Positions 1 to 64,000 of a stretch of DNA of 64,000 nt are shown here, one piece after another. The DNA lies in contig NC_135764.1 of the NCBI RefSeq assembly GCF_052425735.1, positions 23,932,001 through 23,996,000 of the forward strand. The letters run 5' to 3'. The position numbers and the translations under genes were made by a program. The notes under the pieces are model-generated. The model was given only the letters and a program-made list of their open reading frames with translations. It did no database searches and was not told where the DNA came from. Within the stretch, counting starts at the first letter, position 1, and each line of letters begins with the position of its first letter. The DNA comes from Oculina patagonica (taxonomy: Eukaryota).

Positions 1-194
1 CAAACAGGGTTCAGACAGTGGCCAACTGTCACCCCCCTAAGGCGTCACCAGAATTTGTGAACTAAGAAATTAACTGCCACAATGACTTATATATTGTTCA
101 CTTTGTCACGTTTTTCACCTGTGGTGCCTCTTTCAAAGGCAATAAACACATACGCATGCGCTTTGAAAATCAAGTAAGAAATATATTTTTTTTT

Positions 195-960
195 CCATGC
201 CATAGAAAATACAACCAATCAGAAAACAGGAAAGCCGTTGTATATTCGACGGTATTCAACCCAACCTTCCCATCATGCGCTGCGATCTTATTCTTGATGA
301 AGTTTAGTAAGCGTATTTTCTATGGCATGGTATAAAATAGTTACACAACACTTTCTCGTGGTATACTATGGAATACCCCACTTGTCACTTGTATTTTCTT
401 TGTATACACACTCGCCTAAAGGCTCGTGTGTATACCGAGGAAATACAAGTGACTCGTGGGATATTCCATAGTATACCACTCGAAAGCGTTGCATAACTAG
501 TATATATAACCAGACCGTGCCAAGGTCTTCAGCAAAAACAATGTTGGCTACGTTCCATGCTTTTTTGCCAGTTATCAAAAAACTTTCTTCTCTTTATAGA
601 ACGAGATAAGACAAACTACATGATTTTGTTATTGCACAATACATACTAGTTATGCAACGCTTTCGAGTGGTATACTATGGAATATCCCACGAGTCACTTG
701 TATTTTCTCGGTATACACACGAGCCTTTAGGCGAGTGTGTATACGAAGAAAATACAAGTGACAAGTGGGATATTCCATAGTATACCACGAGAAAGTGTCG
801 TGTAACTATTTTATACCATGCCATAGAAAATACGCTCACTAAATTTTTTATCGAGAATAAGATCGCAGCGCACGATGGGAAGGTTGGGTTGAATACCGTC
901 GAATATACAACGGCTTTCCTGTGTTCTGATTGGCTGTATTTTCTATGGCATGGTATAAAA
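195..960. repeat. Two inverted copies (~195-501 and ~644-960) of a ~310-bp internally palindromic non-autonomous repeat
   Basis: ccatgccatagaaaatac...gcgttgcataactagta is the near reverse complement of tactagttatgcaacgc...gtattttctatggcatgg; each copy itself contains hairpins. Confidence 0.85.
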
Positions 961-1273
961 CTTAATATCAACCTTTTGTCCACTATTAAATCACCAACGC
1001 TTAATGATATTTTAGCGACTCTTCGTTTGCTTTCTATATATTTGTTCCTTTCTGTGCTATGTTTTAAGTTACTGTTGCTGTAAAGAGTTAATATTTGAAG
1101 CATTGGTTTTTGGCATTGAGTTAACTAAATTATTGAACTGTCTGGCGTTTATGATAATGATTCCGTCACACAAGATCGCCCACGAATAAAAAACATTAGC
1201 AAAATTATTACAGGCAGCCGCTTTGATGTCTTCCCTTTTGGGCAACCATTATTTTTGTGTCTGTAAATAGTCG

Positions 1274-1528
1274 TTATATTAAGCATTTTATCGCATTTAA
1301 GACATTTTTCTTTTGGTGTTTTTTGTGTTTCTCTTTTTTACAATGATACCTTTCATGTGTTCGAAGCGAGTGGCATTGTGTAAACGTTTTCTCGCAAGCT
1401 TCACATTTATAATCACGAAAAGACCAGACGCTTGATGATTTTTTTAATGTCTTACCGTCAATTGAAAGATATTTTTTCCACATCCTTGACAGACTTTTGT
1501 TTTGGAAGACAATAACATTCACTTTCAC
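1274..1528 (-). other. Isolated C2H2 zinc-finger coding fragment, probably mobile-element or pseudogene derived
   Basis: YKCEACEKTFTQCHSLRTHERYH fits C-x2-C-x3-F-x5-L-x2-H-x3-H; no gene context found. Confidence 0.45.
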
Positions 1529-2108
1529 ATAAACAAATCAAAAAACATTCGTTTGAATCAAACTGTCTTGCTGCGGCTCCAGTGGCCGCGGTTGGCGCGG
1601 ACTCGCTCAAAGCCATTACCGAGTAGGCTACAATGCAAGAAAGGGCGATTTTTTAGGTTTTATTGGTGAAAAATCGTTATATATAAATGAACACCAGCTG
1701 AAAAAAGAGTTTACTTCAGAGGTGTTATTTGTTTGACCCCGGCATTACTACTCTTGAAGTTTTGATTATCAATAAAAAGGCGTTTGGGATGTCTCTTCAG
1801 AGCTTTGGTAACGTACGTTTCATAATTCGGCTCTTTCACGATATATTGTTTTAGATAAAGTAAAGATAAAGTTTTGACTTCTTAATTATAAAAAAAAAAT
1901 CACTGAATGCTCAACGGTTTTCAATAAAAGAAGGCAAAAAGGTAAATTATTACCAGTATCTTCCATGTCAGTCAGATTTGGGTGTGGTGATTTAGATGTC
2001 ATGCGTCGGTGCAAATGATTTAAAGGAATAATGGTATAAATGTAACTTGCAGCCCTGACACCTTCGCGATCTTTGATCTTGTTGCCAGTTGATTACGCAG
2101 TGGACACT

Positions 2109-4969
2109 ATGGATTTATTTTGCAAGTACGTATATTAGTCGTGTATTTACTAAATTGGAACTTGTTGTTCCAATAACAGTTGTTAACTGTTATTCAGAAT
2201 AACAGTTGTTAACTGTTATTCTTACATTCTTCAACATATTTCTTTCTTCTTATGGGTGTTTTTTTATTACTTCTTTTCCTTTTTTAATATAAGATTATAA
2301 TCGCATGTTTGCTGGCTTTTTTGGAAGTGGGATCAAGCTGGCGTCAGACGCCTCCAATGTTCTGGAGCCTCCGCTCACAGTTCAGACACAACAAACCCCG
2401 TATTGGTGGTAGTCTTGTTAGGATTGACACCGATCAATGTAAAGTATCTCCAACGGGGAGGCGGCAGTGTAAAGCTAAATGCAATGGCTCGTCTACCAGA
2501 GACCCTCAAACGAGTAAGTGAAATAAACACGTCCAGTTTTCGTGTGCTTTACTGAACGCTTTGCTATTGAGAATGATTTACCTATTAATGATTTATGAGT
2601 TTCTTAGAAATACCTTAACAGAAAATAAATAACACAATTGCGAAGAGAGGAAATTGTGTAAAAAGGAAAAAAAAAGTACTGAAAACAGGTTGACAGAAGG
2701 TGGCATCCTGGATAAATAAAGGTCGTATTGTGCTGCTGTATGCAATATATAGTTGTACGAAAGTAAGTGTACTTACTTGGTGGGAAACTGCTTTTATAGT
2801 TATTGACACTCGTATAGAGGGTACTTATTATCATGCTATATATTTTTTATTTTATTTTAACTATTGTAAAGATATCCCTTAGACTTTCCTTTTAGCCGTA
2901 ATATTAACATAGAGTATATATGTGAATAGCTTATTTAACAGGTGAAAGTTGCCTTTGAAACGAGTGAGCTATCTGCAGTTAATTCTTATGCATTGAAATA
3001 GCAATTGCAAAAGACCTTATGTGTTTTGACAAGGAAAATCTAGATTCTTCATAATTGAACCATTTTAAGTAGTCCTCCAATCAAAAATCGGCATTACGGT
3101 CACTTGTCTGCCAAACATTTGCTATGTGGGAGGGTAACATATTCAACAGAAACCAATGGAACTGTTTGCACGACCTGTTCACGTGAACTGCTACGAATTG
3201 AACTATTCTCGCACGACCTGTTCACGTGCATTGATGACGCAAATTTAATTTTAGATTAGCTTACACACCGAGTACTTGTACTGAGTACTAGTAACTGTAC
3301 TCGACGTGTAGTATGTGGTTGTATCGAAATAATCTTTAAAAAATATTCATAACTCAAGTCTTTGAGCTTTAACAGTACTTTCGGCAAATTCGCACTCAGG
3401 GCCAAAAGAAGAGTAACATTCTAAAAAGATGTCTAACGTAAAACGGTTATTATTAAAGCATATAATCACTGAAGCGCGATATTTAGCAATGTAAACACAT
3501 CACCACCTAACGATACATTTCCCCGTTGCTAACATCGATTCAAAACTTACTTTTTCGATGTAATTAAACGCGTACTGGACTCATCTGCGCCCAGGACTCG
3601 ACTTTTAATATTTCTCTCAACGTACGGTCTTTTCCAATATTAGAGTCTCGACTTAAACATATGGCCATATTGGGGTTGGGTGAATCAACAGGTGCAAGTT
3701 GTTAACATAAAACGGGAAGAAAAGTACCGTTTCGCATGGAACTGTTTTGAGGAATGTATCCCGATCCTTTCAAATAGTCTCTTTATGTCCTCAATAAACT
3801 ATTATTTCACGGATTAAAGAAGGAGAATGATTTGGAGGCGTTTTTTTAATAAAATTATTTTTTATTTTATTTTTAATTAATTTTTCCATTGAGGTACATG
3901 TGAGTTAATTATAGGAATTATCCCTGGTGCAATATTTTTAAGTGGATTCTCAGTTGCTCCTGCATTTGTACAATTTTATGACGTACTTTGCCATCTTAAG
4001 ATTTTTGCTGATCCGGGTCTATATATTTAATAGATACGGCACTCTTCATTGGTTTTTCGTCGTGGTCCTGCCTATATTAGGGGTTTTGAACGCAAAATGA
4101 ATAACCGGGTAGCTCCGCTTTAATGCTTCAATATTTTAAAGTGGGTTCTTAGTTGTGCCTGCATGTGTACAATTGTATGACGTGTTTTCCATCCACCGAC
4201 ATGCATTCAAACGTGACAATGCCTAAATGTAATTTGTTTACAGGGTTTTCGTTTGTTAAAATACGAGAAAGAATGTGCATTCAATTCACTGACGAACGAG
4301 ACGGTACCAAGTATGCACTGAAGGTTATCAACGGGATGAATGTCGCTTTTGAGGTGATTTACATAAACAACAAATTGAACAACAAACTAAAATCGACTTT
4401 AATTATACGCAGTCAGCCAAAGATCAGTTGTGTGCATATACACTCAATTTAAAATTGCAAGACATTTCAAACTTTTGTAAAAACCAGTCATTCATTCATA
4501 TCAATAGGTAGCTGAAAAGTCAAGTTACCTAATTATGAGAGGTTCTGTTTTCGATTGTTATTCAATAAATATCGTTACTTGCCTCCTTTGCTTTAATTTA
4601 CAGGTGCACCAGTGCGACAGTACAACTGAAGAGAATTTCCTGTTTGACCAAGAAAGAGTTGGAAGACTTTATCAATATAAACACATAGATATTAGCGGCA
4701 CAATGCAATTGGGCGTACCTAGGAACTGTGATGAAAACTTATCCCTTATAAGTACAACTAAACTAGATAGGCGTTGTTCGTTTAAAAAAACTCAAACGAA
4801 GATGACTTCCAAAAACGGTTTAGCAAATTGCAAATTCTTGTTAAACGAATTCTTCCAACACTTTATTCCGGTTATGGGTTTGTCAAAATTAGTTTATTGC
4901 AACCATACTAATTTTACGCCCTCTGGAACGATTCGCAGTTTCACCAATATTCTTTTATTTACTTACTAA
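2109..4969 (+). pseudogene. Beta-trefoil (FGF/IL-1-like) secreted protein gene, copy A1, probably disrupted; exons 2109-2125, 2294-2513, 4244-4353, 4604-(4805/4969)
   Basis: GT-AG exons colinear with intact A2/A3. Exon 1 lacks 7 nt relative to A2 (atggattta-------ttttgcaa), so the ATG is out of frame with exon 2. An extra A in tttaaaaaaactc (~4784-4790) bypasses the stop used by paralogs. First conserved Cys is Arg (NKPRIGG). TATAAA at 2035-2040. Confidence 0.75.
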
Positions 4970-5439
4970 AATTGTTTACCTACTTTTGCTTTTTTGCGAT
5001 TTTTTATTTGTTTGTTTTCCTCATTAAGGCAATATTTTATTTTAATTTGTATTACAATAGTTCACAATAAAACAGTGAGAAATATAGATTTCTTTGTTTG
5101 CTTCAATACCAAACAAACTTATTGCACTTTATAGAGTATCGCTCGCTGATAATACTCACTAATCTATATTCTCAGCTGATAAACCACAAAATTACACAGT
5201 TCTGACCTAGTTCTTTGACTCAGTTTTTAGGTACTTGTTCTGTTGGTCCTTCGGTACGCTTTTTGGTCTTCCTTGCTAAAAAATGTATCCTTGTCGTCTG
5301 ATTTTAGCCAACTCGGCCTACGGCCTCTTTGGCGAAGTATCAGGTGATATTCCGCGCGATTTCGCAGAATAATTGTTAAATATGCGTTGTTGTTTTCACT
5401 GAATATAATGCTCATGTTGTTTACATTCTTCACACCCAT

Positions 5440-6687
5440 GAGGGTGCTAATGGGGGTACCCAATTGTCAGTTAACTACTAATTTTTTCACCAATTGTCAG
5501 TTAACTACTAATTCTAGTTATTTATTAACTTTCATTTTCTTACAGCGAAAATTATTGCGCCATAACCTGAATTTTCTTTACTTCACCACGCCAGTGATAA
5601 AAAATAGAATGACAGGCATGCACGACTCTCATGCACGTGTGCTAACCATTTTCGATTCATAGGTTCGGTCTCACGAGTCTATCTTTGAGATACCTACACC
5701 TTTTGTATAATATTAGGGAAGGTACTTCGAATATTTTTAGAGCAATCGTTCTTGTATTAAAAGCCAATTTTTCAGGAGTATTTGCTTCAAGTTTGGTCTG
5801 TGTTTGGTACTGCTGGTTGGTATTGCGTTACAAAAGCCAAGATTTTTTTCGTTTGTTTTAAGTTTTGTTGGAGTGCCTGCTTCCTGTTTTCAACGTTTTC
5901 AAAATTAACTTCCGTGGGAGTTCTTTGGACTAAGCTTTCTGGGTAACCTCTCTCGATAAGATGTGATTGGAAGTGCTTGATTTTTTCCTCAAATTTTGTT
6001 TTAAAGGAATTTGCTGTAAGCAGCATGCAGTCTTAAGGCCTTACCTTTGATGAACTCCTGGTGGTTGACACGATGAGTAATAAGTATATTAAAATGTTTC
6101 AGTGGGCTTGTAATCGGTGCGTATGTCAAGTACTTATTCGTATGATTTGACCGCCATTTAGTGCCTATGGCAGCTCGGTGTGTTTGCACTGAGATCAAAC
6201 TTTTCCGCTTGTCGTTCGATTTCCATGAATTCAAATCCATCAAATGTTTACGAGTCATGTCCATTAAATTGTGCTTTGCCATGTTGAACAGTACGCGACC
6301 TCTGGTCACCTCTGTGTCGTTTGATTGCCGATCCTTTGTCATCATCTCGATAAAAACTCAGAATTACTTTGACCACGCCCCACTCGACGCCATCACGGAG
6401 ATTAACATGTGCCTGGTACGACCCTGGTACCTTTCGCATGTAAAATCTGTTAATATTTCACCTGGTAACGCAGCGGGACAGGTAAATGTCACAAAAATAG
6501 CCTTCCTGTCAGGAAAAACTTGGTTTCTTTATTAACAACAACGATCATATTCAGAAAAGTTGATAGAATGTCAGTTAACTGTTAACGTTTCATGTATCAG
6601 TTAACTACTAATTTTTTGGCCAAATATCAGTTAACTACTATTTTTTTGGCCAATTGTCAGTTAGCTGTCAACCCCATTAGCACCCTC
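5440..6687. mobile_element. Non-autonomous TIR DNA element with 6-bp target duplication
   Basis: 16-bp TIR GAGGGTGCTAATGGGG / CCCCATTAGCACCCTC, ACCCAT on both flanks (5434-5439, 6688-6693), subterminal repeats tcagttaactacta at both ends. Confidence 0.85.
5795..6056 (-). mobile_element. Penelope-like retroelement fragment nested in the TIR element
   Basis: Frameshifted FIKGKALRL..ANS.KTKFEEKIKHFQSHLIERGYPESLVQ...ILAFVTQYQPAVPN resembles the region C-terminal to Penelope-type RT. Confidence 0.65.
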
Positions 6688-9201
6688 ACCCATGGCCAGT
6701 GGACGCTGCCATCAGTCGAACGAAGTCGTACATGCGTAGTTAATGCTAGTTGCTAATCAACACTCATCAAAATCTCTTGGTTATTTGTCATTTATTCTCG
6801 ACGTTTTTACTGAGTGTACAGATATCATGAATAAAATTTCTTTCGTCTGTCGGCCCTTAAATTTGGTTGGCCACAAGGATTGCATCTTCTGTGTATTTAT
6901 ACTCGAATGAACACACTGAATAAAAAGGAATTCACTTGTTTTATAAATTAACTTGATAAAAGCTTTGAAGAATTCGATTTTAATCGATGACCGATGACTG
7001 AGCTATTTGTTTCCTTTTGCGTCATTCTCTTTTTACGTAGCAGACAAACGTAAACCACCCACACGTATGCACCCATGATGGAGGCAATTCCTTAACTTGA
7101 GATGGCAAAAAACACGAAACATGATGATCGAAAACCGTCTCATATATAATGAAAGCTAGGGAAAATATGGTAGAATATCAGCCCATGTGTAAAGCTGAGT
7201 CACGTCCCATGGATATTTTTATTTAGCGTTTAAAACAATGTAAATATCATGCATAATATCGAAATTTTAGCTTAGAAGCCGTTGGTATATTTTCTCTACG
7301 GGTGCTTAGTAAACTCAGGCAGAGGTTTGTGAAAGGTTTTTTTTCCAGGCAATTTTTTCTTCTAAAATAAAATAGTAAGGTGTCTATTGAACGCATTCAA
7401 GTGTTTTTTCGTTGCTATTCACAACAAACATGTTTCGACATTCCATTATTGACAAATGACAAATTGCGGTTTAAATAATGTGAACTAGTGTAAAATATCT
7501 AGGTCAGCTTTTGATTTTGGTATTCCGAAACTTTACCTTACTCATACTGCCTCAAATACTTTCGTTTCGCATTTTCGCACACTGCATGCTTCATGTAATG
7601 TTATCAGTTGAAAGAAACCGAAATATTTCCAAATTTCAGTACTGTAACAACAAGATAATCAAAAAAGAGAGTTCTTTAATTTGTACTTAATTTTTTTGCT
7701 ACCTTTTTTATTAAACGGGGCAATGTCTTAGCATTTGTTCTGGGCTTTAGACAGAACTGGATGGAAAAATCGTGCAATTTTCCGGTGTAGAAAGTGGGAC
7801 GTTTTGCTTCTGGAGCAAGTTCTCACCCTAGCCCTAATGTATAGAGAGCTCCATCTTGTAGCCTTCTCGCTTGTCTCGTTTTTATTTTTTTTTTGTTAAA
7901 AATTTCACAGATAACAAACGGCAGAAGGCCTAGGTGCACGGCCGTCGCGTGATTTTCCGTCTGATTGACAACATATCCTTGTAACTAGCCACAACCACTT
8001 TTGCAATATTGGATGGGTTTATCTTAAAAGACGTATAACATGTCTGAGAAATATCAATATAAATACGGAATATAAGAGAAGTATTTTTCGACTTCCTCTT
8101 TTAAGTGGCCACTCTCTTGGAAATGGCTAATAGCCGCTCAATAGAGGTTCCTCAGAAATTAGCGTAAGGCCTTTTATGCAATAACGCGTGCAAAGGAATC
8201 ACGGAATCATATGAAGACGATAATGAACTTTTGTTTGAATGATTTTATTAGTCGTCCCCTTCTATTTTAGTTTCTTATCCGTCAAGAGCTTTTTGAAAAC
8301 AAAACCAAACTTTGTACACTACATTCTTGCTAACCGCAAAATATGGGATAAAAACAATAGAAGAACTCTCATCGGGCCGCCAAAAGGTGGTTGCGGCCGC
8401 TTAATAGACGTGGCTGATTTATAGGTGGTTTATTTACGGCAATGGAGCTAACTGGTAATCCCGTTTTGATTAACAGCTACATTTGTGAGATTCCAATCAT
8501 TTTCCCAGCGCGATGAAAAGTTTTAAAAAAGTATTTAAGTTAATAAAGTGTCGAAAACAGGATCGAACAATACCTCATCAGGTGATGATTTCGAGAAAAA
8601 GTTGCTTTGAAAACAGATTTACTTTTACCTGAAATTAAGTACAGTAAGAAACAAAAAACGTGAAAAAGTGAAAATTGTCGATATGTGCTATTTAGATTAA
8701 ACGAATACACTGACATATAAGGCACGTGCAGTGTGCTTTTGAAACATTTGAATATTTATTTTGCAAAATAGAATAAAGGTCTTACTGTACCTTGTTCAAA
8801 ATTATTTTCCAGCTTTTATGTTACGTACGAAGTTGATTCAATCAGCCAGAGTTAACCAGATATCTTTATCTTTGTTATAATTTTTAGGCAGATTTATTTT
8901 TATACTTTTTCATTCCGGATACATTATTCAGCAAATTGTTTCACAGTTCAGTTGTTGAAACGCTATCTTAGTGATAGTTGAAAAGTATTTAAGTTATTTC
9001 TATTTCTTTTGTTGTCAATATGTTCTGATTGTGGGCCTTATAGTTGTGGTCTTAAAGCGTCAGAATTCCGAAGTTCCTACATTTAAAATAAGTAGTACAA
9101 ATATAAAGAAAGACATAATGCCATAAGTATAGGCCTGAACAGACCTAAAACGTTTGAAGTACCTTTTCTTACTGAGACGTTTGGAAAAGCTAGAGAGAAC
9201 T

Positions 9202-11654
9202 ATGGATTTAACCCATATTTTCCTAGTAAGTATCGTCAACTTTAAGATCTATATATTCCCTTTGATGGAATATATGTCCCTTTGTTACAAGTCCATTTCA
9301 AGTAAGCATTCAGTTTGATTGGAATGTAATGTGAAACAAAAAAACATTGTGGATAGCTCAACTTAAAAGCTCACTGAAGCATCGATAACAATAGTTTTCG
9401 TGGTCTTTTAACAATGCATGTCTTTATCCGTAGACTCTAGTAGGGTGCCTCCTGGTTCGCGTAAAAGTCAGATCAAGCTGGCAGCGGTCATCTACAATCG
9501 TCAAAAGTCTCCGTTCACATTTTAGGCAAACAGACTCTGCAGTGGAGGGAATCTTATTAAAATTAACATCGATCAATGTGAACTTTCTTCAGCCGGGAAG
9601 AGACAGTGCGAAGCAAAATGCAATGGATGGTCCACCAGGGACCCTCACGCAAGTAAGTAAAAAATACATGTGTTATGTATACTACGTGTTCTATCTGATG
9701 TATTTACAGCCAAAGAATTAATTAAACATTGGGTTGGCGTACAATTTATGTAGTTATAAAGTTTTCTCAGAAATACAACACATATCTTCAGAAACGACAA
9801 AACATACATTAGCTAGCAAACTACTTAAATTCCAGAGATTACACGAGCTACATGAACCAACGCCACCTTAACCGGCGAGAACAGTTTTCACTCTGGCCAA
9901 TCACAAAGGACACAGGTCGACACAGCCAATCCATTGATCTAATCGAAACTCGGGGCAAATACATGTAGTCTGGACGAAGCGCGGAAAAATATATGAGAGC
10001 GAGTTACGATTTTAGTTTCACTTCTGATTGGCTGTGAAAGTGGGCGAGATTTTTTCAACCAACCACTAAGCTTAGTAATGAAAAACCAAAGAAAACGCGA
10101 ATTACTTTCGACACTCAAGTGAAAACCTATAAAACAGGGACAAGTAAGACTACGCAAACTACATGACCTGCACGTCAAACTACATAAATTGGTAAATTGC
10201 AAGCAAAAAAAAAAGGATAAGGGAACCACATGTCTAAAAGAAGTTTATGAATGCCACCTTGAAATATATAAGGACGAACAGGAGTCACATGAAATATGCA
10301 AACTAACGAAACTGTGAACTACAAAACTGCATAAACGACATGGACAACAGGAACTACGTCAAACGCCTTCTACATCAACTACAAATCCATAAAGGTCGTG
10401 AAGTTCGAGTGAGTATAGTAGCTTTTAACGTGCGTCGGAATGAGTAGCTTTTTACGTAATCACGAGACTACGACAGCTAATTTCCACTTTTGGCTAATCA
10501 GTACATTTTTTTATCAAAGAATTTACAATTTTGGAAAGCAGAGGAAAAAAGTGCATTCAATACACTGATGTTGAAGACGGTACTAAATATGCACTGAAGG
10601 TCATAAATGGAACAAATATTACGTTTGAGATGAGTTAAATCAGCCCAAGTAATCAGACGAAAATTAATTTTCAAGTGGAAATTCTCAGGCAATTTTATGA
10701 AATGAAATGATAGTTAAAATATATAAGAGAGTTTATACACCAACTCGTGAGCATTTTCGGTTGTTTGACTACTTAAAGTTTACCGTAAAAGATTTATATT
10801 TTTTATGTATTTTCTTAACACCATTTGCTCTTCTTTCATAGACACCATAACAATTATTAAAACACTTAAACGTTTACCTTGCACTGCGCACCTATTTCGG
10901 TATTTTGAGATTACATGGAACATCAAAGAGATGGCGAAAAAAAACTTCTAAAACATATGAAATGACCAAATTATGTATCTACATGCATGGTGTCACGTTA
11001 AGGGTTGGCGAAAAAGGCTCGAGAACTACGCCCTTAATTTTTTTTTTAGCTTCCAGGGGGTCTATAACCATTTATTTATACAAAACCACCTCAATCACAG
11101 AGAATTAAGATTCCATAAGCCATTTTAAAGACTTCATTATTTTACGTTGTGACTATATCCGACTGAAGAGGGTACCAGAGCCATGGATGCCTGACAGCAT
11201 TGCTCGCTGAACACTGATCGGGCTGGGGCTAGCTAGTAGCAAAATAGAGGGAGGTCAGGTGGTGGTGGTGGAACGTGATCTCAAGCCCTTGTTTAGTTGA
11301 GCGAAAATCAAAATATAGTATCTTGGTCGTCAGTTGGCAACCAGCAAGAAATTTTACATTTTTACATTGTTTATTGACCAGATGTTTATTTAATTTCATT
11401 TACAGGAAAAAGCGCGATGCGACAGTACAATTGGATTTGCCTTCCTGTTTGAAGAAGAAAAAGTTGGTGGACTCTTTAAATATAAATACACGACTACAAA
11501 TACAGCGATGTACCTGGGAGTGAGCAGCGACTGCGATGGAAACTTATCTCTAATCAACAGCACGAACAATCGGGATAGACGCTGTACATTTAAAGTTCTA
11601 GCCAGACGAAGTCGGAGTCGACGCATTAAGTCCAGGCATGCATTGGGCCAGTGA
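9202..11654 (+). pseudogene. Beta-trefoil secreted protein gene, copy B1, pseudogene; exons 9202-9225, 9434-9652, 10520-10629, 11406-11654
   Basis: MDLTHIFL|TLVGCLLVRVKVRSSWQ... colinear with intact B3. 1-nt deletion at ~9528-9530 (caaacaga vs caaaacaaa) shifts the frame; exon-3 donor is ATGAGT instead of GTGAG; last exon EKARCDSTIGFAFLFEEEKVG...MYLGVSSDCDGNLSL...DRRCTFKVL is open. Confidence 0.85.
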
Positions 11655-14600
11655 CAAAATGGACTAGCAAACTTTCTCTCGAGGGCCATAAAGAGCTACA
11701 CTTAATGCTTAAGTTTTTGCTTTATTATCTATGTTTTATTTCATCCAAGAATTCCACTTTAGACGTTCATAACAGTTATAAACGCCTCCTGATCATTAAC
11801 GTCGTCATGAACGACCGTAGAATGACCCCAAATTGGCTTTCTTTATTTGCAAGTAAAATAAACTCACATTACTTTGTCCGTGTAGCTTTATTCGCAATGG
11901 CGCCTGTGAGTTGTATTTCTTTTGCAATTGACAAAACGTAGTCGAACTTTAAATTGAAACTCTTGTTTTCCCGTCGTTGGCGTGAAAGATAATACGAGCA
12001 CCAAGTATCTGCATACAAACCAAGTTTGCTTGGTTACAGTTGGTGGTATATTGTCCTTGCAGTACTCCTATTGCGTGTAAAGATACGTAAGACACCCACA
12101 CATATCAATCTAAATACTTGGAATAATAATACTCGTGAAGTAAAAAAAATCAGCGAATTTGATGATCAAATATTGTCTCATATTCAGTAAATGAGAAAAT
12201 CCAAAGCCTGTAAAAACTTACTTAATGTTGTATTTGTACATTTCACGAAGGGGTACGTAAAAACATACTCCAATAAGCAACGCTAGTGGGTAATATTCAA
12301 TCCCCTGTTTGATTGGTATTTTACTTTTTTATTGCAAGAATAAGTTGACATCAACATTGAAAGCTTCTCTCCTTTTATCTATAAAGAAAAAGTTATAACA
12401 TTTGAAGTAGCTTCAATTATGAAACTGCATTACGAGCTATTCATTGTCCGTAAGAGGAAATGATGGTGCCGTGATAAGTGGAAGTTATTTTGACTGTTAA
12501 AGAATTTGTCAAGAGTATACATGCACGGATAATCCAATTGTTTCAGTATAATTTTTTCTTAAATTACTACTCATTTTAAGGTTTTTTATCGTTTTTTTGG
12601 TTTAATTATCCTTCGTTGCATAGCAGATTTATGGCATATTTGCCCTTCGCGGTTCAATCGATGACATTCAGAAAAAGTACGCTCGGTTCAACCGTCAATT
12701 CAAAGTTTAAAACTAGATCAGTTTTACATGTAAAGCCTCATACAAGACAAAAGACGTCCTACGATCATTCTTGGAAGTGGTCCAGAATTAGAAAGAGCAT
12801 TTCATTGCTGTCGATGTAAAGAGACAAGCTTTGCTAAATTTACTTGGCCTGCAGTCAAATATTTTCCTCCGCTTGACAAGACTGCATTAAACGTGAAATA
12901 TTGGTTCGTAACGTATTTGAAGGACCTTTTAAATTTGATGTCACAGTTTGTAGTTAGGCCTAATATCAGTCAAAAAGCCCCGAAAGTATGCATTCTATTT
13001 ATGTAAATGTTGGTCAACACGTAATTTAAATAATAAATTCAAAAATATAAGAAGTCTTCACTTCGTTTTAAGTCAAAAACACATCGTTCATGTTTGCATT
13101 TCTCAATAACGGTTCAGTTCTTTTGGGAATTTTTCGTTAGTTGAATTGCCAAAAAGCCTGTAATTTATATAATTTACGTCAAAAAGAACAACGATAGAAG
13201 ACCCCGAGTTGCGGACTTTCTTTTAGTGAAAGTGAAATGAACTATTTGGATGTTATAAAATGTTAAACCTCGTGTTTTTCTTGTTGTTAAGTGCACTTTG
13301 GGTATGATGACCTAATGCTGCCTTAGGCAGCCGTTAGGTCAGCATTTTAGCAAAATTTGTTTGGTTAAAGTTGATGCAATATTACTTTCGTATCTCTTTT
13401 GCGTGGTAGACTGACGTAAGACACTCAAAAGTATTATTAGAAACAGTTGCAAACATGCCTTGTGTAGGCATAAACAGGAAATTAAATAGTCAAAAACAGT
13501 CTCATATTCAACAGCGAATCCAATACCAGTTTGTTTTCATTCTGTCCTGAAACTACAATGGTATGCTACAGTTGTGATTTCGAAATAATTAGCAAAATTC
13601 TTTGTGAAGCACCTATGGCGAAACTTCTCGAGCTAATTAAAGGATCATGCTGTTCGATCGAATACATGTATTAAACCTTGTTGTTATAAAAATAAGTTAA
13701 CGTCGTTATGAAAAACGTCGCTCCTTGGATCGATGACGAATTGGTTATGAATGAAGACATTGTGTAAAAATAGCATCAAGATACACACTCATTAAGAAAA
13801 CATTTGGAAGAGCTCATCATTAGTTAGGGTGAATAACTTCATTAGGTAAGTTTAACCAAAAGGAGTAACAAGCGATTTCCAGAGCGGATAATCCAATTGT
13901 TTAACTCGTACGTTGATTGCTTCTATATTGAATTACAACTTATAGAAAGCATTTTAAAACAACTTCAACTTTTTCTTCGTTGCATAACAGATTTACTCTG
14001 CCCTCTTTTTTTAAAGTCAGTATTTTGTAAGTTAATTAACAAGGAAATTACCGTGCACCTTCGTTTGATTGTTGTTAAATTAATTGTTCGTTTAATTTGT
14101 TTGCTTGATTGTCTGTACATATATTTGTTTGTTTTCTCTTAGTTGTATTATATTTCTATTTTATTGTAGCGAACTGTAACGAAGAATAATGCACAACTGA
14201 TGACTAAGTGAATAATATCCTACGGTTTGATTATTTACGTGTGCATAAATACACATACACAAATCCCTCTTGATGTTGAATTAGAACGATAAATCATTTG
14301 ACAGACCTTTCTTAAGATTTGGCCAAAAGGAAAACGACAATAAAAAACATTTTATTGCAAAATTGATCCGAATCGTGAAAGCCTCATTGTTTATGTTGTC
14401 AACGACAACGCAAGATAGAACCGAGTACTTGTTCCTGAATTTTTATTTTTAAAGGGAGACTTGGGTTACAATCTTATAACAATCAATCTTATAGTCTTCT
14501 CAGCGGAGTTGCTTAGTGCACTTGCGACATAAAATTCTGGACGATTCGTAGGGAAGCATCGAGTAAGCGCTCTTGTTTACATGGCCTTGAAAGCCGTAAG

Positions 14601-15915
14601 ATTTGTTTCATTCAAGTTGGTGGGATATTGGCCTTGTTATTTTTTTGCGTGGGAAACAGACGTAAGCCGCCCACATATAATTAAAATCTAAATACTTGCC
14701 TTTATACCTCGTGCAGGCATAAACAGAAAATTTAGCAGCCAGATTAATAGTGTCTCATGTTAAAGAATTGGACAGTATCAAGCCATGTCATAAATTATTG
14801 TTAAACACGAAAGACATTATTTTTAAAGCGATCCTGTTTAATTACACTTCCATTGCACTTACAAAACATTGCTCCAGGGCTAGCTATTGTTCGTAAAATA
14901 AATTGCTATGGTCTTTTGTCTATGTGTCTAGTTACCTTAATTAATTGCCCGGCGCAGGCGGAACCGAAACATGACTAAACAGTCAATTATGGGCAAACGA
15001 GCGGTTGCTAAAGCCCAACTTATATTGTTATTTCAATCTCCAAATCGTTATTCCGACAAGATGAGTGACATGGCCATTCGCACATTTTCTTTGAAATTCA
15101 CTCTTCGAGGATTAAAATCGACCACTGCAGTCTTTTGTTCCCAATCTCACGAAAACGCTTTAAATCATCCATACGTGAAACTAAAGCACTTTGTTAAATG
15201 GTAATTTCGGATGTTTGTTTTTTTTGTTTTGTTTTAACACAACTCTATGGAAACACACAGAAAGCAGTTTTAATTTCTAAATAAAATTCGGTTTGAAATC
15301 AAAAGAGTAACAGCTTATTATTAAAGCCTTATTTAAGTTTCGTAAACCTTCCCTTCTTAAATTCGTAGGACATAATAAACTGACTCTTAAAGTGTAATAA
15401 TTCTATTGTCTTTCAATAGTTTTCATTGCATTGTCATGATCGGTTTGTTTCTTTGTTCTTTTTTTTTTATTATTATTTAGAGAGTATAATAAGAACATGA
15501 TTTAATCTAGTTTTGTGCATAGTTATCTGCCAATTCTGCATTCTGAAGTCGATTTGATCATGGTAAACTCACACCTTTTTTCTAATTGTGTTTATGTGTA
15601 TTTTTACCTGTGCTGACTATGAATACTAGACTATTAAAAGAGCTATCACATCTTTAATTGTTTGAAAATCACTAAGCGGTCGACGATTTTCTTGCCGTCC
15701 TGGGAGGTTAATAATTGCCAGCATATTCGTTGTCAGCCATCAGTCAGGTTTGGGGTGTGGTAGTTCCGCGTACCATGCAGATGTAATCCTAATGCGTCAG
15801 TGCAAATTATAAACTAACGGCATAATGTTATAATATATCTATATATAAGAAGCAGCTAGCCCTAAAACTTTCGAGATAATAAATATTTTTGCAAATTGAG
15901 ACAGCAGTGGACAGA

Positions 15916-18068
15916 ATGGATTTATCAAGTATTTTGCAAGTACGTTTAACTACTGCAGTTATTTTTGGTGAAATAACACACATTTTTTTCGCCTTAAACT
16001 TTAAAATGTTTTTTTTTTTCTATTATTTTGCCCTCAGATTGTCATAGCGTATTTGCTGGCTCGTATGGAAGTAGGATCAAGCTGGCGTAAGTCGACTCCT
16101 AAGCTCTGGAGCCTCCGCTCACAATTCAGACACAACAAACCCTGCATTGGAGGTAGTCTTATAAGGATTGACACGAACCAATGTGAAATATCTCCAGCTG
16201 GGAGGCGGCAGTGTAAAGCTGAATCCAACGGCTCATCTACCAGAGACCCCAGGACGAGTAAGTAAAATGGAAAAAGTTGTTTTTACAAGTGTGGTATCCA
16301 AAGTGGTAGGTTTCGGTTTGTTATCAAGAAGTTTAAAATAAAGAAAGGAATAGCAGAAAAGCGTAAACAAGATAACGACGAAAAAGGAGCCAAAGAATTA
16401 GAAATACAATAGTAGAAGCAGGGGAAAATCATTTTTAACGATGTTCGAACTCTTCTAAGATATTCGTCTAGCATTCCTAGTCATTATCATAGATCACGCG
16501 AATGTCTACCTTATCATGACATAACTTTAAAAGTTGCAAGAGAAAAGAAATCTGAAGTTTCGTCATATGTTATTTTACCCTCACAAATAATCATTCAATC
16601 AAATGCCTGCATAAGGGTCACGTGTCTACCTAATCATGATTTTGCAACATACATGTATTAGGGCAACATATATTAGAGGGCAACCTGCGTGAACTTTTGC
16701 GAATTGAACTACGATCTCTTACGCGCATTGCTGACGCAAATTTATTTTTTTGAAAAGTGTACCGACTACTTCTGATGAGTACTGTGAATATGTACCCATG
16801 CAATGCGTCGTTGCGTCTTAAAATTTCAAACATATCCCACGTGAGTTTAACGGTATTCACTGGGCGGAACAAAGCAAATTATTACAATGGAAAAGAGTTA
16901 TTATCATAATATACTCGCGATATAATCACATTGACACCTTACGACATGTGGAAGAGTTCTTATATTCATTCCCTATTGCTTTGATTGATTCAACGTTTAT
17001 TTCTTCAATACAGTTAAACATCCAAAAGATATGCCCTCGTTCAATATGGCAAAGAATTGACCTCTTGAAGTCTCCACTTTTAATATTGGCCTTGAATTTA
17101 GGCCTCCTCCAATATTGAAGTGTCCACTTTAGTATTTTGCCATATTGGGCTTGAATGAATCAGTAAGTGTATAACATTCAACGGAAACGTTAAAAAATGT
17201 GAAAGTGAAGAATATTTTCCGACCGCTGGTAAATTGCCTCTTTTGCTATTCCACTAATTACTTTTTCTCTTGGAAACGATTTTGGAGTTTTTGGACGCAG
17301 GGAACGTTTTTTGCTATTTTACTTGCAATTAATTTCATTGTCCGAAATCTTAAGAGCAAATAAAGGTTGATTGAATAAGTGATTTTTAAATGAACGAGTT
17401 TAAAATGAATCAATGATTCCTATACCAATATTATAAATATCAATGATTGCTTATGTGTTTGCCCACCCTACAAAGAACTTCAACCGTGACAATTCCTGAA
17501 TGTATTTTGTTTACAGAATTTTCGTTTGTTAAAATCAGAGGAAGAAAGTGCATTCAATTCACTGACGATCGAGACGGTACCAAGTATGCACTGAAGGTCA
17601 TCAATGGGACGACTGTCACTTTTCAAGTGAGTTACATAAACAGCAAAACAACAATCTCTAGTAGACCATAATCGTGTGCAGTCGGCCGAAGGTCATTTAT
17701 GTGCAAATACACTGATTTTGAAATTGTAAGACAGTTAGTCATTAGTCATTTTTTGTCATATTAATAGCTAACTGACTAGTCAAGTAACAATGTAACCTAA
17801 TAATAAAAGCTTTTGTTTTCGATTGTCATTGAAGTAATATTGTTGTTTGCTTTATTTTCTTTTACAGGAGCATCGTTGCGACAGTACAACTGAAAACAGT
17901 TTCCTGTTTGGCGAAGAGAGAGTTGGAAAACTTTATCAATATAAACACAGAAATATTAACGGGACAATGCAATTGTGCGTACCTAGAAACTGTGATGAAA
18001 ATTTGTCCCTTATAAGGACAACTAAACTAGATAGGCGTTGTTCACTTAAAAAACTCAAACGAAAATGA
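15916..18068 (+). CDS. Secreted beta-trefoil (FGF/IL-1-like) protein, copy A2, intact, 184 aa; exons 15916-15939, 16038-16257, 17517-17626, 17868-18068
   Basis: All GT-AG, phases 0/1/0, 555 nt open: MDLSSILQIVIAYLLARMEVGSSWRKSTPKLWSLRSQFRHNKPCIGGSLIRIDTNQCEISPAGRRQCKAESNGSSTRDPRTKFSFVKIRGRKCIQFTDDRDGTKYALKVINGTTVTFQEHRCDSTTENSFLFGEERVGKLYQYKHRNINGTMQLCVPRNCDENLSLIRTTKLDRRCSLKKLKRK. Gene model is strong; fold is inferred. Confidence 0.85.
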
Positions 18069-18769
18069 CTTCCAAAAATGGTTAGACAAATGTTTAGGTT
18101 TTGTTAAACAAACGTACCCTTCTAATAATTTATTTCGGTTATTTATTTATTTAATCATACTATGTTTATTGTTACCAAACTCACTGTACGCTCTCAGTAA
18201 ACAGTAATTCTCTGATATTTTGTTGGCCCCCGCCTCGAACAGTTGTTTTTGCTAGTAGCAGCCTAGCATGGGGGCAAGCAATCTTGTAAACAAATTTATA
18301 AAAACAAATAAATAAATAAATAAATAAATACAGTTCAGTTCAAGTATATGTTTTTGATTTGTTTGTTTTCCACATCGAGGAAAACATTGCCAGTTGTATT
18401 GCGACCCTTTTTACTTTGTTTATAATTTGCTTTTCTGCATAATATTATTATTATACTTTTGATACATTTTATGCCTCCAAGTTCTTCCTTTTGCAAAGTT
18501 TTATAGAGTATTGGCCGCTAATAGTTCTCCCTTGTCTTTATTTCTATCAACCGCAAATTGATTTCGCGATTCTTTTTGGTTCTCTTTCTGTTAGTCCGTG
18601 TCACGTCTTTGTTGTCGTCTCTCCTAAAATCAGTATACCTTGTAAGGTGGCTCTCGGAAAACTAACAAAGTTCAAGCACATCCTTTTTTTTTTCTCGAAA
18701 GGAACTTTGTAGTCTTGTTTAGATCGAACGGTCAAGATAGTTTTTCTTTTTCAATCGTCTCCTCAAAAG

Positions 18770-18965
18770 ACTTAACTTATTCCCTTCCACTCCACTTGGA
18801 GCATAGGACGATGCGAATCACCCGCCATTTCGATCTGTTTTGGACTAACACAGTCTGGGTCTGTCTTCAGGTGTATTCCGCCTTGCCCACCTTGTCGTCG
18901 ACGTGTTTCCTCCAGCTGTTTCTGGGACGGCCTAGACTCCTCTTCCTTTGTGGGTTCAACCTTTC
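18770..18965 (-). mobile_element. 3' end fragment of an RTE-like non-LTR retrotransposon
   Basis: Minus-strand translation PQRKRSLGRPRNSWRK...VQNRSKWRVIRIVLCS resembles the RTE-clade C-terminus, followed by a taagttaagt tail. Confidence 0.6.
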
Positions 18966-19923
18966 TCAAGATGCATGCACTTAAAAGTACATTTGCTCTT
19001 TTGAGGCGGAACAAAATTCGAGTTCTTTAGTTGTAGTCCTATTTTTCGAGTTGTTTTTAAATTGTCTTCGAGTTGTCTTCTTTCAGCTGAAGTGATCAAA
19101 GGCTGCCATTGTTTTTACTACGGAATCACAAGCCCATAGTTAAAGCCAGTTGCTATTGATCCGAAGATATTTAATTACAAGTTCACGCTAGAATTCAGTG
19201 ACAATGATCAGCCATGTTTCAACTTAAAATATGAAACTTGCTAGCTACCTGGCGGACACCTCAGACAATGAAAGAAAAACGATATAAGCGAACAAGACTG
19301 TAAAAAATTCTGCGACCAACTTGCAAAAGGCTGTGTTATGAGTAGACGAATAATAATGTAATTAAGAAATGCACAGGACCTACAGACGAGGGAAGCACGG
19401 AAGCTGTCAAATAATTGATATGGGTCAACAAAGAAAGTTTTCGTGTGAGAATTGCTTTGCTGAAAACAATTTTGCAAAAATAAAGTCAACTCAGAGAAAT
19501 GACAACTTTCCTTTCCAAAAGGAAAACTTAATTTGTTTGTCTATAACTTAATATCATCGACAATTGCACTTTCAACGTCGGTGAGCATCATTATCAGGGA
19601 TGCTTTTGATTCACTGGAATTCAGTTTGCTTGACATCTCACAGCAATCGTCCATATGGTCGATTTTTTTACACAGCCTTTTCCGTTGTCACCGAGTGTAT
19701 CCTCGCGTTGTCTTCTTTCACTCAAAGTGATCAGACTGCCATTTTTTGCGATGACGTTACGACGTCAACGCTTGTGCCATCACGCCGTGGTGTCTGTGTT
19801 TCTGTTTCGATCGACCGAATAAAGGTAGAGGTACAAGTAATTTATTTAGTGTCAAATACCAAGGAGTGGTCTCCCAATCAACCATGCCAAGTTAAAAACA
19901 AAGAATAAATGAACTACATATTA

Positions 19924-20120
19924 CAGTCAACCCTCTCTTAACGGACACCTCTATAAGACGGACACCTCTTTAAGACGGACACCCGGAGTTGGTCCCGTCC
20001 CTGTTTTTTTTTTTTTTTTTCAGTCATGTTTGTAACTAAACTCCCTATAAGACGGACACCTCTCTTAGACGGAGAGTAGGGTCTGGTCCCAACGGTAAAC
20101 GTCTAAGAAAGAGTCGATTG
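19924..20120. mobile_element. Tc1/mariner(pogo)-type MITE with TA target duplication
   Basis: TA|cagtcaaccctctctta...taagaaagagtcgattg|TA, internal aagacggacacctct repeats; absent from the paralogous site near 50835. Confidence 0.8.
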
Positions 20121-22231
20121 TAAGAGCATTTTAAAACTACATATTAAAAATACAATCTAGAACTGGGAACTAACTAGACTAGAAAGGACTAATTTAAAAT
20201 ATAAACGAAAGCGACAAATTATATTTGACAAGTACTATTGCATTTGCAGTTGGCCTGTGTAAAACAATTACGAGACAGCGTTTGACCTTGGCGCTCGAGG
20301 GAAGTATCTTATATCCGATATCAGGCTGATACCCGATGTCACGCATCAAGATAACACAACTTTTGTTGATCAATCATTCAATACAAAAGTTGTCAGCTAC
20401 CTTTATTTTTTATACGTTCATCAGTTTTTTGACAAATTTCCTGAAAACTATTTCAGACCCCGTCGGGAATCGTCATCGATTCTGCGTGCACTTCATGTCG
20501 TCTATTTAAGCCAGTTGCTAAGGTATCCCAAGAAATTATTTGTTGTCAGTGAAAAGTCGTCGACTACGATTTCTTTCATCTATAGAAGCCCTTAAATTAA
20601 CAAGATTTTCCAAATATATGGCCGCTTATCTTTTCGCAACTTATTTCTGTGCAACGGAATTTATATACCTGATTCTCTGATCAAAAAACTTTCAAAAATT
20701 CAACTTTATTAAATCAATGATTGATGACTAAGTTATTTGGTTCAGTTTGGTACAATATTGGTGCCATTCCCTTCTTGCGTAGCAGACAAACGTAAACCAC
20801 CCACATGTCTGCAGTCATAAAGGCAATGTCTAGATCTTGTAAAGGCAAGAAACACGAAACGAGTCTGATAGAAAAACCATTTTTTATGGTAATATGGTAT
20901 AAATAGTGACAGTGTGGCAAAATATCGGCCCATATGGAAAGCTAAGTCACGTTGCACGAATATTTTATTCTTACTTAGCATTTGGATACTGTAATTCCAA
21001 TTTATGCTACTAAATTAAAATTGAAACTTAGTAGCTGTTATTTAGCACTCGTAGTTTTGCAAGATGTTTCTAGAGGCGCTTCTAAATTTGACATAGAGGT
21101 CTTTGAAAACTTTTTTCTCAAGGCTACTGTTTCTAAATAAAATGGTATGGTCTTAAACCCAAGTGGCTATTGACCCCAATCAGTTTTTCGTTGCTATGAA
21201 CGATGAACACGCCTTAACATTCCATTATCGAAAAAAAAGACAAGTTGCTTTTTAATATGAATCAGTGTAAAATTTCTTAAAATGATCATGCAAAAGTTTC
21301 GGAAAAAAATTCCTACTTTCGTCAGCTTTAATTCTCGGCGTTGCAAAACCTCTTCTGAGTCAATACTTTCACATTTTACGCCTAGCCATAGTTAATTAAA
21401 CTTTATCGCTTTTTTTGTACTTTAATTGTAAAACAAACGTGACAAAACTAGGAAACTTCGAATCGAACCAGCTGGCAATCCCGTTTTGATTGACATCTGT
21501 AATTGCAACATTCCGATCATTTTCCTAACGCGATGAAAAGTGTTTTTTTTTTTAAGTATTATTATGCTAGTTAAAAAAATTGTCGAAAAAGGGATCGAAC
21601 TATGCCTCATCAGCTGATAACTTTACGTAAACGTTGCTGAAAAATACTTTTTCTGTGACCCGACAAAAAAGAAGAAGAAGTGAACGTGTCTGTATGTGCT
21701 TGCCAGGAAAAAAATACGTTAACTTATATTAAGCACATGTAGTGTGTTTATGAGACAATATAATAGTTATACAATAAACAACTTTCTGTGTTTTTTTTTT
21801 TTCTTTTTCTCAAAATCATTTTTCAGCTTTTAATCTATTTACGAAGTTGGTCAAGTCAACCAGAGTTAACCAGATATCTCTATCTTTTCTCATTTTTTAA
21901 TTCAGTATATTCACTTTTTTATACTTATTCATCCCGGATACATCATTCATCGAGTTTTTGACCTTTAATTGTTGGAAGAAACACTTAACGCTAAACATTC
22001 TTTGTGACAGTTGAACAGTTTTGCCAGTTGTTTCGATGTCAATTTGCTTTGTGTGTGGGACTTATAGTTGTGGTTTTAAAACGTCAGAAAGACAAATTCC
22101 TTATTTACCAAATATGCAGTGCAAATATTAAGTAAAGACATAATGGTATAAATACAGACGTGAACAGACCTGAACCATTCATTGTACCTGCCCTGGTCAA
22201 AAACGTTCAGTAAAAAACCGGAGTGAACGAA

Positions 22232-22255
22232 ATGGATTTAACCCGTATTTTTCTA
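22232..22255 (+). pseudogene. Copy B2: promoter and exon 1 only (MDLTRIFL|gtaag)
   Basis: Same exon 1 as B3, TATAAATA at 22147-22154; intron homology to B3 stops at ~22622 and no exons 2-4 follow. Confidence 0.8.
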
Positions 22256-22625
22256 GTAAGGAACAACAACCTTTAATACTTTTTTTATGTTCTTGTAATG
22301 CGTAAGTTACCTTATTAAGTTTTATCCCTTTTTATCTTCATTACCTAACAGGGCCCACACCGATAACAGTTTTATAACTGATGTGGCTACCTCGTATTTT
22401 TTTAAATACGGAACTAATTTAATGTTGGTAAAGTTAAAATATATCGCAATGATTGTTTTTAACTGCTTTTCTCAATTCACCTTTAAATTATATAAATAGG
22501 AATGCCCTTTTTCAAATATTTACATTGATTCTGCTTAGGTTGAATGTGCCCGCTCTTTTTGCTGCAAGCCACATTTTACGAAAAGTAATGTCTCTTGAAA
22601 TTTTTATCGGTTCAAGTCAATCAGC

Positions 22626-23050
22626 AGCCTCGTCCCCAGTCGTCCCAGGCGAATTTGAATGTGACGTCACCCGCCAAGCTTGTCGGGAAAGTTCGCCTAG
22701 GACGCCTGGCGATAAACGGCAAATCCAAAATGGCGGAGCCTGTTCAACGATTGAACTTCAGTCAACATCTTGAGGAACTTAAAAACGCGTCAGAATTAGG
22801 CTGTGATTCCTTCATCCATGTCTGTTAGCAAACTCGTGAAGTTATTGGAGATTTTTTATTTAAGGAACCGGTGGTAGAAAAATTAAATATCAATTTTTAT
22901 GCGCAGCAAATTGTTCCATCTAAAGAGCTTGAAGAATATGTTCCATCCACTAACTGTAACTGGCGATGGGAGCTGTTTCTATCGATCGATTTCTCTATTG
23001 GTGAACGGAGATAAAATAGTGGCCGTTCGTAGAATGTTCCCGAAAGTTGT
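22626..23050 (+). mobile_element. Degenerate element encoding an OTU-like cysteine protease fragment (Helitron- or vertnin-type transposon cargo)
   Basis: Starts abruptly where B2 homology ends; frameshifted translation PLTVTGDGSCFYRSISLLVNGD (GDGxCFYRS at 22962-22988); right boundary not determined. Confidence 0.5.
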
Positions 23051-24029
23051 ATGATGAGTATTTTTGCTCCTCGCTTACACAACAACAGCGGTGAAAAGTT
23101 AACAGGCTCAGAGCTGGTAATCCATCAGTACTTTCGACTGTGCTTTCGTGTGTGCTTTCTTTGTTCCTTTGCCTTCGCTTATTTCGAAAAATTGTTCGCA
23201 GTTTTCTCCAAGGTAAGTGAAGTTGTAACTATTTATTCAAAGTATCAGTAGCAAAATATATGACAGACAGACTATAGCTACTTATCAGAAAATTAGAAAG
23301 CTGTACGTGTAGTGGCTTGTTTTCTACGAAACAGACGCTGCAATTCGCCTCGGTGACGACACCGAGTTGCGATATGTCAACTCAGCTGCAGCTTAACAGG
23401 TTAGCTTTTCTCTTCATACAGACTTGTCATACTTGTAAGACTCTTTAATATACCAAATTCCCTTCAGCCACTAAGCATTGACAAGATGAATGCATACTAT
23501 TTCAAGTTGTTGAGTCATTTTAAATTACTGTTGAGTTACTTTACACCCCCCCCCCCCCCCAAAAAAAAAAAATAATAATAATAATAATAATTATTTAAAC
23601 GCATCTATTGTATTTTATGATTGAAGTATAAAGGAAACAAAAAACTGTTCTTAATGGACTGGTATCAAAATGTTTGGAATGGCTACATTTCAGTTTAAAG
23701 TCGTTTGTTACTGTTAGTAAATGTTATCTATATTATAAAATTTTGAAAACGATCTCTGGCTTAAAAACTTTAAAATACAAGCTTTCGGCTGTTTGAACTA
23801 CAGCCCGACGGGTAAAAATGTAAAAAGATAAAATATTCCGAGTGCCAGGAGAGGAAAGATTGTTATCCGCATGGGAGTGTTTGATGCCACGCTCCAATGT
23901 TTTTAGCCGCCTTGGAGATGCATTTTCAAGTCAATCGCGAAAGACCAGACGTGAAGCGACCCCTTTGCCGCGACTTCTAGTGTTTCTGTGAGGCCGCCCC
24001 ACACATGACACTCAGCAAAGGAATAGACA

Positions 24030-24930
24030 AATCGACAAAGAAATGGGGCGGGAATGTGAGGTAAACTGGAACACGGGAGGGGAGGGACGGGCGCCCGCGG
24101 ACACCAGAGAGGGCAGATCGAGGGGGAGCCCCGGCACAGAGAGGCCGACCGCGCCACCAGCGACGGCCCCGCCCACGGGGCGCGGAGGAGCGGCGGCCCG
24201 CCCCCCGCCCCCGGGAGCGCCTTCAATATTTTCACGTTATCTATATTGTTACTATACAAACATTTTCCAGAGTATCCACTAGATATACATTGTACTCCTT
24301 TAGCCACTTCGCTTGGACAAATCAATCAAAAGGCTTTATTCTTCTTTATGCTTTAAAAAGGTGGGTTGGTACAAGAAGATCAGGATTCATCAGCTTGAGC
24401 AATGTCATACATTTTCTGCATGGACAGACCTTAAATGTCAAAAGAATATGAAAACATAATATCATACTTCCTACTCCTTGCCTCCAGGTTTCCCTGCCTC
24501 CCCCCCCCCCCCCCCCCATATGACCCCACCCACCGAACGCACTCCCCTAATCCAATTACTACTAGTAATATATTATAAGTGTTGAATACATGTAATATAT
24601 ATGTACTGCATTTATGTGTGTGTGTGTGTGTGTGTGTGTGTAGTAACACATCAAGAGGAGAAAAAAAGTGGTATAAGAAATAGCAGAAAAAAAAATATTT
24701 TTGGTAAAAAGAGGCGAGTGAAAAAAGGGGAAAAGTTGGGAAGATAGGGGACGGAAGACCGGCTGGATCAGAGGGAATGAATGAGAAAAAAGAGAGAAAA
24801 AAAAAATAGAAAAAATTGTGGAAGGTGTGAAAAGGGAAGAAAAAGGGAAGGGAAGTAAAGAGAAGGTCCTTGAAGCAGAAAGAAGACAAAAGAAAGAGAA
24901 AGTAGAGAAGAAAGCAAAAGGGAAAAAATC
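24030..24930. repeat. Compositionally anomalous block: very GC-rich tract, poly-C, (GT)n, purine-rich low complexity
   Basis: 24070-24221 is nearly all G/C/A; C run ~24500-24517; (GT)n 24615-24641; A/G-rich 24655-24930. Confidence 0.7.
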
Positions 24931-26127
24931 AAAGTACAATGAAAGCTTGGGGAATTAGCCCTCTCCTCTCAAGTAAGCTGAATTGTTTCTTTGTTTTCGC
25001 AAATTGTAAACAACAAAGGTCGAAAATCCCGACCCTAGCTCTACATACATTGACATCGACGCCCATTTTAAATAAAACTAGCACAGTTACTAGTACCTGG
25101 CGAACGTAATTTGCTTTCCACAGAGAACGCGTCCCATGCCAAGCTCTAAGAGGCAAGCCATTGCTCTAGATACATGTATCACTACGAGTAGTGAACGAAA
25201 ACAATGATAACACAATAATTTTCTTGGCTCTAATACGACTATTAAATACCATTCTAATTCTGCAAAGAAGGAAAAAACGGCATTACAGTCCGTCTCCGCC
25301 ATCTAAAATGGTCCACAAATGTTCAAAAGGGATGCAGTTTTCTCGTGAACCAGAAATATTTCCTTTTCCTTGCAGAAAAACGCATATTTTCGTCGAGCTA
25401 TATCTGGGACTTTTTCTCGCCAAACTGTGCACACTCTAAGAAATAAAAAAAAATCACCACCGATTTATCCCAGATAAGTTTTAAATTTGCGTACCTGACT
25501 GAGCAACCCATTTCAGTGCACCGATGTTAAGAAAAATACAGGCAAGAAAAGTAAGACGAGAATATTTGCCCACGAAATATATTGACGTCTCTTTTGTATA
25601 AAACAAAACGATAAGAGGATTGTAAAACTGTTTTCTATTCTTAGAAAGCAGAGAATAAACTCGTAAATAACTTTTAGACCATAAGCTGTTCTGCCTCGAG
25701 ATTATGTTAGATTTAAATTTGTCTTGCAGCTATGGGCCAGTGTATACATTAAAGCTTTGACCGCATATTGTACTCCAGTAAAAATTAAATAAATTAAAGG
25801 GGAGCTCCGCTTTTAGGCTTGCCTAAATCTATATATTAATTCAGTGCAACTTACGAGAAATTTCGGTAGTGAGATTCTGAAATTTTCTTTCGGCTTTACC
25901 CTTGTTTAAGTTGAGTATACTAAATTTAGTTACTGCGTGAGCTGACAATCCCATCAAGCCAAAAATGATCTGCACTTCAAGATGACGACAAGATAAAATA
26001 GTTGATGTTTCTTCGCTTACAAAGTTTTATTAATTTTAATTGTAAAGTATACAACTGAGTGAGTCACATAAAAGTTTTCTTTTTTACAACAAACTGAAGA
26101 TTGCATTATTGTCGCTTTAAGCACATA

Positions 26128-29100
26128 TTAGTGAAAATGTTTCTTGTGTATTATTTTGTTTCTTTTTACGTTGTGACTGCTAATGGAAGGACCTTCTTTA
26201 ACCGGAGCTTGAACATGTCCTTGAGCTAGTGTTCCTTTCTGAGGATGGCCCTGAACATTTAATTTCCCTTGCTGTGGGAGACCCTGTACATTTGTCTTTG
26301 CCTGTGAAGGTCCTTGCACTGGCGGTTGGCCTTCCTTTTGTGCAACTTTTATTGGCATGATTTTTGGTCTGTCGGCCATTTGAACCTTTTTGGTTGGGAT
26401 TTGTGACTTCTTACAACAATTTAGTGTAAGGCAAACTCCAACACATAGCTTAGCGCAAATCGCTGGACAAGTGGTTGGAGGTCTCGTTGTCGGTATTCCA
26501 GGAGGTCCTGGTGACCCCGGTGGTCCAGCCGGTCCGGCTGGTCCGGCTGCTCCTGGGTCTCCCGGACCTCCCATGGCTCCCATGGCTCCCGAAGCCCCTT
26601 GTGTCCCTTTGGGTCCTTGAAGACCAGAAGAAGAAGAAGAATTGTAAGTAGCTTTTCAGTTAACCCAAATAGCTGCTGGGAGGTTTCATTAAATATTTTG
26701 CGACAATATTCGGAAAAAAGTCAAAGATCAAATACAACTTTGCAAAGACCGGCAAAAAGTTATTTTTATTACGTTAATTTAAGCGACAAAGTTTATTGAT
26801 ACCCTTTTGGAATGAGAAGAAAGAAGAAGAGACTGCTAACAAGGGTTGAAAATAGACTTCATCGGTTACTTTCGTTAACCCCACTGTATCTTTCTACACG
26901 ATCTTTCTCCTGAAACCTCTGAAAGCTCTACTTACCCTCTGGTCCCTGGCTACCTGGGCTACCTGCGGGAGGCCCTACAGGTGGGGGTCTTGTTGCTGGT
27001 ATTCCAGGAGGCCCTGGTGGACCCGGTGGTCCTGGAGCTCCAGCTGCTCCTTGATCACCTGGACTTCCCATTGCCCCCTGAGCCCCCATAGCTCCTTGGG
27101 GCCCTTTAGGTCCTTCAAGGCCTGAAAAACGTGCAAGAAAAAAAAAAAAACAGAAATACGGTATATCTGTATTAACGGTATTTACATGGAGAGAGAGAAT
27201 AATGCTCTGAGGGGTGGGTAATTTACCATAAACGACTAAATATAATTTAGCTTTAATCGCACCGACAAAGATCTTACCTGCCGAGCCTGGTGCGCCAGCT
27301 GGAGCCCCATAAGCTGCCGGTGTAGATGCTGGGGGTCCAGGAGGTCCCGGTGGACCTGGTGGTCCGGCTGCCCCTGCTGCTCCCCGGTCTCCCTGTTCTC
27401 CCATTGCACCCAAAGCTCCCATAGGTCCTTGCGGACCTTTAGGTCCTTCAAGACCTGTAGTAAGCGAATGAAAGATGTTTTAGTTTCTTGCTCATGATTT
27501 GATTGAAAGGACGTTTAACTAATTCGTAATGACTGTCGAAAATTTCGAATGTTTTTTTTTTCTTTTTTGTTTTTTTCAAATATCCTTCACTGCCAATAGG
27601 AATATGGGAAAGATGTTAATCCGTCAGTGACAAAAGCTACTCCGATTGTTTTTTTTTCTGGAATGCAAGCAGTTTGTCATATTTGAGCGTGGTTATTATT
27701 CAAAACTCGTCGATGTACGAAACAGTTAAAATGCGAAAATACTAGATGTCATTATTGTTGCTTGTAGACGGTGGCTCTTTAGCATGACCATTAAACAGTA
27801 AGACTGGCGTTTATTTTTCTTACAAAGGTCAACCGTACGAACAATGATCCTACCTGAAGGGCCTGGTGAACCAGCCGGAGCCGCCGGGGCTGCGGCTGGG
27901 GTTGCTGGTATTCCAGAAGGTCCCGGTGGACCTGGTGGTCCGGCTGCCCCGGCTGCTCCTGGGTCTCCCGGACTTCCCATAGATCCCATAGCACCCAAAG
28001 CTCCTTGCGGACCTTGTGGTCCTGCCAAACCTTGTGTGAAAGCAGCAAGTTTTAGCTTTAGTTACTTAAGAGGCGTACTCCAGGTGGGACTAAAAGCACA
28101 ACCAAACGACGATTCCCGTTTTTTAGTCATATGTAGTAGCCAACTTCAATGTTGCTTTTAATAAGAAATCAACTTCAACAGGTAAGATTCACGGCTGAAA
28201 TTCAACATGACAAGATTCTAAAAGACTTCTACACTTGCTGTTGTATTAAAAAGGTCTTACCTGCCGAGCCTGGTGCACCAGCCGGGGCCCCATAAGCTGC
28301 CGGTGTAGATGCTGGGGCTGCAGGGGGTCCCGGTGGGCCCGGAGGTCCTACTGGTCCGGCTGCGCCCGGATCTCCCTGTTGTCCCATGGCTCCCATAGCT
28401 CCCAAAGGTCCTTGAGAACCTGCAGGTCCTTCAAGACCTAAGAAATCGGAATTACAAAAGTTGGAAAGTTTACAAAAAAATTGTAGTGAAGTGGTGGCCG
28501 TCAAATCTGCAGCATCGTAACTAGTGTAAAGTATTGCTAAGATTCTCATTACATACGGCTGTGGCCTTTGAACGCGATATATATGTATTAAAGAATGTTT
28601 ATATTGGCAATTAAAAGCTTTTGACTCGATATTTAAAACATTCAGATGACATCCTGGTGCTCGATGCAACTCAAACATACCCATGCTCCTGTGTGATCTC
28701 CTGGCCTGGACTAGGCAATAAAACTTTAGCAGCACGCAGCACCGTCTTACAGAAAATACTGAGAGGAATTAACCTGCAATAATTTGAAGTCTTAACGTTT
28801 GTATGAGTCTAGCGTAGCAACAAGGTCTCTTACCTGATGGACCTGGTGTACCTGCCGGAGCGCCTGAGGCCGTAGCAGCTGTTGTTGCTGGAATCCCAGG
28901 GGGACCCGGAGGGCCAGGGAGTCCAACTGCTCCGGGTGCTCCCTGATCACCCGGATGTCCCATTGCTCCCATAGCTCCCATTGGACCTTGAGGCCCTTCA
29001 GGTCCTCCAAGACCTAATATGGACACATATATAATAATCAATAGCAATAAAAGCGAGTTGGGTCCGACGAGAATTTTGCACCAAAAGTGTCAAACATAAA

Positions 29101-31451
29101 GATGTCAAAGCTAAAAGAAGGTACCAAGCAGTTACTGGCTGTAAAGTCTTTTTCGATCGAAAATTAAAGAAAGAAAAAAAGAAAGAAAGTATGCGACAGT
29201 GAATTTTTAATTTCTATTTTTAAGACAATAGCTAAGTGATCAACGGTAGAGAAACGGACGTCCAAGGTTTGAATAGTAAATTAGTCACTTTAGTCAGTTG
29301 CAGTTTTGGCACTGACACAACAGCATAAGTTTTGTTTATGAGTAATAAAATAAAAATTGTTCGTTGTTCAATGTACATTAAGCTCTGTCAACAATATGGT
29401 TATCAAACATTAGATGCACGAACCCGGAATAATTAAAAAAGAACCGCCGAGATCCCAAAGGATGTCTAGCCCAGGACCCTTTGCACACCTATCAGATGCT
29501 ATAAGATACTGAGACAAATATGACAACGACAAATATATGTATTGCCTCCTCCTTAAGTCTCAAATAGGCGAATGCATTATTGTATATTTCTTATAATAAT
29601 CTGGAAACACTAAGATATTGATATCAGTAATCGACTTTGATCTTAATCCTGGTAAACACTTCCAGCTAATCCTTGCAGGATGTCCTACTTTTGCATTTAA
29701 AGTGATTTATTTTATGCCGACATCACGGTGACGTACCTGCAGGCCCAGGTGCCCCAGCTTCGGCACCATAAGCGGGGGCTGCAGTAGCTGGTACTCCCGG
29801 AGGTCCCGGTGGGCCAGGTAGACCCGGTTGTCCGGCAGCTCCTTGGTCTCCTTGACTTCCGGGTGCTCCCATAGCTCCCATAGGCCCGTCTGGTCCACTC
29901 GGTCCTGCTTGCCCTTAATTCAACCACAAAAAAATAAACACATTACTCTGAAAAATAAAAATACTTGCTCACTCGCGCTCTAAATACTAACAAAGAGGAA
30001 GTAAGTTGTATAACGATTCAATTACATTTAAATTATGACAAAGATTGGTATAGTTATAAAGAAAGGAAGTTCAAGCCTCTCCCGAGCCAAAGAACTATTT
30101 GGGTTGAGCTTTAACAGTAACTATCGTTTCTTTAGCATTTGGATTTGGCGCTCATCATTTTTTTTTCGTATTGTTTTCGTATCAAAGTGAGCCCTAATTA
30201 TTTTCTTAATCGGCTACCCATTTGAAATCTACTTATTTTTTATGATTTTACAACTGAAGCGTCAAATGTATTATGGTCGGCATAAATCTCCAGCATGAAA
30301 TTCGCCTTTGTCGTATGAGATGAAATAAATATCTTTGAAGTTGTGAACCCTCTCTCCTCTTCTGTCCTTGCGCGTAACTGTGTTATCCCCCCTTTCACGC
30401 ATCACCAAATCAAGTGAATTTCCTTAAAATTTCCTCTCCCCCCTCCCCCTTTCCCTTGGTCGATAAATAATGACCTGTCCTTTAAACAAGAACAAATGGA
30501 GATGTCTAACATTATCTCGATGATTAATCATCATGAACTCACCCGAAGGTCCTGGTACACCAGTCCTTGAGGAGCAACAAGTGCTCGGGCAAGTGCTAAC
30601 ACAGATTGTCTCACAAATCTCAGGGCATGATGGTAAAGATGCAGTGCCTGGTACTCCGGGAAGCCCCGGTGGGCCCGGGGGTCCTGGTAAACCTGCAGGC
30701 CCGGAATCGCCTTGGCTGCCAGGTTCCCCCATGGTTCCTGGGGACCCGTTATCTCCACTAGGTCCTTTCATTCCTGGTGAAAGCAAAACATGCTTTGTGA
30801 ATTTTACGTCACATACTTCCTGCTTAATAATGCATATGATGATGACCATCATGATGATGATCAGACTTTAAAGTTACCTCTAGATTTTGACCGTTAGCCC
30901 CTAAAATCTTATTATACATGCTGCTTTATTTTCTCGTGACGACGATCTGGCTGCGTGAATGAAAATTCATTGTATTCACATCGAGAAACTTAATTGCATT
31001 TTAACTTGGTCAGCATTACAGTTCTAAAATAAACCCATAGTTCCCGGGTATAGTGATTTCTGGTGTGGACATTGTTACATGACCTTTTAGCTACACCATG
31101 TTTTATTTTCCATAACAAATCGTTAATAGCAACCTTAATGTTTTAGTCTTTTGGTAAGAGAATGTGTGCCAGAAGCAACTCTGCCTCCGAACTCTCTTAA
31201 ATTCAAACCCTAATAACGCCGATACCCATGATAATGATGATGATGATGATGACGACGACGACGACAAAAAGGTCAATCAATCAATCAATCAATCAAACTT
31301 TATTTATCGAGGGTAGCGCGTTATAGTTTGTCAACCAATAAATTTGTGGCCCTCTTAAATGTTCTAAAAGTTAAAAATCTACTAAAAACAATAATCTAAT
31401 TTAAAATCTAGTCGACGACGTCGACGACAATGACGACGACGACAACGATCG

Positions 31452-31508
<57 letters not shown>

Positions 31509-33793
31509 CAAATTGAAAAAATGCAACTTGAGTTTACCTGGTGGTCCTGGTAGAGCTGGCGGTCCGGGAGGTCCCGGAAGACCGAGTGGTCCCATATCCC
31601 CGGGTTCCCCTAAATTGCCGGGTTGTCCAGGTATTCCGGAAGGTCCTGAAGTACCTTTAAAGAAAAGGAAACATGTAAGCTTGCAAATGTATTCATCCAT
31701 AAGACGCTAACGCTACCAAAGAAGAATTTTCCGGAATAAAATTTCAAAGCGATCTCTGGTTAAAAATTAATAGAATAAACGATCTTTCGACTACAAGTCT
31801 GTAGTCTTTGGAAAGGGTACAAACTGGTAGTCGAAAACTCGTTTATCTCTTAATTTTTAACCAGAGATCGCTTTTTATTTAATTTTTTTACAGTAACATG
31901 AAAAAAATTATAATGAATTAAAACAAAACGAAAAGTTACTGAAAATGAAAATATTTCGTTTCTGGATGCCATAGAATTGATTTGGTTTGTAAAGGACGAA
32001 AATAACAGCAGTTTCCAAATAGACTAGCATTCAACTTTGATACAATTGTCCTAAAGATTTTCAGTTATAATCAAAAAATGTTAGTTTACTACGGGATCAT
32101 GCCCTTTATTAAAAACTGGCTTTTTAAGGGCAAGTGGATTGGTTATAAAAAAGGCCTGTTTCATCAGTGGTCAGTTTTGATCCGAACAAATGGGTTTAGT
32201 TTATAAGACAATACGGTTTGTTTTAGAGCTCATTTTGAAATAATCAAAGTGAAATTGTCTTTTCTTTTTTCACTCGTTCTGGTAACATCTTAATTGCCCG
32301 TACCTCAACATGGTGAGAAAGGTTCGTGTCTTGATGTAAAGTTTAAAAGGTTGAGCGAGTAGATGTATCAAACGTCTCTTTATAGCAACGTTTTTTACGA
32401 AATACTTTTACAAAAAAATTCTTAAGCGCTGAGCGTTTAAATTTTTAAGTTTAAATTCATCTTCCTGTAACTAAGAGAAATCGAAATCCACATTTTCCCT
32501 AGGGAGCATGCCCCCGAATCCGCCCTCTTAGTTGGCTCACGCTTCCGCTTTGGAATTTAAGCTACCCACTCAAATTCTTCCTGCGCGTTCCCTGCAAATA
32601 CACTAGTCTGTGGGTAAACCAGTCAAAACGCTACCTTCCAAGGTATCAAATTAAACTTAAGGCCACTTAGTTTAGTAAATCTTGAACTGTCTTAAAAACG
32701 TAGATTTTCTAACTGTTTTCGTCTTCTCAGACGGTAAACCGTTGTCGTCTGCGTAATTTTTTACGCCTATAGTAATATCTGTTAGAATACGTACCAGGGG
32801 GACCTGCCATGCTGCCGGGAGGTCCGGGAAGTCCTGGGGGGCCTTGCAGTCCTGGAGGCCCTGGTATTCCCTTTGGTCCATCCGGTCCCGGAGGTCCGGC
32901 CGGGCCGACCGGACCGTCAGGCCCTGGGGGCCCGGGTTGCGGAGGAGGAGGCGGTGGTGGAGCAGGCTGCGTGTAGTATGAATTATAGCTACAGCAACCG
33001 GGGTAACATTCGGGATAACAGTATTGTGGGCAGTCGTTACCACATGTATAGTCTTCACGTTTAAAGTCTGCAATTAACAAAAGAGTAATTACTCAATTAA
33101 TTTTAGTTTCAATGTGTGATCAACATCTAATTTAGAAATTTTATTAAACTTTAGTTAACAGGCAACAAGTACATGTACTAATTCATCAATATACGGAATA
33201 AGGCTTTAATATGTCACTATAATGTGCGAGACCTGAGATCAAAGAAATGTACAGTGATAAGTAAAAAGACTTTCTAGATTCTGAGGTAGGATTGAAAGCG
33301 TTAAATGGGGCACGGGTCATAGAGCAACGACTTCTACGTTGTGCTTTAGTCAAAAGAAATAGACATTAGATTAACCGCACAACACAAGATAACCACAATC
33401 CTTTGCTGCATCGGAATACCAGGTTAAGTTCTTTTTATTTCGGAGATCATCACCCGGTCTTCTAAGTCTTGACACCATAATAAAATGTGGATAATCTTTG
33501 CAATTTACCTCAATGATGGTCGCAGGAGAAGCTAAGTACAAAGAGTGTAATGCTAATATTTTACGATTTTTAGTATCTTCTATATAATTATCCACTTTGT
33601 TCTTTCCCAAAACGCTGGGAGAAAAAAAAAAGGCTTTACAACTTCTTACACGAAAGGCAATGGAACGGCGCGGCAGTAGAATATGACATATTTTAATCTC
33701 ACCTTCTTTAAGCGCCAAGCCACCAGCAGCAGATAAATTAACTATCAACCATGTTCCCAGAAAATAAATCAATGACCAATATTTCCAATCCAT
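26128..33793 (-). CDS. Extended minicollagen-like nematocyst protein, ~757 aa; exons 33793-33703, 33067-32795, 31654-31538, 30773-30543, 29913-29737, 29013-28834, 28437-28261, 28030-27854, 27454-27278, 27121-26936, 26615-26128
   Basis: Signal peptide [25 protein letters not shown] propeptide site, N-terminal [21 protein letters not shown], polyproline, repeated Gly-X-Y blocks, internal [22 protein letters not shown]-terminal [22 protein letters not shown]; all introns phase 1 GT-AG; last acceptor position uncertain. Confidence 0.9.
31420..31509. repeat. (GAT/GAC)n microsatellite in a minicollagen intron
   Basis: Long perfect gat run; a related run and (TCAA)n at 31228-31295. Confidence 0.95.
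31748..31873. repeat. ~125-bp hairpin (MITE-like)
   Basis: aagcgatctctggttaaaaatta...taatttttaaccagagatcgctt with inner tcgactac/gtagtcga pairing. Confidence 0.75.
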
Positions 33794-36690
33794 ATTTTGA
33801 TGGTTGCTCTGGGAAAAAAAATACAAGAATTGTAAGTATATTGAGTGTCACCTAGGAAATGACGCCGCGTTTTTGGACTGATAGCTGAGATCTGCAAAAT
33901 TATTAACTGATAGCTGAGAAATCACCGAAAGTTTAAAATTTAGGTGATTGCATAAAATTACTCAAAAAAGTATCATGGGGCCAAGGTTTTTCTTGGAATA
34001 ACTTTTCACTGAAAAAAAATTGGTTCGGATAGTAGCGACCTTTCTTACAATATAAACACAGGTAAAGTGTCTGATACGACTGCCGTAATTAATAAAGCAG
34101 GGAAAATTGTAGTCTGACTAGCATGGGGGCTTTAGTCTTCAATAGCGTATTACAAAAGAGCATATAATAATGAAGGTAATAACCTGAATAAGAAAGTGCC
34201 GGGAAAATTCTGGCCTAAATCCATCGGAATTGAGTATTAAGGACGGCCTTTGGCTAACAGCCTTGTTTAAATTTTGTTGTGAATTCCTGAGACAAAGTGG
34301 GAGCTGAAATGTTTTCATAACCTTATATGCTAAGGGATAAACCTCTAATACACAATTGAAAAACATATGCAAAAATATTTGATTATTAAGATCAATAAAA
34401 TGCACATACTTTGTTCCGAAATATTTTCGCGCATCCACTAGACTCGGCGAATTTCAATCCTTCTTCTCAAACCTTTTTCACCGAAAATTCACTTCGTCGA
34501 CTTGTTGAGTTTTTTGTTTGAAACTTCAACCTTTTAATATTTAACAATTGGCAGGTTATGTCCTTTTGTACAACGAGAAACATAAATAGTTCTTCTGTTT
34601 GTCTTATTCAGGTACCATAACAGGTAGCTGAATCGTAAACTTCTCCCTACCTATTTCCTTTACATTTTACAAGTTTATGTTTAGAGAACTCAGTGATTGA
34701 TCACAATAATTTTTTGGCGAGGTCATCCCATTTCTTCGCATTGCTAATTACTTGACTCTTAGACTGGAAGATTAAAGAGAAAGTGGATTTTGATCTAAAC
34801 TGTTCTCTTTTAAAAAGCTTCTTTCAAGACATAACTCCGTCAAGATTACGTTTTAAAATATGAAAACATCAAGTCGTATTTTTTGTTTGCGCTGAAACCG
34901 AAGTTTTATTAGCAGTTGCCAATGTTGTTTTAGTCCCTTCAGACGAAGTCTTTCTCGCAGGATGTCACAACAGCTGGATAACGAGGGGAAATGGGGAGCA
35001 GCTACAAGGCGGGCAAACTCAAATTTTTGTAATTTTGACAAGTTCAACTACCTGCTTGCATTTGTGTCTCTAATGAAAACACCACTATTTTGGCGTTATA
35101 TTTAGCTGTCTGGACGAAAAAGGTACTAAGCTAATAAAGCTTGTGAAACTACTGTCCCCACTGCTGTGATTGAAATAAAAACGTGATCAAGAAGAGACAT
35201 TACCCTTAATACAACTCCGAGGGACCGATATTAAATGCTATGGACTTTCATATTTACTACTCAAGATTACTTTTAAGCAATATATTGCAAAGCAATCTTC
35301 AAGATCTCTTCTGGAGCAGAACAGAGAATTTAAAAACCTTAAAAAGCGCTGCAGACTCTGCGTTTTCCCCGACAACCTAAAACATAGCGATTTTTTTTTT
35401 TGAAAAACGTAAATCTAGTTAGGTATAAGTATACAAGTGTTCTAATGCAAATGCTGAAATGTGATTGGCTGTGCTATCGTACAATATCAGCCACAAGTGT
35501 GCAGTGGTTGAAAAGTCGTCTACAAAATGGTGACGTTTTCTCGTTTCTCTGAAGTTTCAGGGGACGTAAAGAAACATTAATGGATAATTTAATTCCTGAG
35601 AAAGCTAAAAGAAGGGCAGTCATCGTTATATTTAGGCGACTTAAAAAATTGGAAATTATTGACCAACCTGATGAGCAGTTGTAAAAAGCTGACAGTGTGA
35701 AATAATAATTTATTTTGCGAGCGATTTTGATTTCGCTTGAAGTTTTATGTCTTTTAAAATATAGTTGAATAATTGGAAGGAATTGAAGGAAATTTAGTTA
35801 AAATTCTACTTAAACAATTAAATTATTTGCCCTCGATTCCTATGAGGTGATAGTTGATTCGGCCTTCAACCTCATCAAGTATCGCCCCATAGAAATCTCA
35901 AGCTCATCAATATCTAATTGTAAATTATTACGGTGGATTCCGTGCGTGGGTTCGCAACCAAAATAAGTTTAATTCGGCGAGTTCACTTGTTGTCTTTTTG
36001 ATCTTTCGGCGGGTTTCTTTCTTAAGCAAATTATGGCTACAGTAGACAATTTCCGTTGATGTATTTAAGCACACTTTTTTAATTTTCTAATTAACACCAC
36101 GCCACGCTTAATGCAAGAAGTACATCTTAAAAGTAATATCCTAGTGAGTAGGTTTTATGATGCATGCGGCGTTTGCAAAACAGCAAATGGCTTTATCCAT
36201 TTTTAATTTCAAAAAAGGCTTTCTTTTGACCGCACGCGATAACAAGGTTTTGGCACAAAACTGTACCAAATGAAAAATAAATGGTCGATTTAGATACGTT
36301 TGGATACAAACCCAATTTATCACAAACCCGACCTGGACCACTAAAACAAAGATCTATCGATGGCATGTTCTTTTCTTTTTTTCAAGAGCAAAATAAATAG
36401 CGACTAATGTAATTCCCTGGAGTGCCCATTCGAGGCATAAGTCGGAACTGAACAAATCTGAGATTACAGCAATACCGACAAATTTTGTGCCCTGATATTG
36501 TTTGATTATGATAATTATGTTATTTTTTTATCTGAAATAGTGGCAAAGAAAGGGGACGTGATATAGTCAGCGCACTTTATGTTTCCTGTACATCCAAGGA
36601 ACGGAGATTTTTTCGGTTTGTTTTTCCCGGAGGAGTTGGTTTTACAAACGTTGGTGAGATTGTTCGAATTGTGTTTCAAATTTTACATCT

Positions 36691-39600
36691 ATGGCTTTTT
36701 CATTTAATCGTTTCATCTTGTGTGGAGCTGCACTTTGTAGCTTATGCAATGGTAAGTCTGGGATATAGTCTGCAAGTTAAATACGTTTCCAAGAAAACAA
36801 TGCCTGCCAACCATTTTTCAGTTATGTTAGAGTCAGCGAATACCTTGAACAGTATGGCCTGTGCATATACATATATTGCAAACATCGATTTTGGTTTATC
36901 TTTGCCTTTATTAGCACATCATTTATAATTTTTTATCTTCTCCTTACTTTCGCAAACCAACTTCCAGCAGGCACGTCTGGAGAATTAGGGTCGTGATCAT
37001 CAGAAAACAAAAATATCAGTATTCAGAATTAGTATTCTCTAACGGACGGCGTGGGCTGAAAGGTTTTTGACCGAGATTGAAACTGATGTCTGACAAATAT
37101 ATCTTTTGAGAACTATAAAAACAAGTGAAGAGATTTAAACCTCTTTTAAAACAGGTTTAACATAACACGGCAATTATTTGTGCTTGAAGAAGTCAAGATG
37201 CAACCGGGAAAAATATACTCAAAAAATCTTGACCGTTTATTGCAATATCAAGAGGTTTGAGTATGATAGCCGGCGAATCAGATAACATAAACAGAGGCCC
37301 CGATGTAATTTCGCCGCTTTGTGAAAATGGAATCCAATAACGGTTTCATTATAGATGGTTTACTCTACATGATAGGTTTCTTTTCATTTTTGTGGGTTTT
37401 GATTAAAGAAGTGCAGGATGGTTTATTTTGATTCGACCAACGAACAGTTCGACCGACAGTTTTATTTATGAGCTAATCTTGAATTTTCTAAACACCTGCT
37501 TCATTTAAATCCCTTTCAAAACAGCAGTCGCTTGAAGTTACATTTTAGCGGTGATATTTTACCATTATCTTAATGTTTTTGGTATTGTGTTAACTATTTT
37601 GCATAATTACTTCTTTAAAAGCATAATCAAAGAAAGAGCTTTTTCTGTTCTCTGCATCAGAATCAAACATGGTTTTGAGCAAAAATCACAGTAGGAATCC
37701 GCCATTTTAAGTCGGAATAACGTCTGTTAAATTGCAAATCCTGTAGAGCTGATTTTTTTCCAAATCATTTCCACTTCATAAAAAAATATATCGGTTATAA
37801 ACCAAGCGTGTGGTCATCAATACGGTTAGATATTGGCCAGTATTGTTCATTACCGTACCCAAATTCGCAAGTAGCCAATCAGAAGCGCGATCTACTGTCC
37901 TGATATCCTACGATATCAAGTCACTGACCTGATATGCCACCATATCACGGTCACTTTAAAGTAAAGTAGTGTTACCGAGCGATGAATTGAAAAGAGGTTT
38001 TGCCAATAAAACAGAACTTCGTAATTTAAATGTAGCTGGTGTTAAGCGATAGTAAAAAAAGAAAAACTTTCCCGCCAAAACTAAACTTGAGCGCGCTCGC
38101 CAATTGCGCGATGTTTGCCGACGAGTACTGAAACATTCAGACTGAAACAATGGAGTTGGAAGTTCCACATTTTTCGCTAAATTTTGATTTTGGAAATTTA
38201 GAGAATGAAACTCCAAACAAACGAGTGGAACAAAAGGAAGGAGAGGAACTTGATAAAAGTGTTGAAGACCAAAAAGGTATCAACACAAGCAGGTCAACAC
38301 AATTTGCACTACGTACCTGGCAAGCATGGCTTCAACAGAGCGTTAAATATAACCGGATTTTTGGCTGAATTTGGGTACGGTAAATACCTAATCGTACCTT
38401 TTTGGTACGCTTCGGCTGCATATCAGGCTCGTTTGGTCTCGCCATGGGTATTTTGGCTCGACTGCGTCTCGCCAAAATACGAACCATGGCTCGACCTAAC
38501 TCGCCTGATATGCCGCCGAAGCGTACCAAAAAGGTACGATTAGGTATAATATTGACCATCTTGACCGAACAAGCATGGTAAAGGAAAGATTTACAAATGC
38601 AAATGCTGCAATCTGATTGTCTGAGCTATTGCACACTATCAGCCATTAGCATAACCACACTGACCTACTATTGGTAATCGCGCAATCTGATTGGCTAAAC
38701 AGGTGCCTACTATCGATCCGTAGAAGGCTCTCGGAGCGCGCGCTTAGTCTTCGCTGAATTTTATCAATCAAAACCTTCAATAAATCAACTCTAGCTATAT
38801 TTTGTGTTTAATAGATCGGTCAGTGGGTTATGCTAACACAATTAGACGGCTCGCTCTCGGTTTCTACCGGCTTTTGATAGTTGACTCGGGGCTTTGCCCC
38901 TCGCCAACTATCAGCCGATAGAAACCTCGAGCTCGCCGTCTAATTGTTAATTATAGTTCACCACTAAATTTTGTCCGATTCTGATTGGTATTAAATTGAT
39001 CATGTGACGCAATAGTGTTCATCTGTAGTGGGTTCAATCAGCCCATAGTGCCCGTCCGAGAAAAATACCCGGATGGATAGTGCCCACAAATTAAATTCCT
39101 TGTAAACAAGCGGGCCTACAGACAGAGAAACCCCTTGTTTTTTTGTCTGGTTTTGTATCGTTTGTTTAATTTTGGCTTTCAATTGAGTTTTTTATCCTTA
39201 AAAGTAAAAAAATAATTCAATATGCTTGTTCTTGAATGGACGGGCGATAGAAAATTTAGTGGTGTACAATAAAAACAATAATTTTTGTCTCGGAACTATC
39301 GGTCTGATAGTTGCCCCTTGGAAATTTGATGTTCTTCAAACTAGCATATTATTTGTACTAAGAACATCACATTTCCGCGGGGCAACTACAGTTCCTCAAC
39401 AGAAACACTATTGTTTAATAAGGGTGCAGTGGCTGAAGTTCGTCTACAGAATGGCGACATTTTCTCGTTTCTCCGACGTTTAGGAGGGAGTTTAGAAATT
39501 CAATCCTCAAGAAGACAAAAAAAGGAAATTCACCGTTACACGGGTTTAAATCGTCAAAATTACGATTACCTGACGAGCCTGCGTACACAACTGAAAGTTT

Positions 39601-42600
39601 TTAGCGCCCATTTAGTCCGCTCGCAGTAGCGCAATAATCAGTAACTAAACAAATTAGACTGTCCCATATTTTATTCCTCCCTTTCCTCAAGCATTTAATT
39701 TACCTTAAGACTGTCAAACTCTTATCCCAATAATAGTTCTATTAATTTAGATAATTTACCAATTACAAAATGTTTGATAATTTATTTGTCTTGAAGACTT
39801 TAACGACATTTATCAATCAGAGTATTATATCATCAACACTGAACCTTGCAACCATCCATCCGTCCGTTCGTCCGTCCATCAATCTATCCATTCATCAATT
39901 TATTCAATGGTCCTTCCATCCATCCATTTGTTGATCCGCACTTCTATCTTTCCTCCAATTCATCCATCCATTCATGACTGTTACGAGAAAACCATTTTGA
40001 CGAGAAAGGAGTTCCTAACGAAACCTCTAATATGTTTTACTATTCAGGTTTAGACGGCGGAGACATCTTGTGCAAAATACAAAAACACTCCTTTCAAGGA
40101 AGAGAATTATCAGTGAACCCAGACGAAACAGTTTCCCTAAATTGCTCTGTTGTCCAAGGAAAACCAGCAAGGCAGATCAGATGGTCCAAAGAAGGCGATA
40201 ATACGAACGGTCAGCGGCTACTCAACGTTTCATCTTTCTCAATGCCAGGTCTCTGGACGAGTTTACGATTAAACAATGTCAGCGTTGAGGAATCTGGAAC
40301 ATACAAGTGTGAGGTGAAGAAAGAAACGCAAAGGGATGTTTGCAAAGTAGTTCTTCATGTCTATTGTAAGTTGGAAGTGTTCGATTTTTCCGCACCAAAC
40401 TTTTGATAGGATGCTTCCTTTGAATATCTCAAGTAAATAGCAAGCTCCGCTGAAAATTTGTCTCTGTAAAGCTTGCGAAAATTTATTAAGAACGAAATTA
40501 TTAAATTTGTCAACTTCAGCAGAGTCCGTAAGACCCAGATTGACAGGGGCACGGGCATGCAGCAAGTCAGTTTTGGAAGTTTCGCCGCCATAAGAAAATG
40601 ATAAGAATAAAGTCTAGTTTTTTGAGATGGAGCAGCTCGACATAGTGGCTTTGGAAGGTCTCTGTGTTATTTTTGTCTAAGTACTTTTTAGAGTAAAGTG
40701 GCTATTTTATTCTATGTTAATTCTTTAATTACGTTACTTTCCATCTCATTAAGCCCGCCCACGTATTTTGAAAACGAAGGGATTCTTTACTACAACACCA
40801 CAGTTCCTGACTGAAGGACGTAATCCTGTTTTCCATTGTTACGCCAGTGGCTGGCCGAAGCCTTCCTTTGCATGGCGTAAAGACGGAAAGGAGATTAATG
40901 ATGGCGATGCCTTGAACTCGTACGTGCTAACAAAAAGAGCCTTCGGCCTAAATGCAGGCCTGGACTTAGATATTCTCTACGTCAGACAGGAACATGCTGG
41001 GCGATACAGTTGTGTTGCAAAAAACGTGTTTGGCGAGCAACAGCACAACATTAATCTCTTCATAAAAAGTAAGCATCCAGCTTTTTTGTAGCCCCATTCC
41101 GCTTTGTGGATTGCAAATAGCCCGCAAAACAAGTACAAATGATAAGTAAATAAACCCTTTTAAGCGGCTGGTATATTGGACGATAATGTCCGATGCTGTA
41201 AGATTGTCGAAAAATGAACAATTGACGAGAAGCGAAGCTTCGAGGGCAACTGTGAAATTTCGAGAACAATCTTTCAGCCAAGGGCATTATCCTACAATAA
41301 ACCAACGGCGTCCACGTCCACGGCACGCACTAAATAGGTACTAGAGAACTTCAAGTCCTCAGGGGTTTCGCTAGGCTATTTTAGGTTTTCTGCCTGTTTC
41401 GCCAAGCGGGGTTTATTTATTTTATAACACTCCGATTAATTTTCACAACGCGCTTTATCGCCTGTAAATTTATAGGAAAAACGTATTTAATAAACTCGGC
41501 GTAACTGTGGTTGAAACAAATGTAAGTTGATTGATTTACGTTTTTTTAACTCTGTAATTTCATTAAAAGTTAAAATTGAATAAGGTGACTTCATTCATTG
41601 GTTTTTTGTGCTTGCCTACAAAATCGGGCGACGTATATTAAATCGGACGGGGAATATTCGCTCATACCCGCCGTTCGATTTTGTACCACGTGATACGTTT
41701 TGTCCAATGAGCGAGGGCAAAAGTTAATTAGGGGGTTATAACTTACGATATACAGCTATTTCAGTTACCGTTGTCCGGATCAAAGCTAAAAGACAAGACT
41801 GAAAGGCAGTATGGGTAGAAGAAGAGAGCAACTGCGCGTGCTGAATACTAAAATATATAGTGACACGACAAACGCGTCAGACATGTGAAACAAGGTGCTT
41901 TTAGCCACACTGAATTTAAAAAGACTTTTCAAATGTCAGAGCTAAGCGATAGTGAAAGTAAAGCTACAGAAAGGCCTCCTGAAAAGGAAAACAAACTCGT
42001 GAATTCTCCACGTGCGAAATACAAATTTGTGCATTTAATGAAGCTTATATGCAAATTTGTAGTGAATACCCAGAACGCCATACGGTCTTGCCATTTAGCT
42101 TTAAGCTTTGACCCGACAACGTTTATTGAAATAGCTGTATGTTCTTCACAACATTGTTTAAAAAGGTCCCATATAGTCCTCCCTATTACACCACACCGCG
42201 CGATAGATTTACAAAACGGTACAAAGTCAACATTTCAGAAAAAAAGAATAGGTTGTGCTGTACATTAATTATTTTTTACTCGTCATTTGTACCATGACCC
42301 GCCCTACGGGTTCATAAAATATATCAGGCTCGTGAAAACATACAGCGAAAATACACACGGAAATGTTTACTGGGAAGACATAAATCTTGCCCTTAAAACA
42401 TTTCGTACTCTTTTTATTCTACCATTCAGGAAAACATCCAGGAAAACCTCCAAAAGTCTACCCATACGCGTCTGTCAATCAAGTGACCATCCAAAGAAGA
42501 GAGGACGCTCGACTGACGTGCGTAGGAGAAAACACTCCAAACATAGATACGGTTGTTTCTTGGGTGTTCAATGGAAAGTCCCTGCCGCTGGACAAAAACA

Positions 42601-44934
42601 AAGATTCTCATCATGTGTCAGACTTCGTGTATTTTCAAGAGCAGGACACGCTTAAAGTCAACTTCTCTCTCCTTATAAGGAATGTGACGGAGCGTGATAC
42701 TGGGGCTTATCACTGCGGGGTTCATACTCTCAAAGGAAACGACTCAGACACGATTTACCTCAGCCTTTTTCAGCCAGGTACGTGCATGTTCATACAGTGC
42801 ACGTGTATTCATGTAATAGCGGGAAAAAAAAGCTTTTATGCCTTTCCTCTTTCACCCTTCAATGTTTAGCCCGTGTGTGAAGCCCAATAAGTAAGGGAAA
42901 AATTTTCTTTCATCTTTGCGCCAAGAAATATAGCACTGCAAGTTGAAAGGCGTTGATGCGCCAAGTCAGGAGCGTCTCGTGAGAGGCACCGCCGCCAAAA
43001 CGAAGCTCTCGCGGCGAAATTCCACGAGCTGCTCAGGCTAAGTAGGCACTGGTTCTAATTTGTGTAACACGTTGCCACAACGATACGTTCAGAAATACTC
43101 GATCGGTCATCCTTTAACGGTTCAGTGTTCTTCACTTTTTGTGCGGAAACGTCCACGGCACGCACTATATAGGTACAAGAGAACTTCAAGTCCTCGGGGG
43201 TTTCGCTAGGCTATTTTAGGTTTTCTGCCTGTCTCGCCAAGTTATGCGGTCGTAAGTTTGTGCGACCCTCTTCCTATGACAAATCTTGCCGAACATAGTG
43301 AGTGGTTATATAGTTACATTCGTAGTAAAAATGGTTTTCAATATTCTATGATCGACTCTTAATAAAAATGAAGAATTAAAAGTGCATAACTTTGATTTAT
43401 ATTATGGCTTCTGTCTGCTCCAGGTTCTAAACAGGTTAAGCGCAAGGCCTCCTTAACAGAGATCCTGCTCGTGGGTGCAGGGATCTTTTGCGGTCTGGTA
43501 ACAGCTGCTGTTGCTCACCGACAATGGAGCAGGAGACGAAGACATTGGAAACGCAAGTTGCTAAGTTACCGTCTTGTTATTTTTTTGTGCCCGCCTATTG
43601 GGTTTCTGGTTTTTAAGCTTGTTCCGTCAAGATAGTTGGGTATTGGCAAAGTTTTCTTTGGCCAGGCCAATATTTATTAAATGTGACAAAAACACTATTA
43701 TCTCTCTCGAGACACATCAACAGCGGCCAATCCCGAGCGGGCAAGATAGGGTCAACTTGCCCACTTGGGTAGCCAATCACGGCACAGGGTTTGGTTCATA
43801 ATGCCCGCCAGCGGGCAACAAAAAAAACGAAAAACACAAGAACGAAGAAGATAGTAAGGAAGTTAAACGCAAACTTCGTCTTACTGAAACAAAATAAGTT
43901 GGTTAGGGACCGTAGTAAAGAACGCACAGGCGAGTGACGTACAGCTGAGAAGTTCGGGAGTAAGGGGACGCAAATAGAGACCGATCGTTCTGAATTAGTA
44001 TGATGATACACCAAGACAATATTCACAAGTTGACAACTTTAAATGGCACTAATCTGGTAGGAAACTCGTAAATAATCATTCTTGGAATTACAAACGATGA
44101 AAACATTTCAAAAGTGAATTATATACCTTAAATATGCAATAATTTCGTTACCTCCTGCCCCAGCGCTTTTATTTAATTTAACCCATCAACCCCCCCCCCC
44201 CCCCGCCCCCATCCATTTATGGACACCCCAACCCACCCACCACCAAAAGCAAAGACACATTATAAACAATTAGTTACTCGTCTGCGTTATCGGCCTATCT
44301 TTTACTATTACTATTACGTTTACTATTACAAACACCTCCTCCCATTAAGGGGTTTCATACATTGTTATTCTCCTTAGTTCTTTTTCTTTTCTTTTTCTTA
44401 TTTTTCTTGTTGCTTTTTTTAGATGACTTACAATCAAAAGAGTTCCAGTACGACGTTTTTATTAGCTTTAGCAGCCTCGACTACAACTGGGTACGAGACA
44501 ATCTCACTCCGGTGCTGGAAAGAAAACGAATCAACTATTGCATCCACAGCCGGGACTTTATAGTTGGGAAAGCAATCATCGAAAATATTGCAGATAGCGT
44601 CTACAACAGCAGAAAGGTGCTGGCAATTATTTCACACAGTTATCTTGCGAGCAACTTTTGTCGTGAGGAATTGGAAATCGCTTTGTACCGCTGTACAGAA
44701 ATGGCGGACTCGTCTCTGCTGCTAATTCGAATCGATGACGTTGACAAGAAGAGACTTCCCAAACCGTTAAGAAGACGTACGTTTTTGGATTATTCAAGTG
44801 CCTCAGAGAGAATAGACTGGGAGCAAAGATTGTTAAGGCATATCAAGTTTGATGACAAAGAATCGAGATTAGGACCCAGCATTTCTACCGATAAAGTTCA
44901 ACTCATAAGTGAATCCAACTTAAAGTGTGTTTGA
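36691..44934 (+). CDS. IL-1-receptor-like protein: signal peptide, 3 Ig domains, TM, TIR; ~560 aa; exons 36691-36751, 40048-40365, 40754-41068, 42430-42777, 43424-43552, 44423-44934
   Basis: MAFSFNRFILCGAALCSLCNG signal; Ig1 LNC..IRWSK..ESGTYKC; Ig2 FHC..FAWRKDG..HAGRYSC; Ig3 LTC..VSWVFNG..DTGAYHC; TM ILLVGAGIFCGLVTAAVA followed by RRRR; TIR YDVFISFS..CIHSRDFIVG..SRKVLAIIS..FCREEL; all introns phase 1 and in frame; exon-5 donor ambiguous (GC at 43553 or GT at 43565). Confidence 0.9.
37840..38580 (+). mobile_element. Crypton-like non-autonomous remnant with terminal hairpin, in receptor intron 1
   Basis: ORF 38150-38368 EELDKSVEDQKGINTSRSTQFALRTWQAWL resembles the N-terminus of Crypton/KCTD1-like tyrosine-recombinase proteins; hairpin 38384-38547; related remnants near 35440-35900 and 39420-39500. 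Confidence 0.5.
41314..43241 (+). repeat. 93-bp direct repeat pair (41314-41406 and 43149-43241) flanking the Ig3 exon
   Basis: acgtccacggcacgcacta.ataggtac.agagaacttcaagtcctc.ggggtttcgctaggctattttaggttttctgcctgt.tcgccaag occurs twice with few mismatches. Confidence 0.9.
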
Positions 44935-46063
44935 TCTGCTGAACTGGCCTGAACTTAAACGACTGACAGATGTGCAGATGTAGTTTTAGAATGCAAAGTC
45001 CAATAAGTAACACACCTCCGCATAAATGACTTGACTTCTTAAGTAGGCAGAGTGGCCTTTATTTATATATTGGTCCCCTGGTAGGGCTCCCATATGAAAG
45101 GGGCGGGGATGCTCGTCGGACATGAAGAGACCTATCTGAACGTGACCAAAAAAGATAAAAAAGATAAAAAAGACACTGAAATACAATTTATTTTTACAAA
45201 TTTATTTATGTGCAACCCTAAACGAGACCTTGACGAAACTCCCTAAGTGAGACCAAAAATCCGAAATTTATAACCCTAAGCGAGTCTTCGAGCATCCCCG
45301 CCCTTTTAATATGGGAGTCCCCGAGCCAATCAAACAGGGGCTTGGATATAGATTGAATATTACCCACCAGCACGCGAGGATTTTTCCCACTGCTCAATAA
45401 CGCAATGTTTTCAAACACCTCTACGTGAAATGTAAGCATACATCCATTTAGATGTGCAGTCATCATTTTTAGGAAAAAATGATAAATGGTAATTAGAATT
45501 GTTCTATCTGTTAAATTTAAGACGATGTTTGACCGTTGCATTTTTCACTTTTCTTTTCAAGAGCACTGACTGCAGATTTTACATGTGGGTGTCTTACGTC
45601 TGTTTATCATTCAAATTAGGGCAATATCCTGCCAACTTGATTTAAATGCTGACGCATGCTGCTCGAATATCCTTTCACGCCGAAACAGGAAAACAAAAAT
45701 TTTAATTTTTGGTCGATCTACATTGAGACAGTTGCAACAGTAATAAAACTCGAAGGCGACATTTGGCACTAATAAAAATTGTACGAACAACTATAAATGA
45801 AAAGGACTTTATTTTATTTACAAATATTAGCGAAAGGCAACCCGTCCGGGGCATTTGTCACCGTTTGTGAACGACATAATTAACGGAGCTTTTACAACTA
45901 TTATTAACATCTATTCAAGAATGGTTGGATTATTTGAAAAAAGATTATAAATTACAAAGCTTAACATTAAAACTTGCTCTTTAAAGCAACGTCAGTAACA
46001 CTTCTTAGGAAACTTTTAATTACGTCTGCCTACCGAACGAAACGAAAGTTTGTCGAGTCAAAA

Positions 46064-48638
46064 CTAGTACTTGCGTCTTCGTCTGGCCAAGACTCTAAAT
46101 GTACAACGTCTATCTTGATTGTTTGTGTTGATAATTAAAGATAAGTTTTCATCACAGTTGCTAGAAACGCCTAGGTACATTGCTGTATTAGTAGCCGTAT
46201 ATTTATATTTTAGATGCTTTCCAACTTTTTCTTCCTCAAACAGGAAGGCATCACCAGTTGCCCTGTCGCATTGTTGCTGTTCCTGTAAATGAAATTAAAC
46301 AAAACATCCTTTCAATAAACAACTAATGTAAATAAACTTTGTCTTATCGGGCCAATTGTTGTTGGTTGCCAACGATAAAAAGAAAAACTCCCACAAATTG
46401 TTCTGAACTTTTTCAGCTAAGATTTTCTAACGGGAGAGCTTACAAATACGATCAACCACCGTCTTGCCTTCCTGGTCTTCTATCAACCCAAAATTCCCTT
46501 GTGTTTGTGCATTGATTTGTCCTACATTTTAACCCATCGATTCACTTCATAAACGTTAACTAAAAATTTTTACCTAAAAAGAATGTTTCGTGCCAACTTG
46601 GGCTAATTTATCTCACCTCAAAAGCTATTGTCGTTCCGTTGATGACCTTCAGGGCATATTTGGTGCCATCTTGTTCATCGGTGTATTGAATGCACTTTCT
46701 TCCACTGTTTTCCACAATCATAAATCCTTTGATAAATAAAATGCACTTAACGTCGACATGATTAACTACAGTAACTCTATGGAGTATACTAACTACAAAA
46801 ATCACTAAACGAACAGAGCGAACCACATGAGCTACAAGAAGCACAGGAATGCTTTCGTGATATAAAGTACAGAAGTCACAGAAATAAACAGACTATTGAG
46901 ACTCACAAACTACATAACTACATTGAACAATTAACAAATTGACATCAGTTTTTTTTTTCTTCTTCTTCTTCTTCTTTTTTTTTTTTTGTCTGTCCTGTTA
47001 TCGATGATAAACTAGTTTGTCATAACATCTTCATAATTAGTTGCAATAGATCCATGCGAGTGGATCTACAACAAACTTTGACAATGTAATGACAAAATTT
47101 AGAGTCACCAACTGGACAGACGCATGAAAACCGATGTCAATTTGCTTTTTACAATAACAAAAAGCCAAAACTGAAGGAATGAAATGCACGAGTCCAATTG
47201 TGGAAGATGTAATTGCCGAATCGCGGCAGGATCTTTTTTTTTTTTTTTTTTTTGTCGCTGTAATTCAGCGAATCATAGGTTCGTAAATCAAACGTTTGGA
47301 AGAATACGGCCAGATATATAAGGGAAAATCTATTTTATTCAGTGTAAAGTGTTCACAAAATAATCCGCTAAAACGCAGTTCAGGCGTTATAATTCTCGCC
47401 TTATCAAGAATGCAGCGCTTAATCAGTGCTGAAAAATTTGACCTTCGCTGATCGCGTCAGTTACGAGATTCATCCGCCTGTCCTCTTATCGACAAAAAAT
47501 GGCCAATCAGCGCGCAAGGATTCGCTCAGTTATTGTAAAAAATGAGTTCGAAGGACATGGAAAAATGAAACTACGTCAAGTTAACCAAATGCATCAACTA
47601 CAAATACACGAAGGTCGTGATCTTCGAATTTGCAAGCTTCATAATCAAAAGCTAATACTAATATTGATAAGCACTGTGAATAGCTTTTTACGTAAAGAAG
47701 AGTCCATGGCACTTGTTTCCAACTTTTGGATAATAAATGAAGTTGGTTAAGTTGGTAAGATTTGTGTAGAGATCCTGTGATTTTTGAATAACTACACTTC
47801 TTAGGTAATGTATATTTTTCGGTCGAAGATAAAATCTAAGATAACTTCAGGAATTGCTATACCAATCCTATATGATAATTCCTCGGCTGCAAAAGCATTA
47901 GCCTTCGAACAAATCACATTTTACCGTTACTTACTCGCTTTAGGGTCTCTGGTAGACGACCCATTGCATTTTGCTGTACACTGCCGCTTCCCAGCTGAAG
48001 AAACTTTACATTGGCTGGTATCGATCTTTATAAGATTGCCGCCGCTGCAGGGTTTGTTTTGTCTAAAACGTGAACGGAGACTCTTGCTGCTTGATCCGAC
48101 TTGTACGTGAGTTAGGAGCGATGCGACTAGCGTCTAGGAAGAAAAAAAAAAGTAACTGAAATTGAAAGGGCGTCGTTTATAGACCAAATCACTTTATGTT
48201 AACGCCCCAGTGTTGCTAACAGAGACAAATTTGTTTGACGTTTAACTGCCCTGAGTGGTTTACCTTCGCAGTACTGGTTGTCTTGAACAGATAAAAATTT
48301 CAAGGAACATTACTTTTCGTAAAATGTGGCTTGTAACAAAAGAAACAGGTACATCCTACCTAGGCAGAATCAGAGTAAATTTTCGAAAATTAAATTAAAG
48401 GTGAATCGAGAAGAGCAGTTAAAAACACACATTGCAATGTATTTTAACTCTACTAACATTAAATTCCGCATTAAAAAAAACCAAGGTAACCATGTTAAAT
48501 ATACAATTGGTGTGGGCCATGTTAGGTAATAAAGATAAAAAGGAATAAAACTTCATAAGGTCAAAAAATGGATTACACGAACATAAAAAGATATTAAAGG
48601 TTGTTGTTACTTACTAGAAAAATACGGGTTAAATCCAT
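46064..48638 (-). CDS. Secreted beta-trefoil (FGF/IL-1-like) protein, copy B3, intact, 183 aa; exons 48638-48615, 48133-47935, 46726-46617, 46282-46064
   Basis: GT-AG, phases 0/1/0, 552 nt open: MDLTRIFLTLVASLLTHVQVGSSSKSLRSRFRQNKPCSGGNLIKIDTSQCKVSSAGKRQCTAKCNGSSTRDPKARFMIVENSGRKCIQYTDEQDGTKYALKVINGTTIAFEEQQQCDRATGDAFLFEEEKVGKHLKYKYTATNTAMYLGVSSNCDENLSLIINTNNQDRRCTFRVLARRRRKY. Confidence 0.85.
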
Positions 48639-48716
48639 TTCGTTCACTTCGGTTTTTTCTTGAACGCTTTTCGACCAGGGCAGGTACTTTGAATGGTTCA
48701 GTTCTGTTCATATTTG

Positions 48717-48724
48717 TATTTATA
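48717..48724 (-). promoter_or_regulatory. TATA box of B3
   Basis: TATAAATA ~80 nt upstream of the ATG; kept in B2 and B4, degenerate (cataagta) in pseudogene B1. Confidence 0.55.
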
Positions 48725-51700
48725 CCAATATGTCTTAATATATGCACCGCATATTTGGGAAATAAGGAATTTTGTCTTTCTGACGTGTTAAACCACAACT
48801 ATTAGGCCCACACAAAACAAATTGACATCGAAACAACTGGAAAAACTGTTCAACTGTTACAAAGAATGTTTAGCGTTGTGTTTCTTTCAACAATTAAAGG
48901 TCAAAAATTCGCTGAATGATGTATCCATTCCGAAATGAATAAGTATAAAAAAAAAAAACGAATATACTGAATTAAAAAAAAAAAAAGAGGATACAAGCTG
49001 GGAAATGATTTAAAAAAACAACAACATAGAAAGTCGTTAATTGTATTCAGTAATATTCGGATGTTTCATTAACACACTACATTTGCTTAATAAAGCTTAA
49101 TGTTTTTTTTGTTTTTTTGTATGTTTTGCTCCGGCTAGCGCGCATATCGAATAGTTTACTCTTTCACGTTTTGGTTTTTTTTCGGGTCACAGTAAAATTA
49201 ATTTTTAAGCCACGTTTACGTAAAGTTATCAGCTGATGAGACAAATCGACAACCTTTTTTTGCTAACTAGAATGATAAAACTTAAAATAAAAATTTCATC
49301 GCGTTGGGAAAATGATCGGAATGTCGCAATTACAGTTATTAATTAAAACGGGATTTCCAGTTACATGTAGTTCGATTCGGAGTTTTCCTAGTTTTGTCGC
49401 GTTTATTTTACAATTGAAAAGTACAAAGGAGCGATCAAGTTTAATGAACCATGGCTAAGCGTAAACTTTACGACAGTATTCTTTTAACACGTCTGCGTGA
49501 GTCTGATAATGTTTCGAAATACAGAAACACTGAACAAGGCAGGAAAAAAAAATTGAAACTTTTACATGATCATTTTAAGACAGTTTTCACTAATTCATAT
49601 TAAAGAGCAACTTTTTTTCGATAATGGAATGTAAAGGCGTGTTCATCGTGCATAGCAACGGAAAGCTGAGTGGGGTCAATAGCCACTTAGCTTTAAGACC
49701 ATACCATTTTATTTTAGAAACAGTAGCCTCGAGAAAAAAGTTTTCAACGACCTCTGCGTCAAATTTATAAGCACCTCTAGAAACATGTTGCAAAACTACG
49801 AGTGCTAAATAACAGCTACTAAGCTACATTTCAGTACCATAAATTGTAAATTGCAGTATTCCAAACGCTCAGTTAGAATCAAATATTCGTTAACGTGACT
49901 TAGCTTTTCATGTGGGCCGATATTTTGCAACACTGTCACTGTTTTTCCATTAAGCCATAAACAAATTGTTGTCGATCACACTCGTTTCGTGTTTTTTGCC
50001 TTTACAAGACATTGCCTTCATGACTGCAGACATGTGGGTGGTTTACGTTTCTCTGCTACGCAAAAAGAAAATGGCGCCAATATTGCATCAAACTGAACCA
50101 AATAGCTTAGTCATCAATCATTGATTTAACTTGATGTTTTGAAAGTTTTTTAATATCAGAGAATCATGTATAAATCAAGGAAATTCCATTGCACAGAAAT
50201 GAGAGGCGAAAAGGTAAGCGGCCGAAGATTTGTAAGTCTTGTTAATTAAAAGTTTTCCTTTAGGCGAGAGAAATAGTAATCAACGGTTTTTCACTGACAA
50301 CAAATAGTTTCTTAGGATACCTTAGCAACTTTCTTTAACTATGAACGTTTGATTCCGTAATAAGATAAAAGACATGCAGCTGCAGTGCCTGCAGAAGCGA
50401 TGACGTTTCCAAACGGAGTCTTAAATACTTTTCAGGGAATTTTTCAAAAAATAAACGTATAGAAAATAAAAGTAGTTGACAACTTTTGTATTGAATGATT
50501 GTTCAACAAAAATTGTATTATCTTGTTGCGTGGCATCTGGTATAAGCCTCTATAACAATATACGATACTTCCCTTGAGCGACCAAGGTCAATCACTGTAT
50601 CGTAATTGTTTTACGCAGGGCCACTGTAGAAGATGTCTGATAACCGCTAAATTTTATAGAACTTTTAATTTGTCTATTTCGTTGATATTTTGATTAAGTC
50701 AATTCTAACTGTCCAGGAGTATTTTGCTTTGTGTTCTTCGCGGCGATTTCATGTTGTGCTTCGGCTTGATCTCTGTTTACGTCAAGTTAGTTTCTACTTC
50801 CATATTGTATTTTTAATATTTAGTTTTTAAATCTTGTTGATATGTAATTCACTTATTCTTAGTTTTCAAATTGTCAGACACTTTTATCATGAGCCTCTTG
50901 CTCGGGAGATTGGAAGACCAATGGTGTATTTGACACTAAAAAAATTTACCATACCTTTTATTGCCTTCGATCAAAACAGAAACACAGACACCACCGCCTA
51001 ATGGCGTAAGCGCTCACGGCATGACGTCATCGCAAACAATGATAGCCTTTTATCACTTTGGGCGAAAGAAGACAACTCGAAAACAACTCGAGCATATACG
51101 CAGTGACAACGAAAAAAGATGTGTGTAAAAATAAAGACCACGTGGAAGATTGCCTTGAGATGTCGAGCCAATATCAGTGATTCAAAAGCATTTTTCTGAT
51201 AATGATGTTCACTGACGGTGAAAGCGCAGATGATATTCAGTTACGGACAACAAACTAAACTTTCCTTTTGTAAAAGAAAGTTGTAAGTAATCTAAGTTAT
51301 CGATGACTTTATTTTTACAGTATTTTTTTCAGCAACGCATTTCTCACACGATCACTTTCGTTGTTGACCCATATTCATTATCCGACAGCTACCGTGCCTC
51401 CTTCGTCTTTAGGCACTGTACACTTCTAAATTATTACAATACTATTCGTCTATTTTATAATACAGCCATTTGCACGTTGGGCACAATAAACGTTTACAGT
51501 CTTGTTCGCTCATATCGTTCTTCTTTCATTGTATAAGTGGTCTCACGAAGCTAGAAAGTTTCATATTCTAAGATCGAGAAATTAGCCCATACCGGATCTA
51601 GATGGCGGGCGATTTCCATGGTCCTATGCTACACGGGGAGTGGAAAGGATAAGTTAAGTATTTTAAAAAGACGATCGAGAAGAAAATCTGTCTTGACTAA

Positions 51701-52014
51701 TCGATCTAACCAAAACCAATAAAGTTCCTTTCGAGGAAAAAAAACACGTGCTTGAGCTTTATTTGTTTTTCGAGAGCCACCTTTCCTTTCAAGGTATATT
51801 TTTGTCAAATCAATTTTGCGATGGTTCAAAATAAAGACAAGTAATTATTATGACACATTTCTATCTATATTTTACAGCGAAAACACAAAAACCGTGAACA
51901 CTTTCATTACACTTTGAAAAAAGAAGTAGAGGAAATAGTTGACAAATTATTCACGAAAAATAACCTGCTGGCGATTTATATTTCTTGCAGTTTGATGCAG
52001 TTTAAGCTATCATT

Positions 52015-52615
52015 CATCTACATCTACATTTATGAAGTTGATAAAATCTTGTAAGACATCACATCAACTATAAATAAAAGCCAAAATAAATACAAAATAT
52101 GTACATTTGCATAAATTAGTTAAAATAGATATGTCAGAATAGCAGGATAATTAAATAATAATTCTTCATTACAATTTACTTTACTTATTTCACATGCTTC
52201 CCTAAATTTAATTTAAAATCAGATAATGACTTGCAATTCACTAAGTCAGCGGGAAGTATGTTCCACTCGGTTATTGATATAGGAAAAAAAGAAAACTTAA
52301 GAACGTCCTTAGATAGAGACAGTCTGTTTTTCTTTCCTCGTCTTGCAAATTGTTTATAATGTGTCCCATTTCAAGTCAGATAGCATGTGTGACACGCTTG
52401 CTGTTTTGTTGAAGTTTTAAAGGCAAAAACGGGCAGCTTTTCTTTGAACTCTCTCCAGGGTTGAAATATCTTTTTTGTGGTGTGGGCCCACGAGGCACTT
52501 ACGTACTCCAATTTGTGTCGGACGATGCTGGTATAGGCCGTTTCGCGTACTTTTCTGGGGCAGTTCCAGAGATTTCTCTTGATCAACCACAAGGATAATA
52601 AACCCCAAGGATAAA
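52015..52615 (-). mobile_element. 3' part of a degenerate CR1/L2-group LINE with (ATGTAG)n tail
   Basis: LIKRNLWNCPRKVRETAYTSIVRHKLEY...LERVQRKAARF; tail atgtagatgtagatg near 52015-52030. Confidence 0.8.
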
Positions 52616-54426
52616 TGGAGCTGCTTCGAAGACAACATCCACCGTATAATGGATTCTTGCATCCCCTCAAAGTGGACTAGCTTAATATATAATCTACCAT
52701 GGTTCAATCACTCTTTGAAATGTCTGGCCAGGCGTAAACAAAGGTTCTATAATAAAGCAAACTCTTCTGGAAATCATTATGATTGGGAGGAATTCCGTGT
52801 GGCTAGAAAACAAATGCACAAAGGGCATAAAGAAGCAAGGAATGCATATATTTCTGATTATTTAGGGGAAGCTATTGAAGAAAAACCTAAGGGATTCTGG
52901 TCCTATATTAAATAACTGAATAAAGAAAAGCTGGGGATTGCAGATTTCGAAATAAATGGCTCCATAATCAGCTAAACAAATCAAAGGCTGATTTGTTAAA
53001 CAATAAATTATCAAGTGTCTTTACTAAGGAAGACTTATCAAACATTCCTGATAATGAATATGTAAGGTTATTTTTAGGCAACGAGGGGATATGTGGTTTA
53101 TTCACCGAGGGCGCAGCCCGAGTTGAATAAATCACTTATACCCGAGGTGCCTAAAAATATCCGGCTTATTTTTTACATGGGCGAGGTATCAACAGTGGCT
53201 TAAAACAATAAGAAACATGCTTTTCTTCGTTGTTTTGATGTAGGTGCGCTAAAGAAAAACAAATGTTTTTCCCGACACACACTTAACAACAGGAAAAAGG
53301 TTCCGAAAAGACGCACTGGGGTTTCCACATTGTTAAATTTGATGATAAACAGGTTAGGGGATTATTAACTTTAATATTCCCCTAGGGGAATATTAGACTA
53401 TCAGCCCCGCTCCCCCCTGTTACAATCAAAGCCGCCCCCAGCTTTTCAGACAGTTGCTAATTAGCGGGGTTTATTCAATATAATCAACCTGGAAGAACAA
53501 AGGAAAACGAGGCTGGTGAAAAATAAGACAGAATACCCGCTATCGACAGTCTGTCTATCACCATAAATGGAGTTGCAAAGCAGTTATCGCTATTGGAGAC
53601 AAATAAAGCTTTTGGACCTGATGCTATTCCACCGTGGTTTCTAAAAGAATATGCAGCCGAGATTGCTCCTATCCTTACTAATATCTTCCAGGATTCTATC
53701 GAGAGTGGAACCGTACCCTGTAGATGGAAATCGGCAAATGTATGTGGTGTCTTTAAAAAAGGAAAAAAGTCCGATCCTTCCAACTACAAACCCATATCTC
53801 TGACTTGCATGTCTCCTCAAACATATTGTACACAGCCATGTGATGAAACATTTTGATCATTATAACATACTATCAGATTTTCAGCATGGCTTCAGATCAA
53901 AACGATCTACAGAACTTCAATTAATACTTACTTTTCATGACATTGCAAGTTCTCTACAACAAAACAAATCTATTCAGTCATGCATGCTACTGTGAATACT
54001 TTCGATAAAGTCCCACACCAACGCTCACTAATGAAGCTGGAGCGTTACGGCATCCATGATAACCTTTTGTCCTGGATGGAATCCTTTCTCACTAAGATGG
54101 TCCAAACTGTCATCTGTGAGGGTGCAACACCTACCTTCTCCCCAGTGACCTCAGAAGTACCACAAGGGTCAGTATTAGGCCCGCTATTGTTCCTAACATA
54201 CATCAACGACCTGCCAAACAGTCTAACCTCTACAGTTAAGCTGTTTGTACGGTGTGGTGGTTGTGGCGACAATCTCCAAGACGACCTCAATAAACTAGGA
54301 ACCTGGCAACATAAGTGGCAGATGCAATTTAACCCTTCTAAATGCAACATCATCTGTATTTCAACTAAGCAAAGTCCTACTCAACGGACGTTCTTTTTGT
54401 GGGTCCAAACTTGAGCAAATAGATTC
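52612..54426 (+). mobile_element. Inverted 5'/middle part of the same LINE (reverse transcriptase pseudogene)
   Basis: PWFN..KPKGFWSYIK, KAFGPDAIP..WKSANVCGVFKKGKKSDPSNYKPISLT, FDKVPH, VPQGSVLGPLLFLTYINDL, WQMQFNPSKC; stops and frameshifts, catalytic ADD deleted; interrupted by a palindromic element at ~53063-53528. Confidence 0.9.
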
Positions 54427-55267
54427 TGCAGAAATTTACATATACACGGATAGAGAAAATTGTTCACGGTTTTCTGGTTCGCAATGTAAATACACAGGGT
54501 CGCTATCAAAATGACAATGTAAAAAAAAATAAAAAACATATAATTACAATTAATTGATCTATTCAATTTAATGGTGGATGACTTTGCCAGTTCAGTAATA
54601 GATACCTAATATCATAATTCGCAAGTTATACTTTCAAACTACAGTGTTACCATTCTTTGCAATTTATGTAACGGTTGGCCAAATAAATACGGCAATGGGG
54701 ATGAAGTGCTCCTCTCATCACAATCTTGCCATAGACTCGATTTTTGGAAGCTCACAGGCAACTTCCTCAAGTTCTACCCACCGGAGTTAGGTTAGTGGAG
54801 GTTCGCTCCCTCCAGTCAGAGAGGAGGTCCAACTCCCTCTTCTCTACCCAGGAATGCTCACAGTGGACCTGAAAGAAGGCCATTTACCTATTATTCATCC
54901 ACTGGGTACATCCCCTTGGGGTGTAGGTTTTGTTTTATTGACACTTCAGTGGTTCATAAGGCTAAAATATTAACTTAACACTTTGCCACCCACTTCCCTA
55001 TTTTCAGTCACACAAAGTTGTTGTCCGTATTTTAAGAAAAAAAAAAACAAGGGGAAGTCTTTAACGCTTAAAGTAACAAATATGAGTATCTGACTTCAAC
55101 AAATAAAATATCATTGAGGCTGTTTACTGAGAGTGCACAGCTGTTTTGGTAACAATTAACTTATAATGACTAAATAAATAAATTAATAAATAAATACCCA
55201 AAATAAAGTATTAAAAGGGTACGTTTGTTTAACAAAACCTTAAAATTTGTCTAACTATTCTTGAAAG

Positions 55268-58200
55268 TCATTTTCGTTTGAGTTTTTTATACGAACAACG
55301 CCTATCCAGCTTATTTGTCCTTATAAGGGATAAATTTTCATCACAGTTTCTAGGTAGGCACAATTGCATTGTCCCGTTAATATTTCTATGTTTATATTGA
55401 TAAAGTTTTCCAACTCTCTCTTCGACAAACAGGAAACTGTTTTCAGTTGTACTGTCGCATTGGTGCACCTGTAAAAGCAAAGGAAGCAAACAACAATATT
55501 AATTCCATGAAAATCGGAAACAGAAGCTTTCATTATTAGGGAACATTATAACTTGACTAGTCGGTTACCTATACACCGATTTCACAAATGGCGGACGCGC
55601 GGAAAAAACTGGTACGAGGCATGAAAACGAGGCGTTTTAGGATAAACAACTTTCGTGTTACAAGGGGAGAAGTGAAAATTACAGGAGTTTTGAAGCTAGC
55701 CTCCGTTGAATGAGGGTATTAGCTCGTTTTCTAGGTTGATTTAATTTCGAGATTACCGAGTTCGAAATAAGTTCGCGGCCAAATATCTTGTTTTGTTTCT
55801 GGTTGTAAGCAAAACCCTGAGTTTCACATGGCTTGAAATACGGTGGGTCGCCAACGATTTTAAACCTAGGACTTATATCAAGAAAGCTCCGGTATCCAGA
55901 CGAGTGTACACATTTTCTTAAGGATTTTGGTAAGTCATTGAAGAATTACTAAAATAAACACGCAATTGTCTGTGTAAACATACATGTGCGTTGTGAAAAA
56001 ATGTGTAACAATGGATTTTCGGGCCGGTTTCTTTATATTTTGTCTGGTAAAATAATCATACGTGATACCATAAGTACCTGAAAGCATCAATAAAAATGTG
56101 TTATTCTCAATCGACTTAGTAGTTTTTTTTTTGGACTTAGTAGGCTAGTAGATTCTTGCATTTTAGAAAAAAAAAATTGTATTCAAATAATTCAGACAGA
56201 CTAAAGCGGCTAATTCGATTAAACATAAAACATCACTTGGCTCCACGCAAACCAAAGGAGTTACATCAAGTGAAGCGGACAGTAAATGTTCAACACAATC
56301 TTCAGTGGACAAGATCATCACAATGTTCCTCAAGTCAAAACAATGCTATTAATTCTGTAAATTTAGTGAAATCTGTGGAATTCCTTCTGCTGTGTCGGAC
56401 GACTGAAGTTGTTTGATCTCGGGAAGAAATTAATCACGTGCTAGGCAACCACGACGAAATCCAACTGATAGAACAAATATTCACGGTTTCGCTTCATTTT
56501 ACAAGCTTTTACAGGACACCGTGAGTGAAGATGCCCTCCGTTTTAATTTATATAAAGCTGAGATTATTAGAAGCGATTTTTATTCATTTATCAAGTATTC
56601 TCAAATATAAGGATTTATTACAAGAAGAAACATACATATCATACCACTGGAATTCAATACCGGTAGTCTTGGGCTTCGTCTGTTAAATTTATATTACAGT
56701 ATTTGTCAACATTTTAACGATTTGCCATAGCACAGCAAAGGTGTTTTGCGAAGTATAAAAATAATTAAATAGCGAGAGAATAGTAGTAATTTGTTTAAAG
56801 GAAATGTGACCGGTCAAGGTGGCTCAAAGTTGAATGTTGACTTGTCAAGTTCCCATTCAAAGCCAGAGTTCGTGCTCTACTAAATCCGCAAGGAGACAGA
56901 GTTAGAATTGTTTGCTTTCACAAAAGTAAAAAGAACATACCTTGACAGCGTCTGGAAAAGAACGTACCTTGACAGAGTTTGAAAATTAATTTCAATATCG
57001 TTCCGTGTAAATTTTTACCGGCCAACAGCCGTCGAAGCTCCTTATTGGAAAACCAAAACTTTAACTCTGTTTCCCTGCAGATCTACGGTCCCTTTCTTCT
57101 TGCAACACAGAAACAAGAATAACTACCAGACTGTAAACTCGTTTAGAATTCCGTAATCTCGAAAACCTGGAAGGAAAACGGTCTATTTCCCCGTTTAACA
57201 AACAAAAACTTCAGAACTCGCGTATTTTTCACTTTTCCCCTTGTAACACGAAAGCTGTTTATCCTAAAAAGCCTCGTTTTCATGCCTCGTACCAGTTTTT
57301 TTCCGCGCGTCCGCCATTTGTGAAATCGGTGTATTAATATGACAAAAAAAAAATGAATTATTTTGTAAGAGTTTTTAAGTGTCTTGCAATTTTGAAATTA
57401 AGTAGATTTGCACATAAATGACCTTCGGCCGACTTCACATGATTTTGGTCGGCTTGTGATTGTTGTTTATTTAACTCACCTCAAAGGTGACATTCGTCCC
57501 ATTGATGACTTTCAGTGCATACTTGGTAGCGTCTTGATCGTCAGTGAATTGAATGCACTTTCTTCCTCGTATTTTAACAAACGAAAATTCTGTAAACAAA
57601 ATATATTCAGGACTTGTCACGGTTGAAGTTTTTTTGTCGACTGGGCAAGCACATCAGCAATTATGGATATTTATAATATAGGCATAGTACTCATTGATTC
57701 ATTTCAAACTCATTCATCACTCAATTATTTATTTAATCCACGTTTATTCGTACTCAACATTTCGAACAATGAATTTCATCGCAAAATAAAATAGCAAACA
57801 ACTTTCCCTGTGTCGAAAACGCCAAAACCGTTGTTCTAAGAGAAAATTAGTTAGTGAAATAGCAAAAGAGGCAATTTTACCAGCGGTCGGAAAAGTATTC
57901 CTCCCGTATGACATTTTTTAACATTTCCGTTGAATGTTATACACTTACTGATCCATTGAAGCCCAATATGGCAAAATACTTAAGTGGACACTTCAATATT
58001 GGAAGAGGCCTAAATTCAAGGGCAATATTAAAAGTGGAGACTTCAAAAAGCATATTCTTTGCCATATTGAACGAGGACATATATATTATGGATGTTTTAC
58101 TGTATCGAAGAAATAATCTATAAATAAGCGTTGAATCCATCAAAGCAATAGGGGAATGAATATAAGAACCTTTCACATGTCGTAAGGTGTCAATGTGTTT

Positions 58201-59241
58201 ATACCGCGAGTATGTTATGATAATAACTCTTTTCCTTTGTAATAATATGCTTTGCTCCGCCCGGTAAATACCGTTAAAGCTCACAGAGGTGGGATATTTG
58301 TAATTTTTTTTATACAGCAACGCACTGGACGAGTATATACAGTACTCATCCTAAGTAGCCAGAACCCTTCTCAAAAAAATAAATTTGCGTCAGCAATGCG
58401 CGTAAGAGATCGTAGTTCAATTCGCATGGAGAAGTTTACGTAGCTTGCCGTCTAATATAATTATGTTGTCTTAAAATGTTGCAAAATCATGATTAGGCAG
58501 ACACGTGACGCTTATGCAGGCATTTGATTAAATGATTATTTGTGAGGGTATTAGTACATATAACGAAACTTCAGGTTTCTTTTCTCTTGTAACTTTTAAA
58601 GTTTTGTCATAATATGGAAGACATGCGCGTAATCTAAGACAATTATTAGGAAGTCTATACCGATCTCTAACAAGAGTTGGAACATCGTTGCAAATGATTT
58701 TTATCTGCTTCTACCCTTGTATATCTATTTCTTTAATTCTTTCTACACCTCTGCGATAATCTGCTACTCTGTTCTTTTAATGACAATAATCATTTCTGAT
58801 CACTGTAAACTCCTTGATTGCAAATCTACAACAACCAAGTACTTTAAAAAGCACACTCGTAAAAACAACTTATTTCATTTTACTTACTCGTTTTAGGGTC
58901 TCTGGTAGATGAGCCATTGGATTTAGCTTTACACTGCCGCCTCCCAGCTGGAGATATTTCACATTGGTTGGTGTCAATCCTTATAAGACTACCTCCAATG
59001 CAGGGTTTGTTGTGTCTGAATTGTGAGCGGAGGCTCCAGAGCTTAGGTGTCGACTTACGCCAGCTTGATCCTACTTCCACACAAGCCAGCAAATACGCTA
59101 TGACAATCTGATGGTAAACGTATAGAAAAAATAAACTGTTTTAAAATATAATTTGAAGAACATTTGTGTAATTAAAACTATAAAGTCCGTTTTTAAAACT
59201 GCAGTAGTTCAACGAACTTTTAAAAGACTTGATAAATCCAT
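55268..59241 (-). CDS. Secreted beta-trefoil (FGF/IL-1-like) protein, copy A3, intact, 184 aa; exons 59241-59218, 59107-58888, 57589-57480, 55468-55268
   Basis: GT-AG, same exon sizes as A2 (24/220/110/201): MDLSSLLKIVIAYLLACVEVGSSWRKSTPKLWSLRSQF...DPKTKFSFVKIRGRKCIQFTDDQDATKYALKVINGTNVTFEVHQCDSTTENSFLFVEERVG...DRRCSYKKLKRK. Confidence 0.85.
55573..57332. mobile_element. 1.76-kb non-autonomous DNA transposon with ~120-bp TIRs and AT target duplication, in intron 3 of A3
   Basis: AT|acaccgatttcacaaatggcggacgcgcgg...ccgcgcgtccgccatttgtgaaatcggtgt|AT; empty site ttaATag in A2 at ~17761-17767. Confidence 0.9.
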
Positions 59242-62200
59242 TCTGTCCACTACCGTCAGAATAAGCAAAAAAACTTATTATCTGGTTATGTATAATATTA
59301 TATATTTTATTGTAGCATTATGTCGTTAGTTAATTCGCACTGACGCATTTAGGTCACATCTGCATGGTACGCTGAACTTCCATACCGAAACCAACTGACA
59401 ACGAATGTGCTGGCAATAATTAACCTCTCAAGCCGGCAGAAAATTGTCGAGTGTTCAGTGAATTTTCCAACAACTAAAGATGTCATATTTTTTTGATTAG
59501 TCTAGTATTCACATTCAGTACAGGTAAAAATACATATAAACAAATTGAAATGAAAAAAGATATAAAAATGCTGTGAGCTTACCATGATTAAATCAACTTC
59601 AGAATATTATAGAACAGATAGAACAAGCAAGCAAATGATTACGTAGAAAAACTTAGATAAAATCATGTTCTTATTATTCTCTCGGAATTAAAAACAAAGA
59701 AGCAAACGAATTGTGACAATACCCTGAACACTAACAACAATATCAGTTTATTATATTGTAATTAATTCATACTTAAACTAAATTTTTCTTGCACGAATTA
59801 TTACATTTTCAGTTTACATGAAGTTCTTCATATTTAAAAACGGATGTTTCACGAAACTTTAATAAGGCTTTATGATTAATCTGTCACTCTTTCGATGGCC
59901 ATGGAATTTGCACTCAGAATTACAAACGGCGTTTTATGTGTTTCATAGATTTGTGTTGAAACAATGCAAAAAACAAACATGCAAAATTACCATTCAACAA
60001 AGTGCCTTTGTTCCACGTATGGATGGTCAAGTATTAACGTAAATGAAAAGAAATTGTTTCAGTATCCCGTTTTTAATACTTGTTGAATGTATTGCAAAGA
60101 AAATGTGAACATGATAAAGTCAGTCAGCCTGTCGGTATAACGAAAAAAAAGAGTTTGACATAATGCTTTTATCCAGGTTTTAAATATAACTTTAGCAAAT
60201 GCAGACGCTCGTTTGTCGATAATTAACTGTTTCGGTTAACTGTTTCGGTTCGACGGGCATTTAATTTAGGAACTAAACACTTTGATCAAAGACTATAAAA
60301 ATTTATTTTAGGAACAATAGCAAGCCCTGGAGCAATGTTTTCACGCACCAGCTCCTAGTGCAGTTAAACTGATCAGTTTGAGAAGGTCTTTCGTGTTTAA
60401 CAACAATTTATGGCATTATTTGATAGTGTTCTTTTCTTTAACATGAGACCCTGGTATCAATTTGGTTGTTAAATTTACTGTTTATGCCTGCACTAGTTAT
60501 AAAGGCAAGTATTTAGTTTTTGATTATATGTGGGTGGCTTACGTCTGTTTCCCACGCAAGAAAAAAAATGAATTAAAAAAAAACTAGAAGGCCAATATCC
60601 CACTAGCCTAAATCAAAGAAACCTTACGGCTTTCAAGGCTAAGTAAACAAGTATGCTTACTCAATGCCCCACGAAGAATCTTCTGGACTTTAATGTCGCA
60701 CGTACACTCTAAGGAAAAAGGACAAACAAGAGTGTTTTAGTTTCAGATGAGCTCCGCTGAGAAGATTATAAGATTGATTGTTTTATTGTAACCCACCGTC
60801 GCCTTACAAATAAAAGTGCAAGAACAACTTGCGGAACAGATGCTCGGTTCTCGCTTTTGTTGTCATTGGCTACACAAACCTTGAGGCTTTCACGATCGGT
60901 ATTAATGTTTTTTATTGTCCTTTTCCTTTGGGCAAATTTCAAGAAAGGTCTTTCAGATGATTTAGTGTTTTAATACAACAGCAAGAGGGATTCGTACATG
61001 ACTGACTGATATGCACAAGTAACCAATCAAATCATAGGATTTTATTCACTTAGTCGCCAAGGTAAGACTTAAATTAAGTTTCATTCTTCGATACAATTCG
61101 CTAAAATTAAAAAGAATAAAACTTAGGGAAAACAAACAAACACAGATACAGACAAGTAAACAAACAAACACACATAATAAAACAACAATCAAACGAATGT
61201 GAACAAACAGACAAGCAAACGTAAACAAGGACACAATCTTACCAATGTATGTATATATTTATGTATTTAATGTATATAGAAACGCATGCCCCCTAGAGGG
61301 GGTAACCTCTGATTTAGTCCCATGACTCCTCAGCATATGCCCGGATGATGTCACGCAACCCGTAACGCAGCAAAATATTTTACATGAGAATGGAAGGGAA
61401 AAAAACATAAAAATCCTATTCGCTAGCAAATATGCCATTTACATTTTGGTTTGAGCTCTAATTTATTGATTTTAATTGTATCATTTTATAATATACATCT
61501 AGTGTTAGGACCTCTATGTAAACCACTTTAAGTGATGTAGCTTCCTAATAAAAGATTGTTATTATTATTTTACCACAATACACGATAATTATCTTTGTTA
61601 ATTTACTTAATACTGACATTAAAACTTTTAAACTTTGAATTTGACAGTTGCTGCAGCGTGAAATTGAAACAGAGTCAAACTTTAATGCAAAAGTCGGTTG
61701 TTTTAATACTTTTTTAAAGTTGTAATTCAAGAAAACAATCAACCATTGAAACAATTGGATTATCCGTTCTCGAAATCGCTGATTAGTCGTTTTGGTTAAT
61801 CTTGTCTTATGTAGTTCTTTTGTCGGAAATAAACTGCCTAAATAATTTTGTTTCCATTTAACGAATTAACGTCAGCTCCTTTTACGTACGGATGATGAAT
61901 AGCTCTTACAAATGCTTTCACAATGAGTGTGTATCCTGATGCTATTTTGACACAATGTTATCCCTCATAATCAATTCGCCATCGATTTAAGGACCGACGT
62001 TTTCATACCGACGTCAACTCCTTTCTACAGTTACAAGGTCAAATACATATGCATGTAACTGATCTAATCCATAAATTAGCTCGAGAAGAATTACCACAGG
62101 TACTTTACAAAGAGTTTTGGTAAATTATTTTGAACCAATCACAGCTGTGGCATACCAATGTTGTTTCAGGGCAGAATGACAACTGGCATTGGATTCTTTC

Positions 62201-62352
62201 CAATTTTCGAATATGAGACGGGATTTGACTGTTAAATTTCCTGTTCATGCTTGCACGAGGTATCATTGCAACTGTTTACAATCATACTTTTGAGTGCCTT
62301 ACGTCAGTCCACCACGCAAAAGGGATGCGAAAGTGATATTGCATCAACTTAA

Positions 62353-62841
62353 GGTGGCCCGCGGGTATTTATGAGGCTGACAGTTCCCTTTTTTGAGCGC
62401 GTTTTAAAACGGGAAAACGTGAAGCGATTGCTTAGATTTTGGAGAATCTGAAAGAATAATACTTAATACTAATAATAATACTTGATGCAATATCACTTTC
62501 GCATCCCTTTTGCGTGGTGGACTGACGTAAGGCACTCAAAAGTATTTTCCTGTAAGTTGTTGTGAGTAAACTTCAACTGTTTGGCAGCGTTTTGGGGTAA
62601 TTACAAAAAAATTCACCGTTGCATTTTAAAAATAATCGCATTTTATTAAAAACGAAGGCTTCCGAAAATCGCTCATAACTTAAACAAATCGCGTTTGATC
62701 GCTATAAAATTTATCATTTTATATAATTTAAGTATTATTCTTTCAGATTCTCCAAAATCTAAGCAATCGCTTCACGTTTACCCGTTTTAAAACGCACTTA
62801 AAAAAGGGAACTGTCAGCCTCATAAATACCCGCGGGCCACC
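62353..62841. mobile_element. MITE with ~115-bp TIRs and TTAA target duplication (Kolobok-like termini)
   Basis: TTAA|ggtggcccgcgggtatttatgagg...cctcataaatacccgcgggccacc|TTAA; empty paralogous site near 13365. Confidence 0.88.
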
Positions 62842-63635
62842 TTAAACCAAACATATTTTGTTGAATGCTGACCTAATGCTCTCTAAGGCGGCATTAGGTC
62901 ATCATACCCAAATTGCAGTTAACAACCATAAAAATGTGAGGTTTAATTATTGTTGCACTCTGGAAATGCGTTCACGAAATCAGAAATATAAGTTATATTT
63001 CCTATAAAGTGGAAGTGAGTTAATTTTACTTTCAAATAAAAAGAGTCAACTCGGGATCATCTGAATCCGCTCGTAATGACTTTAATTGTAAACTTTTTTG
63101 TAGATGTTATTGAAATCTAAAACGACGTAAGGACCTCTTATATTTTTGAATTTGTTGTTTAAATTAAAAATGGCCAACAGTTACGTAGGGAGAAAATATA
63201 ACATAAATATGTGCCGGGCTACAAGATTGATATTAAGCCTAACAACAAACTGTGACATCAACTTTAAAAGGTCCTTCAAATACGAAATGAACCAATATTT
63301 CACGTTTAATGCAATCTTGTCAAGCGGAGGAAAATATTTGACTACTGCCTGAGTATTTAGATTGATATATGTGGGTGCCTTACGTATCTTTACACGCAAA
63401 ATGAGTACAAGGACAATACCCAACCAACTTTAACCAAGCAGACTTAATTTGAATACTGACGTTTATCGAATTATCTTTTACGCCAACGACGGGAAAGAGA
63501 GTAAAACGATCTTTTCCGTGCGTAAAAATTAACTCCAGTGATGAGGAATAAAAAGGAATAAAACTTAATAAGGTAAGTTAACAGTACTTACGCATTACAA
63601 GAATATAAAAAGTATTAAAGGTTGTTGTTCCTTAC

Positions 63636-63659
63636 TAGAAAAATACGGGCTAAATCCAT
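63636..63659 (-). pseudogene. Copy B4: promoter and exon 1 only (MDLARIFL|gtaag)
   Basis: Exon 1 and TATA conserved; ~100-150 nt into intron 1 the sequence joins what is B-type 3' flank (63480-63500 matches 11960-11990), so exons 2-4 are deleted. Confidence 0.8.
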
Positions 63660-64000
63660 GTCGTTCACTCTGTTTTTTTACTGAACGTTTTTGACCAGGG
63701 TAGGTACTATGAATGGTTCAGGTCTGTTCACCTTTGTATTTATACCATTATGTCTTTACTTAATATTTGCACTGAATATTTGGGAAATACGGAATTTGTC
63801 TTTCGGACGTTTTAAAACCACAACTATAAGTCCCACACACAAAGAAAGTTGACATCGAAACAACTGGCAAAACTGTTCAACTGTCACAAAGATTGTTTAG
63901 CGTTAAGTGTTTCTTAAAGTTAAAAAACTCGATGAATGATGTATCCAGAATGAATAAGTATAAAAAAGTGAATAATTATACTGAATTACAAATGAGAAAA

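Follow-up and report, generated by a model that had tools for sequence, protein, structure and literature searches.

Introduction

Receptors with three immunoglobulin (Ig) domains, a transmembrane (TM) segment and a C-terminal TIR domain, termed IL-1R-like, have been known from cnidarians since 2007 without a tested ligand. In the literature, these Ig-TIR receptors are not considered orthologues of IL-1R (Miller et al. 2007, PMC1896004; van der Burg et al. 2016, PMC5094078). An earlier note on the DNA analysed here had stated that no ligand is known for them; this is true of the earlier literature (PMC1896004) and needs updating, as Fontenla-Iglesias et al. (2026, PMC13736523) report cnidarian IL-1anc genes in genomic linkage with putative IL-1R genes. 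IL-1anc consists of an N-terminal PDZ domain plus a beta-trefoil, has no signal peptide, contains an FES motif in strand 9 and is flanked by TRAF3, GCC2, SOX3 and ESD in hexacorallian microsynteny (PMC13736523).

Two other groups of beta-trefoil proteins bear on the locus. The FGF family (PF00167), found across Eumetazoa, comprises secreted trefoils with a short central exon for the second trefoil unit and a basic region, while R-type lectins such as HA33, CBM13 and SeviL are secreted and in some cases disulfide-bearing.

We analysed a window of 64,000 nucleotides from Oculina patagonica (NC_135764.1, positions 23,932,001 to 23,996,000), in which units of a small gene family lie on either side of a collagen gene and a 3-Ig/TM/TIR gene. 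At this one locus, a family gene lies beside an Ig-TIR gene, as IL-1anc lies beside IL-1R-like genes in cnidarians. TRAF3, GCC2, SOX3 and ESD were not noticed among the long open reading frames of the window, a reading made without a dedicated search and one that multi-exon genes could escape.

Results

A trefoil family of stony corals

A profile search with the family retrieved 97 relatives. Those with a named source are all from Scleractinia (Oculina, Orbicella, Desmophyllum, Pocillopora, Stylophora, Montipora, Porites and Acropora), span both major stony-coral clades and are all uncharacterised; a literature search under their locus and accession names found nothing. A match to a bacterial InlB-repeat protein in the profile search (P0087, E 8.6e-5) was judged spurious. 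The proteins are 163–214 residues long with a hydrophobic leader, and the mature protein, of about 160 residues, has eight cysteines and a polybasic C-terminal tail. The hydrophobic amino-terminus, together with the automatic UniRef name 'Secreted protein' of two relatives, suggests a signal peptide and secretion, and the proteins presumably contain disulfides.

No Pfam FGF, IL1 or ricin model matched any of 26 full-length members at E ≤ 1, nor did single exons of the trefoil genes in the window match any Pfam family. Searched against PDB sequences, the family profile found no FGF chain and gave only chance matches (Dot1). The FGF signature, taken as G-x-[LIM]-x-[STAGP]-x(6,7)-[DENA]-C-x-[FLM]-x-[EQ]-x(6)-Y, is present in full in none of 28 sequences, 13 of which contain its last part ([FLM]-x-[EQ]-x6-Y). 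A PDZ domain was not matched in the family proteins, and [FL]ES is absent from the homologous strand-9 position in every member scanned. The QxW motif is likewise absent, apart from one chance match, and no internal threefold sequence repeat is obvious.

The family thus differs from each of the described systems. With a leader peptide, and lacking the PDZ domain, the FES motif and a Pfam IL1 match, it is a different protein family from IL-1anc. Unlike FGFs, its members have no match to the FGF model, no FGF signature and eight cysteines per mature protein, and they occur in stony corals only; unlike R-type lectins, they lack QxW repeats, an obvious threefold repeat and matches to Pfam Ricin_B_lectin or RicinB_lectin_2. 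We conclude that this is a real and new, previously uncharacterised beta-trefoil family, restricted to stony corals and without a Pfam model.

Structure of the family protein

An AlphaFold model of the B3 protein, calculated from an alignment of 66 sequences, contains 12 strands (pLDDT 90.8, pTM 0.83); it superseded a run with a shallower input of eight sequences, which had given a pLDDT of 60 and weak matches. The strands form three pseudo-symmetric four-stranded units, and solved trefoils match over the whole domain, with a probability of 1.0 and TM-scores of up to 0.76 in Foldseek, and with Z-scores of 16–17 in VIA (121–137 aligned residues, rmsd around 2 Å). The beta-trefoil that the earlier note had guessed from the raw sequence is therefore borne out by a confident model. 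Compared with the AlphaFold model, the central 110-nucleotide exon of the gene model, bounded by phases 1 and then 0, corresponds precisely to the second trefoil unit (strands 5–8).

Assignment to a trefoil superfamily by structure was attempted with Foldseek, VIA and Atlas and abandoned, all trefoil classes scoring alike. FGF1, IL-18, ricin-type lectins, fascin and hisactophilin obtained equal scores (Z 16–17). The IL-1 superfamily, to which IL-1anc belongs, shares the fold (IL-18, Z 16.6, TM 0.6–0.7), as do the similar-sized FGFs (FGF1, Z 16–16.6, TM about 0.7) and R-type lectins such as HA33, CBM13 and SeviL, a group with best or equal-best matches (Z 16.9–17.0). The highest-ranking structural matches include HA33/HA17, BinA and SeviL. 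R-type lectins are also the nearest language-model neighbours; at scores of 0.88, the neighbours (RicinB_lectin_2, CCL2-like lectins, the fungal trefoil protease inhibitors I66/I48 and CDtoxinA) are leads only. The label 'FGF/IL-1-like' is not established, given equal scores across trefoil classes, ricin-type and fungal neighbours and no Pfam match.

Organisation of the array

Four exons make up the family gene; its introns have GT/AG borders and phases 0/1/0. The window contains seven ATGGATTTA promoter/exon-1 units, at 2109, 9202, 15916 and 22232 on the forward strand and at 48638, 59241 and 63659 on the reverse strand, and gene bodies were found by tblastn in five of them (Table 1). The seven small signal-peptide genes reported around the receptor thus stand as exon-1 units, with the leader assigned by inference, and only A3, B2 and B3 are intact (184, 184 and 183 residues, respectively). 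The other four of the seven are damaged or dead. A1 keeps an open frame of 238 residues, in which the first conserved cysteine is replaced by arginine and an indel frameshifts and lengthens the C-terminal tail; no NCBI product turned up for it, and it is probably decaying. A2, which had been put forward as a usable ligand copy, is a pseudogene as assembled, with a one-nucleotide deletion in exon 2 (219 nucleotides) and AT in place of the GT donor of exon 3, after 10629. The units at 22232 (A4) and 63659 (B1) are exon-1 relics; in B1, 2.7 kb corresponding to the segment with exons 2–4 of its counterpart A2 are deleted.

Table 1. Positions of genes, exons and duplicated segments in the window.
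Feature	Position	Strand	Details
A1, type I	2109..4969	+	exons 2109-2129, 2294-2513, 4244-4353, 4604-4969
A2, type II pseudogene as assembled	9202..11640	+	exon 2 = 9434-9652
A3, intact type I, 184 aa	15916..18068	+	exons 15916-15939, 16038-16257, 17517-17626, 17868-18068
A4 relic, type II	22232..22624	+	limited to promoter, exon 1 and initial ~370 nt of intron 1
Collagen-repeat/Cys-rich (minicollagen-like) gene, palindrome centre	26128..33080	-	ORFs, Pfam Collagen
IL-1R-like receptor gene	40048..44934	+	Pfam I-set/Ig_3, TIR/TIR_2; TM segment
Receptor Ig exons	within 40032-40406, 40768-41091, 42387-42869	+	Pfam I-set/Ig_3
Receptor TM exon	within 43396-43632	+	TM segment
Receptor TIR exon	~44423 to 44934, stop 44932-44934	+	Pfam TIR/TIR_2
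B3, intact type II, 183 aa	46064..48638	-	exons 48638-48615, 48133-47935, 46726-46617, 46282-46064
B2, intact type I, 184 aa	55268..59241	-	exons 59241-59218, 59107-58888, 57589-57480, 55468-55268
B1, exon-1 relic of type II	63601..63659	-	segment of exons 2-4 deleted
Left arm, inverted segmental duplication	11967..22624	+	self-blastn, blocks 76-86% identity to 63496-48274(-)
Right arm, inverted segmental duplication	48274..63496	-	self-blastn vs left arm

The models of B3 and B2 are identical to NCBI proteins P0007 (LOC144660529) and P0002 (LOC144659304), respectively. B3 is transcribed and spliced as modelled, with RNA contigs from two runs joining 46281 to 46616 and 46725 to 47934. Ka/Ks ratios among family copies are 0.25–0.28 (0.25 for A3 versus B2), and the family is under purifying selection.

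The symmetry of the array arises because the locus is a palindrome, produced by inverted duplication. The right arm is split by a retroelement insertion at about 52.3–54.4 kb, with an RVT_1 match at 53980–54414, and also carries a 1.8-kb insertion in intron 3 of B2. The inner breakpoint of the duplication lies inside intron 1 of a type II gene: homology to B3 ends in intron 1 of A4. The apparent bracketing of the receptor is the product of an old inverted segmental duplication, not an ordered module.

The receptor and collagen genes

The 3-Ig/TM/TIR architecture described earlier was found again: Pfam identifies three Ig exons and the TIR exon, and a TM exon and compatible phase-1 splice candidates are present; an exon for a signal peptide was not located. 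The architecture is the same as that of other cnidarian IL-1R-like receptors, and nothing unusual was seen in the gene. B3 and the receptor are convergent, tail to tail as noted before, with stops at 46064 and 44934, 1.13 kb apart. The best PDB matches of the receptor TIR are TLR2/1/6 (E 2e-19 to 2e-18), followed by TLR5, TLR3, Hydra TRR-2 and MyD88, with no IL-1R-family TIR at E ≤ 1e-3. The receptor thus departs from the vertebrate IL-1R family in having a TIR closest to TLR1/2/6, in agreement with the literature view of non-orthology. A search with the TIR exon returned numerous orthologue fragments, each a single exon, from long ENA contigs; the exon is 80–89% identical to its top database matches, whereas the trefoils are 50–70% identical between coral genera.

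The minicollagen recorded in the same interval is confirmed as a collagen/Cys-rich gene at 26.1–33.1 kb and is unrelated to the trefoil family. A link of the family to nematocysts via this neighbour was considered, and no evidence for it was found.

Surroundings of relatives in other corals

Nine loci (about 225 kb) were sampled from the side of the family gene, at ±10 kb, in Orbicella, Desmophyllum (four), Pocillopora, Stylophora and Porites and at a second Oculina locus; two gaps, of 22 and 14 kb, interrupt the coverage of the array in Desmophyllum. Neither a 69-sequence TIR HMM nor tblastn detected a TIR exon within ±10 kb of relatives at any of the nine loci, from six species. Tight linkage of the family to a TIR gene is therefore not conserved at the loci sampled; a lack of linkage in other corals is what the earlier note had named as refuting its proposal. 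Tandem arrays free of TIR exons are present in Orbicella (two copies), at the second Oculina locus and in Desmophyllum, where at least nine copies extend over 113 kb, plus a second contig. In Stylophora, an Ig-only gene lies 8 kb downstream of one relative.

Discussion

The earlier note had regarded the trefoils as cytokine-like ligands of the adjacent Ig3-TM-TIR receptor, their linkage reflecting a co-evolving ligand/receptor module. The confirmed fold, the position of B3 tail to tail with the receptor 1.13 kb away, the occurrence of both B3 and the TIR exon in RNA run X1 (at low depth), the precedent of IL-1anc/IL-1R linkage (PMC13736523) and an earlier literature without ligands for cnidarian IL-1R-like proteins (PMC1896004) are all consistent with this, but the inference rests on one adjacency. 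Relatives at nine loci in six species have no TIR exon within ±10 kb, the flanking pattern is a by-product of the inverted duplication, no more than three of the seven units are intact, the fold fails to tell cytokines from lectins, and the family has no sequence relation to FGF or IL-1; the difference in conservation between TIR exon and trefoils also argues against a module. We consider the proposal unsupported and highly unlikely. Similarly improbable is a second trefoil/Ig-TIR axis independent of IL-1anc, in which the family would represent secreted, disulfide-locked coral cytokines and the Oculina locus would keep the original ligand–receptor pair.

The central exon, which covers just the second trefoil unit, resembles the three-coding-exon layout of FGF genes. 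This would fit signalling ligands of the FGF/IL-1 class acting through a receptor encoded elsewhere in the genome, perhaps a coral FGFR or some other Ig receptor, and so would the F-x-E-x6-Y motif with which the third unit begins in part of the family, the Ig-only gene near one Stylophora member and the basic tail, which by analogy with FGFs could bind heparan sulfate or another sulfated glycan. This reading is very unlikely, in view of the lack of Pfam FGF or IL1 matches (0 of 26 members), of full FGF and IL-1 signatures and of the FES motif, and of a number of cysteines unusual for FGF or IL-1. Effector roles are typical of fast-duplicating, lineage-restricted families of secreted Cys-rich proteins. 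A part in defence or offence, be it lectin-like pattern recognition, protease inhibition or as a toxin or antimicrobial component, would agree with the language-model neighbours, with HA33/HA17, BinA and SeviL as top structural matches, with the birth-and-death dynamics of the array and with the polybasic tail. Language-model scores of 0.88 are leads only, however, neither a QxW motif nor a Pfam lectin or inhibitor match is present, and a Ka/Ks of about 0.25 gives no sign of an arms race; we rate such a role as unlikely.

The explanation that we hold to be probable, with some reserve, is a coral-specific family of secreted trefoils with local birth and decay, an extracellular binding role and an incidental nearness to the receptor gene. 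The family expands and decays through local duplication. In the window, an alternating tandem array of type I and type II genes underwent an inverted segmental duplication with its inner breakpoint in a type II intron 1, which left copies of the array to either side of two genes unrelated to it, those for the collagen and the Ig3-TM-TIR receptor. The proteins would most likely be extracellular binders: the trefoil lobes would contact either a glycan or a protein, and the basic tail would attach to anionic polymers of the matrix or cell surface; without a QxW lectin motif, a glycan-binding role is a guess. Several points count against this explanation. Both known classes of three-Ig receptors, IL-1R and FGFR, bind beta-trefoil ligands, B3 is nearer to the receptor than chance would often give, and an Ig-only gene accompanies one Stylophora relative. 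A linked module also has a precedent in cnidarian IL-1anc (PMC13736523).

If a secreted trefoil ligand of the receptor were real, the origin of cytokine signalling would become testable in corals. The locus is an example of an inverted duplication that passes for an ordered 'module'. What is supported is a trefoil family restricted to stony corals, without a Pfam model, transcribed, under purifying selection and present in large birth-and-death arrays. It merits a name of its own and can reasonably be considered as a candidate for extracellular functions specific to corals, whether in immunity, symbiosis or matrix and skeleton function.

Structure and state of the small genes

Alignment of the repeated blocks in the window gives a gene of four exons. 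Exon 1 is 21–24 nt long and begins MDL, and is followed by exons of about 220, 110 and about 200 nt; every intron border is GT/AG, with phases 0, 1 and 0. The window contains seven exon-1 units and, by tblastn, five gene bodies (A1, A2, A3, B2 and B3). Type I copies (A1, A3 and B2) alternate along the array with those of type II (A2, B3 and two exon-1 relics, at 22232 and 63659). The array noticed in the earlier note is real, but its seven copies overstate it, as only three genes are intact: A3 and B2 (184 aa each) and B3 (183 aa). The models of B2 and B3 are identical, residue for residue, to the NCBI proteins P0002 and P0007. A2 has a frameshifted exon 2 and has lost its exon-3 donor; A1 retains an open frame, with the first conserved Cys gone and a shifted, longer tail.

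A3 and B2 differ by a Ks of 0.16, with a Ka/Ks of 0.25, and type I and type II by a Ka/Ks of 0.27; to judge from these ratios, the intact copies are under purifying selection. In the type I proteins A3 and B2, Ser or Glu-Ser replaces the fourth Cys (AKC) of type II and Orbicella, and an extra Cys is gained in the third trefoil unit (MQLC). Compared with B3, this loss and gain suggests a re-paired disulfide.

RNA-derived contigs from two public runs join the B3 exons exactly at the modelled borders (46281/46616 and 46725/47934). The TIR exon of the neighbouring receptor gene has similar low depth in one of these runs, which says little about co-expression.

Fold of the encoded proteins

Searching 1.84 billion representatives with a profile yielded 97 relatives. 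AlphaFold prediction with eight sequences was unconvincing (pLDDT 60); with 66 sequences, B3 was modelled with twelve strands (pLDDT 90.8, pTM 0.83). This model matches beta-trefoils across the whole domain in Foldseek and VIA-align, and the earlier prediction of a beta-trefoil was thus correct. The superimpositions give similar Z scores for HA33 and CBM13 of the ricin type (16.9–17.0), ThreeFoil (16.7), FGF1 variants (16.0–16.6), IL-18 (16.6) and fascin (16.5), while the top TM score belongs to hisactophilin. These scores do not tell the trefoil superfamilies apart. Shape neighbours in the Atlas are ricin-type domains; the language model places the proteins nearest to ricin-type lectins, fungal trefoil inhibitors, CDtoxinA and AbfB, all at 0.88 and at the level of leads only.

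No exon or full-length member matches the Pfam FGF, IL-1 or ricin-type models, and a search of PDB sequences with the family profile gave no meaningful match. Family members lack the FGF and IL-1 signatures, QxW repeats and the FES motif of IL-1anc, the published cnidarian IL-1 family. With Z scores alike across trefoil classes, the label "FGF/IL-1-like" finds no support in the tests made. Five stretches of P0087, a clostridial "InlB B-repeat" protein of 1138 aa, match the family profile (E 8.6e-5), probably by chance or through a repeated beta-rich motif.

Architecture of the locus and the receptor gene

To judge from protein searches, the window lies within a 33.3-Mb chromosome of Oculina patagonica. 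Its self-comparison reveals an inverted duplication, with paired blocks 76–86% identical. Homology of the 22232 relic to B3 ends within intron 1, at the duplication breakpoint, and the 63659 relic has a 2.7-kb deletion of the stretch that bears exons 2–4 in A2. The layout of small genes bracketing a receptor arose because of this inverted duplication and subsequent decay; it requires no functional explanation. Reverse transcriptase ORF fragments on both strands at 52371–54414 (RVT_1, E 7e-14) belong to a retroelement insertion confined to the right arm.

Features of the locus
Feature	Position	Strand	Location or character
Foldback or MITE-like element	188–507 / 639–960		322-nt inverted repeat, 95% identity, spacer of about 130 nt
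Inverted duplication, left arm	11967–22624	+	pairs with right arm
Low-complexity tract	23903–24939		(CA)n microsatellite and long pyrimidine-rich run, just inside left duplication breakpoint
Collagen-repeat, Cys-rich gene	26128–33080	−	between arms, palindrome centre
Receptor gene	~40.0–44.9 kb	+	between arms
Transcribed repeat (probable)	44929–45471		just 3' of receptor stop
B3 gene body			between arms
Inverted duplication, right arm	63496–48274	−	pairs with left arm
Insertion with reverse transcriptase	~52.3–54.4 kb		right arm
1.8-kb insertion			in one intron, right arm

The collagen-repeat gene is large and minicollagen-like; its ends are rich in Cys, and many of its Gly-Pro exons are nearly identical to one another. 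Word depth over the repeat next to the receptor stop is 100–1000 in each of the four RNA-type runs, and loose ends are numerous; the repeat is probably a high-copy, SINE/TE-like element.

Three exons of the receptor gene match the Pfam models I-set/Ig_3, and its final exon matches TIR/TIR_2; a transmembrane exon sits between them, with compatible phase-1 splice sites. A leader exon was looked for and not found. The Ig domains are like I-set domains of cell-adhesion proteins in general, and their many matches include FGFR D2 and IL1RAPL1 D3 without singling them out. The TIR domain is nearest to those of TLR2/1/6, then TLR5, TLR3, Hydra TRR-2 and MyD88; IL-1R-family TIRs are not among the closest. 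Close orthologues of the TIR exon (P0135, P0137, P0138, P0144, P0146 and P0155) are carried by contigs of 42 kb, 173 kb, 62 kb, 436 kb, 892 kb and 2.1 Mb, respectively. The gene belongs to the well-known cnidarian "IL-1R-like" class, whose likeness to vertebrate IL-1R is regarded in the literature as probable convergence (PMC1896004, PMC5094078).

Distribution and linkage in other corals

All named relatives come from stony corals, both Robusta (Oculina, Orbicella, Desmophyllum, three Pocillopora species and Stylophora) and Complexa (Montipora, Porites and Acropora). They are annotated as "uncharacterized", two being auto-named "Secreted protein". The family extends beyond the window: further Oculina members lie on the same chromosome (P0001, P0013, P0014 and P0016) and on another (P0011).

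Linkage was examined within 10 kb on either side of family genes, about 225 kb in total, which covers the Desmophyllum array except for two gaps (MU826826.1, 5,802,920–5,825,030 and 5,853,344–5,867,577). These loci comprise two tandem copies in Orbicella (L001), the Desmophyllum array (L002–L004), which spans 113 kb and has nine copies or more, a second Desmophyllum contig (L007), single loci from Pocillopora verrucosa (L005), Stylophora (L006) and Porites (L008), and a second Oculina site (L009). Across them, tblastn with the Oculina receptor exons found no TIR exon, and an HMM built on 69 coral TIR sequences detected the TIR exon of the window and no other. The sole Ig gene seen near any relative is a 355-aa model with several Ig domains in Stylophora pistillata (LSMT01000480.1; L006, 28003–29818), which is on the same strand as a family member and begins 8 kb downstream of it; it has no TIR and no significant similarity to the Oculina Ig exons.

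In Desmophyllum pertusum (MU826826.1, 5.78–5.85 Mb), L003 and L004 are dense arrays with at least four copies per 22–28 kb, some of them in inverted orientation. One and a half family copies are fused in P0005 (318 aa), a GenBank model from this species.

Ligands or incidental neighbours

The earlier note proposed that the small proteins are ligands of the adjacent Ig-TIR receptor. A cytokine-like impression is favoured by the 110-nt central exon, which codes exactly for the second trefoil unit (strands 5–8), and by the F-x-E-x6-Y that opens the third unit in some members. What could be tested, the search for linkage within 10 kb of family genes in other corals included, lends the ligand proposal no support, and we consider it improbable.

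The idea of linked IL-1 and IL-1R loci in cnidarians has already been published, but for a different family (PMC13736523). Fontenla-Iglesias et al. (2026) described IL-1 homologues throughout Eumetazoa, sea anemones included; in Hexacorallia, these genes are flanked by TRAF3, GCC2, SOX3 and ESD and linked to putative IL-1R genes (PMC13736523). The IL-1anc proteins combine a PDZ domain with a trefoil, carry the FES motif in strand 9 and have no signal peptide (PMC13736523). Of these traits the coral family shares the trefoil alone; it has no PDZ domain, no FES motif and a putative signal peptide, and so lacks what defines IL-1anc.

A ligand role for the small proteins would, if true, be important. 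The most likely account, which we hold with somewhat more belief than doubt, is that they form a lineage-specific family of secreted trefoil proteins, which would be expanding and decaying in a birth-and-death array and whose proximity to an Ig-TIR gene would be incidental.

Follow-up and report, generated by a model that had tools for sequence, protein, structure and literature searches.

What are the small proteins encoded by scattered exons at positions 46064–48638 of a 64,000-nt stretch of the genome of the coral Oculina patagonica (contig NC_135764.1, positions 23,932,001–23,996,000; hereafter the window), and from which known proteins could they have descended? A first-pass annotation, made by eye from the DNA letters, had read them as intermediates between FGF and IL-1 in sequence as well as in intron pattern. 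The two halves of that proposal are taken up separately here, since they met with very different outcomes: the sequences gave nothing that places the family between FGF and IL-1, whereas the introns agreed closely with those of FGF genes in the same coral.

Gene A and its family

Gene A is a real, spliced and transcribed four-exon gene on the minus strand. Its introns are GT-AG, and its 552-nt reading frame yields a product of 183 amino acids identical to P0051, the NCBI entry "uncharacterized protein LOC144660529 [Oculina patagonica]". In run X1, one spliced contig joins 46725/47934, the junction between exons 2 and 3. Contigs from runs X3, X5 and X6 were set aside; these are DNA-like, derive from a related strain, cover the introns and carry indels, and therefore give no expression evidence. 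The peptides quoted in the first-pass annotation were all located on the minus strand where it had put them (Table 1). The protein has a hydrophobic N-terminus, eight Cys residues, sequons at N65, N104 and N157, and a basic tail, as had been described; of the two tails quoted, RRRRKY belongs to gene A and KKLKRK to the paralogs g3 and g5. The remark that simple ORF calling would not reveal such genes is justified, as the exons span only 24–219 nt, but the NCBI pipeline did annotate gene A.

The window holds four paralogs of gene A, two of which are damaged. Paralog g5 is intact and its sequence is identical to P0049 (LOC144659304), and g3 is apparently intact. The paralog nearest to gene A is the pseudogene-like g2, with 72% identity in exon 4. 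In g1, which is probably decaying, Arg stands in place of the first conserved Cys, and an additional A puts the basic tail out of frame. Exon-4 matches put the genome-wide number of copies at 19 or more; C7:23.886–24.030 Mb contains 14 of these, in two converging arrays that span 144 kb. The dN/dS values among paralogs (0.24–0.37) showed that the family is under purifying selection.

Table 1. Features of the window. Positions are counted from the first letter of the window; exons of minus-strand genes are listed in the order of transcription.
Feature	Position	Strand	Description
Gene A, exon 1	48615..48638	-	ATG plus 8 codons (MDLTRIFL), start of signal peptide; donor GTAAGT, phase 0
Gene A, exon 2	47935..48133	-	Remainder of signal peptide, conserved SLRSxFR..C..GGNL, strands 1-3; 4 Cys and NGS sequon; phase-1 donor past DPKA
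Gene A, exon 3	46617..46726	-	110 nt; preceded by a phase-1 and followed by a phase-0 intron; trefoil strands 4-7
Gene A, exon 4	46064..46282	-	Strands 8-12 (FLFEEE, MYLGVSS, NCDENLSLI, DRRC), tail RRRRKY, stop codon
Peptide GGNLIKID	48020..48043	-	Gene A
Peptide STRDPKA	47936..47956	-	Gene A
Peptide AFLFEEE	46229..46249	-	Gene A
Peptide MYLGVSS	46160..46180	-	Gene A
Peptide QDRRCTF	46097..46117	-	Gene A
Peptide RRRRKY	46067..46084	-	Gene A
IL-1-receptor-like neighbour	39978..44934	+	Three Ig exons (within 39978-40403, 40753-41088, 42384-42866), TM exon (within 43396-43632), TIR exon (44266-44934); converges on gene A
Paralog g5, intact	55268..59241	-	Exons 59218-59241, 58888-59107, 57480-57589, 55268-55468; tail KKLKRK
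Paralog g3, apparently intact	15916..18068	+	Exons 15916-15939, 16038-16257, 17517-17626, 17868-18068; tail KKLKRK
Paralog g2, pseudogene-like	9202..11654	+	Exon 2 frameshift near 9520-9540; exon 3 donor AT, not GT
Paralog g1, probably decaying	2109..4966	+	7-nt deletion in exon 1 (2109-2125)
Orphan exon-1 copy	22232..22255	+	MDLTRIFL and GTAAGG donor; no family exons downstream
Second orphan exon-1 copy	63636..63659	-	MDLARIFL

Named relatives came from robust stony corals only (Oculina, Orbicella, Desmophyllum and Pocillopora). Orthologues with unbroken ORFs were recovered on Logan contigs of about 1 kb, which are therefore mRNA-like. Public records label the proteins just "uncharacterized" or "hypothetical", and hold no Pfam family for them. 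In the family alignment the sequons and the Cys columns are conserved, with 8–9 conserved cysteines, and the phases of the central exon are retained in members from the other corals too. We infer an unnamed, tandemly expanded family of N-glycosylated, disulfide-rich, basic-tailed proteins of about 160 residues that are predicted to be secreted. The long repetitive matches of the representative search (P0020, P0031, P0038 and P0039) proved to be unrelated SLH, HYR or Ig proteins and were discarded as false positives. The small cysteine-rich proteins of corals (SCRiPs) were likewise rejected as the identity of the family, being far shorter and lacking a trefoil.

Predicted fold and sequence comparisons

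The mature protein is predicted to fold as a 12-strand β-trefoil, in agreement with the fold proposed in the first-pass annotation. An AF2 model built on a 60-row alignment gave a pLDDT of 75.7 and a pTM of 0.75 with all 12 strands; it superseded an earlier model from an 18-row alignment, in which pLDDT was 58 and the C-terminal third was not resolved. The independent AlphaFold DB model of a Pocillopora member agrees (TM 0.81). The ranking of structural neighbours depended on the measure that was used. With Foldseek against Swiss-Prot, IL-1β, IL-36, IL-37 and IL-18 ranked first (E 1e-3 to 5e-3), percent identity in the structural alignments peaked with FGF1-derived chains (15–20%), and the structural Z values of ricin-type proteins and FGF1 differed by less than 1 and were thus formally tied. 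In ESM-Atlas, the closest feature clusters were cnidarian FGF-domain clusters (0.88 and 0.87).

Sequence searches failed to connect the family with either cytokine group. Neither single exons nor 11 members of full or nearly full length matched Pfam PF00167 (FGF) at E<=10; g1, g2 and g3 entered these remote searches as exons. A whole-genome scan with the same profile identified 29 FGF exons, none within the family cluster, and a profile search against PDB sequences returned no FGF or IL-1 match at E<=10. What these searches did return was regarded as chance (Dot1 in the PDB search, E 0.27) or noise (GerQ, IL7, DUF7042 and similar Pfam matches at E of about 0.1, from single exons as well as full-length members). 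Comparison of the family with coral FGFs by hhalign gave a probability of 0.6% (P = 0.095), and the output of its global mode was meaningless. The best local alignment paired FLFEEE with the FGF strand-8 motif CVFYEK, in the register of FGF strands 8–10. At the Cys position of the FGF C-x-F-x-E motif, the family has Phe in this register (F-L-F-E-E), which bears out the earlier observation that the diagnostic cysteine is missing.

Results with IL-1 were similar. PF00340 (IL1) matched none of the family proteins, and genome-wide it produced just two sub-threshold matches, on another chromosome (C8). The C8 stretch was rejected as an IL-1 gene, as it is purine-rich, has no plausible acceptor and lies inside a segmental duplication; it carries an IL-1-signature-like string. 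No F/L-E-S was present in any aligned member, strand 9 reading LKYKY or LYQYKH, and no PDZ domain was matched in family members, the mature protein being the trefoil alone. The by-eye alignments to FGF2 and IL-1β are hence without statistical support from Pfam, the PDB profile search or hhalign. An intermediate position is likewise not shown by these comparisons. The IL-1 hallmarks (F/LES and PDZ) are absent and a signal peptide is present.

Intron layout and ancestry

Two introns interrupt the predicted trefoil of gene A, at the places and in the phases that the first-pass annotation had given: the first is in phase 1 within codon R75, directly past DPKA, and the second is in phase 0, past AFE111. 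Across the family, the phase-1 intron precedes strand 4, the phase-0 intron follows strand 7, and the central exon encoding strands 4–7 measures 110 nt, or 116 nt in Pocillopora. In the Oculina genome, four canonical FGF genes show phase 1 followed by phase 0 with central exons of 104, 104, 104 and 107 nt. The match thus comprises phase, position relative to the strands and central-exon length to within 1–4 codons, with strands assigned from the predicted model and the strand positions of FGF2 rather than by residue-level structural alignment. The two core introns are deemed ancestral for FGF genes (PMC11733497). Other trefoils of this coral served as controls: its ricin-B domains are single-exon or interrupted near profile positions 38 and 87, and its fascin trefoils are mostly single-exon. 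By a rough estimate the two-intron match would arise by chance with a frequency of about 1e-3 or less, and is thus unlikely to be coincidental. Within the limits of a modelled fold, the intron layout appears to be the informative evidence on ancestry, and it is the FGF genes of the same coral that match.

On this basis we lean towards the view that the family is a coral-restricted branch of the FGF-type cytokine trefoils whose sequences have diverged strongly. Its descent would be from the FGF/IL-1 "cytokine" lineage, with duplication of an FGF gene as the simplest route; the two ancestral core introns would have been kept, flanking a central exon almost unchanged in size, while the sequence diverged past HMM recognition and additional disulfides were gained. 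The product would probably be an extracellular ligand that binds some cell-surface receptor, its K/R tail anchoring it to sulfated glycans or matrix. With the canonical coral FGFs (PF00167) the family shares the predicted 12-strand fold, the signal peptide and the two core introns, and a coral FGF8/18-like protein has a long K/R-rich C-tail of the same kind. This tail, the ESM-Atlas neighbours, the percent identity with FGF1-derived chains and the register of the best local hhalign alignment lend the descent from FGF minor further support. Unlike the FGFs, the family is not recognised by FGF HMM or profile-profile comparison, lacks the strand-8 Cys, possesses 8–9 conserved cysteines and a region of strands 1–3 that is about 20 residues longer, and is confined to robust stony corals in a large tandem array.

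The fold is equally that of ricin-B/CBM13 lectins, and the products could be secreted lectins or defence effectors that recognise carbohydrates on microbes, symbionts or prey, in which case the tandem expansion would reflect immune or venom diversification and not signalling. We consider this unlikely. Full-length members gave no Pfam ricin or lectin match at E<=10, and a genome scan with PF00652 detected 15 exons, none of them in the family cluster. QxW repeats are missing from the alignment, in which no internal sequence repeat of three-fold order could be detected. The coral's own ricin-type domains have another exon layout, and the dN/dS values speak against overall diversifying selection.

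A lineage-specific trefoil, either of independent origin or too diverged to assign, would make the FGF intron match a coincidence and would allow a non-signalling function, e.g. as a nematocyst, matrix or toxin component. In keeping with this, no sequence method ties the family to any known one, the family makes up its own AlphaFold DB fold cluster, a minicollagen-like gene sits between the two arrays, and the trefoil fold has been argued to arise repeatedly (PMC5861070). Such an origin is nevertheless distinctly improbable in view of two introns that agree with FGF in strand position, phase and central-exon length, in a layout that is not common to the ricin-type and fascin trefoils of the coral. 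Descent from FGF is the reading that we retain, and the family offers a clear case in which intron position and phase still point to ancestry although similarity in sequence has been lost, which is relevant to the old question of the relationship between the FGF and IL-1 trefoil cytokines. What is new is the recognition, from predicted models and gene structure, of these orphan proteins as β-trefoils with FGF gene architecture; a tandemly expanded and coral-restricted family is thereby turned into a set of testable candidate extracellular ligands.

The IL-1-receptor-like neighbour

Gene A lies 1.1 kb from the end of an IL-1-receptor-like gene, and the same chromosome carries a second IL-1R-like paralog at a distance of 40 kb from another family locus. 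Invertebrate IL-1anc proteins are reported to be leaderless trefoils with an F/LES motif in strand 9 and usually a PDZ domain at the N-terminus, and their genes to be linked in most cases to homologues of IL-1R (PMC13736523). The adjacency at gene A is suggestive. It could mean that the family consists of IL-1-like cytokines that signal through the neighbouring three-Ig/TM/TIR protein, as a coral-specific secreted module of the IL-1/IL-1R type. The fold and the comparable Foldseek scores, with IL-1 members at the top, would agree with this. We regard the proposal as very unlikely, since the family has no PF00340 match, no F/LES and no PDZ, and carries many disulfides and a classical signal peptide, unlike cnidarian IL-1anc (PMC13736523). 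In Pocillopora, Desmophyllum and Orbicella, the 10 kb on either side of family genes contained no TIR or Ig exon. Moreover, the genome contains about 35 IL-1R-like TIR exons, and some proximity is therefore expected. The reported neighbours of cnidarian IL-1anc (TRAF3, GCC2, SOX3 and ESD; PMC13736523) were not recognised among the window genes in the general annotation. A complex prediction that paired the mature gene A protein with the neighbour's three Ig exons scored 0.00 and counts neither way.

The exon lengths of IL1B suggest phase 1 followed by phase 0, and if IL-1 genes share such intron positions, then FGF and IL-1 ancestry cannot be told apart by introns. For IL-1anc, the two central trefoil introns are stated to be conserved in phase, without numbers in the text (PMC13736523).

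The neighbour also provides a candidate pairing for cnidarian receptors that have no known ligand. A bolder and still less probable conjecture is that the trefoils are the missing secreted ligands of cnidarian IL-1R-like receptors, being descended from FGF, recruited to TIR signalling and co-located with a receptor gene. If true, an IL-1-like ligand-receptor module would have evolved in stony corals separately from the PDZ-trefoil IL-1anc lineage.

Gene A and its relatives

The peptides quoted in the first-pass annotation were all recovered on the minus strand of the window, whose composition is AT-rich (GC 34–46%). The observation as a whole was confirmed: the peptides join into a four-exon gene (gene A, 46064–48638) with canonical splice sites and a 552-nt reading frame encoding 183 residues. 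The product is identical to P0051, NCBI 'uncharacterized protein LOC144660529 [Oculina patagonica]', and the same model was therefore reached by an independent pipeline. A 238-nt contig from sequencing run X1 links 46725 with 47934, the exon 2/3 junction; runs X3, X5 and X6 resemble DNA from a related strain and have no bearing on expression. Intron 2 carries (CTT)n and poly-T tracts, together with a segment at 10–40x flanking depth in the DNA-like runs, which points to a dispersed repeat or transposon fragment.

Four further copies were identified by a tblastn search of the window with the gene A product. Pairwise dN/dS among the window paralogs was 0.24–0.37, indicating that the proteins are under constraint. 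Two orphan first exons are probably remnants of array rearrangement. An exon 4 profile yielded 19 matches in the 529-Mb genome, 14 of them within 23.886–24.030 Mb of chromosome C7, where eight plus-strand copies are followed by six minus-strand copies and converge on the middle of the window.

Features in and around the two trefoil arrays (window positions)
Feature	Position	Strand	Remarks
g1	2109–4966		7-nt deletion in exon 1; first conserved Cys lost; tail frame-shifted
g2	9202–11654		exon 2 frameshifted; AT donor after exon 3
g3	15916–18068	+	intact
Orphan exon 1	22232–22255	+	24 nt with donor; remaining gene absent
Microsatellite	24431–24939		(CA)n type
Collagen-triplet ORFs	26128–33826	-	Cys-rich and Pro-rich ends
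IL-1-receptor-like gene	39978–44934	+	three Ig exons, transmembrane exon, TIR exon
Gene A exon 4	46064–46282	-	runs to stop
Gene A exon 3	46617–46726	-	110 nt; donor phase 0, after AFE
Gene A intron 2 tracts and high-depth segment	46942–46999, 47012–47617, 47223–47263		(CTT)n and poly-T
Gene A exon 2	47935–48133	-	donor phase 1, after DPKA
Gene A exon 1	48615–48638	-	MDLTRIFL; donor phase 0
g5	55268–59241	-	intact; identical to P0049 (LOC144659304)
Orphan exon 1	63636–63659	-	24 nt with donor; remaining gene absent

One search of 1.8 billion representative proteins and two word-indexed searches returned only the trefoil family itself. Its named members belong to Oculina, Orbicella faveolata, Desmophyllum pertusum and three Pocillopora species and are annotated throughout as 'uncharacterized' or 'hypothetical'; our literature search found no paper describing them. 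Several orthologues are unbroken ORFs on ~1-kb Logan contigs; since the genes bear introns, these contigs must be transcripts. The full-length members display the following features: (i) a hydrophobic N-terminus and a conserved S-L-R-S-x-F-R..C..GGNL motif, (ii) conserved Cys columns at C37, C50, C60, C64, C86, C116, C154 and C171 (gene A numbering), with an additional Cys at position 147 in many members, (iii) conserved sequons at N65, N104 and N157, and (iv) a K/R-rich tail past the last strand. We infer that these proteins are secreted.

Fold and similarity to known families

AlphaFold2 gave a poor model from an 18-row alignment (pLDDT 58) and a twelve-strand model from 60 rows (pLDDT 75.7, pTM 0.75), on which the AlphaFold DB model of a Pocillopora member, representing its own fold cluster, superposes at TM 0.81. 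Every match in every library was a beta-trefoil, and the predicted fold is certainly of this type. In Foldseek against the PDB, HA33, IL-1beta, FGF1/2 and Symfoil scored alike (E 2e-3 to 7e-3), with FGF2 highest in TM by target (0.70); among Swiss-Prot models, IL-1beta, hisactophilin, IL-36/37/18 and FGF1 had similar E values. VIA-align Z scores, where differences of up to 1 were treated as ties, were 14.4 for CBM13, 14.1 for ThreeFoil, 13.8 for Symfoil and FGF1, 13.5 for fascin, 12.6 for FGF10, 12.5 for IL-33, 12.2 for FGF4 and 12.0 for IL-1beta. The ESM Atlas shape search returned bacterial ricin-type modules. A best match to ricin or fascin trefoils, named in the first-pass annotation as telling against its reading, was taken literally half borne out by these rankings; with the scores tied, structure does not assign the superfamily. 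A weak lean toward FGF comes from percent identity in the structural alignments, which peaks with FGF1-derived chains (15–20%), and from ESM Atlas feature space, where the closest clusters are cnidarian FGF-domain proteins (0.88 and 0.87; the tool's line is 0.9).

The parallels to FGF and IL-1 that had been drawn by eye found no statistical support. Neither single exons nor eleven complete or nearly complete members had a Pfam match at E<=10, and in a search of all PDB sequences the family profile picked up neither FGF nor IL-1 chains up to the same E value. PF00167 (FGF) recognised at least 29 exons in the genome, none inside the trefoil cluster. Comparison of the 60-row alignment with a coral FGF alignment by hhalign gave a probability of 0.6% (P 0.095); its single local alignment paired FLFEEE..YKY..MYLGV with CVFYEK..YTEF..WTIAV of FGF strands 8–10, the expected register. 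The IL1 Pfam model had only two genomic matches, both sub-threshold and on another chromosome (C8:29741141–29741299 and C8:29991623–29991769; 24 and 23 bits). They are near-identical, contain an F-T-S-A..W-H-I-Y-T string, and were not accepted as exons: they lie in a segmental duplication and have no convincing splice acceptor.

Intron layout and ancestry

Gene structure was the discriminating evidence on ancestry. Exon 3 of gene A corresponds exactly to predicted strands 4–7 (residues 76–81, 84–90, 97–102 and 107–112), flanked by introns of phase 1 (inside codon 75) and phase 0 (following codon 111). Family members from Oculina, Desmophyllum and Orbicella have a central exon of 110 nt and those from Pocillopora one of 116 nt, in every case with phases 1 then 0. 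Four canonical FGF genes of O. patagonica were worked out for comparison. The FGF8/18-like gene (C2:21.22 Mb), was modelled with its orthologue P0077 as guide: the Ala codon preceding KLVIES is split by a phase-1 intron, the central exon measures 107 nt, and LIGRK is followed by a phase-0 intron. The other three have identical phases and a 104-nt central exon. Strand equivalence between the two groups was drawn from the predicted model and the strand positions of FGF2. At least five canonical FGF genes are clustered at C2:21.20–21.41 Mb, with central exons of 104 or 107 nt and phases 1 then 0. Two internal core introns have been described as ancestral to FGF genes (PMC11733497).

As controls, the ricin-B domains of this coral were single-exon or interrupted around positions 38 and 87 of the 126-position profile, and its fascin trefoils were mostly single-exon. 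Among the trefoil families compared within this genome, the layout is therefore shared only with FGF. With a somewhat better than even chance, the family is an offshoot of the FGF-type cytokine trefoils that has diverged strongly, is reinforced by disulfides and is restricted to corals, and its proteins would probably act as matrix-tethered extracellular ligands of a putative receptor. A ricin-like lectin or effector is unlikely in view of the ricin-B gene structures. An independent or unassignable origin accords with the empty profile searches, and is slightly less probable still beside the shared introns. The exon lengths of IL1B suggest the same two phases as FGF, and if so, the introns would support the FGF/IL-1 cytokine lineage generally and not FGF alone. 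IL-1 intron phasing is described as conserved, in text that gives no numbers (PMC13736523).

The neighbouring receptor-like gene

Invertebrate IL-1 homologues, including cnidarian ones, are leaderless, combine PDZ and trefoil domains, and carry an F/LES motif in strand 9; their genes have TRAF3, GCC2, SOX3 and ESD as neighbours and are usually linked to IL-1R homologues (PMC13736523). Unlike these, the trefoil family has a signal peptide and lacks both the PDZ domain and the F/LES motif, and so is not of that lineage. Of the original interpretation, secreted-type beta-trefoils with FGF-type introns were upheld, whereas a position 'intermediate between FGF and IL-1' was not shown; the IL-1 hallmarks are absent.

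The IL-1-receptor-like gene lies between the two arrays and converges on gene A, 1.1 kb from the end of the latter, and a paralog with an Ig3-like exon (C7:24598608–24602011) is separated by 40 kb from a further family locus (C7:24.64 Mb). However, the genome contains ~35 such TIR exons, including a ~22-copy array at C12:7.77–8.28 Mb, and the family genes of Pocillopora, Desmophyllum and Orbicella have no TIR or Ig exon closer than 10 kb. That the trefoil protein is a ligand of this neighbour is of low probability, also in the form of an IL-1-like ligand.

The collagen-triplet ORFs, also between the converging arrays, fit a multi-exon minicollagen-like gene. One frame of the microsatellite reads as a His-Thr repeat within a pyrimidine-rich low-complexity stretch.
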